Assembly (NCBI GenBank): GCA_963772995.1 | Contig: CAVYZQ010000013.1 | Span: 3,294 to 67,293 of the forward strand | DNA: 64,000 bases | Reading direction: 5' to 3' | Origin: an uncultured Chloroflexia bacterium | GTDB taxonomy: Bacteria > Chloroflexota > Limnocylindria > Limnocylindrales > CSP1-4 | Shown here: positions 1 through 64,000 of the stretch, piece by piece | Position numbering within the stretch: the first letter of the stretch is position 1 | How the letters are laid out: the number at the start of each line of letters is the position of its first letter | The notes under the pieces: generated by a model | Database searches by the model: none | Told to the model about the DNA's origin: nothing | What the model saw: only the letters and a program-made list of their open reading frames with translations | Position numbers and translations under genes: made by a program

Positions 1-1188
1 AACAGCCCGACCTCGCGCGCGGCCACGAGTCTCGCTGAAGACGCACGCCGCGCCGTTCTGGCGTTCTTCAGCGCCTCGCCCGACGAGTACACGGTCGTCT
101 TCACGGCCAACGCGAGCGCCGCGCTGAGGCTCGTCGGTGAGTCGTACCCATTCACGGCCGGGTGCCAGTTCCTGCTCACGGCCGACAACCACAACTCGGT
201 CAATGGCATCCGGGAGTTCGCCCGCTCGCGGGATGCCGATGTCGTGTACGTACCCTTGCACGCGCCCGACCTGCGTCATGACCGAAGCGATGTGCTCGAG
301 GCCCTCGATCGTGCCCCGACAGGCGGGTGCAATCTCTTCGCATACCCGGCCCAGTCCAACTACTCCGGAGTCCGCCATCCCCTGGACTGGGTGAGCACGG
401 CGCAGGACCGAGGCTGGGACGTGCTCCTGGACGCATCAGCGTTCGCGCCGGCAAATAGCCTCGACCTATCGCGATGGCATCCGGATTTCGTCGCCATCTC
501 CTGGTACAAGCTGTTTGGGTATCCCACGGGGATCGGATCGCTCATCGTGCGCCGCGAGGCGCTCGCCCGCCTGCGACGCCCGTGGTTCGCGGGCGGGACC
601 ATCGGCGTTGCCTCGATCCTGGTGCAACGTCACACGCTCGCTGACGACGAGGTCGGTTTCGAGGACGGCACGATCGATTACCTCGGGCTTCCCGCCATCG
701 AGATCGGTCTGCGTCATCTGACGTCGGTGGGCATGCCGACGATCCACCGACGTGTCCAGTCCATCACGCGGTCGCTCCTGGAACGCATGTCGATGCTGCG
801 TCATCCCGATGGGGCACCGCTGGTCCGGCTGTACGGTCCGACCGACGACGTCGACCGCGGAGGCACGGTTGCCTTCAATGTGCTCGACTCCGCCGGCGGC
901 GTCGTGGATTTTTGGAAGGTGGAGGCATCGGCCGCCGAACGACGCATCTCCGTGCGAACCGGTTGCTTCTGTAATCCTGGTGCCAGCGAGACTGCGCGCG
1001 GGCTAACGGCCGTCGAGATGGAACATGTCTTCGCGCTCGGCAGAAGACCCAGCGTCGAGGATCTCCGCAGACTGCTGCCCGGCCGGGCGCTCGGCGCGGT
1101 GCGCGTGTCCGTCGGGATTGCCACGACGGCACGGGACATCAACCAATTCGTGGTCTTCCTCCAGGACCAGGCCGACGACGGACGCTGA
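1..1188 (+). CDS. Aminotransferase class V / MOSC-N (molybdenum cofactor sulfurase-like, selenocysteine-lyase fold) protein, 5' end outside window
   Basis: Frame 1 is open from base 1 (NSPTSRAATSLAEDARRAVLAFFSASPDEYTVVFTANASAALRLVGE...) and continues into the 244..1188 ORF. It shows PLP-lyase-like motifs (FAYPAQSNYSGVRHPLDW, DASAFAP, ISWYKLFGYPTGIGSLIV, RTGCFCNPGA). Confidence 0.7.
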   Translation, partial: NSPTSRAATSLAEDARRAVLAFFSASPDEYTVVFTANASAALRLVGESYPFTAGCQFLLTADNHNSVNGIREFARSRDADVVYVPLHAPDLRHDRSDVLEALDRAPTGGCNLFAYPAQSNYSGVRHPLDWVSTAQDRGWDVLLDASAFAPANSLDLSRWHPDFVAISWYKLFGYPTGIGSLIVRREALARLRRPWFAGGTIGVASILVQRHTLADDEVGFEDGTIDYLGLPAIEIGLRHLTSVGMPTIHRRVQSITRSLLERMSMLRHPDGAPLVRLYGPTDDVDRGGTVAFNVLDSAGGVVDFWKVEASAAERRISVRTGCFCNPGASETARGLTAVEMEHVFALGRRPSVEDLRRLLPGRALGAVRVSVGIATTARDINQFVVFLQDQADDGR

Positions 1189-1223
1189 CGCTCAGGACAA
1201 TTCCGTCGAACAGGCGCTTCGAT

Positions 1224-1961
1224 TCACGAGCCAACGTCCGCGACACGGAACGGCCTGGCGGGAAACTGTTCGTCGATAAGGCGCTCAGGCATGATGAGCT
1301 CGATCCCTTCCCGGCTGGTCCTGATGACACCTTCGGATCGGAGTTCGCGGAGGACGCGGAACACGACCTCGCGGACCGACCCGACCGCGTCAGCGAGTTC
1401 CTGCTGACTCACGCCGGCAACCAGCCGACCATCGTTCCTCTGTTCGGAGGCGAGATCGAGCAGGTGCCGGGCAACGCGCTGCCGGACTGTCGAGAAGGCA
1501 CTGCCCGGGATCTCCGCGACGAAATTGACGACTCGCTCACTGAGCTCGTTGATCATCGCCCGCGCGAAGCGAACGTCGCTGTCGGCGAGCCCGATCACGA
1601 CATCGGCCCTGAAATTGATGAGATTCGAGTCGACCATTGCCTGGACCGTCGCGGCCAGCGAGTAACCGGGCGTGAACAGGGAGACGACACCCGTGAGCTC
1701 GCCGCGGCGGAGGTAGCGCACGGTGAGGCCTCGTCCGTCGGGTGCCCGAACGAACACGCGAATCAGGCCGTCCACGAGAAGCTCCAGATACGGGCCGGGC
1801 GTGCCGAACTCGCGAACGGTCGCGCCCGCAGGCCTGTGGATCCGAGATGCGCCTTCCAGCGCCGAAACCAGGACGTCCGCGGGCAGGTCCCGGAGGTACG
1901 AACGCGACAGAGCGTCGACGACAGCCGGATCGTCCTGGATGACCCGTCCCCCGATCATCAT
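1224..1961 (-). CDS. Crp/Fnr family transcriptional regulator (cNMP-binding domain plus C-terminal HTH)
   Basis: The 245-aa ORF has a beta-roll cNMP-binding region followed by SQQELADAVGSVREVVFRVLRELRSEGVI, typical of the Crp/Fnr helix-turn-helix. Confidence 0.8.
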   Translation of the reverse strand: MMIGGRVIQDDPAVVDALSRSYLRDLPADVLVSALEGASRIHRPAGATVREFGTPGPYLELLVDGLIRVFVRAPDGRGLTVRYLRRGELTGVVSLFTPGYSLAATVQAMVDSNLINFRADVVIGLADSDVRFARAMINELSERVVNFVAEIPGSAFSTVRQRVARHLLDLASEQRNDGRLVAGVSQQELADAVGSVREVVFRVLRELRSEGVIRTSREGIELIMPERLIDEQFPARPFRVADVGS

Positions 1962-2100
1962 CCGGCAACGCTACCAGCATCGGCAAGTCGGGCCTGTTAC
2001 GCACAAGGTCGAAGACCGACCGTGCTCATTCCCGCCCGCAGCCGTGCGGGACGTCGCCCTGTGCGGACCCCAGGACTGAGGGTGCCGTACGCTTCCGGGC

Positions 2101-4096
2101 GTGACGGACTACTGGCCGATCTTCGGGCGGGACGCTCCGGACGTCGCGTGGCGTCCCGACCCCGGGCAGGCCCGCGACGCTCGGCTGGCTCGCTTCCTCC
2201 GGGCGACCGGCGAACCGTCTCTCGAAGCGCTCCAGGCACGCGCGGCCGCGGACCCCGGCTGGTTCTGGGGGGCGGCGGCCGACGACATCGGGGTCGCCTG
2301 GCGCCGGAGTCCGCACGAGGTCGTGGACCTGTCGCGCGGGCCGGCCTGGGCGCGCTGGTGGATCGGCGGCGCCTTCGACTACACGCGGGCCGCTACCGAG
2401 CCCCGGGCGGCGCGCGATCCCGAGGGTGGGGCGCTCGCCTGGGAGGGTGAGGACGGGACGATCCGGACGATGACGAACCGAGAGCTCGCCGCCGCAGTCG
2501 ACCTCGCCGCACGGCGCCTGCGCGTGCACGGCGTCCGCGCAGGCGACCGGGTCGGGATCCTGCTCCCGATGCTCATCGAGACCGTGGTGTCCGTCCTCGC
2601 GGTCGGGCGGCTCGGGGCGATCTACACGCCGATCTTCTCGGGATACGGGGCGCCGGCGATCGCCGCCCGGCTCGCCGACTGCGAGGCGACGATCCTCATC
2701 ACCGCCGACGGATTCCTCGCGCCGCGGCGGCTGGGTCCGATTGAAGGCCGTGGCCGACGAAGCCGTCGCGGCGGCGCCATCGGTTCGCCGGGTGCTGGTC
2801 GTCCGGCGGGCCGGCTCGGCCCTCGATGTGCCATGGACGGAGGGCCGCGATGCCTGGTGGGACGAGCCCATCGAGGGCGCCAACGTCGAGCACGGCGCCA
2901 TCGAGGCCGACGACGTCGATCCCGAGACCCCGTACATGATCATCTACACGTCCGGGACGACCGGCCGGCCGAAGGGTGCCGTCCACGTCCACGGCGGGTT
3001 CCCGATCAAGGGTGCCCAGGACCTCGCCCACCAGTTCGATCTCGGGCGCGGCGACTCGCTCTTCTGGTTCACCGACCTCGGCTGGATGATGGGGCCGTGG
3101 GCGATCTCCGGGTCGCTGCTCCTCGGCGCGCGGCTCGTCCTCTACGAGGGCGCGCCGGACTACCCGGGGCCCGACCGCATCTGGTCGATCGTGGCGCGCC
3201 ACCGGGTGACCCACCTGGGACTGTCGCCGACCGTCATCCGGGCGTTGATGGCGCACGGCGAGGAGCCGGTCCTTGCCCACGACCGCTCGTCGCTCCGGGT
3301 CCTCGGCTCGACCGGCGAGCCGTGGAACCCCGATCCTTGGTGGTGGTACTTCCGCGTCGTCGGCGAGGGCCGATGCCCGATCGTGAACTACTCGGGCGGG
3401 ACGGAGGTGTCCGGCGGGATCGTGTCGGGCAACGTCATCGGGCCGATCAAGCCCGCATCGTTCTCGGGGCCGTGCGTGGGGACGGCCGCTGACGTGGTCG
3501 ACGAGGCGGGCCGGCCGGTCCGAGGCGCGGTCGGAGAACTCGTCATCCGGGCGCCCATGCCCGGCATGACCCGGGGCTTCTGGGGCGACACCGACGGCCG
3601 CTACGAGGCGACGTACTGGTCGCGCTTCCCGGGCACCTGGGTCCACGGCGACTGGGCGTCGGTCGATGAGGACGGGTTCTGGTACATCCACGGGCGGTCC
3701 GACGACACGCTGAAGATCGCGGGCAAGCGTGTCGGACCCGCCGAGGTGGAGAGCGCCGCCGTGTCGCATCCGGCCGTGCTCGAGGCGGCGGCCATCGGGG
3801 TGCCCCACGAGATCAAGGGCGAGGTCGTCGTGCTGCTGTGCGTCCTGCATCGGGGAGTCGAGGACGACCCCGCCCTTCGTGCCGCCATCGGCGCCACCGT
3901 GGCCGCGCAGCTCGGCAAGCCGCTCAAGCCCGAGGTCGTGGCAGTCACCCCGGTCCTCCCCAAGACCCGCTCGGGCAAGGTCATGCGGCGCGCGATCCGG
4001 GCAGCGTGGCTCGGCCTCGACCCGGGAGACCTGTCGAGCCTTGACGACCCCGCGACGCTCGACACCATCAGGGCGACCGCGGTCAACCGCCCTTGA
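2101..4096 (+). pseudogene. AMP-forming acyl-CoA synthetase (acetyl/propionyl-CoA synthetase-like), reading frame broken by a 1-bp indel near 2716-2722
   Basis: The N-terminal 205 aa are in frame 1 (acetyl-CoA synthetase N-domain: WRRSPHEVVDLSRGPAWARWWIGGAFDY, ITADGFL). The remainder is in frame 2, with the AMP-binding motif YTSGTTGRPKG and a C-terminal PKTRSGKVMRR. Read in frame 2, the junction gives the expected ADGF.RRGGWVRLKAVADEA. Confidence 0.8.
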
Positions 4097-4282
4097 TATC
4101 TGGCGTCTGTGCGGTAGTCCTCGGCCAGCCAACGTGCGAGCACTATTACGGGCTGCCCATTGGTGGGTACGAGGCCATCCGCCAGTTTGCGTCCTTGTGG
4201 GGTCAACCAGCCGCGCTCGGATGCGCCAATCTCCGCTGCATGAACGCATGAGCTCACGCGGACGGGTGGATCGCCGATCGTG

Positions 4283-5005
4283 TCACCGGGAACCGGTGAC
4301 CAATCGCTCACGGTCGAACATCGGTGACACCACCCGCCACCCGACGACGTCGGCGATGACGAGCGCGATCGCGAGTCCGACCCCGAGCCGGAGGCTCGGC
4401 TCGATCACGTTGAACGCGATGAGGGACGTCACCAGCACCGCCGGGATGCTTCCGAGAAGCGTGAGCTGCTGAGCGACGCGGACATCGGTCGAGCGCGTCG
4501 AGATCGCGATCCCGACCCATGCGAAGAGGCAGGCGAGCAACGGCGTGAACAGGAACTGCGCGGCGATGTCCGACGGCCTCAGGATCGCCGATGCGATCGC
4601 GGGCTCGGCGAAGAGGAGGGTCCAGGCGAGGAAGGCACCGAACACGACGTATGCGACGACGATCGACGGAGCGAGCACCGCGAGCATCTTGCCGACGATG
4701 AACTCCTCGCGGCGGATCGGCGTCGTCAGAACCGGCTCGAGGCTGCCCTGCGCCCGCTCGCCGGCGACCGCGTAGGCGGCCAGCATCGCGGGCGTGAACA
4801 CGGGTATGGCGAGCATGTACAGGAGGATGTGCGTGTCGACGAGTCCGGCCGACGCCGACGCCGAGAGCCGGTTGACGAGGATCACCGGCTGGATGAGGAA
4901 GATGAGCGGGAAGATCGCCATCGTCACCACGACCGACCGGTTGCGCCGATACTCGCGGAACTCCTTCTGGACGATCGAGCGGATCCGCCGCCAGCTCAGG
5001 CTCAT
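4283..5005 (-). CDS. ABC-2 family transporter permease
   Basis: The 240-aa protein has about 6 predicted TM helices (IFPLIFLIQPVILV..., LLYMLAIPVFTPAMLAAYAV...). Its start overlaps the ATPase stop by 4 bp. Confidence 0.75.
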   Translation of the reverse strand: MSLSWRRIRSIVQKEFREYRRNRSVVVTMAIFPLIFLIQPVILVNRLSASASAGLVDTHILLYMLAIPVFTPAMLAAYAVAGERAQGSLEPVLTTPIRREEFIVGKMLAVLAPSIVVAYVVFGAFLAWTLLFAEPAIASAILRPSDIAAQFLFTPLLACLFAWVGIAISTRSTDVRVAQQLTLLGSIPAVLVTSLIAFNVIEPSLRLGVGLAIALVIADVVGWRVVSPMFDRERLVTGSR

Positions 5006-5988
5006 CGCCCGCCCGCCTCGACGTCCTCATCGATGAGTTGCAGGTAGACGTCCTCGAGCGAATGCTGCGACTCGGCGATCGACAGCACGTCGGCTCCGGC
5101 CGCCACGAGAGCCCGGGTGGTCGCCGGTGCAGCGGCGTCGGGGTCCGACACGGCGATGACGTAGGTGGCTGCCCCTTCCTGGCGCCATTCATCTACCGCC
5201 GGCAGGCCCCCGAACACGCAGTCCGGCTCGGCGAGCGGCACCAGTGTCCGGACCGTGAGGGACTTCGTGAAGATTCGGTCGCGGAGCTCCTCTGGACGGC
5301 CGATCGTTCGCAGGGTCGTGTTGAGGATCGCGACGCGGTCGCACAGCCGCTCCGCCTCCTCGAGACGATGCGTCGTCAGGAAGATCGTGGTGCCCCGCTG
5401 GCGGAGCCCGTCGATCAGCTCATGGACGCCGCGGGCCGCCACGGGGTCGAGGCCGGAGGTCGGCTCGTCGAGGAACAGCACCTCCGGGTCGCTGAGCAGC
5501 GCTCTCGCGAGTGCGACTCGTTGACGAAGGCCCTTGGACAGGGCGCCGCAGGTATCGTGCGCCCGGTCGACGAGGTTGACGGCCTCCAGCGCGCCGCGGA
5601 CGCGCTTGGCTCGGTTCCCCACCTCGTAGAGGTCGGCGAAGCACTCGAGGTTCTCGAGGACGCTGAGTCGCAGATACAGCCCCGGCGACTCGGGCATGAC
5701 CGAGATCCGCCGACGGATCTCGACACCGTTCTCGGGCGTGAGTGGGATCCCGGCCACGACCGCCGAGCCTGACGTCGGTGCGATGAGCGTGCCGAGCGTC
5801 CGCACCATCGTCGTCTTGCCGGCGCCGTTGGGGCCCAGGAAGCCGAAGACCTCGCCACGCCCCACGCCAAAGGAAACGTCATCGAGGGCGATGCGGTCAC
5901 CGAAGGCCTTCGACAGGTGACTGACCGACAGCGCGGCCTCCCGGCCGTGTTCGGCTGACGACGGCGACCTGGCCTGGCCAGTCATCAC
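5002..5988 (-). CDS. ABC transporter ATP-binding protein
   Basis: It has Walker A (GPNGAGKTT), the signature LSKGLRQRVALARAL and Walker B (VLFLDEPTSGLD). It is cotranscribed with the ABC-2 permease. Confidence 0.85.
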   Translation of the reverse strand: MMTGQARSPSSAEHGREAALSVSHLSKAFGDRIALDDVSFGVGRGEVFGFLGPNGAGKTTMVRTLGTLIAPTSGSAVVAGIPLTPENGVEIRRRISVMPESPGLYLRLSVLENLECFADLYEVGNRAKRVRGALEAVNLVDRAHDTCGALSKGLRQRVALARALLSDPEVLFLDEPTSGLDPVAARGVHELIDGLRQRGTTIFLTTHRLEEAERLCDRVAILNTTLRTIGRPEELRDRIFTKSLTVRTLVPLAEPDCVFGGLPAVDEWRQEGAATYVIAVSDPDAAAPATTRALVAAGADVLSIAESQHSLEDVYLQLIDEDVEAGGR

Positions 5989-6075
5989 CCCGGCACTCTA
6001 TCCGCATCGACGTTTCGGCGCGGTGACGTGCCTGCCGGGCGGCGAGACGCTCTGGTCGCCCGGTATCCTTCGGTC

Positions 6076-6549
6076 GTGAACGTCACCGCGGCGCCCGAGC
6101 GCGACATCGTCACCTGGGACGACCTCGATCGGCTCGTCGCCGGCCTCGCAGAGCGCCTCGCCACCGAGCAGTTCGACGTCATGCTCGCGATCACCCGCGG
6201 CGGGCTCGTGCCGGCGGGGATGCTCGCCTACCGCCTCAGGATCCGGAACATCCTGATCGCCGCGGTCGAGTATTACGACGACCACGGCCAGCCCGGACCG
6301 CACCCGACCTTCCTTCAGTTCCCGGCTGACCCGCTGCTTCGCGGCCAGCGCATCCTCGTCGTCGACGAGGTGTGGGACAGCGGCACGACGATCCACGCCG
6401 TCACCGAGCGGATCCGCCAGGCCGGCGGCATCCCGACCACCGTCGTGCTCCATTACAAGCCGTCGCACTCGGTCGTCACGGGTACCCCGGATCTTCACGC
6501 CGTCACGACGGACGCGTGGGTCGTCTATCCGTTCAAGGCCGGCGGCTGA
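6076..6549 (+). CDS. gpt: Xanthine-guanine phosphoribosyltransferase
   Basis: It aligns by eye to E. coli Gpt (IVTWDDL..., ITRGGLVPAGMLAYRL, PRTase motif ILVVDEVWDSGTT). The start could be ATG 6028 or GTG 6076. Confidence 0.7.
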   Translation: MNVTAAPERDIVTWDDLDRLVAGLAERLATEQFDVMLAITRGGLVPAGMLAYRLRIRNILIAAVEYYDDHGQPGPHPTFLQFPADPLLRGQRILVVDEVWDSGTTIHAVTERIRQAGGIPTTVVLHYKPSHSVVTGTPDLHAVTTDAWVVYPFKAGG

Positions 6550-6561
6550 CGCGCCGGACCC

Positions 6562-7089
6562 GTGCGTCTCTTCCACTTCTCGGAAGACCCATCGATCGAA
6601 CGGTTCACGCCCCACGTGGCGCCGACGAGCGCGATCCGGGACGAGCCCTTCGTGTGGGCCATCGACGACTGGCACGCCCCGATGTACTTCACGCCGCGCG
6701 ACTGCCCGCGCGCCTGTTTCTGGCCAGGCGCCCGGACGTCGACGGACGACCGTGAGATCTGGCTCCACGGGCTCGAACCGCGCTTCGTCATGTGCGTCGA
6801 GGCTGGCTGGCTCGCAGCCCTCAGGCAGGCCACCGTGTATCGCTACGAGATGCCGGTCGAGGGGTTTGCGCCGGGTCCCGAGGGCGCCCATTGGGTCAGC
6901 CGCGGCACTGTCGAGCCACTCGGGATGGAGCCCGTAGGCGACCTGGTCGACGCCATCGTCGCCGCCGGCGTCGAGCTGCGCCTCGTCTCCCGACTCGGCC
7001 CGCTGTGGCGGCGCGTCACGACGTCCACGCTCGAATTCTCGGGGACCAGGCTTCGCAACGCGATCGGCTATCCCGCCGACTTCAAGTGA
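6562..7089 (+). CDS. Hypothetical protein
   Basis: It is a 175-aa ORF with coding-like composition, in an operon-like position after gpt. No recognisable motif was found. Confidence 0.45.
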   Translation: MRLFHFSEDPSIERFTPHVAPTSAIRDEPFVWAIDDWHAPMYFTPRDCPRACFWPGARTSTDDREIWLHGLEPRFVMCVEAGWLAALRQATVYRYEMPVEGFAPGPEGAHWVSRGTVEPLGMEPVGDLVDAIVAAGVELRLVSRLGPLWRRVTTSTLEFSGTRLRNAIGYPADFK

Positions 7090-7180
7090 GTCCGGGCGCG
7101 TGCCGGCCGCTGGACGAGCGGCTACCATAGCCGCCTGCCCCCATCCGGCTCCCCCAACGTCCCATGCTGAGGTGGCGACC

Positions 7181-8260
7181 ATGACGACCCGGACACAGCT
7201 GCTTGTCGGCACGAAGAAGGGCGCATTCATCCTCGATAGCGACGAGGCGCGTCGCGACTGGTCGGTCCGCGGACCGATGTGCGAGGGCTGGCCCATCCAC
7301 GACCTGATCGTCGAACCCGGCAGCGGGGCGATCCTGGCCGCCGGCGGAAACGCCTGGTACGGGCCGGCCGTGTTCAGGAGCGAGGATGGCGGCTCGACCT
7401 GGACCCATTCCTCGTCGGGCATGACGTATGGGGATGACGGGCCAGCGATCCCGACCGTCTGGAGCCTCGCGGTGGGGCCCGATGGGGCGATCTTCGCGGG
7501 CGTGGAGCCCGCGGGGCTGTTCCGGAGCGACGACAAGGGCGCCACCTGGCAGCACGTCGAGGGTCTCACGAACCATCCCACGCGCCCGACGTGGCAGCCG
7601 GGTGCCGGCGGACTCATCCTGCACACGATCGTCCCCCACCCCACCGACCCGGACCGGATGTGGGTCGGGATCTCGGCGGTCGGCGTATTCGAGACGCGCG
7701 ACCGGGGCGTGTCGTGGGAGCCGCGCAACGTCGGCGTCCGCGCCGAGTTCAACCCCGAGAACCGCTTCCCGGAGACAGGGCAGTGCGTCCACAAATTCGG
7801 GATGGCCGCGGACTCCAAGACGCTGTACCAGCGCAACCACAACGGCGTCTACCGGTCCGACGATGACGGCGCCAGCTGGCAGGAGATCACCAACAACCTG
7901 CCGACCGACTTCGGTTTCGCGATGACGACGCATCCACGTGACGCGGACTCGTTCTGGGTCATCCCGCTGACCCAGCCTGAGGACGGTCGGTTCATGATCG
8001 ATGGGCACACCGCCGTGTGGCGGACGCACGATCGGGGCACGTCCTGGGTCTGCGCCGACGCCGGATTGCCGGCCAAGGACGCCTACATGTCGGTCCTGCG
8101 CGAGGCGATGTCGCGTGACACGCTCGATCCGGCAGGGGTCGCGTTCGGCACCGAGACTGGCCAGCTCTGGCACAGCGCCGACGAAGGCGAGTCGTGGAAG
8201 CTGATCACGGACACGCTGCCGGAGATCTGGGCGGTCGAATCGGCGGTGGTCGAGGGCTGA
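7181..8260 (+). CDS. BNR/Asp-box repeat protein (sialidase/xyloglucanase-like beta-propeller)
   Basis: It has repeated S-x-D-x-G-x-T-W motifs (SEDGGSTW, SDDKGATW, RDRGVSW, SDDDGASW, HDRGTSW, ADEGESW). Confidence 0.7.
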   Translation: MTTRTQLLVGTKKGAFILDSDEARRDWSVRGPMCEGWPIHDLIVEPGSGAILAAGGNAWYGPAVFRSEDGGSTWTHSSSGMTYGDDGPAIPTVWSLAVGPDGAIFAGVEPAGLFRSDDKGATWQHVEGLTNHPTRPTWQPGAGGLILHTIVPHPTDPDRMWVGISAVGVFETRDRGVSWEPRNVGVRAEFNPENRFPETGQCVHKFGMAADSKTLYQRNHNGVYRSDDDGASWQEITNNLPTDFGFAMTTHPRDADSFWVIPLTQPEDGRFMIDGHTAVWRTHDRGTSWVCADAGLPAKDAYMSVLREAMSRDTLDPAGVAFGTETGQLWHSADEGESWKLITDTLPEIWAVESAVVEG

Positions 8261-8265
8261 GCCTC

Positions 8266-8541
8266 ATGGCGACGGTCCTTCTGCCACGCTCGCTCCTCGC
8301 GCTCTTTCCCGGCGTCGAGAAGCGGCACGAGGTCGCCGGCGACACCGTCGGCGACCTGCTGGTCGCGCTCGACGGGTCCGTGCCGGGCCTGCGCGACCGC
8401 CTCGTCGAGAGCGGCCCGCGTCTCCGGCGGCACATCAATGTGTTCGTCGACGGCGAGCCAGGCGACCTTGGGACCTCGGTCCGCGAGACGTCCGTGGTCC
8501 ACGTCCTGCCGGCCGTTTCGGGGGGGTCGGGTCCCTGGTAA
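8266..8541 (+). CDS. MoaD/ThiS-family ubiquitin-like sulfur-carrier protein
   Basis: It is a small beta-grasp protein (MATVLLPRSLLALFPG...INVFVDGEP...VHVLPAVSGG) with a GG motif near the C-terminus. Its start overlaps the upstream stop. Confidence 0.55.
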   Translation: MATVLLPRSLLALFPGVEKRHEVAGDTVGDLLVALDGSVPGLRDRLVESGPRLRRHINVFVDGEPGDLGTSVRETSVVHVLPAVSGGSGPW

Positions 8542-8597
8542 GCCGGGGGTGATCGCCGGATACGTGCGGGTGCAGGACCGCCGGTCATGATGCGCCG

Positions 8598-9287
8598 ATG
8601 TCGAAGCGTCGAGCCCATCGGACGAACCGGTCGGACAGCAAGGGAATCAGGCTCCGTGGCGGGTCACCGGAGCTCCGCTCCGATCCGCGTCTCCTGCGAG
8701 CGCTGCACCGGGTCGACGCGAACGGGTTCGCCTGGGAGGGAGTCGCAGACGACATCCTGCCGGTCTTCGAGCGCGCCCGGCCGTTCAGCTTCAAGGTGGA
8801 CCCACCCGCCTTGACGGCCCTCCCGCCCGGCGTGAGCGTGGGATTCGGCGTCGACGCGGGGCCTGCCTTCATCCGGGTGTCCACCGTCCAGCTCGCGAGC
8901 TGGCCCATCGACCTCCAGACCCTCGCGACGCGCGCCCTCGCCAACCTGCGCGAGCGCACACGGCGGATGGATGCGCGTGAGGTCCATCTCGGCCAGATCG
9001 AAGGGATCGAGGTCGACCTGTTCGAATCGGGCGACGGTTGGGCGTCGACGACGGTCCTCCTTCCGGACGCGATGGGCCGCCTGTTCGGGCCCGGCCCGAA
9101 CCTGTTCATCGCGCCGTGGCGCGATCTACTTGTCCGGCTTCCCGCCGATGTCGACCTCGGCTTCGCGACCTGGCTGACCGAGGAGCTCGAGACCGAGGAT
9201 CCGAACGCTCTGCGGCTCGAGGCGTTCGAGTGGCGAGACGGGGAGGTGCGCTGCCGGCCACTGCTGCGCGACGCTGTCGCCGTCTGA
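8598..9287 (+). CDS. Hypothetical protein
   Basis: It is a 229-aa ORF with no recognised family. Confidence 0.4.
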   Translation: MSKRRAHRTNRSDSKGIRLRGGSPELRSDPRLLRALHRVDANGFAWEGVADDILPVFERARPFSFKVDPPALTALPPGVSVGFGVDAGPAFIRVSTVQLASWPIDLQTLATRALANLRERTRRMDAREVHLGQIEGIEVDLFESGDGWASTTVLLPDAMGRLFGPGPNLFIAPWRDLLVRLPADVDLGFATWLTEELETEDPNALRLEAFEWRDGEVRCRPLLRDAVAV

Positions 9288-9370
9288 CATGCGACGGAGC
9301 GGGCCCGCATGTCGCGGACCCGCTCCGTGGTTCGGCCCTGGCGTGCCGGCGCGGCCGGCACCGAGCCGCG

Positions 9371-12300
9371 CTAGTGGACGACCACGTCCCCGCCTGCGAG
9401 CGGCACCTCGACCGTCGACGCGCCGTTCCAGGCTGACGAGAAGATGAGGGTGCTGCCGTTCCAAACGGTGATCCCGATCGTGTCGCCGTTCTTGCCGGGC
9501 TTGCCCTGGTCGGTGAACGTCACCCGCAGAGTCAGATCGCTCAGGACGGGCGTATGCGGCTTCGGCGGTGGCTTGACCCCCGGAGTCGGCTTGCTGACGT
9601 CCGTCAGCGTCGCCGTGCCGCGCACGTCGGCGAGACCAAGACACGTCGGGCTCGGCGCCGCGGTGCACGGATCGCCCGACGGCGTCCGCAGGGCGATGCC
9701 CAGCGAAGCGATGAGCTTGGACTTGAGTTCGTACTTGCGACCGCCGGCCCAGAAGGTGACGGTCACCTGCCCCTTGAGGTCCTGCGCCTTGCCCTTGTAC
9801 TTGACATCGAGACCGAAGTCCATCTTGGAGCCGGCGTCGGCGGCATACGACCCGGCCGATGTGCCGATGACGAGGTGCCCGCCGCCGGTCACGAAGCTGC
9901 CGTCTGGCTGGGCCACCGTGACCATCGCGCTGCCGGTGCCCGAGTAGTAGCCGGCGACCGCGATATCGATGACGTGCTGCCCGACGCCGAGCGACGCGGT
10001 GCAGCCGGCCGTTCCGGTCGTCAGGGCCCCGTCGATCAGCGTGACGGGCAATGGGCCGCACAGCGTCGTCCCGCCCTCGCTGAAGGTGGCCGTGGCATTC
10101 CGGATGTCGCCGCCGGCGGTGTCGCCCGATGCCGGTATCGCGGCGCTGTCACGGATCGTGGCCCGCAGCTGGACGTTCGCCGACGACCCACCCGGTGCCG
10201 TGAATACCAGCTCGTCGCCGGTGTATGTCGCATCCGCGTCTTCGGTCGACACGATGATCGTGAACGTCGTGGTCGCCTCGCGGCCGGCGTCGTCGCTCAC
10301 GGTGACGCTCACCGGAAAGGTACCGGGTGCGTCGCTCACGTTGCCGGCGACTTTCCAGGTCCGGGCGCCCGGTCGCGTCGCGTCGTCCGAGGTCGAGACG
10401 ACCGCCAGCGACAGACCCACGGGGAGTCCGCTCGCCGAAGCCGACAGCGCCGACCCCGGGGAACCGGTGTCCGTGGCCGTGATCGTCACGTCCGGCGACA
10501 GGGCGTCGCTGTACTGGACGGTCTGGCTGCCGCCCTCACCGAGCGAGTTGCTCAGCAACAGGCTGTGGATCGCGAACGTCCGGTCGACGTTCGGTGCCGG
10601 CTTGAACACGGCATCGCCGGCCTGCGAGGCCGTGATCGTGCACGAGCCCTGGCTGGTCAGATGGACGGTATTGCCGCTGATCGTGCATTGGCCCGCCGCC
10701 GCGAACGACACCGGCAGGCCGGAGTCGGACGTGGCCGAGACGGTGAAATCCGGATCGGTCGACGCCTTGTCGGGGAGCGGTGCGAAGTCGATCGCCTGGT
10801 CGGCGCGCGCGCAATCGGTCGCGTCGTCGTAGAAGTGGTCCGGGCCGTTGAGACCGGGTCCGGTGATCTGCGGCTTGTTGGTCGCGTTGTTCGGAGTCGG
10901 GTAGGCCGTATCGAACCACTGCGCGAAGAACTCGTCGAGCTTCGTGTGGCAGGCCGCGCTCTGGTTGGGCAGCCACTGGTGGAAGACGTTCTCCAGCTGC
11001 GCCTCGGTGATCGAGTGTCCGCCGAAGTCGTGCTGGATCTGCTTCATGGCGCCGATCCAGCGGTCCGAATCCGGCCGCGAGATCGATGAGTCGAGGATCT
11101 GGTGGAGGGCGAGATAGGCCGTGCCCGGGCGCGTGTAGGTGCTCGCGGTCGAGAACAGGTTGCCGACCGTCGGGTTCGACGGCGCATCGACCCACGCGGA
11201 CGAGGACGTGGTGCCGTAGTTCGTGTTGAACCGGGAGATGAGGCTGTTGTCGAAGGCCGCGTTCCCGGCCGGTGTGTCGAGGCCGCCCGCCGCGGTCGCC
11301 GCGCCTCGGGCCGTCAGGAGGTACTGCCCGACGGTGGCCCAGCCCTCCTTCCAGAAAGTCAGGCGGAACGCACCTTCGGATACGTTGTCACCGAACCACT
11401 GGTGGAAGTTCTCGTGCGCGAAGGTCCCCAGCGAGGTCCCGCTCCCGCCGCCGATCACGCCGCCCTGGAAAGTGATCTTCGTCTGCATCTCCTCCTCGAA
11501 GCCGGCATCGGGGATGCCGACGACGACGCCGTCCGTCGTGAACGGGAAGGCACCGGCGAACCGGGTCTGGAACGTGGTCAGGTCTTCCTGGCTGTCCATG
11601 GCGATCTTGTTGAGGGCCTTGCGGGTCGCTGTGATCGCGCTGGCCTGCGCCTGGAAGTACTGGATCCCGGTCAGGGTGCTGGTCCGCGCGAGCAGGTCGT
11701 ACGAGCCGATGCTGTTGCCGATGAGATAGCTCGCGATCGGTTCCGGCGAATGCCAGTGCCACGAGCCACGACCCGCCGGGGAAGTTCGCGTCAGGCGGGT
11801 TGACCGCGGTCGGGCCGATCGGGCCCAGGGTGTCACCGGGCGTCACGCCGACGAGCTCGCCCGGCCCGATCGCGGTCTTGCCCACCGGGACCGTGTCATA
11901 GACGTCGTAGGTGGGCTTCGCGGTGGGATGGTTGTTCAATGGCATCCAGGCCTGGCTTCCGACCGGTTCGGTGGTGACGAAGGCGCCGTCGTTGGGGGCG
12001 GCCGTCGTGTTGACGCGGAACCAGCCCTCGGTGGTCCCGTCGCCATCGAAGTGGACGCCCGGCCGTCCCGTGTAGCTCACGCTGACGGTGATCGTCGCGT
12101 CGGCGGGAATCGGGACCGCCGGCGTGATGACCAGCTTGTTCGCGGGGCATTGTTGGCCGTTCTGGCTCGTGCCGCTCACCTGGGGCGAGCACGCGGGCGG
12201 ATTCGGGTTGGTCGCGCTGACCGGGTTGACGTTCGAGATCGCATGGGCCAGCGGATCCGGGTCGTCGGGGCCGTTGGGGTCGCCGGGATAGGTCGGCTGC

Positions 12301-12728
12301 TTGAAGGCGAAGGTCGCCGGAGCGCCGTCGATCGTGACCGACTGGACGTCCATGTTCGGCCCCGCGGCATCGCCGGAGAGGGACGTGCGCTCGAAGTCGA
12401 AGCTGAAGTCCGAGAGGCACTGCGTCGAGCGGATCGTCAGGTCCGCGTGGTTGCCCGGCAGGAACAGGTTCGTGGCGGTGTCATAGACGATGTGCAGATC
12501 GGTGTGGAGGCTCCGGTATCCGCCGTTGCCCTGATCTGGGTAGACGCGGTCACCGAGCTGGGACAGCGATCGCGCACCCGACGAGCAGGCACCGTTCGCC
12601 TGGACCGCCCGCGGCGAACCGGCGATGGCAGGCAGCGACGCGATCAACGCGATGGCCATCATCGTGGCCAGGCGTGCGCGGTTGGGTGAACGGCGGGGGC
12701 GGCGCGGGCGGCGTGGCATCGGCTCCAT
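9371..12728 (-). pseudogene. Secreted M1-family zinc aminopeptidase with long C-terminal Ig-like/beta-sandwich extension, disrupted by a 7-bp tandem duplication
   Basis: The N-terminal part (frame of ORF 11388..12770) has a signal peptide (MMAIALIASLPAIAGSPRAVQA). The C-terminal part (ORF 9371..11836) carries HENFHQWFGDN (HExxH) plus WKEGWATVGQY (the downstream Glu). Both frames read through the same bases at the junction, where GCCACGA GCCACGA is duplicated at 11758-11771. Removing one copy restores ...PGGSWHWHSPEPIASYL. Confidence 0.8.
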
Positions 12729-12847
12729 GGTCTCCCTCTCCAGACGATGGACGAGCGGCGATCCCCGCACCGCGCGACAGACCCCGAATGATACGGCCAG
12801 ATGCGGTCACGCTCCAGGTGGGCCGGGGCCGGCGCCCGCAGGCGACG

Positions 12848-14437
12848 TCAACGCCCCCGGTCGGGCTCCCAGTCGAACGGGTCGAACGAGTCCGTCCGCT
12901 CCGCGACGGTCTCGATCTCGCGCGACCATGGCCGTTCGTCGGTCGCGTCGCCGGCGACGGCCCGCCAGCCCTCGTCGGCCAGACCGTCCAGGGTCTCGAT
13001 CGCGGCGAGGACCATCGCTCGAACGTGATCCAGGGCCGTTCCCGTCAACGAATCCGCGGCCGTCGCGTCCGCGACCTCGGCGGCCACCGAAGTCGCGGAG
13101 CGTCCGAGACGCACGGCTGTCGTCGCGGCGTCGCGGCCGGGTCCGGTCCGCCGCAGGACGACGGCGGTCTCGCCGGCATGGACCGCAGCGGCCGCGTGGA
13201 TGAAGCTCCACGGGATCGCCAGGTCCGGCGAATCGTGCGGTTCGACGAAGCCGAGCGGGTGCGCCGGGTACAGCGCACGACGGACGGCGACCTCCGCGAT
13301 CGCACGGGCGGCGGGGGCCGGTTCGTCGGTCAGCCACCGCGGCAAGGCGCCGATCACGACGGACTCGGGCGTGAGACCGTTGCCGCGCGCGAGCATCACG
13401 CCAAGGAGCTGCAGGGCAAGGGCTCGACCGGCGCGCGTGGCGGGATCGGAGGGGACGCCTGCGGCAAGGTCGGGTGCGACGACGAGGGGGCCGGCGCCGA
13501 CCATGACGGTCGTTCCGGCCCTTCGAGCGAGTCGATGGGCGAACGCAGCGTCGGCGAGCGCCCGTTCCGGCTCGACGCCATCGATCACGATCTCGGCCAT
13601 CACGTCCATGCCGATCATGTCGATCCGCTCGAAAGCGGCGACGAACGCGCTTTCGGGAGAGCCGAGCGGCGGCGCCACCGAGGCCAGCCGGACGTACGCC
13701 TGACGCTCGGCGGCGGCCTGGTCGACCGCGCTCCTCAACACGGCGAGCGCTCGCTGGCTGCCCGTCGGGGCCGGATCCTGGCCATCGACCCAGCGCTGTT
13801 CCCGCGGGCGCCACTCGGGAACCTCGCGGCCCGCGCCGGTCAGCCGCTCCGCCAGCTCGCGATTGATCGGGATCTCGACGCGCAGGAGGTCGAAGCCGGC
13901 GTCGATGAGGATGGCCGCCTCCTCGAGCGCGCCGTCGAGATCGGGCTCGGCGAGGGTCGTCGCGAGCCATGGTCGGGGCACGTCGCCGAGCATCGAGAGC
14001 GTCTCGTGCCGGACGGTGCGCTGGGCGTCGATCCGCTCCATCGCGATGCCGGCCAATCGGAATGCTTCGACTTCGGCGACGGCTCGCCGGTCGCGCTGGC
14101 GGAGCAGCTCGGCCTCGAGCGAGAGATCGATGGCCCCCGAGGCCACGTCGAGTGCGAGCTGCTGGGGCTGGAGGTCGTATTCGAGCAGGGCCATCACGAA
14201 CGGCAGCGTGATGCCCGTGGCCAGACCGCGCGGGTCCGCCGACAGCCATCGGTCGACCGTCGCGCCCGCGAGGGGGCGCCCGGCCGAGTCGAGGCCACCG
14301 ACGCCGAACAGTCGGAGGATCGCGCGCTCACGACCGATCGTCGTCGAGGCTCGGGCGCGGGCGCCCCACGCCCCGGCAAGGGCCTCCGCGCGCGAGACGA
14401 GTTGATCGAGCCGGCCCCACGCGCTCGATGCCGTCAC
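12848..14437 (-). CDS. KamD-like protein (lysine 5,6-aminomutase alpha-subunit family, TIM-barrel)
   Basis: It is a 529-aa ORF. GRERAILRLFGVGGLD resembles the KamD N-terminus (TVERAVCRLLGIDGVD). No adjacent B12-binding subunit was seen. Confidence 0.45.
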   Translation of the reverse strand: MTASSAWGRLDQLVSRAEALAGAWGARARASTTIGRERAILRLFGVGGLDSAGRPLAGATVDRWLSADPRGLATGITLPFVMALLEYDLQPQQLALDVASGAIDLSLEAELLRQRDRRAVAEVEAFRLAGIAMERIDAQRTVRHETLSMLGDVPRPWLATTLAEPDLDGALEEAAILIDAGFDLLRVEIPINRELAERLTGAGREVPEWRPREQRWVDGQDPAPTGSQRALAVLRSAVDQAAAERQAYVRLASVAPPLGSPESAFVAAFERIDMIGMDVMAEIVIDGVEPERALADAAFAHRLARRAGTTVMVGAGPLVVAPDLAAGVPSDPATRAGRALALQLLGVMLARGNGLTPESVVIGALPRWLTDEPAPAARAIAEVAVRRALYPAHPLGFVEPHDSPDLAIPWSFIHAAAAVHAGETAVVLRRTGPGRDAATTAVRLGRSATSVAAEVADATAADSLTGTALDHVRAMVLAAIETLDGLADEGWRAVAGDATDERPWSREIETVAERTDSFDPFDWEPDRGR

Positions 14438-15300
14438 CCTGTCGGCTCCGCCTGGTCGGGGCCGGTCCGCGCCTGGTGGCCGATCCAGACATGGCCGTCG
14501 GCGAAACGCTCCGCCTTCCAGATGGGCGCCCGGGCCTTTGTCTCGTCGATGGCGTATCGGGCGGCCAGGAACGCCGCGTCGCGATGCGGGGAGACCGCCA
14601 CGACCGCCACCGATGCCTCGCCGAGCCCAACCTCGCCGGTCCGATGGACGATGGCGAGGCGCTCCACGTCGAACCGCTCGAACGCCTCGTCGGCGATCGC
14701 GCCGAGGGTCGCGAGCGCCATCGGTTCGAGCGCCTCGTACTCGAGACCTTCGACGGCCCGGCCGGCGTGGCGCGCTGCCTCCGCCTCCTGCCCCGGCGCG
14801 GGAGTGCCGGGCGTCACGCGCGTCCGCCCGAGGAACCCGACGACCGCGCCGTCCTCTGGAGTGGCCAGCGCGTCGGCGAGATCGACGAGGATGGAGACGG
14901 TGAACGGGGCGTCGCGGAGCTCGACGATGGTCTTGCGACGGTCACGCATGTCTCCGGGATCGGAGGCGGGGCGCGGCTCCTCTGCCGCGGGGGCCCGCGG
15001 ATCCCGGGGGGCGGCTGTCTCCGTCCCGTGCTCGGCCGCCGGCTCCCCGGCGCCGCCCGACACCGGCGGGATCATCGCTACCTCGTCGCCGTCGGCGAGC
15101 GTCGTCCCCGGATCGGCATACTCGCCGTTCCGGGCGAACCGCATCGACGGCCGGCCCGGGGCCAGGACCGGATGCCGGGCAACGAGCCCCGCCCAGGCGG
15201 CCTCGACGTCGGACCCGTCCGAGAGCTCGAGCGGGACCTCGCGCGTGCCGGCCAGCTCGCGCTGGACCGCGAAGAGGCGGACGCGCACGCGGACCGTCAC
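14434..15300 (-). CDS. moaDE: Molybdopterin synthase MoaD-MoaE fusion protein
   Basis: From GTG 15300, a MoaD-like segment ends ...EVAMIPPVSGG. It is followed by a MoaE domain (FLGRTRV..., EYEALEPMALATLGAIADEAFERF, IWKAERFADGHVW). The upstream part of the ORF overlaps the neighbouring gene and is not coding. Confidence 0.7.
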   Translation of the reverse strand: MTVRVRVRLFAVQRELAGTREVPLELSDGSDVEAAWAGLVARHPVLAPGRPSMRFARNGEYADPGTTLADGDEVAMIPPVSGGAGEPAAEHGTETAAPRDPRAPAAEEPRPASDPGDMRDRRKTIVELRDAPFTVSILVDLADALATPEDGAVVGFLGRTRVTPGTPAPGQEAEAARHAGRAVEGLEYEALEPMALATLGAIADEAFERFDVERLAIVHRTGEVGLGEASVAVVAVSPHRDAAFLAARYAIDETKARAPIWKAERFADGHVWIGHQARTGPDQAEPTG

Positions 15301-15331
15301 CGCGTGGCCGCATGTCGCGGGCACACCGACG

Positions 15332-16000
15332 TCAGCCGCGCCACGTGGCGACGAGCAGCCCGTCACCGACCGGCAGGATCGTGGCGGTGAACCGGGGATC
15401 GCCGAGGACGGCCCGGTTGAACGCACGGAGTGCTGCGGTGTTCGCGTCATCTGCCGCAACAGGACGCGCGCCGGACACGCGCCCACTCCACAGCACGTTG
15501 TCGGCCGCCACGAGCGCATCGGGCGCCAGTCGAGGCACCAGCGCCTCGAGATACGCCTCGTATTCGGGCTTGAGGGCATCGATGAATGCAAGGTCGAAAG
15601 GACCGGCCAGTGCGGGCTCGCCCGCGTCGAAGGCTTCGAGCGCGGGCGCCGTGACGACCGTGATCCGCTCGTCGGCGATGCCCGCCTGTCGCCACCAGCC
15701 GCGGGCGAGGTCCGTGCGCGAGCGGTCCGGGTCGATGGTCACGATGGTTCCGTCCGACGGCTGCCCGAGTGCCATCCAGAGTGTCGAGTAGCCGTATGCC
15801 GTCCCGACCTCGACGATCCGCCGCCGCCCGCCGGCAAGGACGGACAGGACCCGGCCCGTGTCGCGGTCGACGATCGGGATCCCGAGCGGCTCGGCGGCCG
15901 CCTCGATGGCGGCGAGGGCGTCGCCGACCGGCGCGCTGATCGATTCGATCCAGTCGAGATCGGTCCCGTCGGGGATCCAGCTTCGGTCGTTCTTCGTCAT
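15332..16000 (-). CDS. Class I SAM-dependent O-methyltransferase (caffeoyl-CoA OMT family)
   Basis: Starts at ATG 16000 (MTKNDRSW...). Motifs include VEVGTAYGYSTLWMA, IDPDRSRTDLA and FIDALKPEY. Confidence 0.8.
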   Translation of the reverse strand: MTKNDRSWIPDGTDLDWIESISAPVGDALAAIEAAAEPLGIPIVDRDTGRVLSVLAGGRRRIVEVGTAYGYSTLWMALGQPSDGTIVTIDPDRSRTDLARGWWRQAGIADERITVVTAPALEAFDAGEPALAGPFDLAFIDALKPEYEAYLEALVPRLAPDALVAADNVLWSGRVSGARPVAADDANTAALRAFNRAVLGDPRFTATILPVGDGLLVATWRG

Positions 16001-16007
16001 CGCGTCC

Positions 16008-16847
16008 TCATACGAGCAACCCGGCACCGAAGTACAGGCCCGCCGCGAGGATCGTACCGGCGGCGATGGTGCCGACGTTGATATACAGAAGTCCGGTGGC
16101 CGATTCCATCGACCGGGTCCGTGCAGTCTGGACCGCCGCCCAGCAGATCGCGAGCGGGAAGGCAAGGCCGACGATGAGCCGCAGCCAGACGAACAAGGCC
16201 CACGGGCCGACGAGGGCGGAGAACGGTGCGACGTCCGCCGGTCCGGCGCCGGTGCCGATCCACGCCCAGAAGAGGACGACCTGGATCGCCACGACTGCCA
16301 GAAGGACGCGGGCCAGGAGGATGAGCGGTGCCTCGGGCAGCTTCGGGGTCACCAGATACCAGTGTCCGAGGATCATCGCCGCGAAGACGCCACCGATCGC
16401 GCTGCTGACGACCACCAGCTGGACGAGCAGGCCGACGACGCCGAGCGGGCCGTCGCCCCACGACAGCGCTCCGAAGACGAGGGTCGCCGCCGCGGCCGCC
16501 AGGGCGGCCCATTCGATCGCCCGGCCTGTTCGCGGTGAGGCTGCCCGGGCGACGAGGCCCACGCCGACGAGCACCCAGAAGAGAAGCAGTGCCGCGCGAC
16601 GGGGAACTTCCCAGGCCGGGTCGATCACGACCGGCGAATTGCCGAGGGACGTCGGGAGGGCACCATCCGAGATCCAGGCGAGCACCCCGAACGCGAGCGC
16701 GCAGATCGCCGTGAACCGGAGATAGCCGCCAGTCGCCGAGGCGCGGCGCCGGAGCATGACCACCGCCCCGTATGACCCGAGCGCCAGCCCGGTGAGCAGG
16801 GTCCAGTTGATGAACGCGAGGTTCTGGGCGATCTGGGTCGCGGGCAC
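16008..16847 (-). CDS. Integral membrane protein (unknown function)
   Basis: It is a 279-aa protein with 7-8 hydrophobic helices. Confidence 0.5.
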   Translation of the reverse strand: MPATQIAQNLAFINWTLLTGLALGSYGAVVMLRRRASATGGYLRFTAICALAFGVLAWISDGALPTSLGNSPVVIDPAWEVPRRAALLLFWVLVGVGLVARAASPRTGRAIEWAALAAAAATLVFGALSWGDGPLGVVGLLVQLVVVSSAIGGVFAAMILGHWYLVTPKLPEAPLILLARVLLAVVAIQVVLFWAWIGTGAGPADVAPFSALVGPWALFVWLRLIVGLAFPLAICWAAVQTARTRSMESATGLLYINVGTIAAGTILAAGLYFGAGLLV

Positions 16848-16894
16848 GGACGCGAGTGTAGCCGCGTTGATAGCATCGACAGCGGAGGTGCACC

Positions 16895-17626
16895 ATGGCG
16901 CTCGATCGCGACACGACGTTCACCTGGTACGGCCATGCCTGCGTCGAGGTTCGAACGCCGGGTGACCGCGTCATCCTCATCGACCCGTGGTTCGGCAATC
17001 CCTTGTGTCCGCGGGCTGTCGATTCGATCACGAAGTGCGACCTGATGCTCGTCACGCACGGTCACGCTGACCACATGGGGGACGCCGTCGCACTGGCGTC
17101 GCGGCTGCGGCCGGCCTGGCCGTCCATCCACGAGATGAGCCTGTGGCTCGCCCGGCGGCTGCCCGGCGGCAACGACGCGACGACCGGGATGAACAAGGGT
17201 GGGACGGTCGAGGCGGCGGGCGTGAAGGTGACCATGACCCACGCCGACCATTCGGCGGGGGACTGGAACCCCGGCGGCGAGACCACCCTCTACCTCGGTG
17301 AGGCCGTTGGCTTCGTGGTCGAGCTCGAGAACGGCTTTCGCTTCTATCACGCCGGCGACACCAACGTGTTCGGCGACATGCGGCTCATCGGTGAGCTGTA
17401 CCGGCCTGAGCTCGCGCTCCTGCCCATCGGTGGCCACTTCACGATGGGTCCGCGCGAGGCGGCCCTGGCCGTCGAGCTCATCGGCGCGAAGCACGTCATG
17501 CCGATCCACTACGGGACGTTCCCGCTCCTGAGTGGGACGCCCGCGCAGCTTCGGGCGGCGCTGGATGACCGGGGGCTCACCGGCATCGAGATCCATGCGC
17601 CCGAGCCGGGCGGGTCGGTGACGTAA
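16895..17626 (+). CDS. Metal-dependent hydrolase, MBL fold (UPF0173 family)
   Basis: It carries HGHADHMGD and a C-terminal HYGTFP. Confidence 0.8.
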   Translation: MALDRDTTFTWYGHACVEVRTPGDRVILIDPWFGNPLCPRAVDSITKCDLMLVTHGHADHMGDAVALASRLRPAWPSIHEMSLWLARRLPGGNDATTGMNKGGTVEAAGVKVTMTHADHSAGDWNPGGETTLYLGEAVGFVVELENGFRFYHAGDTNVFGDMRLIGELYRPELALLPIGGHFTMGPREAALAVELIGAKHVMPIHYGTFPLLSGTPAQLRAALDDRGLTGIEIHAPEPGGSVT

Positions 17627-17715
17627 TGTTCAGCGGTGCCCGCAGGCACCGCTGTTTTCGTCCACGGACGCATCCTGAGATTGCCATCCGCCCGTCCGAA
17701 GACGACACTGCGGCC

Positions 17716-18474
17716 ATGCCAGTGCTGCGTCGCAGGTGGATGCCGGTCGTCGGCGTGATCGCAGCGCTTTCGATCGCCATCCCCGTGATGGGCGCGGATC
17801 CGTCGCCGTCGACGGTGCCATCGGAGCCGGTCAGCCCAGCAGCGCGCCCTAGCGGGTCACAGTCGGCGGCGCCATCCGAGCCGGTCACTCCCGCGGTGAG
17901 CCCGAGCGGGGCCCAGTCCATGGCGCCCGAGGACTCCCCCGAGCACGCTGCGGCATCCCCGGAAACAGAGGACAGCGCTCCGGCGCCGAATACACAGAGC
18001 GATCCGAAGGCTGCCAAACCTCCGAGCGAGCCGAAGTCGCCGAAGGTCGATCAGGCACCCGAGGTCACAGTCACGGTGACCGGGACGGTGAACCAGACCA
18101 CGGACGCCAAGGGCCGACCAAGCTTCACGATCAAGGACGGTTCCACGACCTGGGAGCTGTCAGCGGGGCCACCCTGGTACTGGGGCGACAAGAACCCGCT
18201 TGCGGCGTTTGCCGGCAAGTCGGTCACCGTCGTGGGCAGCGCGGAGCATGGCGGCTCCGAGCTCGACGTCTCGACCGTCGACGGCAGCGCGATCCGAGCC
18301 GCCGGCAAGCCGCCGTGGGCAGGCGGGCCTTGGGTCGTCGGGTCGATCCATCCGGGATGGAAGCCCTGGATGGCGAACGGCAAGCCGGGAAAGGGGTCGG
18401 GCGCAAAGACAGCGCCGGGCCAGAACAAGGACAAGTCGCCCGACTCGGCCGTGGAGGGGCAGCCCGGCAGCTGA
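17716..18474 (+). CDS. Secreted Pro/Ser-rich protein of unknown function
   Basis: It has a signal peptide (MPVLRRRWMPVVGVIAALSIAIPVMGA), then a low-complexity PS-rich segment and a folded C-terminal region. Confidence 0.5.
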   Translation: MPVLRRRWMPVVGVIAALSIAIPVMGADPSPSTVPSEPVSPAARPSGSQSAAPSEPVTPAVSPSGAQSMAPEDSPEHAAASPETEDSAPAPNTQSDPKAAKPPSEPKSPKVDQAPEVTVTVTGTVNQTTDAKGRPSFTIKDGSTTWELSAGPPWYWGDKNPLAAFAGKSVTVVGSAEHGGSELDVSTVDGSAIRAAGKPPWAGGPWVVGSIHPGWKPWMANGKPGKGSGAKTAPGQNKDKSPDSAVEGQPGS

Positions 18475-18506
18475 ACTCCCTGGTCCGGCCCCGCGACGGC
18501 GGCCCG

Positions 18507-19172
18507 TCAGCGCGTGCTCACCAGTATGGTCGTGACCACGCCGATGAGCAGGCCAAGCGCGGCGCCGATCGCGATCTCGCGGGCGGACAGGTATGAGTCG
18601 CGATCCCTTGTCGAAATGCGGAGCGGCGGCCACCGCCAACGCCGCGGAGCCAGGTCGGGGGCTGGTGGCTGGGCCATTTCCGGCACCGCAGGCTGCACGG
18701 TCGGCGGCACCGTCGGCCCTGTCGGTCCTGGGGTCGCCCCCTGGAGTTCGGCAGACCGGGATGGAGGCCGCTGAGGTCCTGGGTGCAGCATCCGCTCGAA
18801 ATCGCGGCCACAGGACCGGCACCAGCGAAACTGCCCGATCCGGCGCGTGCCGCACGACGGGCACGAGGACAGCGCGACGGTTGCCTGCGTCCCATCGACC
18901 CGAGCTCGTTGCCGGTCCCAGATGATGGCCGATAGCCGCGCGTCGAGGTCGATCAGATCGTCGACGTCGCGGTGGAGGACCGTCCCCGTCGCGTGATCGA
19001 TCAGGCTATAGGCGCACCGCTCGCTGGTCCCATTCGCCCGCTGCGTCAGGATCGTGATGCCCAACCCACTGGCACGCAAGCGCAGGCGGTCTATCTCAGC
19101 GTTCGAATCACCTTCCACCCCGAGCTCCAATGACGCGGACACGCCTCGTTCGACGGTTGCCGAATTTACCAA
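18507..19172 (-). CDS. Hypothetical zinc-ribbon protein with C-terminal TM helix
   Basis: It has CPSCGTRRIGQFRWCRSCG and a C-terminal IAIGAALGLLIGVVTTILV. The call is weak. Confidence 0.35.
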   Translation of the reverse strand: MVNSATVERGVSASLELGVEGDSNAEIDRLRLRASGLGITILTQRANGTSERCAYSLIDHATGTVLHRDVDDLIDLDARLSAIIWDRQRARVDGTQATVALSSCPSCGTRRIGQFRWCRSCGRDFERMLHPGPQRPPSRSAELQGATPGPTGPTVPPTVQPAVPEMAQPPAPDLAPRRWRWPPLRISTRDRDSYLSAREIAIGAALGLLIGVVTTILVSTR

Positions 19173-19284
19173 AGAGGCTGCGATACGACCTGGGTGGCTG
19201 GTGTGAAACGCGCGTTCTGGCCGGCTGACGGGCGGGCGCGGGCGCAGCTACGATCCTGCTGGGCAGAGCCCCGGGACGGAACGG

Positions 19285-20650
19285 ATGGCCTGCCCGCGAG
19301 ATCGCGGGAGCAAACCGGATTCGCAGGGATCCGCGCCCCGCCAGGCAGACCTCTTCCGCGACACGACCGAGTTCTGCGCTCCGCTGGTCCGAGCGGACTC
19401 GATCCATGCCCTGCTCCACCGGGAGTGCCACGCACTGTTCCCCGACGAGCTGTTCAGCGATCTGTTCGCGCCAGGCGTCGGCCGGCGCTCGGTGCCGCCG
19501 CTCGTGGTCGCGGTGGTGATGGTCCTGCAACGGCTCGAGGGCTGTCTGACCGAGAGGCAGTCGAGCGCTTCACGTTCGACGCCCGCTGGAAGTACGCGGC
19601 GGGCGGCCTGCCGTTCGACCACCCGGGCTTCGCCCACACCGTGCTCGTCGACACGCGGGCCCGGCTCGCCCGCTCGGAGCGACCCGAACCGGATCTTCGA
19701 GCGCACGCTCGAGGTCGCACGGGCGGCGGGTCTCGTCGGGGTGCGGCGGGTGCTCGACTCCACCCGCTGTACGACGCGGTGGCCACGATGGACACGGTCA
19801 CGTTGGCGCGCTCCGCCATCCGCGGCGTGCTCGGGGCATCGGGTGATCGGGAGCCCGCGCTGCGCGCGGTCCTCCGCCGCGACGACGACTACCGCACCGG
19901 CGGCAAGCCTGCCGCCGACTGGGACGATGCGGCGGCCCGGGAGGCGCTCGTCGACGCGCTCGCGCGCGACGGTGAGGCCGTGCTCGGCGGGCTCGAGGGC
20001 GAGCCGCTGCCAGCGGGGCTGGCCGAGGCCGCCACCCTGCTCGCGACCGTGCTCGGCCAGGACCTCGAGCCAGGGCCTGATGGCCGGATCAGGATCGCCC
20101 GGCGGGTGGCCCCGGACCGGATCATCAGCACGGTCGACCCGGATGCCCGCCACGGCCACAAGACCGACGCCCGTGGGTTCGACGGGTACAAGGGCCACGT
20201 CGCGCTCGACCCCCGACGCCGAGCTCGTCACCGCGGCTGCCGTCACGCCGGGCAACGCGGGCGACGCCTCGGTCACGCTCGCGCTGCTCGAACCGACCTG
20301 GTCGAGACCGCGCCGGCCGAGCCACGTGGCGATCGACGGAGGGCAGGGTCACGCTGTTCAATCCCGCGGCGGTCACCGTCAGCCGGTACCGCTATCGGGC
20401 GAACCGCATCCCCGGCCCCTGGTCAAGCGCGTCGGCGGGATCGCCGGCCTGACCCGCCGGCATGGGCTCGTGGAAAGCCGGATGCGTGGAGACGCGCACG
20501 TCCGGTTCGGAGGGCGGGCCGGGGAAACGGGCCAGTTGAGAGGCTGGCACCGCGCCCCGGTCCGACCCTGCGAGTGGGCCAAGCGCCAGCTGGCCAAGCG
20601 CGGCGTCGGCTATGTCGGCCTCGATAACGGCTTTCGCGCGGTCGACGACC
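19285..20650 (+). mobile_element. IS5/IS1182-family DDE transposase remnant with at least 4 frameshifts (decayed IS)
   Basis: The InsH N-terminal (DUF772) motif is ...QADLFRDTTEF...LFAPGVGRRSVPPLVVAVVMVLQRLEG/LSDREAVERFTFDARWKYAAGGLPFDHPGF. The DDE region is ...DPDARHGHKTDARGFDGYKGHVALDP../ELVTAAAVTPGNAGDASV. The protein is pieced from frames 1 and 3 alternately. Confidence 0.6.
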
Positions 20651-21342
20651 CGGCCCTCCTCGACGAGCTCACCGGCTCACTCGGCGCCGACGACATCCGG
20701 GCCTGGTTCGCGCGCTGGATGGCCCAGCTCCCGCAACCGCTGACCGCGGAGGACCGGGCCGCCGGCTACGGCTACGCGCTCTCGATGCTCCAGGTCGAGG
20801 TGTCCGACACGCGGGTCTTCGATCGGCCCATCCGGGCCGGTCAGTGGTTCGAGGCGACGACCACCGAGCAGCTCACCCTCGGCCGACCCGAGAAAGTCAG
20901 CCTGCTCTTCGGGCGTCGCCCCAACCGGCGCAGCACCTGGCGCTTCGAGACCCGCGTCGTCAACGCCTACACGAGCCCGACGATCACCTTCCGCTACAAG
21001 CACTCGACGGTGAAGCAGTACCTCAAAGGAGGGCTCGCCCTGCGGACCGAGACGACCATCAATGATGCCTACGACTTCGACCTCGGCCGACGCATCGACA
21101 ACCTCGCCTCGGTGCGAGCGCGGGGCGAGGCGATCAATGCCGCGCTCCTCGAGCACGAGGCGAACGCCGAGACCGCCCGGCTCGAGGGCCCCGAACTCAC
21201 CGATCTCGTCCGGCCGACCGTGATCGATGGTCGACGGATCGCCGCCCTCCGGCTCGGCGATCCACGGGTCATGGCGCTCCTTGCGGCGGTGGTGCTGCTG
21301 GCTCACCTCCCCCGCTCAAATGGTCAGACTCGAGCCCTGTAA
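20650..21342 (+). other. Unassigned coding-like region (C-terminal part of the 685-aa ORF), possibly the remainder of the IS or an interrupted gene
   Basis: A long open frame (..IRAWFARWMAQLPQPLTAEDRAAGYGYALSMLQVEVSD...TITFRYKHSTVKQYLKGG..) has no family that I can name. Confidence 0.25.
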
Positions 21343-21464
21343 GCTGGGCTAGAGCGTCAAAACCGCGGTGCGCGTCCGCACCGAGTCCGAGGGCAGCGCG
21401 TCCCTCCGTCCGACCCGTCGGCTATCCTGCCCGGACCGCTAGAGGCTAGACCAGGCATACGGAC

Positions 21465-22712
21465 ATGAACGACATTCCCGCCATCACACGCCCCTGTCGC
21501 AACTGCGGCGCCCTGCTCGAACGACTCTTCGTCGATCTCGGCATGTCGCCCCCGTGCGAGGACTTCCTGACCGAAGAGCGTCTCCACGCGCCCGAAACGT
21601 TCTACCCGCTCGACGTCCGGATCTGCGACCGGTGTCTGCTCGTGCAGCTGCCGACGTACGTGTCGGCCAGCAGCATCTTCACCGAGTATGCCTATTTCTC
21701 GTCGTACAGCGACAGCTGGGTCGAGCATGCCGGCCGACTCGTCGAGGATGCGATCAGGCGCCAGAACCTGGGCCCCCGGTCGAGCGTCGTGGAGATCGGG
21801 AGCAATGACGGCTACCTCCTTCAGCACGTCATCGCGAGCGGGATACCGGCCCTGGGCGTAGAGCCTGCCACCAACATCGCCGCGGCTGCGCGGGACAAGG
21901 GCATCCCCACCCTGAACGCGTTCTTCTCCGTGGAGGTAGCCCGCTCGATCGTTGACGCATCGGGGCCGGCTGATTACGTGGTCGCCAACAACGTCTTCGC
22001 GCACATCCCCGACCTGAATGACTTCACGGCCGGCCTGGCCACGCTGCTCCGCCCGGGCGGGTTGATGTCGATCGAAGTCGCCTATCTCGTCGAGCTGATC
22101 GCGCGTAACGAGTTCGACACCATCTACCACGAGCACTTCATGTATTACACGCTGCTGAGCGCGCAGTCGGTGTTGGCGCGTCATGGCCTTCGCCTGCTCG
22201 ACGTCGAGGAGCTCAGCACTCATGGCGGATCCATTCGAATGTGGGTGGTCCACGACGACGATGCGCGCATCACGACCGATGCCGTGGCGGCGGTCCTGGC
22301 GGCCGAGCGAGCCGCCGGCTTCGACCGGGCGGACGGCTACGCCGGGTTCGCTGATCGGGTGGCAACGACCAAACGCGAACTGCTGGCGTTCCTCATCGAC
22401 GAGCGACGCAAAGGCTCGACGATCGCCGGCTACGGCGCCCCCGGAAAAGCCAACACTCTGCTCAACTATTGCGGCATCCGGAGCGATCTGATCGAGTACC
22501 TCGTCGATCGGAATCCGTACAAGCATGGCCGCTTCACGCCCGGCACCCACATCCCGATCCTGCCGCCCGAACGCCTCGCCGAGGCCCGTCCCGACGTGAT
22601 CCTGATCCTGCCCTGGAACCTGCGCGACGAGATCTCCGAGCAGCTCTCGTACACGCGCTCATGGGGGGCTCGACTGGCGGTCCCGATCCCGAGGATCGAG
22701 GTCATCGGTTAA
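21465..22712 (+). CDS. SAM-dependent sugar C-methyltransferase (TylCIII/NovU-like, N-terminal zinc ribbon plus class I methyltransferase plus C-terminal C-methyltransferase domain)
   Basis: The intact 415-aa protein has CRNCGALL...CDRCLLVQL (zinc ribbon), VVEIGSNDGYLLQHV (SAM motif I) and a C-terminal IAGYGAPGKANTLLNYCGI. Confidence 0.8.
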   Translation: MNDIPAITRPCRNCGALLERLFVDLGMSPPCEDFLTEERLHAPETFYPLDVRICDRCLLVQLPTYVSASSIFTEYAYFSSYSDSWVEHAGRLVEDAIRRQNLGPRSSVVEIGSNDGYLLQHVIASGIPALGVEPATNIAAAARDKGIPTLNAFFSVEVARSIVDASGPADYVVANNVFAHIPDLNDFTAGLATLLRPGGLMSIEVAYLVELIARNEFDTIYHEHFMYYTLLSAQSVLARHGLRLLDVEELSTHGGSIRMWVVHDDDARITTDAVAAVLAAERAAGFDRADGYAGFADRVATTKRELLAFLIDERRKGSTIAGYGAPGKANTLLNYCGIRSDLIEYLVDRNPYKHGRFTPGTHIPILPPERLAEARPDVILILPWNLRDEISEQLSYTRSWGARLAVPIPRIEVIG

Positions 22713-22719
22713 CGCCTTC

Positions 22720-23142
22720 CGGATCTGTTGCCTCGGCGCACCGGGCATTACGAATAGCCCTTGATTCTGCCCCTTTGGTCATGGTCAACTGGCCTTCTTC
22801 TGTTGGGGCGACGATTCGCAAACTCCTCCTCGATCATCGTAGTTTCGCCTCGCAGAGGACGCACTTATTGGGCCGCAGGGTCGACATTCGCAACCTGCAC
22901 AGGATCGGAAGTTGATTTCGTCGGGCGCGCGCGTAAGCCGGCTCAATGAGGGCGTTCCAAGGTTCACCCGGGGGAGGGGAATTCGGGCTCCCTAGGAATA
23001 GCCGTGCTCGCGTGGATCGTCCGCGGTCTCTGGGTGCCGACCGCCCGCGCGACCACGCCTCTATCGGCGCGCGGCCTCTAACTGTGGCCGCGCGCCGACC
23101 ATCGGTGCCTTTCGGGCCCGGCCGTGGCATTGCTCGAAGACG
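22720..23142 (+). promoter_or_regulatory. Lower-GC (about 55%) intergenic region upstream of the priming sugar transferase, likely promoter/5' leader
   Basis: It is a 430-bp non-coding gap whose GC content is visibly depressed relative to the 70% background. No specific boxes were identified. Confidence 0.3.
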
Positions 23143-24225
23143 GTGAGGCTCTCTGATGCTTGGCGTACGCACGCACGCGAACTCGCGCGGGAGGAGCCGG
23201 CGCGGCTCAGCGAGTCGACGTCCGTTCCCGTCAGTCAGGCCGGAGATCGCCGATCGATCGTCATCGTCGGAACAGGCAGCTCCGCACTGGCGTTCGCCGC
23301 GGCGTTGAGGAGCCACGCGGAGACCGACCTGCACGTCGAGGGATTCCTCGGTCCGCAGGACGACGGTCTCGAGCTGGGAGCTCGGTATCTCGGCGAGATC
23401 GAGCGCCTGCCGCTGGTCCTGCAGGAGCGTGCCGTCGATGAAGTCGGGATCTGCCTGCCGACGTCGATGAGCCACGAGATCGAGAAGGCCTGCGAGGTCT
23501 CGATGACCGAAGGCAAGACAGTCCGCATCCGGGCGAACCTCCCCGCGCCGCAGCTTCCCACCAGCCAGTTCCAGGAACTCGATGGCCAGTCGGTCGTGAC
23601 CGTCGGCAGCGGCCCGAGGAAGAAGGCAGGGCTTGCGGCAAAGCGGGGTCTCGATGTCGTGGGAGCGACGCTCGGGCTGATCGCTCTCAGTCCGCTGTTC
23701 GCCGCCGTGGCATGTGCGATCCCCCTCTCCGACGGCGGACCGATCCTCTTCCGCCAGGCGCGGGTGGGTTTGCGGGGTCGCGTCTTCCACGTCGTGAAGT
23801 TCCGGACCATGACCCCGGACGCCGACGCCCGACGTGCCGACCTTCGCCAGTTCAACGAGGTCAGCGGCAATGCGTCGTTCAAGATGACCAACGACCCCCG
23901 GATCACGTCGATGGGCCGCTTCCTGCGAAGGTCGAGCATCGACGAGCTGCCCCAGCTCTGGAACGTCCTCCGCGGCGAGATGAGCCTCGTCGGCCCACGG
24001 CCGCACCCGCTCGACGATGTGGCCGGGTATGACCTCTGGCACCGTGGGCGGTTGACGATGAAGCCGGGGATCACCGGGTTGTGGCAAGTCGCGGGTCGTC
24101 GCGACACCGACTTCGACCGATGGGTCCGATATGACCTCGACTACATCGAGCACTGGTCGCTCTGGCTCGACCTGCGGCTCCTCTTCCTGACCATTCCAGC
24201 CCTGCTTCGAGCGGAGGGCCGCTGA
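23143..24225 (+). CDS. Polyprenyl-phosphate sugar phosphotransferase (WbaP/CpsE/EpsB family priming glycosyltransferase)
   Basis: The C-terminal catalytic domain has ILFRQARVGLRGRVFHVVKFRTM, DELPQLWNVLRGEMSLVGPRP and DLDYIEHWSLWLDLRL. Confidence 0.85.
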   Translation: MRLSDAWRTHARELAREEPARLSESTSVPVSQAGDRRSIVIVGTGSSALAFAAALRSHAETDLHVEGFLGPQDDGLELGARYLGEIERLPLVLQERAVDEVGICLPTSMSHEIEKACEVSMTEGKTVRIRANLPAPQLPTSQFQELDGQSVVTVGSGPRKKAGLAAKRGLDVVGATLGLIALSPLFAAVACAIPLSDGGPILFRQARVGLRGRVFHVVKFRTMTPDADARRADLRQFNEVSGNASFKMTNDPRITSMGRFLRRSSIDELPQLWNVLRGEMSLVGPRPHPLDDVAGYDLWHRGRLTMKPGITGLWQVAGRRDTDFDRWVRYDLDYIEHWSLWLDLRLLFLTIPALLRAEGR

Positions 24226-24288
24226 TTGACTGCGACCGAAGAACTGACCGGATCAACTGGACGCGCCGACCCGTCGGCAGGTGTGCGC

Positions 24289-25656
24289 ATGACGCGCCGT
24301 GGAGCAAGCGAACCACGACGGATCACTGTCATCGGCTGTGGGCATGTGGGGTTGGTACTGGCTGCGGGCCTCGCCGACCTGGGCCACCATGTCGTGGGCG
24401 TCGATGTGAGCGAGACCCTCGTCAGCGAATTGTGCGCGGGGGTCCTCAGGATCCAGGAACCTGGTCTGACTGAGTTGGTGACAGGTGGCGTCGCGTCCGG
24501 TCGATTGCTCTTCACGACCAGCTACGAGTTTGCCATCCCCGAGGCCGAGGTCATCTTCCTGGCCGTCGACACACCTCAGACCCTCGCCGGAGCGGCCGAC
24601 CTTCGAAACATCCGGGCGGCGACTCGATCGATCGCGGCCTCGCTCAACGGGTCGAATCCGATCATCGCCAACAAGAGCACCTCGCCGATCGGAACGGGCG
24701 AGACGATCGAGGAGATCCTGTGCGAGCGCCCTCGAAGAGCGCCATCGCCGCCCCAGGATCGTGTCGAACCCGGAGTTCCTCCGCCAGGGGCGCGCGGTCG
24801 AGGACTTCTTCAACCCGGACCGGATCGTCGTCGGGTCGCGTTCGCCGGATGACGCGCGCGAGGTGGCCAGCCTCTACGACGTGCTCGGTGGCGAGGTGAT
24901 CGTCACCGACCTTCGAACGGCGGAGATGATCAAGTACGTCGCGAACTCGTTCCTCGCGACGCGCATCTCATTCATCAACGAGGTCGCCCGCCTGTGCGAG
25001 GCCGTCGGCGTCGGCATCGACCAGGTGGTCGCGGGGATCGCCCACGACCCCCGGATCGGCGACCACTTCTTCCGGCCCGGGGATCGGCTACGGAGGGAGC
25101 TGCCTGCCCAAGGACGTCGCGGCATTGCGATACATCGGCGAGACGTACGGGGTCGCGACACCGGTGCTGGCGGGCGTCCAGGACGTCGACCGAGGGCAAC
25201 GAACGAACGCCGTCCGTCGCCTGCATGGCGCGACTCGGGAGCCTCGAGGGTCGACGCCTCGGGGTCTGGGGACTGACCTTCAAGGGCGACACCGAGGACA
25301 CGCGCGAATCGCCCGCCATGGATGTCGTCCGCCTCCTCGCCAACGCCGGCGCGCGGATCCAGGCCTACGACCCTGCGGTGTCGGCCGATCCGAGGCTGGT
25401 CGCGGAGCAATACCGGCACCTCGTCTGTTCCGATCCGATCGAGGCCGCCCGCGACGCCGAGGCGCTGGTGATACTGACCGACTGGTCGGCATTCCGGTCG
25501 ATCGACCTCGCGGATGTGCGCGAGGCGATGGCCGGCAACGTCGTCTTCGATGGCCGGAACATGTTGGACCCGAGGAAGGTCGAGGCCGCGGGCCTCGTCT
25601 ACATGGGCGTCGGCCGAACCCCGACCGCGCTGCGACGCCGGAGTACGGATCGATGA
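24289..25656 (+). pseudogene. ugd: UDP-glucose 6-dehydrogenase with 3 frame disruptions (about 24735, 25079-25082, about 25215)
   Basis: Frame 1 gives ITVIGCGHVGLVLA. Frame 2 gives PRIVSNPEFLRQGRAVEDFFNPDRIVVG. Frame 3 gives IGYGGSCLPKDVAALRYIGE. Frame 1 gives RRLGVWGLTFKGDTEDTRESPA. At 25079 a GGGG run has one extra G relative to the expected ...FFRPGIGYGGSC.... Confidence 0.8.
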
Positions 25657-26591
25657 GAGTCCTCGTCGCCGGAGGAGCAGGCTTCGTCGGGAGTCACGTC
25701 TGTCACGAGCTCGTTGACCGCGGCCACGACGTCACGTGCGTCGACAATCTGTTGACGGGCTCGATGGACAACATCGCGGACCTCGAAGGGCGACCCGGGT
25801 TCCAATTCATCCTGTCGGATGTCGCGAGCGCGCCGACGATCGAGGCGGATTTCATCCTCCACCTGGCTTCGCCCGCCAGTCCGGTCGATTACGACCGGAT
25901 GCCACTGGAGACCATGTCAGCCAACTCCCTCGGGACGTGGCGGCTGCTCGACATCGCGCACGAGACCGGGGCGAAGCTGACGTTCGTCTCGACCTCCGAG
26001 GTGTACGGCGACCCGCTCGTGCATCCGCAGCCCGAGACGTATTGGGGGAACGTGGACCCCGTCGGACCCCGTTCCTCGTACGACGAATCGAAACGCTTCG
26101 GGGAAGCGCTGCTCATTTCGATGCGACGGACGAACGGCGTCCGCGCAACGATCGTCCGACTGTTCAACACGTATGGTCCGAGGATGCGCTTCGACGACGG
26201 ACGTGTCATCCCCGAACTCCTGGGCAACGCCATGGCGGGTCGACCGCTCGTCCTTCATGGCAGCGGCAGCCAGACACGCTCGTTCTGCTATGTGAGCGAC
26301 CTCGTTCGCGGCCTCCTGCTCGTCGGCCTCGACGAAGACAACGAAGGCGAGATCTTCAATATCGGAAATCCGTCGGAGATCACCATCCGCGGCCTGGCGG
26401 AACGGATCCGGGACCTCGTCCAGCCGGACCTGGCGATCGTCTCGACCGACGCCCGCGTCGGCGACCCGACCCGACGTTGCCCGGACATCTCGAAGATCCA
26501 GGCACGCTACGGCTGGCAGCCGGACGTCGACCTCGATGAGGGCCTCCGAGCGACGATCGCCGCTCTCGACCGGATCGGCGCCGCGGCCTGA
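25653..26591 (+). CDS. uxs: UDP-glucuronate decarboxylase (UDP-xylose synthase, SDR)
   Basis: Motifs include MRVLVAGGAGFVGSH, YDESKRFGE, FNTYGPRM and HGSGSQTRSFCYVSDLV. Its ATG overlaps the ugd stop (ATGA). Confidence 0.85.
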   Translation: MRVLVAGGAGFVGSHVCHELVDRGHDVTCVDNLLTGSMDNIADLEGRPGFQFILSDVASAPTIEADFILHLASPASPVDYDRMPLETMSANSLGTWRLLDIAHETGAKLTFVSTSEVYGDPLVHPQPETYWGNVDPVGPRSSYDESKRFGEALLISMRRTNGVRATIVRLFNTYGPRMRFDDGRVIPELLGNAMAGRPLVLHGSGSQTRSFCYVSDLVRGLLLVGLDEDNEGEIFNIGNPSEITIRGLAERIRDLVQPDLAIVSTDARVGDPTRRCPDISKIQARYGWQPDVDLDEGLRATIAALDRIGAAA

Positions 26592-26681
26592 TCTCGCTGG
26601 TGCATCAGCACGGAAGTGACGAGACCCTTGTGGGGATCGCAGCAACGATGAGCGGGAGGTGCAGGGCTTGATGCGGACGGG

Positions 26682-29600
26682 GTGTGTTGTTGGGCGTCGT
26701 CGTGTTCGTCGCGCTCACTGATGGGATCGGCGCCGCTTGCGGGCGAGCCGGGGAACGCGGAGAACGCGAAGACGTGCCAGAAGAACGGCTGGATGGATGT
26801 GTTTACGCGATCGGGCGAGCCGTTCTCCAGTAATGGCGCATGTACCTCGTATGGGGCCCAAGGCGGGCAGTTGATCGTCAAGGCCGCGCTGGCGTGCCTC
26901 GATGACGGCTGGAAGGCGCTGGGGCCGACACCGGGCGAGCCCTTCGCGAGCGAGCAGGCCTGTGTCGACTTCGTCAACGGTGGTGGCACGCCTGTCGCTT
27001 CGGGCGGCGCGGATCTGGCGGTCGCGAAGGCGGTCAGCAGTTCGACGCCGAACGTGGGTGACACGGTCACGTTCACGGTCACGTTGAGCGACCTCGGCCC
27101 GGACGCGGCGACGGGGGTGCAGCTGAGCGACGTGCTGCCGGCTGGGCTTGCGTTCGTGTCAGCGACCCCGAGCCAGGGCAGCTACAGCTCGGCCAGCGGT
27201 GTGTGGACGGTGGGGACGGTGACCACGACCACGGCGCAGACGCTGCGGATCGAGGCGCAGGTGGTCTCGCCCGACGCGCAGACGAACACGGCGACGATCT
27301 CTCACTCCGACCAGTTCGACCCGGTCACCGGCAACAACAGCGCGAGCGCGACTGAGACGCCGGGCGGGGCGGATCTGGCGGTCGCGAAGGCGGTCAGCAG
27401 TTCGACGCCGAACGTGGGTGACACGGTCACGTTCACGGTCACGTTGAGCGACCTCGGCCCGGACGCGGCGACGGGGGTGCAGCTGAGCGACGTGCTGCCG
27501 GCTGGGCTTGCGTTCGTGTCAGCGACCCCGAGCCAGGGCAGCTACAGCTCGGCCAGCGGTGTGTGGACGGTGGGGACGGTGACCACGACCACGGCGCAGA
27601 CGCTGCGGATCGAGGCGCAGGTGGTCTCGCCCGACGCGCAGACGAACACGGCGACGATCTCTCACTCCGACCAGTTCGACCCGGTCACCAGCAACAACAG
27701 CGCGAGCGCGACTGAGACGCCGGGCGGGGCGGATCTGGCGGTCGCGAAGGCGGTCAGCGGTTCGACGCCGAACGTGGGTGACACGGTCACGTTCACGGTC
27801 ACGTTGAGCGACCTCGGCCCGGACGCGGCGACGGGGGTGCAGGTGAGCGACGTGCTGCCGGCTGGGCTTGCGTTCGTGTCAGCGACCCCGAGCCAGGGCA
27901 GCTACAGCTCGGCCAGCGGTGTGTGGACGGTGGGGACGGTGACCACGACCACGGCGCAGACGCTGCGGATCGAGGCGCAGGTGGTCTCGCCCGACGCGCA
28001 GACGAACACGGCGACGATCTCTCACTCCGACCAGTTCGACCCGGTCACCGGCAACAACAGCGCGAGCGCGACTGAGACGCCGCGGCGGGGCGGATCTGGC
28101 GGTCGCGAAGGCGGTCAGCAGTTCGACGCCGAACGTGGGTGACACGGTCACGTTCACGGTCACGTTGAGCGACCTCGGCCCGGACGCGGCGACGGGGGTG
28201 CAGCTGAGCGACGTGCTGCCGGCTGGGCTTGCGTTCGTGTCAGCGACCCCGAGCCAGGGCAGCTACAGCTCGGCCAGCGGTGTGTGGACGGTGGGGACGG
28301 TGACCACGACCACGGCGCAGACGCTGCGGATCGAGGCGCAGGTGGTCTCGCCCAACGCGCAGACGAACACGGCGACGATCTCTCACTCCGACCAGTTCGA
28401 CCCGGTCACCGGCAACAACAGCGCGAGCGCGACCGAGACGCCGAGCGGGGCGGATCTGGCGGTCGCGAAGGCGGTCAGCAGTTCGACGCCGAACGTGGGT
28501 GACACGGTCACGTTCACGGTCACGTTGAGCGACCTCGGCCCGGACGCGGCGACGGGGGTGCAGCTGAGCGACGTGCTGCCGGCTGGGCTTGCGTTCGTGT
28601 CAGCGACCCCGAGCCAGGGCAGCTACAGCTCGGCCAGCGGTGTGTGGACGGTGGGGACGGTGACCACGACCACGGCGCAGACGCTGCGGATCGAGGCGCA
28701 GGTGGTCTCGCCCGACGCGCAGACGAACACGGCGACGATCTCTCACTCCGACCAGTTCGACCCGGTCACCGGCAACAACAGCGCCGCAACCACCATCACC
28801 CCCGCCGCTCCTCCGACCGCGGGTCCCGGTCCGATCAAGGTTGGGCCGACGGGGAGGTATCTCGTCGACCAGAACGGTGCTCCGTTCCTGATCACCGGCG
28901 AATCGCCTCAGGCGCTGATCGGCGACTTGACGGAATCAGATGCCGCGCTCTTCTTCGCGAACCGGCGCGCGCACGGGTTCAACACGGTGTGGATCAACCT
29001 GCTGTGTAACAGCTACACCGGCTGCCAGGCGGACGGGAGTACCTGGGACGGCATTCCCCCGTTCATGACGCCCGGCGACTTCTCGACCCCGAACGAAGCG
29101 TACTTTGCACACGTCGACAGGATTCTTCGCCTGGCCGCGGATTACGGCTTCGTGGTGCTCCTCGATCCGGCCGAGACAGGAGGCTGGCTCAGCACGCTGG
29201 TGAGCAACGGCGTCGACAAGGATCGCGCCTACGGTCAGTACCTCGGCAGGCGCTATAAGGACTTTCCGAACATCATCTGGATGAGCGGCAACGACTACCA
29301 GGACTGGGGACCGACGAACGATCCATATGTCACCGCCGTCGCCCAAGGGATCCGTGACGTCGACCCGAGTCGTCTGCAGACGGTCGAGTTGAACTACCGC
29401 GTCAGCGGCTCACTCGACGACCCTGCTTGGGCGCCGCTCATCGACCTCAACGCGTCCTACACCTACGAGCCGACATATCAGCAGGTGCTCAGGGACTACA
29501 ACCGGAGCAATTTCCTGCCCACGTTCCTGGTCGAGGCGAGCTACGAATTCGAGCAGGACGGGCAGCGTCCAGCCGGCACAGCAGATGAGGCGGCAGGAGT

Positions 29601-30097
29601 ACTGGTCGCTCCTGAGCGGAGCGACCGGACAGCTCTACGGCAACCACTACACGTGGCAGTTCATCTGCCCGCAACGAGACGGCGCCGGAAACTGTGTCGG
29701 AGGCTGGAAGGACCAACTCGACACACCCGGTGCGACCCAGATGGCGTACCTGAACGCGCTATTCGAGTCGCGACCGTGGTACGCGCTCGTTCCGGACCAG
29801 GCGCACACATCGTAACGAACGGCTTCGGCACCTTCGGCGAGCGACGACTACGTCACGGCTGCGAGCACCCCCGACGGGACGCTCGCGATGGCGTACGTGC
29901 CGTCGAACCGGACCATCACTGTCGACATGAGCAGGTTCAGCGGCCCCGTCACGGCACGGTGGTACGACCCCACCGCCGGGACGTTCACGAGCATCTCCGG
30001 CACCCCGTTCCCCAACGTCGGGAGCCAGCAATTCAGTACACCAGGCGCGAATGCCGAAGGTACCGACGACTGGGTGCTCGTGCTCGAAGTGCACTAG
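26682..30097 (+). pseudogene. Large secreted protein with 5 tandem DUF11 repeats plus a C-terminal DUF4038/GH5-like glycoside-hydrolase-like domain, with at least 4 frame disruptions
   Basis: There are five repeats of GGADLAVAKAVSSSTPNVGDTVTFTVTLSDLGPDAATGVQLSDVLPAGLAFVSATPSQGSYSSASGVWTVGTV...NNSASATETP. A frameshift lies at the repeat 3/4 junction (about 28085). The C-terminal region (FLITGESPQALIG, FNTVWINLL, RRQEYWSLLSGATGQLYGNHYTWQF) is read across 3 frames. Confidence 0.6.
27001..28790 (+). repeat. Tandem array of 5 near-identical 360-bp units (each unit is one 120-aa DUF11 domain)
   Basis: The unit starts at 27001, 27361, 27721, 28081 and 28442. There are only a few SNPs between copies (for example agcagttcg/agcggttcg and cagctgagc/caggtgagc). 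Unit 4 is 361 bp. Confidence 0.9.
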
Positions 30098-30189
30098 GAG
30101 CGGACTCCCGTCGGCCTCGTGAGACGCGGGAGCGGACGCGCCAACATTAGAACGAATGTTCATGGTCGCGGCGAGAGGAGTCACACCAC

Positions 30190-30490
30190 CACAACCGACC
30201 TCTGTGTCCCGGCCTACTTGCCCCTCGAGATCGTGGCCGCCACGGTCGTCGACCAGATCGGGCTCCGGGTGCGGGGTGAGCCGATCAGCAACCGGCTCGT
30301 CTCCTTCGCCGATCCCGACGCCCGGCCGATCCGCAAGGGCAAGCTCGCGACCCCGACCCAGTTCGGCTCTGTCAGCCAGATCGCCGAAGTCACCGGTTCG
30401 ACGGGCCGTGGCGCCCGCGGCCTCGTCCTGCCGCCGGCCACCCGGGCCGGCTCGATCCACGACAACGCGCTCCTGCCGCGCGAGCGCATC
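30190..30490 (+). mobile_element. 3' fragment of a DDE transposase (IS4/IS1380-like), degenerate
   Basis: Frame 2 gives ...VSFADPDARPIRKGKLATPTQFGSVSQIAEVTGSTGRGARGLVLPPATRAGSIHDNALLP, which matches the conserved DPDARPIRKGK...TEFG...LP motif of this transposase group. There is no N-terminus upstream, and the sequence downstream to about 31080 is Arg-rich and decayed. Confidence 0.45.
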
Positions 30491-31301
30491 GCGCCGCCGA
30501 GCCGGGGTGCGGGCGCGGACGGGCCACGAGGCGCTGCGCGACCTGGCCGGCCCGCGACGGTGGCCGGCTCGACCGCGCGGCCATGCACCGGCGGGCGAGT
30601 CCCGGCGCGTCGAGCCACCCTCGCGCGGTGCGCTGCGGCCAGACGCCTGCTGGCGGGTCGGCCCTCCAGGCCGTCCGCGCATCGTCCGGTCGCGGCGAGG
30701 CGGGCGAGGCCGGCGACCATGCGCCGCGCTCCCGCGGCAGCCCATGCCGACGTCGGCCTGGCCCTCCGCGGCATCGGCTTCCTGACGGGTACCAGTCGTC
30801 GCCGAGGCCGGCAGCGTCGCCCCCACCCGTCACATGCTGGGCCAGGTCACCCCCGCGAGGCGCGCGCACCGGCCATACGACGGGCACCTCCCTGCGCGCG
30901 CACGACAACGCCGGTGCCGCCTGCGGTCGTCGAGCTCGACCGTCGGGCCCGCCGTCCTGCGCGCTACCGCCATCTGGCGGCAGGCGGATCGGCCCAGCCA
31001 TCATCGCGGTCGCCCGCGAGCTGGCGGGCTTCGTCTGGGCGACCGGCCAGCTGGTCCCGATGGCGACGGCCGCCTGACACAAGGGGGAGGGGCAGGGCGT
31101 GGTCGAGAGCGACAGGATGAGCCGAGAGCCCTGAGCCCTCCTATGCGATCCCGACTCGCGCTGCTAGTCCGAGGCACCTCGGTGACGACTCACTGTCATG
31201 CGGCAACGGCCCGGCCGACCCGCGGATATCAGGGTGACCATCGTCGCACGGACCTGACCTCGAGCACGTCCTGCCCCACCCCCTTGACACATCCTTCCGT
31301 A

Positions 31302-32162
31302 TCAGGAGGGCAGGCGTCGCCTGCGGATCAGGTCCCTCAGCGCGAGCCCGACGAACCGGACATTCACGACGGTGTAGCGACGCGCCAGCCGGCGCGGCTC
31401 GTGGTACAGCCTGAAGAGCCACTCGAGTCCGAAGCGCTGCATCACGCGCGGGGAGCGGGGCAGGACACCGCTGACGATGTCGAAGGCCGCCCCGACGGCC
31501 ATGATCGCCGGTGCGTTGAGGGCGGCCCGATTGTCCGCGAGCCAGAGATCCTGCTTCGGTGTGCCCAGCCCGACCCAGATGAAGTCGGCATCCGCTGCGT
31601 TCAACCGGGCGACCATCGCCGCATTCTCCTCGGCCGTCAGCGGTCGGAAGGGTGGGGTCTCGCACCCAGCGACGATGAGGCCCGGATATTGCGTCGAGAG
31701 CTGCGCCGCCAGCCGTTGGGCGACACCATCACCACCCCCGTAGAAGAAGTGTCGGGCACCCTGCGCGCGCCCAAGGTTCGCGATGTCGGGCAGAACGTCG
31801 AGCCCACACACGCGTTCGATCCGGTAGCCTCGCGCCCGGCCGACCCAAACCAGAGGGACCCCGTCCGGGACGACCATCCCTCCGCCCTGCAAGGCATCGC
31901 GGAGGTCAGGCCTATCCTGCGCCTCGATGATCGTATGGGCCGTGCAGAAATGCACTCGCAGCCGAGCCCGGTCAGCCGGTGCCGCCAGGAAGGCTGAGAT
32001 CGCTTCCTGGTAGGTGACGGCCGCGATGGGGATGCCGGCGATGCCTACGACGCGAGAAGCGTCGTCAGGTGCCACGCGTTTCCACGGGGTACTCTCCGCG
32101 TCCACCTCGACCGGACGGGTCGCGAGCCTGCCCGACCCCACATCAGTCGACAAGGGGTCCAA
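31302..32162 (-). CDS. WecB/TagA/CpsF-family glycosyltransferase (GT26)
   Basis: Motifs include HFCTAHTI, GGGMVVPDGVPLVW and VAGCETPPF...FIWVGLGTPKQDLW. The true start is probably internal (VVGIAGIP...). Confidence 0.75.
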   Translation of the reverse strand: MDPLSTDVGSGRLATRPVEVDAESTPWKRVAPDDASRVVGIAGIPIAAVTYQEAISAFLAAPADRARLRVHFCTAHTIIEAQDRPDLRDALQGGGMVVPDGVPLVWVGRARGYRIERVCGLDVLPDIANLGRAQGARHFFYGGGDGVAQRLAAQLSTQYPGLIVAGCETPPFRPLTAEENAAMVARLNAADADFIWVGLGTPKQDLWLADNRAALNAPAIMAVGAAFDIVSGVLPRSPRVMQRFGLEWLFRLYHEPRRLARRYTVVNVRFVGLALRDLIRRRRLPS

Positions 32163-33775
32163 CCGCCGAACCGGTCATCGATCGCTCGCCGTGTCCGGCT
32201 GCAGTCGCCGGGTGGCTCCCCGCCGTCACGCCGGGAGCGAAGTAGCCGTAGGACGCCTCGGCGCGCGGGTTCGGCATCCGGTTCATGACCAATCCGAGCA
32301 TCCGCGTTCCAACGATCGACAGCGCGTCACGCGCCGCTCGGACCGCATCTCGTGGCGTGTGGTCGGCGTCGACGACGACGATCGACCCGTCGACGAAAGT
32401 CGATAGCACGGCCGGATCGGTGAACAGGTTGATCGGGGAGCAGTCGAAGATCACGATATCGGCGGCCGCAGCGAGACTTTCGACGATCGTTCGCATCCGC
32501 GCCGAGCCAAGGAGCTCCGCCGGATTCGGCGCCGGAGACCCGGCGGTGATGATACGGAGATCCGCCTGTTCGGTCGTCTGAGCCACGGTGTCGATGTCGA
32601 TATGGTCGAAGCGCATGAGGTCGGTCAGGCCGACCGTGCCAGACAACGAGAAGAAGCGATGCACGTTCGGCACGCGGAGATCGGCATCGACGAGGATCGT
32701 GCGTTTGCCAGCTTGTGCAAACACGATGGCGAGATTGCAGGCGACCGTCGTCTTGCCATCCTGAGGCTGGGCGCTCGTGACAATCATGGTCTTGGACGGC
32801 GCGGAGATCGCCGTGAACTCGATGTTCGTCCGAAGGACGCGGAAGGCCTCGCTTACCGGGGACCGCGGGTAGAGAAGGGCCGCTAGGCCATAGATCGGAT
32901 TGCGGTCCTTCTCGGTATGCATCCGGGGAATGAGGCCGAGGACCGCGAGACCCGTCAACCGTTCGGCTTCCTCGCGCGTCTTGAAGTGGTCCTCGAAATG
33001 ATCCAGCAACAATGCGAGGGCGGCAGCGATCAGGGCGCCCGCAGCGAGCGCGAGGAGCAGGTTGTTCAAGATCTGCGGCGACGAGGGCGATGTCGATGGG
33101 ACCGCCGAATTCGACGATGGCCAGGTGATTCGCGCCCGAGTTCGTCGCGTACGTCAGCATCGACGCGTATGTCGAACGAAGCGACAGCAGTCGCGCTTGC
33201 AGCTGGGTGAGTTGCTCTTGCTCCGTGGGGCTCGGACTCGCAAGGCTGGCGAGACGGTTCACCTCTGCCTGGGTGGACCTGATCTGGTCCTGGAGGGTGA
33301 CGAGGTCCTCGGCGACGAATTCTTCCACGCCCGATCCCTGACCGCCCTGCACGGTCGGCGAGTAGGCGATCAGCTCAGCCGCCATCTCGTTGGCGATGGC
33401 GGCTGCGACCTTCGCGTCGGCGTCGCGGGCCTGGATCGTGATCAGCGAGCTGTCGGCCGCGGTCGTCACGCTGATCCTGCGTTGGAGCGTGCCGGGATCC
33501 ACTGGGAGATGAAGCTTGTCGATCACCGCCTGCAGGATGAGTCGAGTCGTGGCGATCTGCGCGTACGTCGTGCTGAGCTGCTGAGAGGCAGCCATTTGAC
33601 TCAGGTCCGGGTTCACCGCCGTCAGGGACTGGCCGACGATGACTTTGGCCTGGCTGTCGTACGCCTTGGCGCTTGTCAGGCTCGAGGCGAGCGCACCCAC
33701 GACAGCAAGCGAGATGACCGCGATGATGAGCCTGTGTCGGGCGCGGAGGACGGCCAACAGGGTCCGAAGGTCCAA
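32143..33775 (-). pseudogene. Polysaccharide co-polymerase / tyrosine autokinase (Wzz domain plus BY-kinase P-loop ATPase), frameshift between domains at about 33075-33095
   Basis: The N-terminal Wzz domain is in ORF 32327..33775 (membrane anchor LIIAVISLAVVGALA, coiled-coil). The C-terminal domain is in ORF 32143..33069, with Walker A (SAQPQDGKTTVACNLA) and VDADLR. The kinase frame is open upstream across the junction. Confidence 0.75.
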
Positions 33776-33870
33776 GGTTCTCCTCGAGTGAAGACGAAGC
33801 GTCGCGAGTATGACAGCAAAAAAGCCAAATGCCGTCGACGGCGGTGCCCGGCCGCACCACAGACTTTCGC

Positions 33871-33906
33871 TGCCGGCGTGGCTGCCGGCGTGGCTGCCGG
33901 GACGGT
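33871..33906 (+). repeat. 12-bp direct repeat (CTGCCGGCGTGG, about 3 copies) in an 830-bp intergenic region
   Basis: Seen directly in the sequence. It lies in the long non-coding gap between the divergent BY-kinase and CWB2-protein genes. Confidence 0.6.
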
Positions 33907-35774
33907 ACCTAATCGCCCTGCTCCTTCGATCGTCGCCCTCGGATCGGCGGTCCGTTGCGCGACGAGGTGCTCATCAGCCTGACTATCCGACTAACGACAG
34001 GATGGAACGGCTGCAGGTAGGGTCGCTCTACCGACTATCGAGGACGTACGACCGGCCGGTACGACAAAGCCAACCCTGCAGTGATGCGGGTGAACGGAAG
34101 CCACGTGACTTCCTGCATCCCCAGGAAGCCAGACGGTTGCCGAATACCGACCACGTCGCGCCGTTGCGTGCTGTCTGCCCCGTCGCCGGACCACCGGTCG
34201 CCGCACCAGACCGTGCCAGGCTGTGTCGCGTGGTCTGAGGGACCATGCATTCCGATACGGGACCCGATCGCCGTTCGTCGAGCCCAGCCCTGGCGCTCCC
34301 CCGCCACTGAAGGCATCCGCCTCGAGTTCACGGACGCGGGAACGATCGCGAATTCAGGATCGTACGCCCTCAGCCGGCGGACGAGGCATCGGATCGGGCC
34401 TGGAAAAACGCCGGCGAGGCTATCGGCTACGCCCCGGTCGAGGAGGCGCTTGACGGCCCAGTGGAGAATAGTGGTGCGTCCGCGCACCACATATTTGCGC
34501 GTTCCCCCGACGCGACCGTCGATCGACTCGATACGCCCAAGCCTTGCCCGTGTGCCTGTCACGGGCGGTCATGTCACGTCGGGGTTGCCACCAGAAAGAG
34601 GTGCCTCGACATGCCCACGTTCCGGCGATCCAATGCCGTCACGAGGATCGTCCTCGTGGTCGCACTCGTTTTCGCGCTCTGCGCGTCGGCGTTCGCATCC
34701 ACCCCAGCTTCTGCTGCGGGCCTGGTCACTCGTCAAGCGGGTGCCGGTCGCACGGCGACTGCCGTGGCGATCAGCCGGGCGACATTCAGGCCCGGCGTCC
34801 CCGTCGTCTACGTGGCTGAACAGGCGGACCTCGCGTACTCGCTGCCCGGGGCGGCAGCAGCCGGCGCACTCGGTGGTCCCGTGCTGCTGACCGCCCGCAA
34901 CGCGCTGCCAGGGCAGGTCGCTCGGGAGCTCACCCGACTCCGGCCGGCGCGGATCGTCGTACTCGGCGGGACCCGCCACGTTTCCAACGCCGTTCTCGCG
35001 AGGCTCCGCTCGTATGCCCGAAGGTCATTCGCCAGGCTGGCGCGGACCGGTTTGCCACGGCCGCGGCCGTGAGCGCTGCTGCCTTCGCTCCCGGTGTGCC
35101 CGTCGCGTATGTCGCGCGATACGACGATTACCCGGCCATGTTCGCTGCTGCTGCCGCAGCCGGCGCGCTCGGCGGTCCCCTCCTCCTGACCGACCCGCGA
35201 AGGCTGACCCGCGCGACCGCGAACGAGCTCCGCCGGCTCCGTCCTGCGCGAATCGTCGTCGCCGGTGGAACCGGTGCCGTATCGAATGCCGTGCTGTACA
35301 CACTCCGGGGTGTATGCGGCGAGGGTGTCGCGCCAGGCGGGCGGCGATCGATACGCCACGGCGGCCGCGATCGCCCGGGGAACGATACCCGAACGGGGCC
35401 GATCTGGCATTCGTCGGCAGCGGCCTCAACATCGCCGACGGAGCGACCGGCGCCGCCGCAGCCGCGAAGCTGCATCGGCCGCTGTTCCTGACCGCCGTCA
35501 ATGACCGCGTCGGCTCCGACCGCGGCAGGACTCCTACGACAAGCGCCGCGAGCCCTCGTGATCCTCGGCAGCGAGACGGCCGTTTCGACCGCCGCCGCGA
35601 CGACGCTCGCTCGTGTGATCGCGTCGGCGGCCGAAGCCGAAGCCGACCGAGCCGACGCCCACGCCGACGCCGACCCGACGCCGACGCCGACGCCGCCCGA
35701 CGCCGACGCCGACCGCCCGACGCCGACGCCGACGCCGACGCTCCCGCGGCCACGCCGACTCCGACTCGCCGACG

Positions 35775-35894
35775 CCAACGGCGACTCCGACGCCGACGCC
35801 GACTCCTCGGCCAACAGCGACTCCGACTCCGACGCCGACGCCAACGGCGACTCCGACGCCGACGCCGACTCCTCGGCCAACAGCGACTCCGACT
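35775..35894 (+). repeat. 60-bp direct repeat x2 inside the PT-rich linker (low-complexity CCGACG microsatellite)
   Basis: CAACGGCGACTCCGACGCCGACGCCGACTCCTCGGCCAACAGCGACTCCGACTCCGACGCCGACGC is repeated at 35775-35834 and 35835-35894. Confidence 0.7.
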
Positions 35895-36005
35895 CCGACT
35901 CCGACGCCGACGCCACCGCCGGCCCCGCCAGGACAGGCCTTCACGACCATCCAGGCGGCAGTCGATGCCGCTCCATCTGGGGCGACCATCACCGTCCCGC
36001 CGGGG

Positions 36006-36345
36006 GTCTATCGCGAGAGCGTGACCATCCGAAAGCCCATCACCCTCAATGGCTATGGCGCGATCATCGATGGACGAGACACGGCCGGGAACCTCGTCCG
36101 GTCGACGTGGCTGTCTGTCGCCGCGAACGACGTGACCGTCCGCGGCTTCACCATGCGCTACGCGAATGGGACGTATGCGACCGGCTCGGTCGAGAACGCG
36201 GTCGGCGTCCAGCGGTTCCGGCTCGAGGACTGCGACCTCGGCTTCAGCTACGTCAACCTGAACCTGACGGGAGCCATCGACTCGACCATCAAGAACTGCG
36301 CCATCCACGACGCCAAGCATCTTGGCGTCCGGGTGTCGGCTCCCG
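36006..36345 (+). repeat. Copy A of a 340-bp, about 99% identical inverted repeat shared with the paralogous beta-helix gene (copy B at 41056-41395)
   Basis: Base-by-base comparison of 36006-36345 with the reverse complement of 41056-41395 shows at most 5 mismatches, whereas the flanking coding sequence of the two paralogs is clearly diverged. Confidence 0.85.
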
Positions 36346-37123
36346 GTGTCAACAACAATCGAGGCCAGCGCAATCAGGTTATCGGCAACCGCATCTATCG
36401 CAACAACATCGTGGGCGAGCCTGATAACAACGGCGACGCGGCCGGGATCAAGATCACCGCTCAGGACAACTTCGTGATCTCGGGCAACGAGGTCTACGAC
36501 AACGGGGCCAACGGTCTCTGGCAGGACGCCTGGTGCCGAAACTCCATGATCTCGAACAACCGCGTCCATGGCAACAATGGACCCGGCATCTTCGATGAGA
36601 CCTCGACCGGCACGAAGATCAGCGGCAACGTCTCTTGGCGGAACGGAGCCAATGAGCCGTGGGGCTGGGGCGCCGGCATCCTCGTCGCCGCATCGAAGGG
36701 CACCGAGGTCTACAACAACACCCTCGCCTGGAACAGGATCGGCATCAGTTACATCAGCCAGAACCGCGGTGACGACCCCGGCATGACCGGCAACTACAGT
36801 CACGACAACTTCGTGGCCGAGGCGCAGCAGGTGGCCGGTCAGGACCACTGGGGCTCGTTCTGGGCGCAGGACTGGAACGGCATCCTGTACCTGCCATCCA
36901 GCAACAACCACGGCCTCAACGACCGCTTCTACTACGCCAACCCGGACGGCTCGTTGGCCCCCGAGAACCAGTACCTCCGGTTCATCTGGGACGGCTACCG
37001 GAGCGCCACGACCTTCCGGACGACACCTGGCGGCCAGGGCGCATCCTATGCCACGCAGGCCGATGCCACGGCTATCCTGACGGCGGCCGGCGTGCCGTCG
37101 ACTCCATAGACAGCAGGCGATGC

Positions 37124-38190
37124 TTAACCGACGGCCCGGTACACCGCCAGCGTCTCTTCGGCGCAACGCCGCCAACTAAAGCGGCGCACCCGCTCGCGAC
37201 CTGCCGCGATGTGATCGTCACGCCGGCTCGGGTCGTTGGCCACGGCCAGCATCGCGTCGAGATAGGCAGCGGGCGTCTGGTCCGCGTAGATCGGGGCGTC
37301 ACCTCCCAGTTCGGGCAGGCTCGCCAGCGGCGAACAGATGACCGGACAGCCGAGCGCCATCGCCTCGACGAGCGGGAATCCGAAGCCCTCGTACCTGGTC
37401 GGGAAGACGAGGGCGAGGGCTCGCCGATAGAGATGGACGAGGACCTCGTCGTCCTGCCGGCCCGCATACCCCCATCCGGGCGGCGGCGAACCTTCGCCTT
37501 CCACGCCGAGCCAGCGCGCCCCCACGATCACGAGCGGCGGAAGGAGGATTCCCGGCCTGAGGCAAGCTCATAGACCTCGCGCAAGAGTCGAAGGTTCTTG
37601 ACCGGTTCGAGTGACCCTACGAACAGGTAGAAGTCGTGCGCCAGATCGAAGTCGGGAGGCCGCTCCGGCGGGATCAGGTCCGGGCTGAAATCGCACCCGT
37701 TGTGCACCACCTCGATGAGCGACGCCGGGAGGTCAAGGCAGCCGATCGCCTCATCGGCCGTGAACTGGCTGATACAGATGACGCGGTCGTAGCCTGACAA
37801 CGCCGCGAGCCGGCGCGGGCCACTCCTGCGTTGCCAGGCGCGATATCGATCGGGATACCGAAAGATGGCCATGTCGTGGGCGGTGGCGACCTTCCGTATT
37901 CCGTCCGGGATCCGCGCCATCGGGCCGGACGTCGCATGGAACACGTCGAGCTTCGCGGACCGCATGCGGCGCGGGGCGATCCACGGTGCCCAGACAGCCT
38001 CCCGGTAGACGGTCTTGAGGGACCGCTGAGGCTGCCGATAGTCGAGGTTGTCGACCTCCCAGGCCATTGGCACGACCTCGACGTCCGAGACGTCCAGCGC
38101 CTCCAGTCCTGCCAGCAAACCCCGGATGTATCGGGCGACGCCTGCCTGGGTCGTGCGCAGCCCGTTCGTGTCGACTCCGACGCGCATCAC
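37124..38190 (-). pseudogene. GT4-family glycosyltransferase, single frameshift at about 37545-37560
   Basis: The N-domain is ORF 37528..38190. The C-domain is ORF 37124..37531, with the EX7E-type motif FPTRYEGFGFPLVEAMALGCPVI. The junction ...LLREVYELA/..GILLPPLVIVGARW is consistent with a GT4 fold. Confidence 0.7.
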
Positions 38191-39389
38191 TCGACCCGTC
38201 GCCCGCGGCGATGGACCGAACGCGCCTTGGTGGCCCGTGCCCGGTCATAGATCTCCAGGTGCTTTTGGTAGCTTCGCCCGGGGGTGTAGCGCTCCTCGTA
38301 CTCGAGACGCGCGGCCCTGCCCAACGCGAGGATCTCGCCAGGATGCGATCGAGCCCAGTCCACCTTCGACGCAAGAAAATCTGGCGCATCGGCCGCGAAC
38401 ACGACACCACCGGAACTGCTTCCGACGATCTCGCCGAGCGATCCAAGATCGCTCGCCAGGACCGGCAAACCAGTAGCGAACGCCTCGGCGATCACCATCG
38501 GAAAGCCTTCGTACCAGATCGATGGGACCACCAGGAAGCTCGCCTCTTGCATCAGGCGCAGCACGTCGTCCTTCGGTCTGCGCCCGAGCCACTCGACGCC
38601 TGGGATACGGTCGGCTGCCGTAGCGACCTCGTCAGCGAGCGGTCCATCACCGACGATCTTGAGCGGGAAGGCACCATCGAGGCGCTCCCATGCCGAGAGC
38701 AACGTCGGCAAGCCCTTTTCGATCGCCAGGCGACCGGTGAACAGCGCGAAGCCCCCGTCGTGGGAGCCGACCCCCGGGTCCGGGTTGATGAAGTTCGGCT
38801 TGATGACGATCCTGTCGCCTCGAAGGCCGCCGGAGATGAGCTGCTGCCGTGCGAACTCGGATAGCGTGATGTAGACGTGGACGAGCCAATTCCAGGTCTG
38901 CAGCAGCCGGTGGGTCGACAGCATGCCCGCAACGACCAGGCTGGCGGATCGACTGTCCCGGTAGCACGCGTGCTTGACGGCCGGCCACGGGATCGGTCGT
39001 CCGACACAGTCGACACATGGTCGGCCGTCGCGGAAGAGCGTCGCGCCGGGGCAGATGAGGCGGTAGTTGTGGATCGTCTGGACGACGGGCACTCCCTCGG
39101 CGCGCGCGGCGTAGTAGCCCGCCGGCGAGATCAACGGGAACGTGTTGTGGAAGTGCACCACATCAGGGCGAAACGACCTGAGCATCGCACGCAAGTCGTC
39201 ATGGGCGCGCCGGCTCCACAGCGTGGTCGCGGCGAGGGTCCACGGCTTCATGTCGGCGACCCTGGCGTTGTCGTCCGTGTACAGCATGACGGAATGCCCG
39301 AAGGATTCCATCAACTCGCTTTCAGCCGCGAAGACCGAGTCCTCGCCGCCAGCCTGTTGGTATCGGTCATGGACGAAGACGATGCGCAT
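38187..39389 (-). CDS. GT4-family glycosyltransferase
   Basis: It is an intact 400-aa protein with SIWYEGFPMVIAEAFATGLPVLASD. Confidence 0.85.
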   Translation of the reverse strand: MRIVFVHDRYQQAGGEDSVFAAESELMESFGHSVMLYTDDNARVADMKPWTLAATTLWSRRAHDDLRAMLRSFRPDVVHFHNTFPLISPAGYYAARAEGVPVVQTIHNYRLICPGATLFRDGRPCVDCVGRPIPWPAVKHACYRDSRSASLVVAGMLSTHRLLQTWNWLVHVYITLSEFARQQLISGGLRGDRIVIKPNFINPDPGVGSHDGGFALFTGRLAIEKGLPTLLSAWERLDGAFPLKIVGDGPLADEVATAADRIPGVEWLGRRPKDDVLRLMQEASFLVVPSIWYEGFPMVIAEAFATGLPVLASDLGSLGEIVGSSSGGVVFAADAPDFLASKVDWARSHPGEILALGRAARLEYEERYTPGRSYQKHLEIYDRARATKARSVHRRGRRVE

Positions 39390-39514
39390 CCTTACCTGCT
39401 GAGGGCCCGAAGGCCATTACGATCCCCTGCCGGCGCGATTTTCGAAGGACCCGTCTGGCGCCGGGACAGGGTACCCGACATGCCTTCAGGCGAGGAACGA
39501 AGACCTACGACTGG

Positions 39515-40312
39515 TCAGCCACGACGACGGAAGATGTAGATGTACCCTTCCGTACCTACGCCGGCGGCTTCATCCGGCTCCTGATGTCGCAGGTCGAGAG
39601 CCGCGGACTGGGCGACGGCGACGACATCTGCCGGATCGGTGTAGTACATGTCGAAGACGACGGACGTTCCGTGTCGCCACCGTCTGTATCTCGACCGCAC
39701 GCCCACCGGCAAGGCGTCGACGATGCGTCGGCGCGTCGTCGTTCGCGCAGGCCCACGCGATGGGAGCTGGAACGCCACGAAGCCGCCCGGAGCCGTCACC
39801 CTTCCGAATTCGGCGACATAGCTGGCGGCTAGCGACCAGGGCATGTGCTGCAGACAGATGTGCGAAAAAGCCAGGTCGAAGGTGGCATCCGGGAACTGAC
39901 GGAGGTCGACTGCATCGTTGACGAGCAGGCGGACGTTCGGGGCGCTCGCGACGACAATGCGGCCACGTTCGATCATCGGCGCCGAGATATCGACGCCGGT
40001 GACGGAAGCCGCCCTGCGTCCCCATGCCATGGACAGGCGCCCGACCCCGCAACCGAAATCGAGCACCGACGCGAAGGGACCCGTCTGCCCTGCGTCACGC
40101 AACAGTCCCTCGTACCTGGCAACGTCGGTCTCCCCTCGGGCGAGGAATTCTTCGAGGTCCCAGCGGCCTCGCCGGCGGTCCGCGTCGGTCAGGATCGCCC
40201 AGAGCGGGTCGTCCGTGCCAAGCGTCTGCCACGTCTGCCTGAGTTCGTCGAATTCCTGCGACGACACGACAGTTTGCCGCGGTTCGGCCGACGGCTGCCG
40301 CGAGCCGTTCAC
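39515..40312 (-). CDS. Class I SAM-dependent methyltransferase
   Basis: It has VLDFGCGVGRLS (motif I) and a Rossmann fold. Confidence 0.8.
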   Translation of the reverse strand: MNGSRQPSAEPRQTVVSSQEFDELRQTWQTLGTDDPLWAILTDADRRRGRWDLEEFLARGETDVARYEGLLRDAGQTGPFASVLDFGCGVGRLSMAWGRRAASVTGVDISAPMIERGRIVVASAPNVRLLVNDAVDLRQFPDATFDLAFSHICLQHMPWSLAASYVAEFGRVTAPGGFVAFQLPSRGPARTTTRRRIVDALPVGVRSRYRRWRHGTSVVFDMYYTDPADVVAVAQSAALDLRHQEPDEAAGVGTEGYIYIFRRRG

Positions 40313-41646
40313 GGAGCGATCGGCACGTCCGCCCCGAGGATCGCGTCGGTCTCCTGGCGCGTCAGATAGGTGCCGCCCTGCTCCCCTGGAGTGCCGTTGA
40401 AGTCGGACAATGTGGATCGCCCGCCGTCCCAGACGAAACGCCAGAAACGGTCCTCGGGAGCCGGGTAGAAGTATCGGTTGCCTGATCCGCGGTTGTTACT
40501 CGCGGTGGCATATAGCGGACCTGGCCAATCCTGGGCCCAGAACAGGCCGTAACGGTCGTTAACAGCGCTTGGCCGGTCTTCCACGATGATGTTGTCGTGG
40601 ACATAGGTGCCGGTCACGCCGGGACTGTCCGAGCGATCCTGGCTGATGACACTGATGCCGACCTTGTTCCAGGCCAACGTGTTGCCGTACACCTCGGTGT
40701 CCTTCGATGCGGCGACGAGGATGCCGGCGCCCCAGCCCCACGGCTCGTCGGCGCCGTTGCGCCAGATGACGTTGTTGTAGATCTTCGAGCCGGTGCTCGT
40801 CTCGTCATGGATGCCGGGGCCGCCGTTGTCGTGGATGCGGTTGTTCCGGTAGGTCGAGTTGCGGCACCAGGCATCCAGCCACAGACCCTTGCCCGAGTCG
40901 TAGACCTCGTTGCCATCAAGGACGAGGAAGTCCTGCCCGGTCGCCTTGAGGTTACCGGAATCCGCTCCGGGGTCAGGCTCACCAGTGCGGGCGTTGTGGA
41001 AGATGCGGTTGCCGATGAGCTGGTTGCGCTGGCCGCGGTTCTGCGTCGGAGTCGTGGACGACACCCGGACCCCGAGATGCTTGGCGTCATGGATGGCGCA
41101 GTTCTTGATGGTCGAGTCGATGGCTCCCGTCAGGTTCAGGTTGACGTAACTGAAGCCGAGGTCGCAGTCCTCGAGCCGGAACCGCTGGACGCCGACCGCG
41201 TTCTCGACCGAGCCGGTCGCATACGTCCCATTCGCGTAGCGCATGGTGAAGCCGCGGACGGTCACGTCGTTCGCGGCGACAGACAGCCACGTCGACCGGA
41301 CGAGGTTCCCGGCCGTGTCTCGTCCATCGATGATCGCGCCATAGCCATTGAGGGTGATGGGCTTTCGGATGGTCACGCTCTCGCGATAGATGCAGGCCGG
41401 CACCGTGAGTGTCCCGCCGGTCGGCGTGGCGTCGATGAGTGCCTGCAGGCTTGACGTGCAGGTCTGAGGTGGAGTCGGTATCGCTTCTATTGCTGTCGAT
41501 CGATCAGGGGCAATCACGTCGGAGACCAACGTGAGCGCAAAGGTAGTGGTGATGACAGGCACCAGAATCGCTGCCCGCCTCCACGTGACGACCGTTCGGA
41601 CGTGCCGCGAATCCACGAGCCGATGGTACTTTAAGCCGGCGGGCAA
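40309..41646 (-). CDS. Secreted/membrane-anchored right-handed beta-helix protein, intact paralog of the 36.0-37.1 kb domain
   Basis: It has an N-terminal hydrophobic anchor (AAILVPVITTTFALTLV), then TGGTLTVPACIYRESVTI and a beta-helix core. About 110 aa are identical to the other copy. Confidence 0.75.
   Translation of the reverse strand: MPAGLKYHRLVDSRHVRTVVTWRRAAILVPVITTTFALTLVSDVIAPDRSTAIEAIPTPPQTCTSSLQALIDATPTGGTLTVPACIYRESVTIRKPITLNGYGAIIDGRDTAGNLVRSTWLSVAANDVTVRGFTMRYANGTYATGSVENAVGVQRFRLEDCDLGFSYVNLNLTGAIDSTIKNCAIHDAKHLGVRVSSTTPTQNRGQRNQLIGNRIFHNARTGEPDPGADSGNLKATGQDFLVLDGNEVYDSGKGLWLDAWCRNSTYRNNRIHDNGGPGIHDETSTGSKIYNNVIWRNGADEPWGWGAGILVAASKDTEVYGNTLAWNKVGISVISQDRSDSPGVTGTYVHDNIIVEDRPSAVNDRYGLFWAQDWPGPLYATASNNRGSGNRYFYPAPEDRFWRFVWDGGRSTLSDFNGTPGEQGGTYLTRQETDAILGADVPIAP
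41056..41395 (-). repeat. Copy B of the 340-bp inverted repeat (see 36006-36345)
   Basis: The reverse complement matches 36006-36345 with only a few mismatches. Confidence 0.85.
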
Positions 41647-41772
41647 ATCTCCATCCCGCGGCCAGTGGATGCCGAGAGGTTCACCTCCCTTGTCTCATCG
41701 TAGCGAACGCGCAGGTCTCCTTGACCGTCCGCGACATTGCCACGCGGCCCAGTCCGACTCGGGGATCCGAAA

Positions 41773-42702
41773 ATGATCGACGTGCCCCCGAAGGTCACTA
41801 TCGGCATCCCCGTATACAACGGCGGCGCCTTCTTCACGGAGTGTCTCGAGGCCGTCTCCCGCCAGACATTCGGGGATCTTGAGGTGATCATCTCCGATAA
41901 TGCGTCGACCGACGGTACGGCCGATGTCGCCCGCTCATTCGTTGATCGGGATCCGCAATTCCACTATGTGCGGTTCGAGCAGAATCGGGGTGCCGCAGCC
42001 AACTGGAACAGGGTCGTGGAGCTCGCAAACGGTACCTATTTCAAGTGGCTGGCAGCAGACGACCTCATCGAACCGACGTACATCGAGCGGTGCGTCGCCG
42101 TCCTCGACGAGGAACCCGATGTCGTGCTCGTGACTCCACGGGTCCGGCTCATCGATCTCACCGGGAAGCCCCTCGAACGCACCCCTGGGACGGACCGTTA
42201 CGTGGCACCACACGGCGAAACGAAGAGCGCGCCCCGCGCTCCAGTGACCGGCCTCGCGTCACGGTCCGCCCTGCGTCGGTTCCGAAGTGTCGTCATGTTC
42301 GTGACCGACAGCGGGCTGGCGGCCTATGACATGAGTCTGATCCGTCTCGAGCCACTGCGATCGACGATGCTCGTGGAGCCGTACGTGGGTTCGGAGAAGA
42401 TCCTCCTGGCGCAACTGAGCCTCGTCGGGCGCTTCGTCCTGGTGCCCGAAGTGCTCTACTCGTGGCGGATCCATGCCGACCATATGGGGTCGAAGAGCCC
42501 GGCTGAGGCGACGCGAGGGCTCGATCCGACATGGACGGGTCGCTTCCCCATGATGGGCCCACGTCAGATCGTCGGCTACCTTCGTGCGATCCGGGTCGCG
42601 AAGGTGGATCCAGTCACGAAGCTAGGCTGCCTTGCCGTGATCATCGAGAAGATCCCGCGCGGCTTCTGGTCGCAATTCGGAAGGCGGATCGTCCGGCGAT
42701 GA
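41773..42702 (+). CDS. GT2-family glycosyltransferase
   Basis: It has IGIPVYNGGAFF...DLEVIISDNASTDGT (GT-A DxD-type fold). Its stop overlaps the next start (ATGA). Confidence 0.8.
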   Translation: MIDVPPKVTIGIPVYNGGAFFTECLEAVSRQTFGDLEVIISDNASTDGTADVARSFVDRDPQFHYVRFEQNRGAAANWNRVVELANGTYFKWLAADDLIEPTYIERCVAVLDEEPDVVLVTPRVRLIDLTGKPLERTPGTDRYVAPHGETKSAPRAPVTGLASRSALRRFRSVVMFVTDSGLAAYDMSLIRLEPLRSTMLVEPYVGSEKILLAQLSLVGRFVLVPEVLYSWRIHADHMGSKSPAEATRGLDPTWTGRFPMMGPRQIVGYLRAIRVAKVDPVTKLGCLAVIIEKIPRGFWSQFGRRIVRR

Positions 42703-44252
42703 GGGTCGCCGAGCAGTCCGGCCCGCAGCCGGCCCGGGCCGGGCGATGGACTGGTCGGGCCACCAGTGGCCCGACGCGCAACACGGTCATCCGCGCCCTG
42801 CTGACCGGCGTGATTGCGATCGGTGCCGGGGCCGCGGTGGCCGTCTCGCCGGTCAGCCTGGCGGTCATTGCCGCAGGGATCGTCGCGATGTGGATCCTCG
42901 CGATCGGTCGCCAGAGCATCGCCGTCTTCCACGGTTCGCTGGTCGTGGTGCTGGTCGGCTACGCCTTCCTGAACAAGGGCTTCGCCTACTTCGGCGCGCC
43001 GCCGCTGTATGTCGGCGAGATGTGCCTCGTCCTCGCGGGGGTGGCGACCCTGTATTCCGTCCGGCAGGCTCGGTTCAGCCTGCCGCTCCTGTTCCTGGTG
43101 CTGTTCATGGCCTGGGGAGTCCTGAGGACCCTCCCATACGTCGGGACGTATGGCTTGTTCGCGATCCGCGACGGGGTGACCTGGGAATACGGACTCTTCG
43201 CGATCGCGGTCGCCCTGACCGTGCGCCGAGAGCACGTCGACCGGGTCGTCTCGCTCTACCGGCGGGGAGCACTGCTCCTCGTGTGGTGGATGCCCGTCGC
43301 GGCTATCCTGACGTTCCGGTTCGCCGCCAGCCTGCCGAAGTACCCGGGTTCTCCCGTTCCGGTCGTCTTCTACAAGGGCGGCGACGCGGGCGTGCAGCTT
43401 GCCGGGATCGCCGCGTTCGTCCTGCTCGGTCTGTATTCCGCACGAGATACCGCCCCGATCCGCCAGATCGTCCTGTGGTCCGGCTGGTTGGTCTCCGCAG
43501 GGCTGGCGGCCCTCAATCGATCCGCGATGCTCGCGATGGCGACGACCGCGGCCTGTTTCCTATTCGTGCTCTCCGTCCCTCGTGTGCTCTCGCTTGCATT
43601 CGTCGGCGCGGCCTTCGCGGTCATGCTGCTGACCGTCAACCCGGAGGTGGACCTGGGTTTGAGCAGGAACGTCTCGATCACGCAGCTGGTCACCAACCTC
43701 GGGAGCATCGCGGGCGGCGGCGACGACGCGCAGCTCGACGCATCGAAGGACTGGCGCCTGGCGTGGTGGACGAAGATCTATGGCTACACCGTCGACGGAC
43801 CCTACCGCTGGGTCGGCAAGGGTTTCGGCGTGAACCTCGCCACGGACGATGGGTTCCAGGTCGACGCAGCGCAATCGCTTCGGGCGCCCCATAGCACCCA
43901 TCTCGAGATCCTGGCCCGTGCAGGTGTGCCGGGGCTCGCCCTCTGGGCGTTGCTCCAGCTCGCATTCGCCGCTGCCATCCTCAGGGCTGCGGCCGTCGCG
44001 CGACGCATCAAAGAGCCAGCTTGGATCCCGTTGCTCGGGTGGGTCTTCGTATACTGGCTAGCCGCACTCGTCAACGGCTCGTTCGACGTGTACCTGGGCG
44101 GGCCGCAGGGTGGCATCTGGTTCTGGTCGATGATCGGCTTCGGTCTGGCGATGACCCGAATGGTCAACGAGCGGGCGGCAAGCGTCAGCTCCGAATGGTC
44201 GATTGCGACACCGCGATCAAGCTCCGCTGTCGGCGGCCCCGCAACTCCCTGA
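42699..44252 (+). CDS. O-antigen polymerase/ligase-like membrane protein (Wzy/WaaL family)
   Basis: It has at least 10 TM helices and a large periplasmic loop (...DWRLAWWTKIYGY...SLRAPHSTHLEILARAGVPG), which is typical of O-antigen ligase-domain proteins. Confidence 0.7.
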   Translation: MRVAEQSGPQPARAGRWTGRATSGPTRNTVIRALLTGVIAIGAGAAVAVSPVSLAVIAAGIVAMWILAIGRQSIAVFHGSLVVVLVGYAFLNKGFAYFGAPPLYVGEMCLVLAGVATLYSVRQARFSLPLLFLVLFMAWGVLRTLPYVGTYGLFAIRDGVTWEYGLFAIAVALTVRREHVDRVVSLYRRGALLLVWWMPVAAILTFRFAASLPKYPGSPVPVVFYKGGDAGVQLAGIAAFVLLGLYSARDTAPIRQIVLWSGWLVSAGLAALNRSAMLAMATTAACFLFVLSVPRVLSLAFVGAAFAVMLLTVNPEVDLGLSRNVSITQLVTNLGSIAGGGDDAQLDASKDWRLAWWTKIYGYTVDGPYRWVGKGFGVNLATDDGFQVDAAQSLRAPHSTHLEILARAGVPGLALWALLQLAFAAAILRAAAVARRIKEPAWIPLLGWVFVYWLAALVNGSFDVYLGGPQGGIWFWSMIGFGLAMTRMVNERAASVSSEWSIATPRSSSAVGGPATP

Positions 44253-44351
44253 CGCCGACGCGCGTGGCGGCCGCGATCTAGCTTCCCGGGCCCGGTCGAG
44301 ACCACAGATTCGCGACTGATATGATCGAGTCACGCGGCCTCAGGAGATCCG

Positions 44352-45290
44352 ATGTCGGCTGGCTCTCTCGACCGGTTGCTCGTGACCTATCGCCGAACCA
44401 TGAAGCGGTCGGGGTTGCTCCATCGAGCCGCGTACGGCCTGAGCCGCCGGCTGCTCGATCCGCCCCATCGAGCAGCGCCGTGATTTCTACACGTCTGAAG
44501 AAGATCCTTTGTCTCTCAGGCTCGGCTTCTTGCTGGGTCAGTACGAGCCGGAAACCACGTCCCTGCTGAAGGGGCTCTTCCGCCCGGGATGTACCTTCAT
44601 CGACGTTGGTGCCCATGTGGGCTACTACGCCCGTCTGGCCGCAGAGCGCGTCGGGGCCAGCGGGCGCGTTATCGCAATCGAGCCAATCCGGCGACATTCT
44701 CGCTTCTGTCGCGGAACATGGCCTCGTTGACCAATTCCACCTTGATCGAAGCGGCCGCGTCCGATCAGGAGGGGATCGCCGTGCTCTACGACGCCCACCC
44801 CGAGACTGGCGGGAGCAGCCTCCGGATGGACGAACCGAAGCACGACTACTACGACCGACTCGTCGTAGAGGGCGAGCTTGCGCCGAGGGTGGCCGAGGGC
44901 TTGCCCGTAACCACCTACAGCGTGCGAACGGGCCTGCTCGACAGAATCCTGGCTGAGGCCGGGGTAGAACGCGTTGACGTCGTCAAGATGGATATCGAAG
45001 GCGCCGAGCTCTCCGCGTTGCGTGGGATGGAGCGGACCGTGTCTGCCTCGGGACCGATGCACCTGATCATCGAATTCAATCCGACGTCATTGGCGACGTT
45101 TGGTGTCACCCCCGAGAGCTTCTTCGGCGAGCTGTCTCGCCTCGGCTTCGGGTCGATCACATCGATCGACGACGAGCGCGGGAGTCGCCAGCTAGGTACG
45201 CCGGACGACCGTGGATCCGTTGCCGGTTGGGCGACTGCTCTCGCGTCTAATTTCGAACGCGTCAACCTCGTCTGCATCAAGCCGCACTGA
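44352..45290 (+). pseudogene. FkbM-family methyltransferase, 2 frame disruptions (about 44480 and about 44690)
   Basis: CTFIDVGAHVGYYARLAA...RVIAIEP (frame 3) is followed in frame 2 by NPATFSLLSRN...GGSSL...VDVVKMDIEGAELSAL. Confidence 0.6.
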
Positions 45291-45359
45291 CCGGCCGACG
45301 CAGCCCGACAGGGTCACTGGGGTTTCATCCCTCGACGCACTCGGCCTGCGAACGGCCGC

Positions 45360-46640
45360 TTACGCCTCGCGATCCTGCGGTGGCAGCACGCTTGGGATCC
45401 CGAAGTCCGCAAGCAGCCCTGCGAGATCGCGTCGACGTGTCTCCAGATCGAAGGGAGGGTGCGGTCTCGGGGCCGACTGGTGCGACCGCGCGATCTCGGC
45501 TGCCAGGAGCCGGATGGTCTGCTTCGGACTTCCGATCGGGACGGCGACCCCGCCAAGGGTCGGCGGACCGCCGCGATCAAGGCAGACGACGGGAAGACCC
45601 GATGCGACCGCTTCGACGACAGCCAAGGATCCCTCGTCATGGAAACTCGGGAAGACCAGGACGTCGGCTTCCTCACGCATGACCCGCATGACTTCCTCGC
45701 GTGTCTTCATACCGCGGAACTCGACGCGGTCGGCGATCCCGAGGCGGACGGCGCGGCTACGCAGCCGACCCTCCTCCGGCCCATCGCCCAGGATCACCAA
45801 ACGCCACGACGGCAGCTTGGCGATCGCCTCGAGTGCGAGCGGCACGCCCTTGAGCGGGATGAGGCGACCGGCGTAGAGGGCTGTCCGTCCACCCGGCGCT
45901 CGATCCGGACGGGGCGCGGGGACGTCTTCGAGGATGGTATTCGGGAACAGGACGTACTTGTGCCGGTGACGCCTTGGTAGCCAACGCATGGTCTCCGGGT
46001 TCTGGACAAGGATGAGGCTCGCTCGTCGCCAGGAAGTGTGCGCCAGGGGGTTGAGCCGACGCGCGAACCAGCGGACGGTCGTGCGCTGGAGCTCGGAGAA
46101 CAGACCTCGAGCCCCGAGGAAGCTCGCGAGGCGCCACGGGGGTTCGACGCCGCCTCCGACCGGCCCGAAGACGAAAGGCAAACCGAGGAGTGCAGCCGTC
46201 GACCCCAGCCAGGCGTTCGCCCACGTCAGGTGCCAGGCCACGTCGAACGAGTGCGTGCGATGGAGACGTCGGCTGACCCGCAGGGCCGCGAACTGCCACA
46301 CGAGGTACTTGGGCCGGTGAAACCGATCGGGGTGCCCCAGGATCGGGATCCGGAGCATCCAGCGGGGTGGCTCGACCTCGACGAAATGGATCCTGGCCCG
46401 CTCTGGAGCCTGTCCGAGGTGACGCTCCAAGTCCGCGCGATGGGTGTCCATCGGGAGCGTGATCACCCAGACCTCCGCGAAGCCGGCGAGCATCCGCGCC
46501 CAGGTCCAGCCGACCGCATGCTCGGAGCCGCCACCTGGTATCGAGCTGTAAGCGTAAGCGACTATCCGCGGGACTCGGGCACCGCCCGTGTCATCGGCTA
46601 GCGGGGTGCTACGTCCTCCGATCATCGCCCACGCGCCCAT
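45360..46640 (-). CDS. GT4-family glycosyltransferase
   Basis: It has GGSEHAVGWTWARML in the N-domain and VLVFPSFHDEGSLAVVEAVASGLPVVCLD in the C-domain. Confidence 0.75.
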   Translation of the reverse strand: MGAWAMIGGRSTPLADDTGGARVPRIVAYAYSSIPGGGSEHAVGWTWARMLAGFAEVWVITLPMDTHRADLERHLGQAPERARIHFVEVEPPRWMLRIPILGHPDRFHRPKYLVWQFAALRVSRRLHRTHSFDVAWHLTWANAWLGSTAALLGLPFVFGPVGGGVEPPWRLASFLGARGLFSELQRTTVRWFARRLNPLAHTSWRRASLILVQNPETMRWLPRRHRHKYVLFPNTILEDVPAPRPDRAPGGRTALYAGRLIPLKGVPLALEAIAKLPSWRLVILGDGPEEGRLRSRAVRLGIADRVEFRGMKTREEVMRVMREEADVLVFPSFHDEGSLAVVEAVASGLPVVCLDRGGPPTLGGVAVPIGSPKQTIRLLAAEIARSHQSAPRPHPPFDLETRRRDLAGLLADFGIPSVLPPQDREA

Positions 46641-47944
46641 CAGGGCAGCGCATCGGGCACGCCCTCGATAGTCACCGCCTTGCGCCGGCGATCACGGATC
46701 CCCAGCAGCGATTGACGCGACCACGCCGCGGTGCCGATCCACGCCGCCAGCGCCGCGCCCACTGCCGCTCCAAGTGCGGATCCAAGCCAGGCACCGGCGA
46801 CGATAAGGGCGAACGTCGCGATGGAGGTGACTAGATTGGCACGCAGGCTGCGACGTGAATTGGCGACGGCCCGAAGGACCGTCATCGGTCCGATCATCGC
46901 CAGCAGACCCGCGAACGTCAGCCCGAGCGGAACGAGCAGCGGGACGACCGCGTCCCAGGTCGATCCCAGGAGCCAGACGCCGAACGACTCGGGGATCAAG
47001 AGCAGGAAGACGCACCAGCCGACAGCGATGATGACGAGCCCGGCAGAGAGGGTGAGGGCCGCACGTTCGAGCTCCGTCAGCGATCGGTTCAACGCTCGCA
47101 CGGCTTCTGGGACGACCATCAGGCCGATGCCAGTCGACAGGATCTGGATCGGGCCGAACATGAGCAGAGCCGCACGCATGGCCCCGACTGCCGAAAGGTC
47201 GGCGACGGCGCCCATGCCGAACCACGCAGCCTGAGTGGCCCCGGTATTGACGACCACCTCGGTCAGGTAGCGTGGCCCGAGGTCGCGATGCTCTCGCCAC
47301 CACGACGCCGCCATGAGTGGGCGGGGAAGGACTCCGGACTGGATCACGCCGATGACCGCCGCGATGGTCGCCGACAAGCCCCACGCAAGGGTGAGCCAGA
47401 AGATCGACGTCTGGCCTGCGGCTGCGATGAGGCCGAGACCCGGGAACAACGTGCAGGCCCAGACGAGGTCGTTCTGGAAGGCTTTCGATCCCTTGCCAGC
47501 GGCGAAGAACGCCGACCGCCAACCATCCTGGAGAAGAAGGCCGGGCAACGTCAACCCGAGCGCCACGAAGGCCGGCCCCATCGTTCCGCCGAGGAGCAGA
47601 CCCAGCGGGATGAATCCAAGACCAACGGCCAGACCCGCGAAAAGGACTGTCCCGAGTGCCGCCGCACTCCCTCGCCGCCAGTCATCCGCCGCCGTCGCGC
47701 TGTATCTGATGGCCAGCGGTTGCATGGGAAACGCCCTGGTCATGTTGACGGCAAGGAGATACGCCGCGAACGCGAGGCCGAACGCCCCGAACTCGCTGAT
47801 GGGCACGGTCCGGGCGACGACTAACCCTAGAGCGAAGTTCGTCAGACTCGAGAAGACCTGATCGATCAGACCCCAGCCCGCCCGGCCCGCCACGGGTCTC
47901 GCGCGGCGCGCGGTCATCACAAGGTCGCTTCGGATTCCGGTCAT
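46640..47944 (-). CDS. Wzx-type oligosaccharide flippase (MOP superfamily polysaccharide biosynthesis protein)
   Basis: Starts at ATG 47944 (MTGIRSDLV...). It has about 12 TM helices. The upstream 127 codons of the ORF overlap the next gene and were rejected. Confidence 0.7.
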   Translation of the reverse strand: MTGIRSDLVMTARRARPVAGRAGWGLIDQVFSSLTNFALGLVVARTVPISEFGAFGLAFAAYLLAVNMTRAFPMQPLAIRYSATAADDWRRGSAAALGTVLFAGLAVGLGFIPLGLLLGGTMGPAFVALGLTLPGLLLQDGWRSAFFAAGKGSKAFQNDLVWACTLFPGLGLIAAAGQTSIFWLTLAWGLSATIAAVIGVIQSGVLPRPLMAASWWREHRDLGPRYLTEVVVNTGATQAAWFGMGAVADLSAVGAMRAALLMFGPIQILSTGIGLMVVPEAVRALNRSLTELERAALTLSAGLVIIAVGWCVFLLLIPESFGVWLLGSTWDAVVPLLVPLGLTFAGLLAMIGPMTVLRAVANSRRSLRANLVTSIATFALIVAGAWLGSALGAAVGAALAAWIGTAAWSRQSLLGIRDRRRKAVTIEGVPDALP

Positions 47945-48046
47945 CCATCGGATAGTATGCGAAGGGTCATGGTCCGGCCCCGGGCCGGAAGTACCAGGTA
48001 GAGCTGTCACCCGAAGCGTCGCCCGCGTCGCACGACAAGGAGTACC

Positions 48047-49103
48047 GTGCCCACGCTCACACATGACACGACGACACCGGCCGCACCTCTGCGCCCAGGC
48101 GAGATGATCGTGGTCCGTTCCGAAGCGGAGATCCGGGCGACATTGGACGCCGATGGACGCCTCGATGGGCTGCCGTTCATGCCTGAGATGCTCGCCTACT
48201 GCGGCCAGAGGCTCAGGGTCTTCAAGCGCGCTGACAAGACCTGTGACACCGTTGGCTCGACCGGGATGCGCCGCCTCCACGACACTGTCCACCTGGAGAT
48301 GGTGCGATGCGACGGCTCCGCGCACGGGGGTTGCCAGGCCGAATGCCTGGTCTACTGGAAGGAAGCCTGGCTGGCGCGCGTCGACGCTGCCGGATCGAGG
48401 GCGACGCCGTCGAGAGAGCCGGCGACGACGCCCAAGGCCACCATCGGTCCGGATCGCCAGACGCTCATCCAGTTGACGGACCGGCGGACGGCGTCGTCGC
48501 CGCCGTCAGGACGTTACTACTGCCAGGCGACGGAGCTGCCTTCGGCGTCGACCGCGCTGCCGTGGTGGGAGCCGACCCAATACGTCCGGGACGTCCGATC
48601 GCGGAACGTCAGCCTCGGCGAAGCTGCTCGTGGGGCTCGTCCGGTTCGGCTACGTCAAGTTCCAGCAGCGGTTCATCAACGGCAGCCCGATCCCGTTCTT
48701 CCATGGACGCCTCACGCACACCCCGAAGATGACCCTCGACCTCCAGCCGGGTGAGGTCGTCCGCGTTAAGACCAAGAAAGAGATCGAAGCCACCGTGGAC
48801 CGAGGGAATCGGAATCGTGGGCTGTCCTTCGACTCCGAGATGCTCCCATACTGCGAACGCGAGTTCGTCGTGCGCAAGCGGGTCGAGAAGATCATCAACG
48901 AACGGACAGGGGAGCTCGTTCCGCTTCACGGCGACTGCATCATGCTCGAGTCAGTCACGTGTCCGTCGCTCTACCACAGGTTCTGCCAGCGCCGGATCTA
49001 CTCGTACTGGCGCGAGATCTGGCTGACACGCGTCGGGACATCCGGTCCACTCGAGGCCGCCGAGGAAGCTGCTGGCCCCCGCCAGCGCCACAGCCCACGG
49101 TAG
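48047..49103 (+). pseudogene. Hypothetical protein made of two homologous about 95-aa domains, frameshift at about 48620
   Basis: Domain 1 is MIVVRSEAEIRATLD...CQAECLVYWKEAWLARV. Domain 2 is VVRVKTKKEIEATVD...CQRRIYSYWREIWLTRV. They share conserved Cys and Trp spacing. Confidence 0.4.
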
Positions 49104-49112
49104 GCGCGCGAC

Positions 49113-50150
49113 TCACCCGACCGTCGGCTGCCTCCAGAAGAACTCGTCGTCCAACTGGCCGGTCCGCAGCAGGTAGGTGATCTGCTTGAGGCGCGTGTAC
49201 CCGCGGAAGGCGAAGTCCTCGGGCGACATGTCGATCGCGCGGAAGACCTCGAGCAGCTGTTGCGCCCCCGCTTTGACATCCCAGCGGGTCTTGAAGGTCG
49301 GCAGCGTTCGGTGGATCTTGCCGAAATCCGCGCGATAGTTCCGCTGGTCGCCGCCACTGTCGCCGAATACCGTCGAACAGCCCGGGAACGTCTCGGCGAT
49401 GATCTCGGCGATCTGGCGGACCTGATGGTTCTGGGCGTTGTCCCCAACGTTGAAGATCTCGTCATGGACCGTCTCACGCGGTGCGTCGAGCACGCAGGCG
49501 ATCGCCTGACTGATATCGAGGATGTGGACGAACGGCCGCCATGGGCGGCCATCGCTGGTCATCCGGATGACCCCCTCCGTCCAGGCGTGACCCGCCAGGT
49601 CATTGACGACGAGGTCGAAGCGCATCCGCGGCGATGCCCCGTATGCGGTGGCATTGCGCAGGAAGGTCGGGCTGAAGTCGTCCCGCGCGAGCTTGCTGAC
49701 GTCCCGCTCTACCAGGACCTTGCACTTCGCGTAGGTCGTCAGTGGATCGGTCGGTGATTCCTCCGTGCTGAACCCCTCGCCAGCCGCGCCGTAGACGCTG
49801 CATGACGACATGTAGACGAAGCGCCCAACTCCGGCATCCCGCGCCAGGCCGGCAAGCCGGACGCTTCCTTCGTGGTTGATGCGATAGGTCATCGCCGGGT
49901 CGATCTGCCCCAGCGGGTCGTTGGAAAGCTCAGCCAGGTGCACGACGGCGTCGTAACCGGCGACGTCGTCTGGAGTGATGCGTCGAACGTCCCGGTTGAC
50001 CCACGACGGCGCGCGCGCGACGGCGTTATGCAGCCAGCCGACTCGGTGGAAACCACTGTCGAGGCCGACGACCTCATGGCCTCGATCGATGAGATACGGG
50101 CCCAGGACAGAGCCGATGTAACCTTCGCTGCCGGTCAGAAGGATGCGCAT
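49113..50150 (-). CDS. NAD-dependent epimerase/dehydratase (SDR), likely nucleotide-sugar 4-ketoreductase/epimerase
   Basis: It has MRILLTGSEGYIGS (GxxGxxG), and YAKCK (YxxxK). Confidence 0.8.
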   Translation of the reverse strand: MRILLTGSEGYIGSVLGPYLIDRGHEVVGLDSGFHRVGWLHNAVARAPSWVNRDVRRITPDDVAGYDAVVHLAELSNDPLGQIDPAMTYRINHEGSVRLAGLARDAGVGRFVYMSSCSVYGAAGEGFSTEESPTDPLTTYAKCKVLVERDVSKLARDDFSPTFLRNATAYGASPRMRFDLVVNDLAGHAWTEGVIRMTSDGRPWRPFVHILDISQAIACVLDAPRETVHDEIFNVGDNAQNHQVRQIAEIIAETFPGCSTVFGDSGGDQRNYRADFGKIHRTLPTFKTRWDVKAGAQQLLEVFRAIDMSPEDFAFRGYTRLKQITYLLRTGQLDDEFFWRQPTVG

Positions 50151-50361
50151 GACACCTCGATCGCGTTCTTCGATTCATCAGGCTTCGTCGGGCGCGACCC
50201 GAGAAGCCGGAGCAGTGTACGTCGCCGGACCCGTCAGTTCAGTTGGGCCCGAACGGCTCGAGCGCCCGCTCGCCAGGACGCGGCTGACGCCCAGCAAGGC
50301 GGCCGAGGCCCGTGAGCAGGCATTCCTCGTGCGCCGTCGAGAGGATCGGCAGTCCCGGCCG

Positions 50362-51075
50362 TCATTTGATCATCGGGCGGATCGAGATCTCGGTCACCTC
50401 CGCCGTCCGCGGCAGAGAGATCGACGCGACGACGATCGCCGCCACGTCCTCCGGCTGGAGCAGGCGATCAGGGTGATACGGCTTGCCCTCCCAGTCATGG
50501 ATCATCGCCTGACGTGGCGTGGCCGTCCGGCCGGGGAAGACGGTCGTCACCCGGATCCCGTCCTGGTTCACCTCGTCCCGGAGCGAAGTCGACAGCGCGC
50601 GCAGACCGGCCTGCGTGGCCGCGTACTGCCCCGCATTCGCGCGTGCGACGAGGGCGGCACTCGAACTGACGAACACGATCTGGCCGCGATTCCGCCGCAG
50701 GCTCGGCAGGAGTCCCTTGGTCAGGGCGAACGGGGCCCGGAGGTTCGCCTGGTACTGGCGGTCGAAGTCGTCAACGCTGGCGTTGGCGATGTCGGCTCGT
50801 GCGATCGTCCCGGCGGAATGGACGAGCAGGTCCAGGCCCGAAGGACGAGACTCGATCTCCGCGATGAGCCGACCACGATCCTCGTCGTCGACGACGTCGA
50901 TGGTCCGTCCTTCGACCTGCGCTCCCAGCGCGCGTGCCTCGCGGACGGCGATGTCGAGCGGTTCCGCCCGTCGGGCCACCAGCAGAAGATTCATCCCCTG
51001 GCTGGCCAAGGCGAGCGCGATCGCCCGTCCGATCCCCTGGCTGCCTCCCACGACGAGGGCGAATGGGGCGGGCAT
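50362..51075 (-). CDS. Short-chain dehydrogenase/reductase (SDR family)
   Basis: It has ALVVGGSQGIGRAIA, NASV, and SAAL...YAATQAGL (S-Y-K triad region). Confidence 0.85.
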   Translation of the reverse strand: MPAPFALVVGGSQGIGRAIALALASQGMNLLLVARRAEPLDIAVREARALGAQVEGRTIDVVDDEDRGRLIAEIESRPSGLDLLVHSAGTIARADIANASVDDFDRQYQANLRAPFALTKGLLPSLRRNRGQIVFVSSSAALVARANAGQYAATQAGLRALSTSLRDEVNQDGIRVTTVFPGRTATPRQAMIHDWEGKPYHPDRLLQPEDVAAIVVASISLPRTAEVTEISIRPMIK

Positions 51076-51081
51076 CGGACC

Positions 51082-52330
51082 TCAGTCGAGGACCGTGATG
51101 GATGGCAATGGCACGACGAAACGGCAGCCCCAGGCACGGACGTGGGACATCTGATCGATGATCTCATCCATCAGGTCCCATGTGAGGATCAACAGGTAGT
51201 CCGGCCTGGCGTCGTCGACCTTCTTCGGGGCGAAGATCGGGATCCGCGAGCCCGGCAGATAGCGACCCTGTTTCGAAGGCGCCCGATCGACGACGAAGGC
51301 CACGTCCGCGACGCCGACGTCCGAGGAATTGAGCAAGGTGTTGCCTCTCGACGGCGCGCCGTACCCCGCGACCAGCCGGCCGTCACGCCGCCGATCGTCG
51401 AGGAACTCCCGCAATCCGGAGCGAGCTTCCTCGACGCGCTGAGCGAACGTCTCGAAGTCGGAAGCCCGGTGAGGCCCGCAGCCTCCTCCGCTGACAGGAT
51501 TTGCTTGACGGACCCGTCGTCACCGTTCGACTCGTCGACGTGGCCCGCAAACACGCGGAGGGAGCCTCCGTACGCCGTCGTCGCCATGGCGTCGTGTCGC
51601 TCGCAGCCCGGCGTTCGCAAGCATCCGCGTGAACGCTGACAAGGACAGGTACGACGCGTGACCGTGTCGGAAGCCGTCGTACTGCAGCCCGAGGATCACC
51701 GGCAAAAGATGGTCGAACTCGAATGCCGCGACTCCCCCCGGTGCGAGGAGTCGCTTGACACCCGCGAGGTACTCGGCCGGCCGCGGGTCGTGTGCGAGAT
51801 AGAACCCGTCGACGAACGAGTCCGCGACGTGGCCCTCCTCGACAAGCCGGTCGGCGAGCGCCGGGGTCAGTCGCTCCTCGATCGTCGGCACGCCCGCCTC
51901 GCGTGCCGCCTGGGCGAAGTGCGGCACGGGTTCCAGCAAGGTGCTCTGCGCGCCGGCGGACAGGAAGGCCCCATGGAGCCGATTCCCATGACTCGCGACC
52001 TCGATGATATTGAGGCCGGAATGCCTGTCGGATCGGTCGAGCACATCGCGCACGTAGTCGCGCACGTGCTCCTGCATCGTCGACGATACGGAGAAGGCGA
52101 GCCCGCCCGGCTCGTCGTCGGGCGGCACAGGGTCGCCCTCGAGCTGCACGAGCCAGCACGACGGGACAGGCCAGGATACGGAGCGGCAGACGGACGTCGG
52201 GCTGGGCGAGGTCGGCGGCGTCGATGAATCGCTCGGCAGGCGGTTGGGGCCCGAGATCGACCACGAGCGACAAGCCGGTCGCGCCGCACGATCGACAGGC
52301 GAGGCTCGTTCGTGTCGGCGGGCCGCTCGA
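51082..52330 (-). pseudogene. Second sugar C-methyltransferase paralog (TylCIII-like), at least 3 frame disruptions
   Basis: It is collinear with gene 21465..22712. The N-terminus is in ORF 51383..52273, the middle (NIIEVASHGNRLHGAFL, GGVAAFEFDHLLP) in ORF 51520..52359, and the C-terminus (VAGYGAPSRGNTLLNSSDV...FVVPLPSITVLD) in ORF 51082..51414. Confidence 0.7.
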
Positions 52331-52395
52331 TGACGCGCGCAGCGGTACGCGTCGGTCACCGACTCACGGCCTCCGCGCTGCCGAGCGGACGCCGA

Positions 52396-52887
52396 TCAAC
52401 GGTGCTTCACAGCCCAGTCATACGGGATCTCGTCACCGAACGGGTCGAGCCGTTCAGTGTCCGTCGGATCGTGCGGATGGGTCGCGCAGTTCGCGATCAT
52501 GGACACCTCGTCCATGCCCTTGAAGCCCGTCCAGATGCCAGGTGGGATCACCACCAGCGCATAGTCGTCGGGGCCAAGGAATTGCTCGAGGAGGGCGCCG
52601 CGGGTGGGCGAGTCCATCCGGTCGTCGTACAGGACGAGCTTGATCCGCCCCGCGATGCATGCGTAGTTCAGGGTCATCAGGGCGTGGCGGTGCCAGCCCT
52701 TGACGACGCCGCGATAGATCGTGCTGAAGTAGATCTCGCCGAACTCGACGAAGTGGGGGTCGGTCCGCCGGAGCATGTGGAGGATCGTACCCCGCTCGTC
52801 GGGGATGCGGCGAAGCGGAACGACCTGGACGCCGTCGATCGCGGCGTCGGGTGATGGATGGGCGACGGGCGACATGGCGGTCATCAT
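52396..52887 (-). CDS. RmlC-like cupin, NDP-4-keto-6-deoxyhexose 3,5-(or 5-)epimerase
   Basis: VVPLRRIPDERGTILHMLR...FGEIYFSTIYRGVVKGWHRH matches the dTDP-4-dehydrorhamnose epimerase / EvaD-like fold. Confidence 0.65.
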   Translation of the reverse strand: MMTAMSPVAHPSPDAAIDGVQVVPLRRIPDERGTILHMLRRTDPHFVEFGEIYFSTIYRGVVKGWHRHALMTLNYACIAGRIKLVLYDDRMDSPTRGALLEQFLGPDDYALVVIPPGIWTGFKGMDEVSMIANCATHPHDPTDTERLDPFGDEIPYDWAVKHR

Positions 52888-53089
52888 ACGGCCGGTCTGC
52901 GGTTGGATCGCGGTCGATGGCGGGCGACGTTCAGAAACCGGTGACGGGCGTCAACGAACGAGGCGCGTTCGGGTCGGCCATGGTGCACACTGCGCGGATG
53001 ACTGACATGAGGCGCACCTGTGCCGCGTCGCAGATGACGGCCCCGGCACGGGCTCGTCCGGATGGCACGCCGGGCCGAGCGGCGAGCCG

Positions 53090-53897
53090 ATGAAGGTCGT
53101 GATCTTCTGCGGCGGCCTCGGACTCCGGCTGCGTGATTACTCGGACGCGATCCCCAAGCCGATGGTCCCGATCGGCCTGCGCCCGATCCTGTGGCACAAC
53201 ATGCGCTACTACGCCCACTACGGCCACAAGGAATTCGTCCTCTGCCTGGGCTACAAGGCAGATGTCATCAAGGATTACTTCCTGCGCTACAACGAGGCGC
53301 TCTCGAACGACTTCATCCTGTCCGGCGATGGGCAGCTCGAGCTCCTCAGCACGGACATCCAGGACTGGCGCATCGCATTCGTGAACACGGGCCTGAACGC
53401 CCTGATCGGCCAGCGGTTGCGGGCCGTCCAGAACCATATCGGCACCGACGAGATGTTCCTGGCCAACTACGGCGACAACCTGACGGACGCTCCGCTCGAC
53501 AAGCTCATCGACGACTTCCGAGGGCGCGACAAGGTCGCCGCCTTCCTGTCCGTTGCGCCGACGCAGCTCGTTCCACGTCGTGTCGCTGCGCGACGACGGG
53601 GTCGTGACCGCGATCGAGGGCGTGACGGCGTCGGGGCTGCGCATCAACGGCGGGTTCTTCATCTTCCGCCGGGAGATCTTCGACTACATCCGCCCTGGCG
53701 AGGAATTGGTCGACGAACCGTTCCAGCGGTTGATCGCCGAGGGCCAGCTCATCGCCTACCCGCACGAAGGCTTCTGGGCGCCGATGGACACGCTCAAGGA
53801 CATGCAGAATCTCGAGGCCTTGTACGACGCGGGTCGGCCGCCGTGGGCCGTGTGGCAGCAGGACGAGGAGGACGCCACGCCGTCCGAGGGAGGGTAG
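53090..53897 (+). pseudogene. rfbF: Glucose-1-phosphate cytidylyltransferase (CDP-glucose pyrophosphorylase), frameshift at about 53560
   Basis: MKVVIFCGGLGLRLRDYSDAIPKPMVPIGLRPILWHNMRYYAHYGHKEFVLCLGYK is nearly diagnostic for RfbF. The C-terminal 110 aa are in ORF 53553..53897 (FHVVSL.DDG...YPHEGFWAPMDTLKD). Confidence 0.8.
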
Positions 53898-53909
53898 GGA
53901 CCGCTTCGC

Positions 53910-54565
53910 GTGCGCCGTTTATCCTTCACCGATCAGCCGACGAGCCGCCTCGACATCCTGGTGATCGGCGCGCACCCCGACGATATCGAGATCGGCTGCG
54001 GTGGGACGATGCTTCGGCTGGTCGCGGACGACCGTGTCGCGAGCGTCCGCTGGGTCGTCTGTAGTGGCGAGGGCGGCAGAGCCGACGAAGCGAGGAACGG
54101 GGCACTGGCGATCCTCGACAGTGTGCCTGATCGCAGAGATCGTCATCCTCGGCGGCCGCGACGGATTCTTCCCGCTGAGCGGCGTCGATCTCAAGCAGTC
54201 GTTCGAGGGCCTGAAGACCGGCGCGGAACCGGACCTGATCCTGACCCACCGCCGCGACGATCGGCACCAGGACCACCGGTTCGTCTCCGACCTGACGTGG
54301 CAGACCTTCCGAAGCTCGATGATCCTCGAGTACGAGATCCCAAAGTACGACGGAGACCTCGGGAATCCGAATGTGTTCGTCGAGATACCCGAGTCGCTCG
54401 TTCGTCGGAAGATCGAGATCCTCGAGACGACATTCCCGTCACAGCTCGACCGCCATTGGTACGACGCCGAGACGTTCCGGTCGATCCTGCGGCATCCGGG
54501 GCATCGAATCGCGCACGGGATCCGGCTACGCCGAGGGTTTCGAGGCTCGCAAGGTCGTCCTCTGA
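53910..54565 (+). pseudogene. PIG-L/LmbE-family N-acetylglucosaminyl deacetylase, 2 frame disruptions (about 54125 and about 54495)
   Basis: It has LVIGAHPDDIEIGCGGTML (frame 3), then ...ILTHRRDDRHQDHR... (frame 1), then C-terminal YAEGFEARK (frame 2). Confidence 0.6.
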
Positions 54566-54705
54566 CCGGATCCTGCCGTCCCACCGCATCGTATATCTGG
54601 GCGCCGTCGAGGTGCGACGCGCAATCCGCGCAGGAACGCCGGCACGACCTCGCCATCGAGGATCGGACTTCCGCCCGGACGGGACCGTCGAGTAATCTCC
54701 GCGCC

Positions 54706-55128
54706 ATGAGTATCGGCGGCGGGATGCGATGGGCCGTGTCGGCCGGCTGGCTGGTCATCGCCCTGCTGCTCGAGCGCATCCTCACCCTGGGAGGGATCAC
54801 CGACGTCACCGAGGTGTCCGAGAACCCTCCGGAGTTCGTGGCGACCGGCATCGGGCTGATCGTCGTCGCCGTCGCGATCGCGATCCTCGTGGCGGCCGAT
54901 GTGCGCCGATGGCCATCCCTCTCGATCGCGGCGAGTGCCGGCTACTTCGTGGTGGGCATCTGGCTGCGACTGGAGGAGAACGACGACTCGGGCCTGGCGA
55001 TCGCCATCATGGCTCTGCTCATCGCTACCCTCGCCGGAGGCGACCCTTGGCGCCCGACGGCGCGACGCGACGCGGTCGGCTCGGCCGCCGAACCCATGAG
55101 CGTCGGGCCTTTGCGGTCGGCGACCTGA
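54706..55128 (+). CDS. Small integral membrane protein (unknown)
   Basis: It is 140 aa with 4 hydrophobic segments. Confidence 0.4.
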   Translation: MSIGGGMRWAVSAGWLVIALLLERILTLGGITDVTEVSENPPEFVATGIGLIVVAVAIAILVAADVRRWPSLSIAASAGYFVVGIWLRLEENDDSGLAIAIMALLIATLAGGDPWRPTARRDAVGSAAEPMSVGPLRSAT

Positions 55129-55129
55129 C

Positions 55130-58100
55130 TACTGCCCGGCGGCGCGGAACGTAGCGACCTGCATCAGCCAGCCGCCGGATACGATGGCAGTGGCCGCGTA
55201 GGTGCCGGTGCTGGTCGACCACGCGATCGTTGACGATGTCGGCGTCGGGCACGGTGATGAGACGGGTCGTGAACCCGGTCCCGGAACCCGCTGAAGCCGC
55301 CGGTCGTGACGCCAGCGCCGAAGATGAGCTCCGTGGCGAACGCCGTCGAGACGTTCCCGCTGCTCGCGCTCGAGGAGGTCCCGGACGCGGTCGCGGTCGC
55401 GTCGAACGGGCGCGACGCATCAAGGCCGCTGTATTCCGTGATCCGCACGTCGGCGTAGGGCACAGCATTGCCGAACACGACGGTCACCGTGTTCGCGCCC
55501 GCGGCCGCGGACCGGATGTTCGGCGCGAAGTAGATCGCCTGGCTGACGCCTGGCCCGCGGGCCGTCGGCGCGGCCGACTGGTAGGCGTTGCCCGCGCTAT
55601 CGGTCACGCTGGTGATCGTCGACGTGGCGTCATTCCAGCCGATGGCGACGATGTTGGTGTCACCCGAGGCCTGCGCTCCCGGGTAGGCGATGGCGACCGT
55701 GCCGAGGCTTGTCTGGGGCGTTGCCGCGCTCGCCTGGATGAAGGTCGGCGTCGGGACGACCGTCGACACCGTATAGGTGGCGGTGTAGGACTGTCGCGCT
55801 GGCGGGCACGGTGATCGTGTGCTGTCTCGCGCCCCCGTCGGACCACGAGGCGAAGGTGTAGGCAGTCGCCCCGGACGACTGGTCCCGGGCCTCGATCGTG
55901 TGGTTGAACCCGACGAGCGTGTCGTAGACGAACGGCGCGGTCTTGGCGATGCCGTCGAGATACAGCGTCAGCCCGCTCGGTGACGGTGGCGAACGAGAGG
56001 TTCACCTTCCGCGGCCAGATGGTCACGAACGTCGACGACGTGAGGCCGCTCGAGTCGACGACCGTCAGCATGATCCGGTAGCGGGTGTTGCCGCTGAAAT
56101 CATGCCCCGTGGTCGGGATCGTGAAGGTCCCGCTCTTGACCCCGGTGATGGGTGTTCCCGGGTGCACGTGACCCTCGTGCAGGAAGTCGATGTTCCAGGT
56201 GAAGGCGGCCGCCGGCAGCGTGCCATCCTCGGTGTCGGTCCCGCTGCCACTGAACGAGATGACGTCGCCCGCCACGAAGAAGGCCCCGTCGGTCGGCGCC
56301 TGGATCGACGCGACGGGCGGATTGCCGGCGCTGATCGCGATGGGCGTCGCAGACCGTCTGGTTCACCCCGTCGGACACGGTCAGGCGAGCGTTGTAGCGA
56401 CCCGGCGGCGTATACGTGTGGACCGGGTTGGCAGCCGTCGACGTCGTCCCATCGCCGAAGTCCCAGGAGTAGGTCAGGGCGCGGCCTTCCGGGTCGAGCG
56501 ATCCTGCGCTGGAGAAGGTCACGGCGAGTGGCGCGGGCCCCGACGTCGGGTTGGCCGAAGCGACCGCGACCGGCGCCTGGTTCGACTGAGATGTAGCGGA
56601 TCCGGCGGATCTTGCTGACGCCGAACGTCCCGCCGATGTCGGAGTAGCCGAGATCGACGTAGTACAGCGCGCCGTCGGGACCTTCGGTCAGGTACACGAT
56701 GTCGCCGTATGGGCCATCGACCGAACCGTCGGCGGGCTCGAAATTGTTGATGCTCACGAAGTTGCCGTTGGCGTCGAGGTGGAGCCGACGGATCCAGTTC
56801 TGGGTGTAGTCGGCGAAGAAATAGTCGCCCTGGTACGACGCCGGGAACTGCGTCCCGTGGTAGACGAAGCCACCCGTGACCGCCGAATCGCGCCCGTTGT
56901 GCGGGTACGAGTAGAGCGGGCTCGTGCACGGGGCCGGGCACGGGCCCTCGTAGTTGGGCCAGCCCGAAGTTGGCGCCCGCGGCGCCGACGTCGACCTCCT
57001 CGACCGCCGTCGAGTAGTCGTTGCCGCCCACGTCGCCGACGTACATCCGGCCCGGTCGGCGCGTCGTAGTAGGCGCGGTAGGGGTTGCGCAACCCGAGGG
57101 CCCAGATGGAGTCCACATTCGGGCCGGCGCCGTCGTAGAACGGGTTGTCGGTCGGGATGGTCCCGTCCTTGTTGATGCGGTGGATCTTGCCCCGCGGGCT
57201 CGTCAGGTCCTGGGCGTTGGCGGCGAGGAAGTGCTCGCCGGTCGTGAAGTAGAGCTTGCCGTCGTTGCCGAACATGATCGCGCCGCCGTGGTGCTCGGCA
57301 TTCGCGTCCAGCGGGTCCTGATACAGGACGGTCTCGCTGCCCGCCACGGTCCCGGTGATGGTGCTGTTCGCCGTGAACCTGGCCAGGCCGGTCGCGGTTC
57401 GGCGAGCCGAGGGTATAGAAGACGTAGTAGTAGTGGTTGGTCGTGAAGGCGGGGTCGAGCGCGATGTCGTAGATCCCCTGCTGCACGCCGGCCGAGCCGA
57501 TGTTCGTGATCTGGAGGAACGGCGTCGGGTCGGGCGTGGTGTACGGCGGCGGCAGCACCCTGATCGTACCCGCCAGCTCGACGACGAGCATCCGCCCATC
57601 GGGCAGGAACTCGATATTCGTCGGCAGGTTGAAGCCCGTCGCCAGGACCTCGTTCTGGAAGAAGTTGGCGTTGGCGACATTGACCGCCACGCCCGCCGAC
57701 AGGGTGCTGTTCCCGGCGGCATCGCGCGCTCGCGCGGTCAGCGTGTGGGCGCCGTTCTGCGCCGCGCGCGTGTCCCAGGCGAGCCCGTACGGGGCCGTGC
57801 TGTCCTCGGCGCCGGTCGCGACCCCGTCGACGTAGAACTGGACCGCCTGGACTCCGACGTCGTCGGCCGCGTTGGCCGTCACGTTCACGATGTCGGTGAC
57901 CTGCGCACCCGCGGCGGGCGCCGTGATCGACACCGACGGCGGGGTCGTGTCGCCCGACGCCAGGCCCGAGGCTGTTAGCCATGTCGGCCTGGATCTCGGC
58001 TGACGACAGCGCCCGGTCGTAGATGCGGACGTCGTCGACGCGCCCGCTGAAGAGGTAGCCTCCATTGGCCCGTCGGCCGATGAGGACGTTCTGGGGGGAG

Positions 58101-59878
58101 TCCTGCTGGGTCGACGTGACGGTGCCGACCTGCGCGCCGTTGTCCACCTGCCCGTCGAGGTACACGGTCATCGTGCCGGCGGTCGCGTCGTAGACGCCCG
58201 CGACGTGGTACCAGGTGTTCGTCTGCAGGGCGGTCGCGCCGTAGCGGATCATGTCGGCGCCCGTGCTGCTGGTCAGCTTGAAGCCGACCGTCCGTGGGCC
58301 GCCGTCGATGGTGGTATCGAGCTGGAAGCCGACCCGAGCCACGCTTGGAGACCACGGATGCGTCGTCGGCAGGGAACGCCGACGAGTTGATCCAGGCACT
58401 GACGGTCATGCTCCCGCTGAGGCGGAGTGCGGTCGGGTTGCCGAGATCGACGTAGTCATCGACGCCATCGAGGACGATCGCGCCGCCGTACCGCCCGGCG
58501 CCCCAGGTCGGCCCATTGGTGAGCGTCCCAGTGATCCCGTGACCCGAGGCGTCGGCGGCGCTCGTGCCGCTCCCGTCGTCGAATGCGTAGCCGGCGACGA
58601 TGCCGGCCGGGGGCGGCGTCGTGTTCGAGACCGTCACGGTCACCGGGGACGACGTCGTCGCGTTGCCCGCCGCATCGCGGGCGCGCGCCGTGAGCGTGTG
58701 CGTGCCGTTCGTGGCCGTCGTGGTCGCCCACGACACGCCGTAGGGCGCGGTGGTGTCCTCGGCCGTGATGTCGACCCCGTCGAGGAGGAAGCGCACGCCC
58801 GCCACGCCGACGTTGTCGCTCGCGTTGGCCGACACGGTCATGCGTGCCCGACACCGTCGAACCGGCGGTCGGCGCCGTCAGCGAGACGGTCGGTGGCGTC
58901 GTATCGCCTGGCGCGGCCTGGGTCGTCGCCGTCGCGCTCGCGGACTTCGCGGATTCGTTCCCGGCCGCGTCGTACGCGCTCACCGTGTAGGTGTAGGTGG
59001 TCGCCGGCGTCAGCCCTGTGTCCTGGTATGTCGTCGTCGTCGATGTCGCCACCTGCGACCCGTCACGGAATACCTTGTAACCGGTCACGCCGACGTTGTC
59101 GGTCGACGCGACCCAGTCCAGGTTGATCTGGGTCGCTGAGAAGCCGTTCCCGCTGAGATGCGTCGGGATCGACGGCGCGGTCGTGTCGGACGAGGCGGGC
59201 CGGAACGCGACCAGCCGCATCACCCAGCTACGTGCCGTTCTGCGTCGCAGTCGCCGAATATGGTCCCGGAGCCGCCGCGAGTCGGTCCTGCGTGCGGTTG
59301 CCCGAGACGGTCGGACCGCGTCGTCCATCCAGCTCCCGCGGCGGTCACCGTGACCGACGATGCGGCCGCGGCGAAGAGCAGGTCGCCTGCGACGGTCGTC
59401 GTCAGTGAACCCGAGCTCATGGCAGCGCGCCGTGCCGATCGCCCCGGTCGTCCCGTCAAGCGGATTGACCTTGTCGATCGCCGGCGTATTCGTGGACGTA
59501 GACGATCGCCCAGCCATTGATCGTCGTGGCGAACGTCGCCGTGACCGTGTTGGCGCCGGCGGCGACGTTCTTCGCGAAGAACGTCTGCTCGCTCCAGTTC
59601 GAGCCCCAGGTCCGGCGAGTCGCGACGCTGGTGTAGGCATTCCCGCGGCTGTCCGCCAGGGTCACGGCCCCAGTGTTGTTCCAGAACACGCTCGCAACGA
59701 TCAGGTTCCCGGCCGCGTTGGCGCTCGCGAACGTGACGCTGTCAGTCTTGCCGCTCGCGATCTCGCGCGCCTGTGTCTGGACGAATGACGGGCCCGCCGC
59801 CGTCGCCGGCTTCGGGTTCGCGACGGCGGATCCGAGGGTCGCGAGGATGACCGCAGCGACGATCGCGACGGCTCGCAT
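55130..59878 (-). pseudogene. Giant secreted multidomain protein (about 1580 aa), with at least 8 frame disruptions. It has a signal peptide, an unknown about 110-aa N-domain, FN3/Ig-like domains, a LamG (concanavalin-like) domain, an Ig-like domain, a PQQ-dependent sugar dehydrogenase (GSDH) beta-propeller, PKD domains, and a C-terminal repeat of the N-domain
   Basis: The signal peptide is MRAVAIVAAVILATLGSAVA. FN3 is in ORF 58456..59640. LamG is in ORF 57203..58399 (..WYHVAGVYDATAGTMTVYLDG..RVDDVRIYDRALS). GSDH is in ORFs 56065..58065/56754..57722 (FFQNEVLATGFNLPTNIEFLPDGRMLVVELAGTIRVL; GKIHRINKDGTIPTDNPF). PKD is in ORF 56100..56522 (WDFGDGTTS). The C-terminal domain (ORF 55164..55769) is homologous to the N-terminal domain (ORF 59456..59878). 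Confidence 0.6.
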
Positions 59879-60214
59879 GCGAATCAGGAAATCGGATGCG
59901 GATCAACATCTGGCCAGCACTGAAACGGTCCTTGGTTCAGATCGGAAGCGCGACGACCCGACATTCGACGGATGGGGTTATGCCGGAGGCAATGCCTCAC
60001 TCGTTCGCGCTGAGATTAGCGGAGAACTCGCCAGGCGCCGGATTCGAACGACGAATGTTGGTGCCCGGAGGCACCATCGGAACCTCGGGACCCCGGGAAA
60101 TTGGCGCGGCCATCCTGTCAAGAATTGACCTGCCGGGGACTGGCGCGGGCGAAAGCGGTTCGGTCCGGTGATGGGGCGTGTGGAGCGGTCTGGTTCGCCG
60201 CCCGAGGGTCCGGG

Positions 60215-61105
60215 TCAGTCCAAATCGCCGGCCTCCGCGCGGTCCGCAAGTCGTTCGTTGTAGCGCTGGTCGCGCCACGCGAGTGCTGCCTTGAGGCCGT
60301 CACGACGGACGATCTCGTCCCACTCGCGCTGCTCTGGCGTGTCGGCGGCGTTCACGATCGTTCCGAGGTCGAGTCCGGCCTCGACCGCCAGGCGGAAGCC
60401 AGCGGCATCCATGGCCCGGTTGAGCATCGCCTTGGTCGGTGCCATGACCTCGGGCGGCGTCCGCGCCAGCCGGTCGGCCAGGGCATCCACGGCAGCGGCA
60501 AGGCCCTCCGCCGGCACCACCCGGTTCACGAGCCCGATGCGCTCCGCTTCGGCGGCGTCGATGAGGTCGCCCGTGAACAGCAGCTCCCGCGTCTTCTTCT
60601 GACCGATGAGATACGGCATCAGGAGCGTGACCGGGGCGGACCCGTAGCGGATCTCGGGCTCGCCGAGCTTGGTCCCCTCGGCGGCCACGATCAGGTCGCA
60701 CGCCATCGCAAGCTCGAGCCCGCCCGCGAGCGCGTACCCGTGCACCTGGGCGATGACCGGCTTCGGGCAGTCGAGGATCCGCAACGTCGCGGCGATGTCG
60801 GTGGCGAGGAGCGCTCGCCAGGCGACCGTCCCGCCGACGCCACCCTCCGCTTCCTCCGTCAGGTCGTAGCCGGAACAGAAGGCCCGGCCGGCACCCTCGA
60901 TGACGATGACGCGAACGTCCGGGTCGGCTTCGGCGCTATCGAAGGCCGCGACGAGCGCCCGGACCAGCTCGGCAGACAGGGCGTTGAGCTTCGCCGGGCG
61001 GTTGAGGACCAGTCGGACACCCCACGGCGTCGGTCGAGCGATGAGCACCGGTTCGGGCGATCCGGGACCCTGGGAAGAGGCCGCGACCGAGTTACGCGGA
61101 GGCAA
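60215..61105 (-). CDS. Enoyl-CoA hydratase/isomerase (crotonase fold)
   Basis: It has VIVIEGAGRAFCSGYDL and the AQVHGYALAGGLELAMACD oxyanion-hole region. Confidence 0.85.
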   Translation of the reverse strand: MPPRNSVAASSQGPGSPEPVLIARPTPWGVRLVLNRPAKLNALSAELVRALVAAFDSAEADPDVRVIVIEGAGRAFCSGYDLTEEAEGGVGGTVAWRALLATDIAATLRILDCPKPVIAQVHGYALAGGLELAMACDLIVAAEGTKLGEPEIRYGSAPVTLLMPYLIGQKKTRELLFTGDLIDAAEAERIGLVNRVVPAEGLAAAVDALADRLARTPPEVMAPTKAMLNRAMDAAGFRLAVEAGLDLGTIVNAADTPEQREWDEIVRRDGLKAALAWRDQRYNERLADRAEAGDLD

Positions 61106-63357
61106 CGGGCGGGCCCTCCAGGACGACCAGGGCGTCGACGGCGATGGGGCCCGACGCGGACGCGATCACCGGGTTGAGGTCGACCTCGAGGATGTCGGGC
61201 CGCTCGGTGCCGAGACGCCCGAGCGTCACGATCATCGAGGCAACAGCGCCGCGGTCCACCGCAGAACCACCCCGAACCCCACGCAGCAGCCGGCTGGCCC
61301 GAAGGTCGTCGAGCATGGCCTCGGCGGTCTCCGCATCGACCGGGGCGAGTCGGATGGCGACGTCGTCGAGGACCTCCGCGAGAGTCCCGCCGACGCCGAC
61401 CAGCACCGCGGGTCCGAACTGCGGATCACGACGAAGCCCGAGGATGAGCTCGACACCCGGTCGGGCCATCGGCTCGACCAGGAGGCCGCGAACCGCGAGC
61501 CGGCGGCGTCGCCCCGTCTCGAGCAGCGTCAGGGCGGCCGAATAGACCGCGTCGTCGCCGTGGAGGCCGAGCGCGACCGCGCCCATATCGGTCTTGTGGG
61601 TGAGCCCCTCGGCATCGAGCTTCAGCGCGACGCGATGGCCGATCCGGCGGGCCGCAGCGACCGCCGCTGCCGCGTCCGGGACGGAGAACGCCTCGGTGAC
61701 CGGCAGCCCGGCGGCCCCGAGGAAGGCGAGGCTGTCGCGCTCGGACAGCGACACCGAGCCGCGGGCCGGGGCCGGCGCGTGTCGCGCCTCGAGGCCGTAC
61801 GAGGTCCGATCGGCCGCGACTGCCGGCCAGCTCGCTCGCCACGGCCCGGCCGTGAGACGGCGCTCGTGGCGACGCTCCCAACGGGCGACCTCCGCGATCG
61901 CCCTGAACGCCTCCAGGGCTCCGCGCAGCATCGGCGTGCCGCCACCGGCCTCATCGAGGACCGCCTTCGTCTCGGGCGGTGGCTCGCCCGAGGTCAGCGA
62001 AACGTACACCGGCAGGATCGACGGTGCGCTCGCGCGTCGCTTCCAGCAACTGGCGGCTGACCTCGTTCGCCGCCTCCACCTCCGACGGCAGCGAGCGGTA
62101 CGGGAAGTCGTAGACCGCCGCGAGGACGTCGTACTCGCCAGACGCCGCCATGGCCTCGAAGCAGGCACGGTAGGCGGTCGCCGTGTCGGACGCACCCCAC
62201 GGGTCGAGCGGGTTGCCGACATAGCCCATCGTCGGCAGCGCGGCTGAGATCGCCGAGCGGGCGGACGGCGGGATCGGCGGGAGGTCGACGCCGGTGCGCG
62301 ACGCCATGTCGGCGATGAGCGACGCCTCGCCCGTCGAGACGGTCACGACGCCCGTTCGGCCTCGTCCGACCCGGCGGCCAGTGCGTCGCGCACCCTCGAC
62401 GAGCTCGGCCGTCTCGAGGAGCTCGTCGAGGTCACGGCAGCGGATGACGCCTGCCGCATCGAGCGCCGCATCGGTCACCCGGGCCTCGCCCGCGAGCGAC
62501 CCCGTGTGGGCGACGGCGGCGGCCTGCGCCTGGTCGCTCCGGCCGACCTTGACGGCGATGATCGGCTTCCCGAGCTCCAGCGCGCGATCGGCGAGGGCGA
62601 GGAAGCGTTCGGGCCGTTTGAACCCCTCGACGAACAGGATGACCGACGACGTCTCCGGGTCGTCGAGGCAGTAGGCGAGGTAGTCGCAGACGTCGAGGAC
62701 GACCTCCGAGCCGCAGCTGACGATCCGCGAGAACCCGATGCGATTCCCCGAGTGGACGAACGCGTCGGTGACCGATCCGGACTGGGCGATCCCGGCGACG
62801 CCGCCTCGAGGCAGGTACGGCGACACGTCGCCGATGTACGTCGCGCTGTTCGAGGTCAGGTCGATGACGCCCATGCAGTTGGGGCCGACGAGAGCGAGGC
62901 CGTGCTCGCGGCCGATCCGGCCGACCTCGGCCTGCATGGCCGCGGCCGCCTCGCCACCCTCGACCACTCCGCCGCCCGGGATGATGACGGCCGGCACTCC
63001 AGCCGCGGCCGCCGCCTCGGTGACCGATGCCGCGCGCAGCGGATTGAGGGCCACGATCACGACGTCCGGTCGTTCGGGGAGGTCGTCGAGCGAGGGATAG
63101 CACGGCTGCCCGTGGAGCTCCTCGTAGTTGGGGTTGACGAAGTGGCATCGGGTGGCGCTGCCCATCGCCCGGAGGTTGTCGCGGACGGTCCCGGCGATCC
63201 ATGAGCGCGGCGAGGCGCCCACCACGGCGATGCTCGTCGGCGCGAACAGCGGCCTCAGGTCGATGGTGCCGCCGGTCTGGGTGACCGACCGGCGCCCCCG
63301 GTGCCGTTGTCGCTGCGAGTGCGGTCGTCGTAGGGGACGTGGTCGCCGAGGCGTCGC
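61092..63357 (-). pseudogene. NDP-forming acyl-CoA synthetase (CoA-binding plus succinyl-CoA-synthetase-like plus ATP-grasp domains), frameshift near 61960-62220; start uncertain
   Basis: The alpha part is in ORF 61951..63936 (TIDLRPLFAPTSIAVVGASPRS..., LVGPNCMGVI, AQSGS). The ATP-grasp beta part is in ORF 61092..62222. Confidence 0.7.
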
Positions 63358-63398
63358 CGACAGAGGGACATCCGGCAGGACCTGCTCCTCCCCTGTCG

Positions 63399-64000
63399 TC
63401 ACCCGACCACCTGCCCCACGCCGCGCTTCTCGAGGGCGCGGGCGACGATCATCCGCTGGATCTCCGAGGTCCCCTCCCAGATCCGGTCCACGCGCAGCTC
63501 GCGCAGGTAGCGCTCGGGCGCGTACTCGCGCATGTACCCGCGACCACCGAACACCTGGACGACGCGGTCCGCGCAGCGCCACGCCGCCTCCGACGCGAAC
63601 AGCTTCGCGAGTGACGCCTTCGCGTGGACGACCTTGCGGTCGGCGCCCGAGTCGGCGAGCCAGGCGCACTCGCGGGTGAGCAACCGCGCCGCGGACGCGT
63701 CGGCGGCCGAATCCGCCAGCGGAAAGCTGACTCCCTGGAAGTCGTAGATGCGCTGCCCGAACTGGATCCGCTCCGGTCGCCCACTCGACTGCCAGGCCGA
63801 GGAGCCGCTCCATGGCGCCGGTGCAGCGCGCCGCGATGTGGATCCGCTCCTCCACGAACCAGTCGTTGGTCAGCTCGTCCGCCCGGCCCACCCCGCCGAG
63901 GACCGCCGACGCCGGCACCCGCACGTCGCCCAGCACGAACTGCGGATGGCGGTCGGCGAACGTGTGGGTGTAGTCCGGGTCGTGCTTGAGGGTCAGGCCG
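63399..64000 (-). pseudogene. Acyl-CoA dehydrogenase, C-terminal part (gene continues beyond window end); 1-bp insertion at about 63773-63776
   Basis: The C-terminal domain has ...KLFASEAAWRCADRVVQVFGGRGYMREYAPERYLRELRVDRIWEGTSEIQRMIVARAL. Upstream, ...VEWAT/ERIQFGQ are joined only after removing one G in GACCGGAGCGG. Confidence 0.7.

Follow-up and report, generated by a model that had tools for sequence, protein, structure and literature searches.

In C. difficile, CWB2 repeats serve as the non-covalent wall anchor of the Cwp proteins. The locus proposed to synthesize PSII, the CWB2 ligand, is found directly downstream of the cwp/slpA cluster (PMC4973711), and that organism thus already offers a case of CWB2 genes adjoining a locus for polymer synthesis. 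In the stewartan cluster of Pantoea, WceF is a glycanase that trims the polymer made by its own cluster (PMC7949094). We analyzed a 64,000-nucleotide stretch of DNA (the window) in which CWB2 repeats and beta-helix proteins are encoded within a glycan locus. The results make it probable that this is a Wzx/Wzy heteropolysaccharide locus whose beta-helix proteins trim its own polymer. The logic is that of WceF, a glycanase encoded within the locus of its own polymer, as judged here from the genes.

The region from approximately 21.4 to 55.1 kb of the window was identified through Pfam and NCBIfam profile matches as a Wzy-type glycan locus. It contains genes for a priming transferase, a Wzz/BY-kinase, WecG, GT4 and GT2 glycosyltransferases, Wzy, methyltransferases, a PIG-L deacetylase, and sugar-nucleotide enzymes, and two right-handed beta-helix genes lie inside it. 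The nearest syntenic loci, L005 and L001, are from Chloroflexota MAGs, which is the basis for the taxon. The GT4b, SAM methyltransferase, GT2, and Wzy products are 66 to 82% identical in amino acid sequence to those of L005, and DNA identity to L001 is 77 to 80%. This is a fairly ordinary polysaccharide-assembly cluster of an uncultured high-GC Chloroflexota. Its features other than the beta-helix genes are as follows.

21465-22712, plus strand: intact NDP-sugar C-methyltransferase at the 5' end of the locus (Methyltransf_14/13/23, E = 4.7e-63; L001 ortholog, 78% identity, 408 aa)
23143-24225, plus strand: priming polyprenyl-phosphate glycosylphosphotransferase (Bac_transf, PF02397, 3e-67; TIGR03025, 340 bits, cutoff 296)
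24226-25656, plus strand: UDP-glucose/GDP-mannose dehydrogenase, three frame switches (UDPG_MGDP_dh_N and central domains in separate ORFs)
25659-26591, plus strand: NAD-dependent sugar epimerase/dehydratase (PF01370, 5.4e-52; L001 ortholog 87% identical)
26682-30150, plus strand: DUF11-repeat surface protein with an apiosidase-like/GH5-like domain (DUF11, x3 and x2; PF13204, 2.3e-34)
30119-31120: transposase fragment after the DUF11 gene (weak ISNCY/IS5 match)
31302-32162, minus strand: WecG/TagA/CpsF-family glycosyltransferase (PF03808, 2.9e-55; TIGR00696, 145 bits)
32143-33775, minus strand: PCP-2b-type fusion of a Wzz chain-length determinant with a BY-kinase (P-loop families; PF02706, 5.9e-10; TIGR01007, 173 bits, above cutoff)
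37124-38190, minus strand: GT4 glycosyltransferase (GT4a), one frame switch at ~37552 (the Glyco_transf_4 half and the Glycos_transf_1 half each in its own ORF; a single ORF of 389 aa in L005)
38187-39389, minus strand: intact GT4 glycosyltransferase (GT4b; L005 ortholog 66% identical)
39515-40312, minus strand: SAM-dependent methyltransferase (Methyltransf_25/11, ~1e-20)
41737-42702, plus strand: GT2 glycosyltransferase (PF00535, 3e-31)
42531-44252, plus strand: Wzy-type polymerase, O-antigen ligase-like, with its true start probably near 42699 (PF04932, Wzy_C, 46.9 bits versus a GA of 31.7; L005 ortholog, 81% identity, 546 aa)
44589-45290, plus strand: FkbM-family methyltransferase (PF05050, 9.4e-12)
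45360-46640, minus strand: GT4 glycosyltransferase (Glycos_transf_1, 1e-22)
46640-47944, minus strand: polytopic membrane protein with at least 10 hydrophobic segments, candidate divergent Wzx/MOP flippase
49113-50150, minus strand: epimerase/dehydratase, sugar-nucleotide modification
50362-51075, minus strand: SDR, sugar-nucleotide modification
51082-52359, minus strand: second C-methyltransferase, three frame switches
52396-52887, minus strand: RmlC/FdtA-like cupin
53090-53897, plus strand: sugar-phosphate nucleotidyltransferase, one frame switch at ~53555 (partial PF00483 match; mapped on the L013 reference)
53940-54576, plus strand: PIG-L family deacetylase, one frame switch at ~54165 (PF02585 positions 1-45, 29.8 bits, and 70-127, 21.9 bits, in two frames; mapped on the L020 reference)

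An earlier note on this DNA had described a complete Wzx/Wzy pathway. Its gene set was recovered, and the assignments of WecG/TagA (31302), Wzz/BY-kinase (32143), the Wzy-like protein (42699), three GT4 enzymes (37124, 38187, and 45360), one GT2 enzyme, the SAM and FkbM methyltransferases, and PIG-L were all borne out by the profile matches listed above, but the pathway is complete only after frame correction. The priming phosphotransferase placed at 23143 has a clear Bac_transf domain but lacks the N-terminal third, its TIGR03025 match spanning only model positions 122 to 443 of 445. The protein named as Wzx at 46640 gave zero matches in a Pfam/NCBIfam search even at E ≤ 1. It is identical to P0271 and is kept in many related loci. 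Its homologs carry the JGI name "O-antigen/teichoic acid export membrane protein", with PF01943 or PF13440 present in a few of them; on the strength of these named homologs only, it is probably a divergent Wzx/MOP flippase. The DUF11 gene, with 360-bp tandem repeats of 99% identity at 27001-28784, is an insertion relative to L001, which has no such gene between the epimerase and WecG genes.

The neighborhoods of beta-helix genes were compared in 36 genome loci. Genes for Wzy, Wzz/BY-kinase, WecG, or the priming transferase were present within 10 kb of the beta-helix gene in 21 of these, and 7 further loci had glycosyltransferases or a Wzx-like gene nearby; at least two beta-helix genes were present in 13 of the 36. 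The beta-helix family is a conserved partner of this type of glycan locus. At E ≤ 1e-30 it comprises 162 clusters (50% identity), in which the beta-helix domain is nearly always C-terminal and the N-terminal regions vary. The N-terminal or partner modules include Big_7 in P0011, SLH in P0155, fn3 in P0005, and three C-terminal CWB2 repeats in P0154. The two beta-helix genes of the window are composed as follows, the first four lines describing paralog 1 (34611-37109, plus strand).

34611-34718, plus strand: start codon and Sec-type signal peptide, reading MPTFRRSNAVTRIVLVVALVFALCASAFASTPASAAG (maximum 15-aa hydropathy 2.96)
34719-35620, plus strand: three tandem CWB2 repeats (PF04122 x3, across frame switches at ~35010, ~35300, ~35380, and ~35500)
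35621-35933, plus strand: low-complexity PT/DA linker, (CCGACG)n, from three-frame translation, with at least one further frame switch at 35740-35830
35934-37109, plus strand: right-handed beta-helix domain, CASH/NosD type, no frameshift (PF13229, 4e-14; NosD, 1.2e-10)
36040-36290: gene-conversion tract, 100% identical to inverted paralog 2 at ~41107-41357
40309-41646, minus strand: beta-helix paralog 2, intact (Beta_helix, 1e-15; NosD, 2e-16)

Paralog 2, which had also been reported earlier and is upheld by its Beta_helix match, is identical to P0003 from its Met and occupies the same slot and orientation in L005. An N-terminal TM/signal anchor (hydrophobic segment ILVPVITTTFALTLV) replaces CWB2 in this protein. 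The inverted DNA match between the paralogs extends over 35962-36875 versus 41435-40525, and when they are compared in 60-nt blocks, the identity reaches 1.00 throughout 36051-36230, with values of 0.53 to 0.93 elsewhere.

The beta-helix of paralog 1 is 77% identical to P0001 and 60% identical to the phage protein P0005, which occurs in IMG/VR viral contigs with terminase, portal, and tape-measure proteins; these phage homologs are probably receptor depolymerases. The AF2 model of the domain (pLDDT 89.3, pTM 0.90) matched tailspikes, AlgE/AlgG, PL6/PL9 lyases, and GH120 best, but these fold matches are generic (TM 0.3 to 0.55, 10 to 18% identity), and no CAZy-type family was matched by sequence, the best being GH120 at 6e-4. 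Enzymatic activity is not readable from the sequence. The same matches bear on the proposal that the beta-helix proteins are polymer-level modifiers, for example uronic acid C5-epimerases like AlgG/AlgE, rather than depolymerases. The best structural matches include AlgE6, AlgE4, and AlgG (E ~5e-7 to 1e-5, TM ~0.45 to 0.5), profile matches to AlgE/AlgG exist but are weak, the UDP-glucose dehydrogenase of the locus would provide a precursor of uronic acid residues, and the gene for AlgG likewise lies in the biosynthetic operon of the polymer on which AlgG acts. However, the DPH[DE] motif is absent from both paralogs, tailspikes, lyases, and hydrolases match the fold equally well, and a 60%-identical homolog in a phage virion module is typical of depolymerases and hard to fit to an epimerase, which leaves this proposal quite improbable. 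A non-enzymatic role, either as a structural part of a surface layer or as an adhesin of the kind of pneumococcal PfbA, would agree with the presence of PfbA among the fold matches and with CWB2 being best known from S-layer proteins. We consider it very improbable given that polar and acidic columns and ladders are strongly conserved among 125 diverse family members (the conserved Asp/Glu being D199 and E223 in domain numbering), that the genes are tightly linked to biosynthetic loci, that phage homologs exist, and that nothing points to lattice-forming domains.

Paralog 1 had been described as a secreted protein in which CWB2 repeats are joined through a PT linker to a beta-helix. After frame correction, the signal peptide, three CWB2 repeats, PT linker, and beta-helix were all found in this order, but the sequence as given contains no such open reading frame, and the protein exists only conceptually, once five or more frameshifts are bridged in translation (frame path 0>2>0>1>2>0, 34611 to ~35830). 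In the profile HMM check, the corrected N terminus passed with three CW_binding_2 stretches (E = 2.1e-33, 115 bits versus a GA of 24.9). By sequence, all three repeats align with C. difficile Cwp6 (9.6e-17) and Cwp8 (9.4e-15), and the AF2 model (pLDDT 96.6, TM 0.88 to both) predicts a Cwp6-like pseudo-trimer fold. Among the 46 triplets compared, that of the window scored lowest (319 bits versus 389 to 447). It deviates at 24 of the 91 conserved columns and has lost residues, Asp and Leu included, that all 45 homologs share: the Asp of FPDAL, 100% conserved, is gone from repeats 1 and 2, and repeat 3 reads PLFL. In a metagenome scan, nothing closely related to this triplet turned up. No CWB2 gene was present near the beta-helix gene in any of 40 related loci, including syntenic L005 and L001, whose orthologs have Ig-like/Big_7 or SH3-like N termini where the window has CWB2. 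From its sequence, paralog 1 has picked up a divergent putative wall anchor that is absent from all sampled relatives.

These comparisons weigh on the central proposal of the earlier note, that the neighboring genes build the secondary wall polymer recognized by the CWB2 triplet, so that synthesis, anchor, and beta-helix form one self-contained unit like the C. difficile cwp cluster and AP/PSII locus. The CWB2 gene does sit between the Wzz/BY-kinase gene and glycosyltransferases, an adjacency that has a precedent in C. difficile (PMC4973711). With a UDP-glucose dehydrogenase encoded in the locus, its polymer may be anionic like PSII, and the unusual divergence of the triplet could reflect re-targeting to a different ligand. 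The proposal nevertheless has no comparative backing and appears unlikely: across relatives, the beta-helix gene is linked to glycan loci and CWB2 is absent from them, and P0154, the only other fusion of this family with CWB2 that was found, lies among transporter, regulator, and cytochrome genes outside any glycan locus. CWB2 had also been called unusual in a high-GC organism, an argument from rarity that fails because hundreds of high-GC Actinomycetota and Chloroflexota proteins carry it. In related high-GC taxa it is fused to proteases, amidases, and chitinases, which argues for a general wall ligand and not one produced by a Wzy locus, which is hypervariable. The window yielded no LCP ligase and hence no hint that the polymer becomes attached to the wall, and BY-kinase/Wzz pairs are typical of EPS or capsule synthesis. 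If functional, the triplet would bind some secondary wall polymer, whose identity with the product of the neighboring genes is unsupported.

With at least five frame switches, the lowest score, and the lost invariant residues, the CWB2 anchor may be non-functional or the whole paralog 1 gene dead. Under the latter reading paralog 1 is a real pseudogene with nothing anchored, its N-terminal half decaying and its beta-helix half refreshed by gene conversion from paralog 2. Of the ~17 switches, at least 5 fall within ~430 codons in the CWB2 part, compared with ~1.5 per 1,000 codons locus-wide; the substitutions in the triplet are not of a kind that indel errors can produce; the 100%-identical tract joins the two paralogs; and there is no in-frame start codon in 35619-36021, so that a beta-helix product bearing a signal peptide would require an intact upstream frame. 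Frame switches are, however, general in this class of assembly, with 30 in 49.7k aligned aa of long-read-style loci versus 0 in 24.7k aa of short-read or isolate loci. Outside paralog 1, they affect six locus genes and the inserted DUF11 gene: three each in the UDP-glucose dehydrogenase and second C-methyltransferase genes, two in the Wzz/BY-kinase gene (near 33012-33131; the L001 and L005 versions are intact, 564 to 578 aa), and one each in the GT4a, nucleotidyltransferase, PIG-L, and DUF11 genes. All ~17 disruptions are of the indel type, and none is a true nonsense codon. Even the conserved dehydrogenase is broken, at residues ~190, ~297, and ~347 as mapped on the intact L005 ORF, with segments 78 to 91% identical to this reference, and one break falls at nearly the same homopolymer-rich site as a break in L001, an independent assembly. 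Two of the five switch sites in paralog 1 are G4 runs and one is in the (CCGACG)n repeat, and the triplet still reaches its 115 bits in Pfam with a Cwp6-like model. MFD MAGs are Nanopore-only (PMC12313526), as the window assembly most likely is too. The frameshifts are probably Nanopore assembly errors, and we regard the pseudogene reading as possible but doubtful.

The reading that we favor is a locus-borne glycanase with an exchangeable targeting module. The locus would make a heteropolysaccharide (EPS, capsule, or wall glycan), its assembly regulated by Wzz/BY-kinase, and the secreted beta-helix proteins would be polymer-specific glycanases or lyases, or less likely modifying enzymes, that bind and trim this product outside the membrane. 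A conserved catalytic domain would be combined with an exchangeable targeting module, usually N-terminal: paralog 2 has a membrane anchor, the orthologs have Ig-like/Big_7 or SH3-like domains, the phage protein has fn3, and distant family members have SLH or C-terminal CWB2. What is really conserved is the beta-helix protein, putatively an enzyme, as a component of the locus, a point that was secondary in the earlier note. If the three N-terminal CWB2 repeats are functional, they would hold paralog 1 non-covalently on a secondary cell-wall polymer, and its enzyme would sit on the cell wall in the manner of the Cwp proteins.

Because the GC content of the window is 64 to 73%, its ORF lists are swamped by spurious frames. 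Coding frames were chosen by third-position GC, and the candidates were then searched against Pfam and NCBIfam. The glycan locus extends from about 21.4 to 55.1 kb and is flanked by unrelated metabolic genes and mobile-element debris. The WecG/TagA protein, Wzz domain and BY-kinase, three GT4 and one GT2 glycosyltransferases, Wzy_C polymerase, methyltransferases, PIG-L deacetylase, and priming transferase named in the earlier note were all found where it had placed them, as was the second beta-helix paralog (Beta_helix/NosD) that it had reported.

Genes of the glycan locus (window positions)
23143-24225, upstream: Bac_transf priming transferase (PF02397, 3e-67; TIGR03025, 340 bits against a cutoff of 296)
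24226-25656: UDP-glucose dehydrogenase
31302-32162: WecG/TagA
32143-33775: Wzz domain plus BY-kinase (PF02706, 5.9e-10; TIGR01007, 173 bits)
34611-37109, + strand: CWB2/beta-helix gene (paralog 1)
37124-38190, 38187-39389, and 45360-46640: three GT4 genes
40309-41646, - strand: second beta-helix gene (paralog 2, bH2)
41737-42702: GT2
42531-44252: Wzy_C polymerase (PF04932, 46.9 bits against a GA of 31.7; 81% identity in the syntenic relative locus L005)
about 53940-54576: PIG-L deacetylase
within the glycan locus: SAM methyltransferase and FkbM methyltransferase

The priming transferase is free of frame switches but lacks its N-terminal third (about 120 profile positions). The sugar-nucleotide set of the locus consists of the UDP-glucose dehydrogenase, two epimerase/dehydratases, an SDR, two C-methyltransferases, an RmlC/FdtA-like cupin, and a nucleotidyltransferase, and the polymer made by the locus is probably uronic acid containing and methylated. 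The ORF proposed as Wzx, at 46640, has a spuriously long 5' end; its real product is a protein of 434 amino acids (46640-47944) for which no Pfam or NCBIfam match was obtained. This protein has at least 10 hydrophobic segments and is kept in many related loci. Its homologs, at 42 to 51% identity, bear the name "O-antigen/teichoic acid export membrane protein," and PF01943 or PF13440 is present in 4 of 120 homologs among the matches listed. This indirect evidence suggests a divergent Wzx-like protein. No match to an LCP ligase (LytR_cpsA_psr) was obtained among the ORFs scanned across the window, so there is no indication that the product is linked to the wall; the ligase gene could lie elsewhere in the genome.

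Several other elements were observed in and around the locus. A large surface-protein gene at 26682-30150 encodes five DUF11 repeats followed by an apiosidase-like/GH5-like catalytic domain; the repeats (27001-28784) are encoded by 360-bp units in tandem, with about 99% identity between units. In L001, the other syntenic relative locus, the epimerase and WecG genes have no such block between them, and it is therefore an insertion into the glycan locus. Mobile-element debris, consisting of weak IS1182/DUF772 and ISNCY/IS5 transposase fragments, lies at the 5' locus edge (19194-21342) and beside the DUF11 insert (30119-31120). A match to the group II intron catalytic domain RF00029 at 20473-20571 (Rfam, 47 bits against a gathering score of 40) was rejected as an intron because an adjacent reverse-transcriptase ORF is absent, and a genomic-island boundary was likewise rejected, there being no tRNA genes in the window. 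Just outside the locus, a heavily frameshifted gene at 56065-58841 (- strand), whose coding frame in the GC3 plot changes every 150 to 300 nt, encodes a large secreted protein with Big_7, Laminin_G_3, and glucose/sorbosone dehydrogenase-like beta-propeller domains. The approximately 500 nt between the divergent Wzz/BY-kinase and CWB2 genes (33776-34277) retain about 71% identity to L001 past the Wzz coding end. Rfam matched nothing in this intergenic region, and none of the sigma-70 promoter matches there was convincing; the conservation may reflect a regulatory function or a small gene missing from the annotation.

Paralog 1 encodes, from 34611 onward, a Sec-type signal peptide, three CWB2-like repeats, a PT/DA low-complexity linker, and a beta-helix that ends at 37109. 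The frame path through the gene is 0>2>0>1>2>0. The earlier note had proposed that profile HMMs would recognize the repeats as CWB2, and they did. Single ORF fragments already scored above the Pfam threshold (39.3 and 30.0 bits), and the frame-corrected N terminus contained three CW_binding_2 stretches (PF04122, E = 2.1e-33, 115 bits against a GA of 24.9). These form exactly three tandem, nonidentical repeats at the protein terminus, and residues 3 to 284 of the triplet align with residues 132 to 418 of Clostridioides difficile Cwp6 across all three repeats (9.6e-17), with Cwp8 matched as well. An AlphaFold (AF2) model of the triplet (pLDDT 96.6, pTM 0.93) matched Cwp6 (TM 0.88, rmsd 2.5 Å), Cwp8 (0.88), and SlpA HMW (0.87) in Foldseek, with no further significant match. 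The triplet is thus predicted to fold as a Cwp6/Cwp8/SlpA-like pseudotrimer, in a model that is driven by the family alignment and is insensitive to substitutions specific to the window. The C-terminal 392 residues of paralog 1 are Beta_helix/NosD by Pfam and were modeled as a right-handed beta-helix (pLDDT 89, pTM 0.90). Paralog 2 has a hydrophobic N-terminal anchor where paralog 1 has CWB2.

As assembled, paralog 1 is not one intact coding sequence; its signal peptide is present, and at least five frame corrections are required. Frame breaks across the glycan locus were mapped against intact reference ORFs from relatives, among which there was none for FkbM, and about 17 disruptions were found.

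Frame switches in genes of the glycan locus
UDP-glucose dehydrogenase: 3
Wzz/BY-kinase: 2 (unbroken in L001 and L005)
CWB2 gene: at least 5
GT4a: 1
second C-methyltransferase: 3
nucleotidyltransferase: 1
PIG-L: 1
DUF11 gene: 1 (seen as two ORFs that overlap by 8 nt inside the repeat array)

The 13 other referenced genes (CMT1, Epim1, WecG, GT4b, SAM-MT, bH2, GT2, Wzy, GT4c, Wzx, Epim2, SDR, and RmlC-like) were unbroken. In the relatives, frame switches numbered 30 per 49.7k aligned residues in "contig_N" long-read MAGs versus 0 per 24.7k in short-read or isolate sequences. The dehydrogenase fragments are 78 to 91% identical to the intact L005 protein, and one of their breaks, at about residue 297, falls, in a C5/G4-rich stretch, within a few residues of the break at about 301 to 305 in L001 (4516-5968 of that locus). 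This site, broken in two independent long-read assemblies, looks like a hotspot where basecalling or consensus building errs systematically, and it should be kept in mind when pseudogenes are called in long-read MAGs. Every disruption in the locus was of the indel type. A candidate nonsense mutation at 51520, in the second C-methyltransferase, was rejected: two compensating indels enclose it, and the Arg-rich stretch between them is read out of frame. Homopolymers accounted for the frameshifts only in part, with G4/C5 runs at two of the five CWB2 sites and at the dehydrogenase break near residue 297 and not at the rest. MFD MAGs are Nanopore only, and their authors warn of Nanopore-associated errors in low-coverage MAGs (PMC12313526); we infer that the window sequence comes from a Nanopore-only dataset of this kind. 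The long-read bias of the switches, the shared dehydrogenase break, the restriction to indels, and the Nanopore-only origin of MFD MAGs together argue that the frame breaks of paralog 1 are probably assembly errors.

The alternative is that paralog 1 is a true pseudogene or a decaying anchor. Conservation of the triplet was measured with an HMM built from 45 homologous triplets. The window triplet scored 319 bits versus 389 to 447 bits for each of the 45 homologs and departed from them at 24 of the 91 columns with conservation of 85% or more. In FPDAL, the otherwise invariant Asp is gone from repeat 1 (LAYSL) and repeat 2 (YPAMF). A P[ILV][ILV][LV] motif is needed in every CWB2 repeat for anchoring (Willing 2015, PMC4973711); repeats 1 (PVLL) and 2 (PLLL) fit it, and repeat 3 (PLFL) has Phe in place of a Leu that is 100% conserved in the 45 homologs, all of which retain the conserved FPDAL and PxLL positions. 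Hidden compensating frameshifts were rejected as the cause of the lost FPDAL motifs. Since no alternative frame restores them, the lost motifs are substitutions, which indel errors do not produce, and the divergence of the CWB2 module of paralog 1 is genuine. These substitutions, together with a frame-switch density in the CWB2 gene several-fold above that of the rest of the locus, keep a pseudogene or decaying anchor a serious rival, which we nevertheless consider unlikely; assembly error stays the favored explanation of the frame breaks. Clustered indels in long-read-only MAGs can mimic a pseudogene and can equally mask a real one.

It is still less probable, to the point of being a long shot, that the divergence of the triplet reflects retargeting to the polymer of the neighboring locus instead of decay. 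If it did, the protein would be a trimming glycanase tethered to its own substrate on a Chloroflexota cell wall, and such a pair of CWB2 and ligand, the first from beyond the Firmicutes, would offer a handle on the envelope of Limnocylindria-type Chloroflexota, which is almost uncharted. The beta-helix half of paralog 1 contains no frameshifts. A tract of about 250 nt within it (36040-36290) is 100% identical to the inverted paralog 2 (41107-41357), and the flanks of the tract are 53 to 93% identical. An identical tract between such flanks points to recent gene conversion between the inverted copies, which are 5 kb apart.

With a profile of the beta-helix family, 36 genome loci were recovered. 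A Wzy, Wzz/BY-kinase, WecG, or priming transferase gene lay within the 10-kb distance limit of the beta-helix gene in 21 of the 36, and 7 more contained glycosyltransferases or a Wzx-like gene; at least two beta-helix genes were present in 13 of the 36. The hosts were nearly all Chloroflexota, including Nitrolancea, plus two Meiothermus. The loci closest to the window were from Chloroflexota MAGs: L005 (uncultured Chloroflexia bacterium MFD02242.bin.2.56) shows full synteny and 66 to 82% protein identity, and L001 shows synteny at 77 to 80% DNA identity. These results demonstrate that the beta-helix family is a conserved partner of this type of glycan locus. Linkage in relatives, by which the earlier note had proposed to judge its self-contained surface system of CWB2 anchor and neighboring polymer genes, therefore held for the beta-helix but failed for CWB2, which had no match in any of the related loci examined. 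In the Meiothermus rufus DSM 22234 locus and that of a Meiothermus MAG (L032 and L037), family members at 31 to 33% identity lie beside Wzy, BY-kinase, and GT4 genes, so the pairing of beta-helix and Wzy reaches beyond Chloroflexota to Deinococcota.

In the slot of paralog 1, L001 has Ig-like/Big_7-like modules with PT linkers, and L005 has a tandem gene pair whose N termini are Ig-like/Big_7 and SH3-like. The beta-helix domains of these tandem L005 copies are nearly identical, which suggests concerted evolution of the family within single loci. None of the top matches in a search of 5.8 billion proteins spanned both the CWB2 and the beta-helix halves of the query, and a scan of JGI metagenomes for relatives of the triplet gave 503 pattern matches, none of which was confirmed. 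Among 163 family members, one other CWB2 and beta-helix fusion was found; this protein (P0154) has its beta-helix followed by three C-terminal CWB2 repeats and is encoded outside any glycan locus, next to MFS-transporter, regulator, and cytochrome genes. Another member, P0155, bears SLH repeats. In general, the C-terminal beta-helix of these proteins is conserved, and the targeting module at the N terminus is exchangeable. The combination of CWB2 and beta-helix is lineage specific, divergent, and possibly nonfunctional. Contrary to the earlier note, CWB2 itself is not unusual in high-GC organisms: the CWB2 half of the query found hundreds of proteins at 45 to 52% identity, with hosts that include Microbacterium, Leucobacter, Leifsonia, Cellulosimicrobium, Xylanimonas, Georgenia, and Chloroflexota/Limnocylindria MAGs and with fusion partners that include subtilisins, GH18 chitinases, amidases, and CAP domains, among others.

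Both paralogs are secreted or anchored proteins, with a signal peptide or a transmembrane anchor, that place a right-handed beta-helix inside a Wzy-dependent cluster. In a profile search of all PDB sequences (E ≤ 1), the closest solved sequences were only the GH120 enzyme XylC (6e-4) and AlgG (about 0.4). Fold matches, all at TM 0.3 to 0.55, were to generic carbohydrate-active beta-helices, namely phage tailspikes, AlgE/AlgG epimerases, PL6/PL9 lyases, inulin fructotransferases, and NosD. More informative was P0005, a phage protein with fn3 and beta-helix domains that is 60% identical across the whole domain and retains every family-invariant residue. Its gene lies between portal and tape-measure genes on IMG/VR viral contigs. 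Phages bind and cleave host surface glycans with such domains. This phage context and the family's tight linkage to biosynthetic loci suggest that the proteins are glycanases or lyases specific for the polymer that the locus produces. An AlgG-type epimerase, for which the dehydrogenase encoded in the locus speaks, is less likely, given that neither paralog has the DPH[DE] motif, that the likeness to AlgG/AlgE is at the level of the fold only (TM about 0.45 to 0.5), and that the phage context of P0005 speaks against it. The phage contigs (UViG_3300009176_000030 and UViG_3300025934_000071; L002/L003/L004 and L041/L042) are from a soil phage or prophage. They also encode a galactosyltransferase-like protein in the head module and a GT4 after the tape-measure gene, and these may be glycan-modifying (seroconversion-type) morons for the same host surface polymer.

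A glycanase or lyase role has a precedent in WceF of Pantoea stewartii, with homologs in Erwinia, a tailspike-like beta-helix glycosidase encoded in the Wzy-dependent stewartan EPS cluster whose loss leads to a longer polymer (PMC7949094). In both cases a secreted beta-helix gene lies among glycosyltransferases in a Wzy-dependent cluster with a Wzc/BY-kinase gene, there are counterparts among phage tailspikes, and the proposed role, here by analogy, would be to trim the polymer made by the cluster and control its chain length. No sequence homology to WceF/AmsF was detected in the profile search of all PDB sequences (E ≤ 1), in which zero chains were named WceF, so the likeness is one of function and architecture, an analogy and not family membership. 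Unlike WceF, which has a Tat signal and no anchor, one window copy has a CWB2 wall anchor; the host belongs to another phylum and is probably monoderm, and each locus has two or three paralogs, whose N-terminal modules are exchangeable.

In C. difficile, three CWB2 repeats anchor Cwp6, Cwp8, Cwp19, Cwp84, and SlpA to PSII, and a proposed AP/PSII synthesis locus lies beside the cwp cluster (PMC4973711). The window gene resembles these in that its secreted product carries three tandem, nonidentical CWB2 repeats at one end, joined to a functional domain of variable kind, and in that it adjoins polysaccharide-synthesis genes. It differs in that its host is a high-GC Chloroflexota and not a member of the Firmicutes, that it is a single CWB2 gene inside a Wzy/BY-kinase locus instead of a member of a cwp cluster, and that its effector, a beta-helix, comes from a family whose usual associations are with glycan loci and phages. 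Its triplet, moreover, has lost invariant residues and departs in repeat 3 from the essential motif, and its linkage to a glycan locus is not kept in relatives. The closest relatives of the triplet are the cell wall-binding repeat proteins of Actinomycetota and Chloroflexota/Limnocylindria, which likewise join three repeats to diverse extracellular enzymes; none of the top 120 matches joins CWB2 to this beta-helix family. Phage tailspikes (Det7 gp208, CBA120 TSPs, and P22 TSP) share the fold, and the P0005 homolog sits in a viral structural module, whereas the window genes are chromosomal in a biosynthetic locus, have a signal peptide or membrane anchor, and have no virion-attachment domain. 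The window gene would thus merge, by analogy, a Cwp-type CWB2-anchored wall enzyme with a WceF-type EPS-cluster glycanase, and we know of no description of either kind in Chloroflexota.

The practical value of these findings is modest. The literature mostly treats CWB2 anchoring as a Firmicutes trait, and the hosts found here show that it is widespread in high-GC monoderm lineages. The Chloroflexota cell envelope is barely characterized, and one beta-helix family now emerges as a recurrent, duplicated part of Wzy-type glycan loci in soil Chloroflexota and even in Meiothermus. With phage homologs at 60% identity, it offers a candidate triangle of enzyme, substrate, and phage receptor, and its members could be mined as glycan-specific depolymerases.

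Follow-up and report, generated by a model that had tools for sequence, protein, structure and literature searches.

The window (the 64-kb stretch of DNA analysed here) holds a Wzy-dependent surface-polysaccharide gene cluster, in which two genes for right-handed beta-helix proteins, A and B, lie in opposite orientation around two GT4 glycosyltransferase genes and a SAM-dependent methyltransferase gene (Table 1). The sequence-only reading had named these three intervening genes as such, and Pfam bears it out. B heads the gene string B-MT-GT4b-GT4a, and its stop overlaps the MT start by 4 nt, an overlap also found in the relatives L005, L006 and L019. GT4b is 65% identical to its L006 orthologue, and the GT2 and Wzy-type genes are 81% identical to theirs. 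A frameshift near 37555 divides GT4a into 37124-37531 and 37528-38190; when its unbroken L006 orthologue (354 aa) is used as tblastn query, the frame changes at 37552-37555. In the Wzz gene an additional T at 33109 interrupts the reading frame, and the unbroken L006 orthologue of 577 aa aligns to the window in two frames meeting at 33110-33114.

Table 1. Coordinates of genes and segments at the beta-helix locus.
Feature	Position	Strand	Remarks
Wzz chain-length regulator fused to BY-kinase ATPase	32143..33775	-	Pfam; fixed left flank
Gene A	34611..37109	+	Signal peptide, three CWB2 repeats, linker, right-handed beta-helix body; Pfam PF04122, PF13229/PF05048
Gene A, three CWB2 wall-binding repeats	34725-35617	+	Pfam PF04122
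Gene A, low-complexity D/S/A or P/T linker	about 35640-35930	+	
Gene A, right-handed beta-helix body	about 35940-37109	+	PF13229/PF05048
Patch copy in gene A	36007..36338	+	N-terminal cap and first beta-helix coils, ending ...HLGVRVS
Middle segment (older mosaic, ~400 bp)	36339..36740	+	B, not A, groups with A-position orthologues L007, P0004, P0007
GT4 glycosyltransferase (GT4a)	37124..38190	-	Pfam; convergent with gene A
GT4 glycosyltransferase (GT4b), 400 aa	38187..39389	-	Pfam PF13439, PF00534
Class I SAM-dependent methyltransferase (MT)	39515..40312	-	Pfam PF13649/PF08241
Gene B	40309..41646	-	N-terminal membrane anchor (…WRRAAILVPVITTTFALTLVSD), then right-handed beta-helix body; Pfam PF13229/PF05048
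Patch copy in gene B	41059..41390	-	Codon phase as in A copy
GT2 glycosyltransferase	41737-42702	+	Pfam; divergent from B; fixed right flank
Wzy-type polymerase/O-antigen ligase-like protein	ends 44252	+	Pfam; divergent from B; fixed right flank

The database call for gene A (P0009) covers just 36021-37109. That stretch does encode the beta-helix part, but not the full gene: the frame is open upstream to 35619, and the signal peptide and three CWB2 repeats lie further 5′ (34611-35630), split by indels. As assembled, gene A contains 1-nt indels at 35021, 35311, 35384, 35500 and 35631, plus at least one in the linker, which were placed by means of an intact orthologue (L015). The indel-corrected reading frame has an omega of 0.36, equal on both sides of the first frameshift.

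Gene B was called in the database from a GTG start at 41562 (P0001, 417 aa, 100% identical), while orthologues suggest a longer start. The AlphaFold2 model of the B protein has a pLDDT of 91.7, and Foldseek matched it to AlgE4/AlgE6 epimerases, NosD, PL6 lyases and RbmB (top entries 2pyg and 5lw3 for AlgE4/AlgE6, 7osf for NosD, 1dbg for chondroitinase B, and 9ozl for RbmB) with TM-scores of ~0.45-0.59; a sequence search against PDB gave no match. A and B may be assigned, at the fold level only, to a family of extracytoplasmic polysaccharide-modifying beta-helix enzymes. The predicted fold of B is common to the mannuronan C5-epimerases AlgE4/AlgE6 and AlgG, PL6 lyases, Vibrio RbmB and NosD-like proteins; that A and B sit within an exopolysaccharide locus is a further point of agreement, but sequence identity is only 9-19%. 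A separate exact A/B run of 46 bp (36654-36699, matching 40746-40701) falls within the middle segment, in an invariant WGWGAGILV motif.

A repeat search returned an inverted A/B pair at 35962-36338 and 41059-41435 (377 nt, 94% identity). Base-by-base alignment and an exact-run search narrowed the near-identical core, here called the patch, to 332 bp with 98.8% identity, 36007-36338 (+) against 41390-41059 (-). Its four mismatches (36248, 36308, 36323 and 36326) are all at synonymous third-codon positions, and the exact runs within it measure 241 bp (36007-36247) and 59 bp. The two copies have no indels relative to each other and are 100% identical in protein over 106 aa; the B copy corresponds, by arithmetic from the coordinates, to about residues 58-168 of the 417-residue modelled protein. 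The initial estimate of 36006-36345 against 41056-41395 with about 5 mismatches was essentially right, as was its description of the rest of the two genes as only moderately similar: identity is ~60-80% outside the patch, and the DNA alignment has ~56-84% identical columns per 100-column block, gaps included. The self-comparison by BLASTN that had been proposed recovered the inverted pair at 84.6% over 823 bp, patch included; no third copy of the patch was found in the window. Against a background identity of 76%, the probability of 240 exactly matching bp in a row is ~2e-29 per start position. Synonymous divergence between A and B, likewise proposed for comparison, collapses in the patch, with dS 0.048 overall and 0 across the first 240 bp, versus 0.82 downstream and 2.33 upstream. 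The 5′ boundary is the point at which A/B protein homology starts; at the 3′ boundary identity tapers off.

The layout Wzz / A(+) / GT4-GT4-MT-B(-) / GT2-Wzy occurs in unchanged orientation in the species-level relatives L001, L005, L006 and L019, which carry separate A/a-type and B-type genes in matching synteny. The long contigs compared were those of L001, L005, L006 and the window; L019 and L007 are short, and each has the standard junction on the sole side that it covers. We found no strain-level relative, the closest relative DNA being ~85-94% identical in its best segments. In neighboring genes, dS between the window and the L001, L005, L006 and L019 lineages is 0.46-0.66, about ten times the patch value. 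On this comparison A and B are old paralogs, much older than the patch, because separate A- and B-type orthologues are held in conserved synteny by relatives at that distance. The inverted A/B pairs of L005, L006 and L017 have no comparable patch (A/B 74-80% identical by BLASTN), and protein identity of orthologues to the window's patch is 59-67% for B-type and 85-89% for A-type. The relatives thus keep the layout without the patch, so the homogenization is lineage-specific. Judged by synonymous sites, the patch is young relative to both paralogs and to the split from the nearest relatives.

Informative sites in four-sequence alignments were counted as supporting orthology, A+B or a swap. The respective counts are 21-23, 0 and 0 in the N-pre segment and 53-59, 1-3 and 1 in the C-terminal segment; in the patch they are 0, 18-22 and 0. 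In the middle segment, where B and not A groups with the A-position orthologues, the sites split 23 vs. 6-10 vs. 6-9. Compared with A and B of the window, P0004, P0007 and L007 have a mosaic structure; no close relative of the A middle segment was found anywhere (best 66-70% aa), and tandem copies in L001 are 98.7% identical over 1270 nt. A and B have thus undergone at least one older exchange, in their middle segment, and exchange is common among these beta-helix paralogs. The older event, spanning patch and middle segment, was probably a transfer from an A-type gene into B.

The patch is very probably a recent intrachromosomal (ectopic) gene conversion tract between ancient inverted beta-helix paralogs. 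Gene conversion had been proposed from the sequence alone, and the dS collapse, the greater age of the paralogs and the switch of sites from orthology to A+B within the patch support it well. One copy, damaged by a break or gap, would have been repaired by RecA-type homologous recombination, the pathway we infer, with the other copy as template, overwriting ~330 bp. The tract begins sharply where A/B homology begins, at the first beta-helix coils, upstream of which one gene has the CWB2 wall anchor and linker and the other the membrane anchor, and its 3′ edge is ragged. Its size fits experimental bacterial conversion tracts, the mean walk in tufA/tufB conversion being ~500 nt (PMC5485169).

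It is much less probable, though compatible with gene conversion, that the patch is the crossover site of an invertible segment (36.34-41.06 kb), a phase or domain-shuffling switch with frequent and functional inversion. The repeats are inverted, 4.7 kb apart and in equal codon phase, so that both chimeric genes would be in frame; the 241-bp exact run is ample for RecA, and the mosaic middle segment speaks for repeated A/B exchange. In Salmonella tufA/tufB, nearly half of the selected conversions between inverted copies came with inversion of the intervening region (PMC5485169). Yet the window, L001, L005 and L006 have a single orientation relative to both fixed flanks, the 4-nt B-MT overlap is kept in three relatives, and a B-type N-terminus continues into a B-type C-terminus in seven cases, with one exception. 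In that exception, L014, an A/a-type body convergent with GT4a follows a B-type N-terminus that is divergent from GT2; however, L014 is a 4.6-kb MEGAHIT contig in which 450 nt that look non-coding take the place expected for the methyltransferase in an inversion product, which indicates a different architecture or a chimera rather than a plain inversion. No recombinase or invertase gene was found among the Pfam-scanned ORFs of 21.5-53.9 kb, a flip would have no ON/OFF effect because neither promoter lies within the segment, and a lineage-specific patch is not a conserved design feature. The switch is mechanistically possible but unsupported.

That the near-identity was made in assembly or polishing, by one paralog's consensus being written onto the other or by a strain-chimeric contig, is very unlikely, as is the collapse artefact that the sequence-only reading had offered as its alternative. 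The assembly is indeed error-prone, with the Wzz and GT4a frameshifts, five more in the CWB2 region, and more than ten breaks in a single 4.7-kb gene (55.2-59.9 kb). These errors are, however, scattered 1-nt indels typical of unpolished long-read consensus; their survival suggests that no short-read polishing was applied, which makes cross-mapping improbable, and multi-kb reads anchored by unique flanks do not cross-map over 332 bp. The patch copies lack relative indels, differences confined to synonymous third positions in four of four cases have p ~1% under random errors (our own arithmetic), the boundaries are as in real conversion tracts, and the surrounding paralog sequence is less similar than what a repeat graph would collapse. 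It is hardly conceivable that strong purifying selection, acting on a protein or nucleic-acid element of critical function, kept the copies identical, or that a mobile element brought the identity into both genes. The fold is indeed conserved in the part that the patch encodes, and the separate 46-bp run falls in an invariant motif, but synonymous sites are identical too, and orthologues differ by 11-41% in protein across the region, so purifying selection cannot account for the nucleotide identity. The patch is not an insertion, since it keeps the reading frame and is collinear with, and homologous to, the corresponding region in all family members; Rfam gave no match in it. The dS contrast and orthologue divergence effectively refute both origins.

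The gene conversion reading has well-studied parallels. Concerted evolution of tufA/tufB in Salmonella and E. coli is attributed to RecA-dependent gene conversion between inverted duplicates (Hughes, 2000, as cited in Paulsson et al., 2017, PMC5485169), where one recombination event can end either in conversion or in inversion of the DNA between the genes (PMC5485169). A and B are likewise two inverted paralogs on one chromosome with a continuous tract of a few hundred nucleotides. The tuf genes are ~99% identical over their full length and far apart, whereas A and B diverge outside a single tract, lie 4.7 kb apart, have differing N-terminal domains and are known from sequence alone. In the Campylobacter fetus sap S-layer system, RecA-dependent inversion reportedly occurs between conserved 5′ regions of opposed sapA homologues (Dworkin & Blaser, 1997; Tu et al., 2001; both listed as references in PMC1950947). 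Its invertible segment carries a single promoter, inversion switches the expressed homologue, and both orientations are seen experimentally. A and B share with it opposed surface-protein paralogs, a common 5′-proximal block, a few-kb segment between, and homologous, not site-specific, recombination as the proposed driver; they differ in that promoters and N-termini lie outside the segment, the block is lineage-specific and a single orientation is seen. Segmental gene conversion or reciprocal recombination operates in the antigen families Neisseria pilE/pilS, Anaplasma msp2 and Mycoplasma genitalium MgPa, which like A and B are mosaics formed by exchange of homologous internal segments bounded by conserved tracts (PMC4534519). 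Those families have one expression site with silent cassettes, in host-associated pathogens, whereas the two copies in the window both look expressed and enzymatic, and the organism turns up in metagenomes from soil and other environments. Site-specific switches and shufflons (Hin/Gin/Cin, the Rci shufflon, Bacteroides capsule promoters, hsdS ivr loci) use repeats of ~15-40 bp with a dedicated recombinase gene nearby. They too have an inverted repeat pair around a segment related to surface structure, and an A/B flip would trade C-terminal protein parts as in the Gin/Cin tail-fibre switches, but the A/B repeat is coding and 332 bp long, and no recombinase was found among the scanned ORFs.

The patch is thus an ordinary instance of gene conversion, an already-known phenomenon. 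As a by-product it leaves 241 bp of perfect inverted homology, which could allow an occasional RecA-mediated flip of the 4.7-kb GT4-GT4-MT segment. In a flip, the CWB2-anchored and the membrane-anchored N-termini would trade their catalytic beta-helix bodies, and MT-GT4b-GT4a would come to lie behind the A promoter; the N-terminal swap anticipated by the sequence-only reading is geometrically correct.

Two beta-helix genes, here called A (plus strand) and B (minus strand), share a near-identical tract in inverted orientation. A repeat search of the window returned an inverted pair of 377 nt at 94% identity, and base-level alignment with an exact-run search delimited a near-identical core of 332 bp (the patch) that has four mismatches and exact runs of 241 bp and 59 bp. 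The sequence-only reading had placed the repeat and estimated its mismatches essentially correctly. The patch is coding sequence, kept in frame, and its 3′ edge is graded; no third copy was found within the window. The core flanks have 56–84% identical columns per 100-column DNA alignment block, gaps counted, and BLASTN aligns A with B at 84.6% over 823 bp, patch included. At a background identity of 76%, the chance of a perfect run of 240 bp is about 2e-29 for each start position.

Recent gene conversion between the paralogs had been suggested from the sequence, with synonymous divergence inside and outside the patch and the state of orthologous loci as checks; both comparisons bear it out. 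Between A and B dS is 0.048 in the patch, against 0.82 downstream and 2.33 upstream, so that the collapse is confined to the patch; dS is zero over its first 240 bp, and all four differences are synonymous third positions. Neighboring genes of the window differ from those of relatives by dS of 0.46–0.66. Informative sites were counted in a quartet of A, B, an A-position orthologue (from related contig L007, or database protein P0004) and a B orthologue (P0003). The N-pre part has 21–23 sites for orthology and none for A+B or the third grouping, the patch has 18–22 for A+B and none for either alternative, and the C-terminal part has 53–59 for orthology, 1–3 for A+B and one for the third grouping. 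Protein identity to the window's patch is 59–67% for B-type orthologues and 85–89% for A-type. The nucleotide-identical patch is not common to orthologues: the inverted pairs of related contigs L005, L006, L017 and L018 are 74–80% identical and have no such block. Collapsed dS, the switch of sites within the patch, and orthologues without the block make up the standard gene-conversion signature: a discrete tract with identity far above its paralogous flanks, synonymous divergence that collapses within the tract only, paralogs older than the tract, and incongruent tract and flank phylogenies. The patch is best read from these comparisons as a real, recent, lineage-specific gene-conversion tract between ancient inverted paralogs. 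Scans of genome collections and metagenomes for strain-level relatives gave only distant or short loci. The idea that the patch is a recombination hot spot across lineages was dropped when a hint among L001 proteins (85% vs 70%) vanished at the nucleotide level; in L001, B and an A-like gene (a) stay at about 75–92% identity over almost their full length, until the final ~45 codons.

An older mosaic lies in the middle segment, from the patch to the conserved WGWGAGILV region, where B, not A, is closest to the A-position orthologues L007, P0004 and P0007. Here B reaches 91–94% nucleotide identity with these, and its protein identity to them is 84–85% vs 66% for A; the grouping of B with the A-orthologue has 23 informative sites, vs 6–10 and 6–9 for the alternatives. 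In both the patch and the middle, B is closer to A-type than to B-type orthologues. Because the middle of B is only 57–63% identical to B-type orthologues, an earlier event probably transferred the patch and the middle from an A-type gene into B, as judged from the alignments. For the middle of A no close relative was found, a search with the segment itself giving nothing useful; its protein identity is 56–61% to B-types vs 66–70% to A-types and B.

Features of the window and their coordinates
Feature	Position	Strand	Remarks
Coding signal upstream of the intron domain	19.2–20.4 kb		Several frame switches; possibly the reverse-transcriptase ORF of the intron, interrupted by indels
ORF	19207–21342		No Pfam match
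Group II intron domain V/VI (Rfam RF00029)	20473–20571	+	47.1 bits (gathering score 40)
Surface-polysaccharide cluster	21–53 kb		Wzy-dependent
DUF11-repeat and apiosidase-like glycoside hydrolase secreted protein	26652–28142 and 28135–30150		Two ORFs, probably one gene
Tandem repeat encoding DUF11 (PF01345) domains	27001–28784		360 bp, ~5 copies, 99% identical
Extra T in Wzz/BY-kinase gene	33109		In GAATTC
Stretch between Wzz and CWB2 gene	33776–34610		~0.8 kb without convincing gene
A	34611–37109	+
Single-base indels in CWB2 part of A	35021, 35311, 35384, 35500, 35631		n=5, vs intact L015 orthologue
Linker of A	35640–35930		D/S/A/N repeats in the 100%-GC3 frame, P/T repeats in the frame running into the beta-helix
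Linker 66-nt unit	35767–35832 and 35833–35898		Exact repeat; true frame uncertain owing to indels
Inverted pair	35962–36338 / 41059–41435		377 nt
Near-identical core (patch)	36007–36338 / 41390–41059	+ / −	332 bp
Core mismatches	36248, 36308, 36323, 36326		n=4
Database call of A (P0009)	36021–37109	+	Only this ORF; frame open back to 35619
Middle segment (in A)	~36339–36740
GT4a, GT4 glycosyltransferase	37124–38190	−	Frame change near 37555
GT4b, GT4 glycosyltransferase	38187–39389	−
MT, class I SAM methyltransferase	39515–40312	−	Start overlapped by B stop (4 nt)
B (database call P0001 from 41562)	40309–41646	−	N-terminal hydrophobic anchor, then beta-helix
Large secreted-protein gene	55164–59878	−	~4.7 kb, >10 breaks
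ADP-forming acetyl-CoA synthetase-like domains	61092–63999	−	CoA_binding and Succ_CoA_lig on one ORF, ATP-grasp_5 on a second, overlapping ORF in another frame; two subunits or a frameshift

Both A and B score above the Pfam cut-offs for Beta_helix (PF13229; 56.4 and 58.2 bits, cut-off 25.9) and NosD (PF05048; 40.6 and 60.4 bits, cut-off 23.6). AlphaFold2 confidently models B as an all-beta coil (pLDDT 91.7). Foldseek matches of this model are the mannuronan C5-epimerases AlgE4/AlgE6, NosD and PL6 lyases (chondroitinase B, alginate lyases), together with RbmB, a polysaccharide lyase of Vibrio, and phage tailspikes; these share only 9–19% identity with B. Searching the PDB by sequence yielded no match for B; only the fold search was informative. 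Upstream of the A ORF a signal peptide, three CWB2 repeats and a low-complexity linker are spread over several frames; Pfam matched CWB2 (PF04122) on two fragments, and the three repeats were placed by tblastn. With the indels corrected, A has a clean frame with the signal peptide and three CWB2 repeats, and shares about 74% identity with its unbroken counterpart in L015 over the part compared. A and B are probably enzymes that modify polysaccharide outside the cytoplasm, A wall-anchored and B membrane-anchored. The surrounding cluster includes a priming transferase, WecG, Wzz/BY-kinase, GT2, Wzy, further GT4 and methyltransferase genes, and sugar-nucleotide enzymes.

The architecture of the locus is shared by the related contigs L001, L005 and L006: Wzz(−) … a/A(+), then GT4a(−) GT4b(−) MT(−) B(−), then GT2(+) Wzy(+), in the window's orientation. 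Short contigs agree with this layout: Wzy-GT2, B and MT in L019, A and GT4a in L007, and the B C-terminus followed by MT in L011 and L012. The 4-nt overlap of B and MT recurs in L005, L006 and L019. In another related lineage (L017 1–4723 and L018 3200–7800) an acyltransferase-3 gene and a short methyltransferase remnant, not GT4-GT4-MT, lie between the inverted beta-helix genes, so the cargo between the inverted paralogs is variable; L018 was considered as a second inverted arrangement, but this was rejected, as its layout is that of L017 read on the opposite strand. At the place in L015 (956–2821) that matches the apparently geneless stretch upstream of A there is a whole beta-helix gene (P0004), missing from the window and thus lost or gained between lineages. 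L001 has tandem beta-helix genes (10096–11364 vs 11826–13090) that are 98.7% identical over 1270 nt with differing N-terminal domains, reflecting recent duplication or conversion in a relative; the same contig has further ~300-bp repeats at 87–96% identity (9823–10131, 13847–14155 and 14186–14488).

A codon-usage hidden Markov model run over the whole window gave many frame switches within coding regions. The large secreted-protein gene, whose fragments by eye include Ig/FN3-like, LamG-like, sugar-dehydrogenase-like and PKD-like stretches, is the clearest sign of many single-base indels in the assembly. The Wzz/BY-kinase gene is split by its extra T and GT4a changes frame, while both are intact in L001 and L006. 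The corrected A ORF has an omega of 0.36 vs L015 (0.38 upstream of the first frameshift, 0.34 downstream). We conclude that the indels are errors in the consensus of the kind that unpolished long-read assemblies typically show, or very recent lesions at most, and that the frameshifted genes (the A N-terminus, GT4a and Wzz) are not long-standing pseudogenes. A had been considered as a decaying pseudogene or silent donor cassette, which was rejected on its five 1-nt indels against an intact orthologue, on an omega that is like on both sides of the first frameshift, and on the scatter of similar indels through unrelated genes across the window; apparent pseudogenes here call for caution against over-interpretation.

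If the patch were an assembly artefact, near-identity could have arisen by cross-mapping of short reads between the paralogs. An assembly in which such indels survive probably never went through short-read polishing, an argument made from the indels since the read technology is not stated, and long reads are anchored by unique flanks; cross-mapping is improbable and an artefact unlikely. A reciprocal swap of the middle, equivalent to two past crossovers, was likewise considered for the older mosaic. The 23-site pattern shows only that B is sister to the A-orthologues: once B groups with them, the pairing of A with the B-orthologue is forced in an unrooted quartet, and the identities say that the middle of A is not B-type, so a reciprocal swap is unproven.

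Inversion of the intervening segment, also raised by the sequence-only reading, fits the geometry: a crossover in the patch would flip 36.34–41.06 kb and leave both chimeric genes in frame. The body of each protein would pass to the N-terminus of the other, so that the catalytic bodies trade the CWB2 anchor for the membrane anchor and vice versa, and A would be followed by MT-GT4b-GT4a. There is precedent for inversion in the tuf-gene system: in Salmonella, just under half of the conversions selected between inverted tufA and tufB also flipped the DNA between the copies, and conversion tracts spread ~500 nt on average (PMC5485169). Comparison among relatives does not demonstrate inversion. Orientation is uniform in all the long relatives (L001, L005 and L006) and in the L019 junctions, and B-type N-termini are joined to B-type C-termini in seven cases, with one exception, P0002 on L014. 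This 4.6-kb MEGAHIT contig (1–4618) reads GT2(−), then P0002(+) with a B-type N-terminus and an a-type body, then GT4a(−) and GT4b(−), followed by ~450 nt of non-coding-looking sequence where MT is expected. L014, which at first seemed to fit an inversion, was downgraded as direct proof of one, as MT is missing and so short a contig could be chimeric; it represents either a different layout of the locus or a chimeric assembly rather than simple inversion. Pfam scans of ORFs between 21.5 and 53.9 kb, and of selected ORFs elsewhere in the window, detected no recombinase domain, with frameshifted regions incompletely covered. By gene geometry the gene starts and upstream regions (34.4–34.6 kb and 41.65–41.74 kb) lie outside the patch-bounded segment, so a flip would give no ON/OFF switch. 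A recombinase-free RecA flip-flop that shuffles domains, in which occasional recombination within the lineage-specific patch would invert GT4-GT4-MT and reciprocally swap the beta-helix bodies between CWB2- and membrane-anchored N-termini, is in our judgment very improbable. Inversion is best regarded as something that the new 241-bp perfect inverted homology may permit, not as an established function.

The feature is not a site-specific invertase system or shufflon, from which it differs in having a 332-bp in-frame coding repeat instead of a short core site. In the sap locus of Campylobacter fetus, oppositely oriented homologues share a 5′-proximal block around a segment of a few kb; the promoter is in the segment, the block is conserved, and two orientations are seen. 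A and B are similarly opposed, with a shared 5′-proximal block around a segment of a few kb, but here, by gene geometry, the promoter probably lies outside the segment; the block lacks conservation, and a second orientation was not observed. The inverted pairs of L005, L006, L017 and L018, at their lower identity, give no stable cross-strain repeat block of the sap kind. The process acting on the patch is of the same kind as tuf-gene concerted evolution, and is also like the segmental recombination by which mosaic surface-protein genes arise (reviewed in PMC4534519).

If the flip-flop were true, subpopulations would differ in the placement or processing of their exopolysaccharide-modifying enzymes, and the older mosaic middle would be the footprint of earlier crossover pairs; inversion, if shown, would be a rare recombinase-independent switch moving enzyme bodies between two cell-envelope anchors. 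The beta-helix enzymes of such loci evolve as mosaics, which bears on trees and functional transfers that rest on whole-gene alignments. The patch itself offers a clean case of segmental concerted evolution between diverged inverted paralogs, with sharp boundaries, dS that differs >10-fold between patch and flanks, and orthologues by which it can be dated, in the exopolysaccharide locus of an uncultured high-GC bacterium.

What the first reader, a model, noticed from the sequence alone, without database searches (positions are those of the whole stretch)
49113..53897. CDP-glucose (RfbF) pathway combined with SAM C-methyltransferase, RmlC-like epimerase and two reductases: possible C-branched/methylated CDP-deoxysugar route
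RfbF (53090) makes CDP-glucose. It is clustered with a TylCIII-like C-methyltransferase (51082, frameshifted; an intact paralog lies at 21465), an RmlC-like 3,5-epimerase (52396), an SDR (50362) and an NAD-dependent epimerase/dehydratase (49113). In characterised pathways, TylCIII-type C-methylation operates on dTDP-sugars (mycarose and similar), whereas CDP-linked branched sugars such as yersiniose use a ThDP enzyme. A CDP-linked SAM C-methylation pathway would be uncommon. No obvious CDP-glucose 4,6-dehydratase (RfbG) was recognised, so the 49113 gene may fill that role or the pathway may be incomplete.
Basis: inference. Interest (0 to 1): 0.55.

Follow-up and report, generated by a model that had tools for sequence, protein, structure and literature searches.

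The report
Conserved CDP-sugar C-methylation cassette without a dehydratase
This is an intact, widely conserved set of sugar-nucleotide genes inside a polysaccharide locus that probably makes a methyl-branched sugar by an untested route, in which a simple oxidising enzyme takes the place of the usual water-removing one; the "frameshifts" are assembly errors.

Summary
The genes are real and sit at the stated coordinates. Undoing the five indels in the C-methyltransferase restores a 424-codon ORF. A short-read contig matches it 327/331 without gaps, and two JGI contigs carry all six genes intact. The frameshifts are therefore assembly errors.

The 49113 product is not RfbG (TIGR02622: 19 bits against a cutoff of 278). 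It lacks the dehydratase acid/base pair. Its closest solved relative is Cj1427, a C4-dehydrogenase that makes a 4-keto sugar without 6-deoxygenation and reduces alpha-ketoglutarate to L-2-hydroxyglutarate.

Across 61 related loci, this SDR and true RfbG never co-occur. C-methyltransferases pair with the SDR and never with RfbG. L-2-hydroxyglutarate oxidase is embedded in several of these operons.

The best model is CDP-hexose, then the 4-keto form, then C-methylation and epimerisation, then reduction, giving a C-methyl non-deoxy hexose for a polysaccharide.

CDP-linked C-methylation is not new in itself: Synechocystis and metagenomes carry rfbF-rfbG-rfbC plus C-methyltransferase clusters, and CDP-vinelose is a chemical precedent. 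The dehydrogenase-initiated variant, the universal PIG-L partner and the RHGH active-site variant are uncharacterised.

The parts
49113..50150 (-). Extended SDR ('SDR345'), predicted NDP-hexose C4-dehydrogenase related to Cj1427. Intact ORF of 345 aa.
   Evidence: PF01370, E 1.4e-42. TIGR02622 (RfbG) gives 19 bits against a cutoff of 278; galE gives 86 against 262. Best PDB hit is 6VO6/6VO8: E 1e-27 with the single sequence, and 148.9 bits against 97 for the next hit with a family profile. The top four Foldseek hits are Cj1427. S115-S116-C117-S118 and Y140/K144 are invariant. 89% identical to the L001 ortholog with no indels.
50362..51075 (-). Classical SDR of 237 aa, a candidate 4-ketoreductase with an atypical catalytic motif (Y-A-A-T-Q in place of YxxxK).
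   Evidence: PF00106, E 1.3e-44. Orthologs occupy the same position in L084-L087, L005, L032 and the P0264 contig. The K-to-Q change is conserved in L084-L086, is M in L005 and is K in L032. P0287 fuses a C-methyltransferase to the N-terminal part of this SDR.
51082..52359 (-). SAM-dependent sugar C-methyltransferase of the 'RHGH' subfamily of the TylC3/MtmC/TcaB9 family. It is 424 aa once five single-base assembly indels are undone: +1 at about 52346, 52330, 52161 and 51593, and -1 at about 51456.
   Evidence: PF08421 and PF08484 on the fragments. Full-length match to 4RV9 (E 7e-53), TcaB9 and KijD1. The indels are private to the window. The corrected ORF is uninterrupted and colinear with L085. 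P0252 is 327/331 identical without gaps across two of the corrected sites. The FRHGH motif replaces IYHEH.
52396..52887 (-). Small RmlC-like cupin of 163 aa, a predicted epimerase or isomerase acting on the 4-keto intermediate.
   Evidence: PF00908, E 1.2e-10. TIGR01221 gives 27.6 bits against a cutoff of 155.75. Best PDB hit is 3EJK 'dTDP sugar isomerase' (E 1e-35). RmlC and the C. jejuni heptose epimerases reach only E 1e-6 to 1e-3. 88% identical to the L001 ortholog.
52888..53089 (.). Divergent intergenic region between the cupin operon (-) and the nucleotidyltransferase operon (+). It presumably holds the promoters.
   Evidence: Read from the gene coordinates. The consensus scan found no convincing sigma-70 or terminator sites here. 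The same divergent layout occurs in L001 and L085-L087.
53090..53897 (+). RfbF-like sugar-1-phosphate (cytidylyl)transferase, 268 aa after removing one +1 indel at about 53564.
   Evidence: TIGR02623 gives 223 bits over 1-255/255, below the cutoff of 300.25. 1TZF, E 3.7e-55. 88% identical to the intact L001 ortholog. The indel is private to the window. The whole subfamily lacks the E-K-P motif of 1TZF.
53910..54565 (+). PIG-L/LmbE-family metal-dependent deacetylase-like protein, 217 aa after removing +1 indels at about 54134 and 54493. It is coupled to the nucleotidyltransferase.
   Evidence: PF02585 on the intact orthologs. The window fragment scores E 2.7e-4. BshB1 model, 49 bits. AHPDD and HQDH motifs can be read directly in the sequence. 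It pairs with the nucleotidyltransferase in 61 of 61 loci.
54670..55128 (+). Small hydrophobic protein downstream of PIG-L. It may belong to the operon. Function unknown.
   Evidence: 51% identical to the gene in the equivalent position of L001 (12650-13036). No Pfam hit.
21465..22712 (+). Second, intact C-methyltransferase with the canonical YHEH motif, at the other end of the same polysaccharide locus.
   Evidence: 33% identical to the cassette C-methyltransferase. 50-63% identical to the C-methyltransferases that sit next to the nucleotidyltransferase/PIG-L pair in other phyla. YHEH motif.

Best explanation
The region is a functional six-gene nucleotide-sugar modification cassette inside a large polysaccharide (EPS or O-antigen-like) locus of a probable Chloroflexota genome.

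Proposed route:
1. The RfbF-like transferase activates a hexose-1-phosphate, most likely glucose-1-P with CTP (inferred from homology).
2. The 49113 SDR, a relative of C. jejuni Cj1427, oxidises C4 to give a CDP-4-keto-hexose without removing the 6-hydroxyl (inferred).
3. The C-methyltransferase uses SAM to methylate a carbon next to the keto group, C3 or C5 (the family is shown; the position is inferred).
4. The cupin epimerises or isomerises the intermediate (inferred).
5. C4 is reduced again, either by the atypical classical SDR or by the NADH retained on the 49113 enzyme (speculative).

The product would be a C-methyl-branched hexose that keeps its 6-hydroxyl, which the neighbouring glycosyltransferases would add to the polymer. 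The role of PIG-L is unknown. The frameshifts are assembly errors, not gene decay.
For: Gene identities.

The genes are intact in close relatives, and the indels are private to the window:
- L085 and L086, which are JGI contigs, carry all six genes whole.
- All eight indels are absent from the four relatives aligned.
- The corrected C-methyltransferase is an open 424-codon ORF.
- Short-read protein P0252 matches it 327/331 without gaps across two of the corrected sites.
- The same +1 indel type occurs in unrelated acyl-CoA metabolism genes at 62026 and 63776.
- Another contig, L084, has its own different +1 insertions.

The 49113 SDR resembles a dehydrogenase rather than a dehydratase:
- TIGR02622 gives 19 bits against a cutoff of 278.
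- A family profile scores Cj1427 (6VO6) at 148.9 bits and the next structure at 97.
- Cj1427 is the top Foldseek hit.
- S-S-C-S is invariant where dehydratases carry T-D-E.
- Cj1427 makes a 4-keto sugar without dehydration, using alpha-ketoglutarate and producing L-2-hydroxyglutarate (PMC10680097).

Genomic logic across 61 loci:
- The SDR (28 loci) and true RfbG (17 loci) never co-occur (Fisher p = 4e-6).
- C-methyltransferases occur with the SDR in 15 of 23 cases and never with RfbG (p = 7e-5).
- An L-2-hydroxyglutarate oxidase equivalog (510-596 bits against a cutoff of 299) lies in or beside 9 of the 61 surveyed loci plus L087. Seven of the nine carry the SDR and none carries RfbG.

The surrounding 21-55 kb encodes a priming transferase, glycosyltransferases, Wzy and a chain-length regulator.
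Against: - No biochemistry exists for any member of this cassette.
- The fold search cannot separate Cj1427 from 4-epimerases; their E-values are close.
- The window itself has no L-2-hydroxyglutarate oxidase.
- The association of that oxidase with the SDR is only marginal statistically (p = 0.07), and the loci are not phylogenetically independent.
- The nucleotidyltransferase scores below the RfbF equivalog cutoff and lacks the E-K-P motif, so both the sugar and the nucleotide are uncertain.
- The candidate reductase lacks the catalytic lysine.
- The C-methyltransferase has Arg and Gly in place of the Tyr and Glu of the canonical Y-H-E-H motif, so its chemistry may differ.
- The universal PIG-L partner has no place in the model.
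Confidence: 0.5

Rival explanations
1. RfbF makes CDP-glucose, the 49113 SDR acts as a non-orthologous CDP-glucose 4,6-dehydratase, and the cassette makes a C-methylated CDP-6-deoxyhexose similar to vinelose.
For: The SDR and RfbG are mutually exclusive, so they could act at the same step. Canonical RfbF-RfbG-C-MT-RmlC-reductase clusters exist (L088; Synechocystis). CDP-vinelose is a chemical precedent (my own knowledge).
Against: TIGR02622 gives 19 bits against 278, and the dTDP-glucose dehydratase model gives 43 against 365. The T-D-E acid/base residues are replaced by an invariant S-C-S. The nearest relative is a non-dehydrating dehydrogenase. An L-2-hydroxyglutarate oxidase in the operons has no role in a dehydratase pathway.
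Confidence: 0.1
2. The nucleotidyltransferase activates an N-acetylhexosamine-1-phosphate or another non-glucose sugar, and PIG-L deacetylates the nucleotide sugar. The cassette would then make a C-methylated amino sugar.
For: The nucleotidyltransferase and PIG-L are paired in 61 of 61 loci and closely spaced. The subfamily scores below the RfbF cutoff and has lost the E-K-P sugar-phosphate motif. PIG-L keeps its metal-binding motifs. Characterised PIG-L enzymes act on GlcNAc-containing substrates (my own knowledge).
Against: In 17 of 61 loci the same pair sits beside a high-scoring true CDP-glucose 4,6-dehydratase (482 bits). No aminotransferase or acetyltransferase is conserved in the cassette.
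Confidence: 0.15
3. The 49113 SDR is an ordinary NDP-hexose 4-epimerase, and the C-methyltransferase acts on a keto sugar made elsewhere. The gene clustering would reflect shared use in one polymer, not one pathway.
For: galE is the best NCBIfam hit at 86 bits. Many 4-epimerases give similar fold scores.
Against: All NCBIfam hits are far below their cutoffs. The family profile favours Cj1427 by about 50 bits. The SDR is strictly exclusive with RfbG and is preferred by C-methyltransferases. No other enzyme that could generate a keto group is conserved in the minimal cassettes.
Confidence: 0.1
4. The cassette is a decaying, non-functional remnant in which the C-methyltransferase, RfbF and PIG-L are pseudogenes.
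For: There are eight frame-breaking indels in about 5 kb.
Against: Every indel is a single base, seven of the eight are insertions, and all are private to the window. The corrected ORFs contain no stop codons. A 99%-identical short-read protein is in frame. Codon bias is kept on both sides of each shift. The same kind of lesion occurs in unrelated genes.
Confidence: 0.03

Closest known systems
C. jejuni GDP-heptose modification pathway: Cj1427 C4-dehydrogenase, Cj1430 C3/C5-epimerase and Cj1428 C4-reductase
   Same: The closest solved relative of the 49113 SDR is Cj1427. Both systems combine an SDR oxidant, a small RmlC-like cupin and a reductase, and both have a nucleotide sugar that keeps its 6-OH. 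Related operons carry an L-2-hydroxyglutarate oxidase, which fits Cj1427's by-product.
   Different: Identity is only about 26-33%. The activating enzyme here is RfbF-like (CDP-hexose) rather than HddC (GDP-heptose). A C-methyltransferase and a PIG-L protein are added. The alpha-ketoglutarate dependence is untested.
dTDP-sugar C-3 methyltransferases TylC3, MtmC (4RV9), TcaB9 (3NDI) and KijD1 (5T64)
   Same: The match covers the full length and all three domains: the zinc domain with four Cys, the SAM domain and the C-terminal domain.
   Different: Those enzymes act on dTDP-4-keto-(2)6-deoxy sugars made by RmlA and RmlB. Here there are no dTDP genes and no dehydratase. The Y-H-E-H motif is R-H-G-H in a conserved subfamily, seen in 57 of the top 120 clusters.
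Canonical CDP-glucose pathways with a C-methyltransferase: Synechocystis slr0983 (rfbF), slr0984 (rfbG), slr0985 (rfbC) and slr1610 ('putative C-3 methyltransferase'); metagenomic locus L088; CDP-vinelose of Azotobacter vinelandii
   Same: A cytidylyltransferase is clustered with a TylC3-type C-methyltransferase and an RmlC-type cupin in a polysaccharide locus. CDP-6-deoxy-3-C-methyl-2-O-methyl-hexose (vinelose) shows that CDP-linked C-methyl sugars exist (my own knowledge; not in the searched library).
   Different: Those clusters contain a true RfbG and an above-cutoff RfbF (393 and 403 bits in L088). The window has neither. It has the Cj1427-like SDR and PIG-L instead.
Anabaena PCC 7120 HEP island, alr2825-alr2831
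   Same: The annotation lists a glucose-1-P cytidylyltransferase, a hypothetical protein, an epimerase/dehydratase, rfbC and an NAD(P) oxidoreductase in a row. This resembles the nucleotidyltransferase / PIG-L / SDR / RmlC / DRL-SAF pattern seen in 12 of 61 loci.
   Different: This was not checked by sequence and is only a lead. That pattern has a DRL-SAF oxidoreductase in place of a C-methyltransferase.

Membership tests
Glucose-1-phosphate cytidylyltransferase RfbF (TIGR02623) | Full-length homology to characterised RfbF, including the N-terminal GGxGxRL / PKP motif | tested here: met
   1TZF, E 3.7e-55 over residues 2-256. 'GGLGLRL...PKPMVPIG' can be read in the sequence.
Glucose-1-phosphate cytidylyltransferase RfbF (TIGR02623) | Score at or above the curated equivalog cutoff | tested here: not met
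   223.2 bits against a cutoff of 300.25. A true RfbF from L088 scores 392.9.
Glucose-1-phosphate cytidylyltransferase RfbF (TIGR02623) | E-K-P sugar-phosphate binding motif. It is present in 1TZF; its role is from my knowledge of RmlA and RfbF structures. | tested here: not met
   The window has E-G-V. The position varies across the whole subfamily.
Glucose-1-phosphate cytidylyltransferase RfbF (TIGR02623) | CTP plus glucose-1-P activity | not testable with these tools
   Indirect support only: orthologs lie beside a true RfbG in 17 of 61 loci.
CDP-glucose 4,6-dehydratase RfbG (TIGR02622), tested on the 49113 product | Equivalog score and the dehydratase acid/base residues after the catalytic Ser/Thr | tested here: not met
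   19.2 bits against 278.45. Invariant S-S-C-S in place of T-D-E.
Cj1427-type NDP-sugar C4-dehydrogenase | Closest solved homolog, plus the Ser-Tyr-Lys triad without dehydratase residues | tested here: met
   6VO6 at 148.9 bits against 97 for the next structure. Foldseek ranks 1-4. Y140 and K144 are invariant. The segment FGxSPRMRxDLxVND is shared.
Cj1427-type NDP-sugar C4-dehydrogenase | Tightly bound NADH recycled by alpha-ketoglutarate to L-2-hydroxyglutarate | not testable with these tools
   Indirect support only: an L-2-hydroxyglutarate oxidase sits in or beside the operon in L001, L023, L032, L071, L074 and L087. None is in the window.
TylC3/TcaB9-type NDP-sugar C-methyltransferase | Three-domain architecture (PF08421 zinc domain, SAM-binding fold, PF08484) | tested here: met
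   CxxC...CPxC is present in the corrected sequence.
TylC3/TcaB9-type NDP-sugar C-methyltransferase | Y-H-E-H active-site motif. The His as catalytic base and the Glu and Tyr near the sugar are from my knowledge of TcaB9 studies. | tested here: inconclusive
   Both His residues are kept. Tyr is replaced by Arg and Glu by Gly, and this is conserved in a subfamily.
dTDP-4-dehydrorhamnose 3,5-epimerase RmlC (TIGR01221) | Equivalog score | tested here: not met
   27.6 bits against 155.75. There is only a domain-level PF00908 hit. The closest structure is the uncharacterised 3EJK.
Classical SDR ketoreductase | TGxxxGxG cofactor motif and the catalytic YxxxK | tested here: not met
   The cofactor motif is present ('GGSQGIG'). 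Lys is replaced by Gln (Y-A-A-T-Q), and this is conserved in the closest orthologs.
PIG-L/LmbE deacetylase | PF02585 domain with AHPDD and HxDH metal-binding motifs | tested here: met
   The intact orthologs carry PF02585. The motifs can be read in the window sequence. The substrate is unknown.

The most novel reading that the evidence does not exclude
A widespread CDP-hexose modification module, found across many phyla, in which a Cj1427-like 'ping-pong' C4-dehydrogenase replaces the 4,6-dehydratase. C-methyl-branched or epimerised hexoses would then be made without 6-deoxygenation. In the minimal cassettes (SDR, cupin, C-methyltransferase, nucleotidyltransferase, PIG-L, and no other redox enzyme) the NADH held on the dehydrogenase would re-reduce the modified 4-keto sugar. 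That would be a hydrogen-borrowing relay between separate enzymes. Other lineages would instead use alpha-ketoglutarate plus an operon-encoded L-2-hydroxyglutarate oxidase. The invariably paired PIG-L enzyme would have a new, nucleotide-sugar-linked function.
Probability: 0.3. Interest if true: 0.75.

Novelty: new variant of a known kind. Interest (0 to 1): 0.5.

Why it matters
Branched-chain sugars are known almost only as dTDP-linked deoxysugars of antibiotics. The one characterised non-dehydrating C4-dehydrogenase, Cj1427, is known only from Campylobacter GDP-heptose pathways.

If the model is right, soil and freshwater bacteria of at least ten phyla use a CDP-based, dehydratase-free route to C-methyl hexoses for their surface polysaccharides. 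These phyla include Chloroflexota, Acidobacteriota, Actinomycetota, Cyanobacteria, Nitrospirota and Verrucomicrobiota. It would also give L-2-hydroxyglutarate oxidase a defined partner pathway.

The model yields a cheap in vitro test with four to six soluble enzymes and points to a new enzyme-substrate pair for PIG-L.

In practical terms, the finding warns that the 'pseudogenes' in this window are single-base assembly errors.

Tried and rejected
- An exact look-up of the 49113 protein found nothing.
- Literature searches found no paper that characterises such a pathway. The terms tried were glucose-1-phosphate cytidylyltransferase plus C-methyltransferase; CDP-glucose plus C-methyltransferase; C4-dehydrogenase plus L-2-hydroxyglutarate; vinelose; and 3-C-methyl plus CDP. 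The two primary Cj1427 papers are not held.
- Cluster membership gave no organism names.
- NCBIfam has no model for the C-methyltransferase or for the DUF4910 protein.
- The promoter and terminator scan gave nothing usable.
- The fold search ranks Cj1427 first but does not discriminate among SDRs.
- I considered that the RHGH motif marks CDP-specific C-methyltransferases, and rejected the idea. The canonical CDP cluster L088 and most C-methyltransferases linked to the nucleotidyltransferase use YHEH.
- A more distant RHGH locus, L090, was cut by the contig end and was uninformative.
- I followed up the Rfam group II intron hit. No reverse transcriptase ORF was found, only a weak DUF772 transposase-like match.
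- Real pseudogenisation was rejected.

Full report
**1. What is in the sequence**

The window is about 65-73% G+C. Codon-position GC plots show coding sequence that changes frame without intervening stops at several places between 51 and 59 kb.

On the minus strand lie four genes:
- an extended SDR at 49113-50150 (PF01370, E 1.4e-42);
- a classical SDR at 50362-51075 (PF00106, E 1.3e-44);
- a C-methyltransferase split over several frames between 51082 and about 52360 (PF08484, E 3.8e-38; PF08421);
- a small cupin at 52396-52887 (PF00908, E 1.2e-10).

Diverging from them on the plus strand lie two more:
- an RfbF-like nucleotidyltransferase at 53090-53897, itself split by one frameshift;
- a PIG-L/LmbE-family gene at 53910-54565, starting 13 nt after the nucleotidyltransferase stop codon and split twice.

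The reconstructed C-methyltransferase aligns end to end with MtmC (4RV9, E 7e-53), TcaB9 and KijD1. The reconstructed nucleotidyltransferase aligns with Salmonella RfbF (1TZF, E 3.7e-55).

**2. The frameshifts are assembly errors**

The nearest relatives are metagenomic contigs. L001/L004 is a MAG named 'uncultured Chloroflexia bacterium', and its proteins are 88-90% identical to the window's. It carries the cassette intact. Two JGI contigs, L085 and L086, have SDRs 93% and 95% identical to the window's. They have exactly the window's gene order with every gene whole: PIG-L 217 aa, nucleotidyltransferase 297-300 aa, cupin 162-201 aa, C-methyltransferase 424 aa, adh_short SDR 237 aa, and extended SDR 346-353 aa.

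A five-way DNA alignment shows that each of the window's eight frame-breaking indels is a single base and is absent from all four relatives. The indels are +1 at about 54493, 54134, 53564, 52346, 52330, 52161 and 51593, and -1 at about 51456. L084, a 91%-identical ENA metagenome contig, has its own different private +1 insertions. The same +1 type occurs in unrelated acyl-CoA metabolism genes at 62026 and 63776.

Undoing the five indels in the C-methyltransferase gives one open 424-codon frame from 52359 to 51082, colinear with L085. A protein from a short-read assembly (P0252) is 327/331 identical to it without gaps across residues 94-424, a stretch that spans two of the corrected sites. I therefore treat the cassette as functional.

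**3. The 49113 product is not RfbG and most resembles Cj1427**

On NCBIfam it reaches no cutoff. The RfbG model gives 19 bits against 278, and galE gives 86 against 262. Its best solved homolog is 6VO6/6VO8 (E 1e-27). A profile built from 26 family members scores that entry at 148.9 bits against 97 for the next structure, and the two share the segment FGxSPRMRxDLxVND.

[quoted passage not shown] Other SDR folds follow closely, so the fold result alone is not decisive.

The family has an invariant S115-S116-C117-S118 and Y140...K144. In that position 4,6-dehydratases carry T-D-E, according to established knowledge of RmlB and DesIV. The residues needed for dehydration are therefore missing.

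[quoted passage not shown] Its tightly bound NADH is re-oxidised by alpha-ketoglutarate, giving L-2-hydroxyglutarate. A cupin C3/C5-epimerase (Cj1430) and a C4-reductase (Cj1428) then follow (PMC10680097).

**4. Comparative genomics supports that reading**

A scan of GTDB species representatives with the nucleotidyltransferase returned 80 loci from many phyla: Chloroflexota, Acidobacteriota, Actinomycetota, Cyanobacteria, Nitrospirota, Myxococcota, Gemmatimonadota, Bacteroidota, Planctomycetota and Verrucomicrobiota. The family is very large, with more than 8000 hits at E below 1e-20.

Among the 61 loci with at least 6 kb on both sides:
- The nucleotidyltransferase is paired with PIG-L in 61 of 61.
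- The Cj1427-like SDR (28 loci) and a true CDP-glucose 4,6-dehydratase (17 loci; 482 bits against 278) never co-occur (Fisher p = 4e-6).
- C-methyltransferases (23 loci) and a DRL/SAF-domain oxidoreductase (35 loci) are nearly exclusive, with one overlap (p = 1e-11).
- C-methyltransferases accompany the SDR in 15 of 23 loci and never accompany RfbG (p = 7e-5).

An L-2-hydroxyglutarate oxidase equivalog (NF008726, 510-596 bits against a cutoff of 299) lies within nine of these 61 loci. Seven of the nine carry the SDR and none carries RfbG. The oxidase is embedded in the operon in L001, L023, L032, L071 and L074. It also sits between the classical SDR and the extended SDR in L087, whose C-methyltransferase is 95% identical to the window's.

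For a gene that is normally single-copy at most, this is a strong enrichment, and it matches the Cj1427 by-product. The window itself, like L085 and L086, has only a 210-bp gap at that position and no such oxidase.

**5. Features that do not fit a textbook pathway**

- The nucleotidyltransferase covers the RfbF model end to end but scores 223 bits against a cutoff of 300. The whole subfamily has lost the E-K-P motif of 1TZF. A true RfbF from locus L088 scores 393 bits.
- The cassette C-methyltransferase belongs to a conserved subfamily with F-R-H-G-H where MtmC, TcaB9-type enzymes and most C-methyltransferases linked to this nucleotidyltransferase have I-Y-H-E-H. This subfamily makes up 57 of the top 120 database clusters, down to about 41% identity.
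- The window's second C-methyltransferase, at 21465-22712, is of the canonical type. It is 50-63% identical to the C-methyltransferases that sit next to the nucleotidyltransferase/PIG-L pair in other phyla.
- The classical SDR has Y-A-A-T-Q in place of YxxxK, and this is conserved in the closest orthologs. One database protein fuses a C-methyltransferase to the start of this SDR.
- The cupin is closest to the uncharacterised 3EJK (E 1e-35) and only distantly related to RmlC and the Campylobacter heptose epimerases.
- PIG-L keeps its AHPDD and HxDH motifs, but no step of the model needs it.

**6. Context**

The window from about 21 to 55 kb is one large polysaccharide locus. It contains:
- the second C-methyltransferase;
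- a Bac_transf priming transferase at 23143;
- a UDP-glucose dehydrogenase and a UXS-like decarboxylase at about 24.3-26.6 kb;
- DUF11 surface proteins and an apiosidase-like hydrolase;
- a WecG-family transferase and a P-loop chain-length-regulator-like protein;
- two beta-helix proteins;
- GT4 and GT2 transferases;
- Wzy_C at 42531;
- an FkbM methyltransferase.

The left flank (43.6-49 kb) is syntenic with L001. Only one sugar-1-phosphate nucleotidyltransferase motif and one 'STSEVYG' SDR (the UXS-like gene) occur in the whole window, so there is no RmlA, RmlB or RfbG.

**7. Model**

Shown: the family membership of each protein, the intactness of the cassette in relatives, its conservation and its co-occurrence rules.

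Inferred:
- CTP plus hexose-1-P gives a CDP-hexose.
- The Cj1427-like SDR oxidises C4 without dehydration.
- SAM-dependent C-methylation occurs next to the keto group.
- The cupin epimerises or isomerises the intermediate.
- C4 is reduced again, and the sugar is transferred into the polymer.

Speculative: cyanobacterial and other minimal cassettes contain no second redox enzyme, and the window's classical SDR lacks the catalytic Lys. The NADH retained on the dehydrogenase may therefore itself re-reduce the methylated 4-keto sugar. Lineages with an L-2-hydroxyglutarate oxidase and a separate reductase would instead use alpha-ketoglutarate, as Cj1427 does.

**8. Comparison with what is known, and novelty**

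Synechocystis has rfbF-rfbG-rfbC followed by a 'putative C-3 methyltransferase', slr1610. Metagenomic locus L088 has above-cutoff RfbF, RfbG and RmlC together with a C-methyltransferase, a reductase and an O-methyltransferase. CDP-vinelose from Azotobacter vinelandii is an old chemical precedent; this rests on my own knowledge, and the term is absent from the searchable library.

Three things appear uncharacterised:
- the dehydratase-free variant, with a Cj1427-like enzyme acting on what is probably a CDP-hexose;
- its link to L-2-hydroxyglutarate oxidase;
- the invariable PIG-L partner, together with the RHGH methyltransferase subfamily.

I found no paper describing any of them. I rate this a new variant of a known kind. 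It is of moderate interest and directly testable with a handful of soluble enzymes.

Noticed in passing
window 23000-64000 (for example 62026, 63776, 24.3-25.6 kb, 29556/29579, 55.1-59.9 kb): Many genes outside the finding are also broken by frame changes. The two sites compared with a homolog (62026 and 63776) are single-base insertions. The first 17 kb or so looks clean. The density is uneven, with about a dozen frame changes in the 55-59 kb surface-protein gene.
   Followed up: partly
L001 6748-7983; L023 8551-9723; L032 7456-8655; L071 1657-2823; L074 5535-6701; L087 11998-13224: An L-2-hydroxyglutarate oxidase equivalog is embedded in sugar-nucleotide operons next to the Cj1427-like SDR, in several phyla. 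I found no literature on this association.
   Followed up: yes
All 61 surveyed loci; window 53090-54565: The RfbF-like nucleotidyltransferase is always paired with a PIG-L/LmbE protein. This holds whether the locus has RfbG, the Cj1427-like SDR, a C-methyltransferase or a DRL/SAF oxidoreductase. The transferase subfamily has lost the E-K-P motif. The role of PIG-L is unexplained.
   Followed up: partly
L039 10402-11610; L045 11459-12682; L053 3999-5207: A third C-methyltransferase-like type has I-F-H-Q-N in place of Y-H-E-H, so the second His is lost. It sits in tandem with a canonical C-methyltransferase and may be non-catalytic.
   Followed up: no
window 50362-51075 and orthologs in L084-L086: The classical SDR of the cassette has Gln in place of the catalytic Lys (YAATQ). 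The position is Met in L005 and Lys in L032. The change is conserved rather than a sign of decay.
   Followed up: partly
window 20473-20571 (+) and 19194-20627 (+): There is an Rfam group II intron (domain V/VI) hit at 47 bits against a gathering score of 40. It lies in a stretch of poor coding quality (17.6-21.4 kb) with a weak DUF772 transposase-like ORF. No reverse transcriptase was found. This is probably mobile-element debris at the edge of the polysaccharide locus.
   Followed up: partly
L088 5389-10692: A compact canonical cluster holds an O-methyltransferase (CmcI-like), RfbF, RfbG, a YHEH C-methyltransferase, RmlC and an SDR reductase. This is exactly the enzyme set expected for a CDP-6-deoxy-3-C-methyl-O-methyl-L-hexose of the vinelose type.
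   Followed up: partly
35 of 61 loci, for example L075 8632-9975: A 447-aa oxidoreductase with DRL_cat, NAD_binding_3 and SAF domains alternates with the C-methyltransferase beside the same nucleotidyltransferase/PIG-L pair. It is often accompanied by RmlC and a Glf-like flavoprotein. It may be the 4-ketoreductase of a sister pathway.
   Followed up: no
window 26682-30150 (+): Two DUF11-repeat surface proteins lie here. The second is fused to an apiosidase-like/GH5-like catalytic domain. Both are inside the polysaccharide locus.
   Followed up: no
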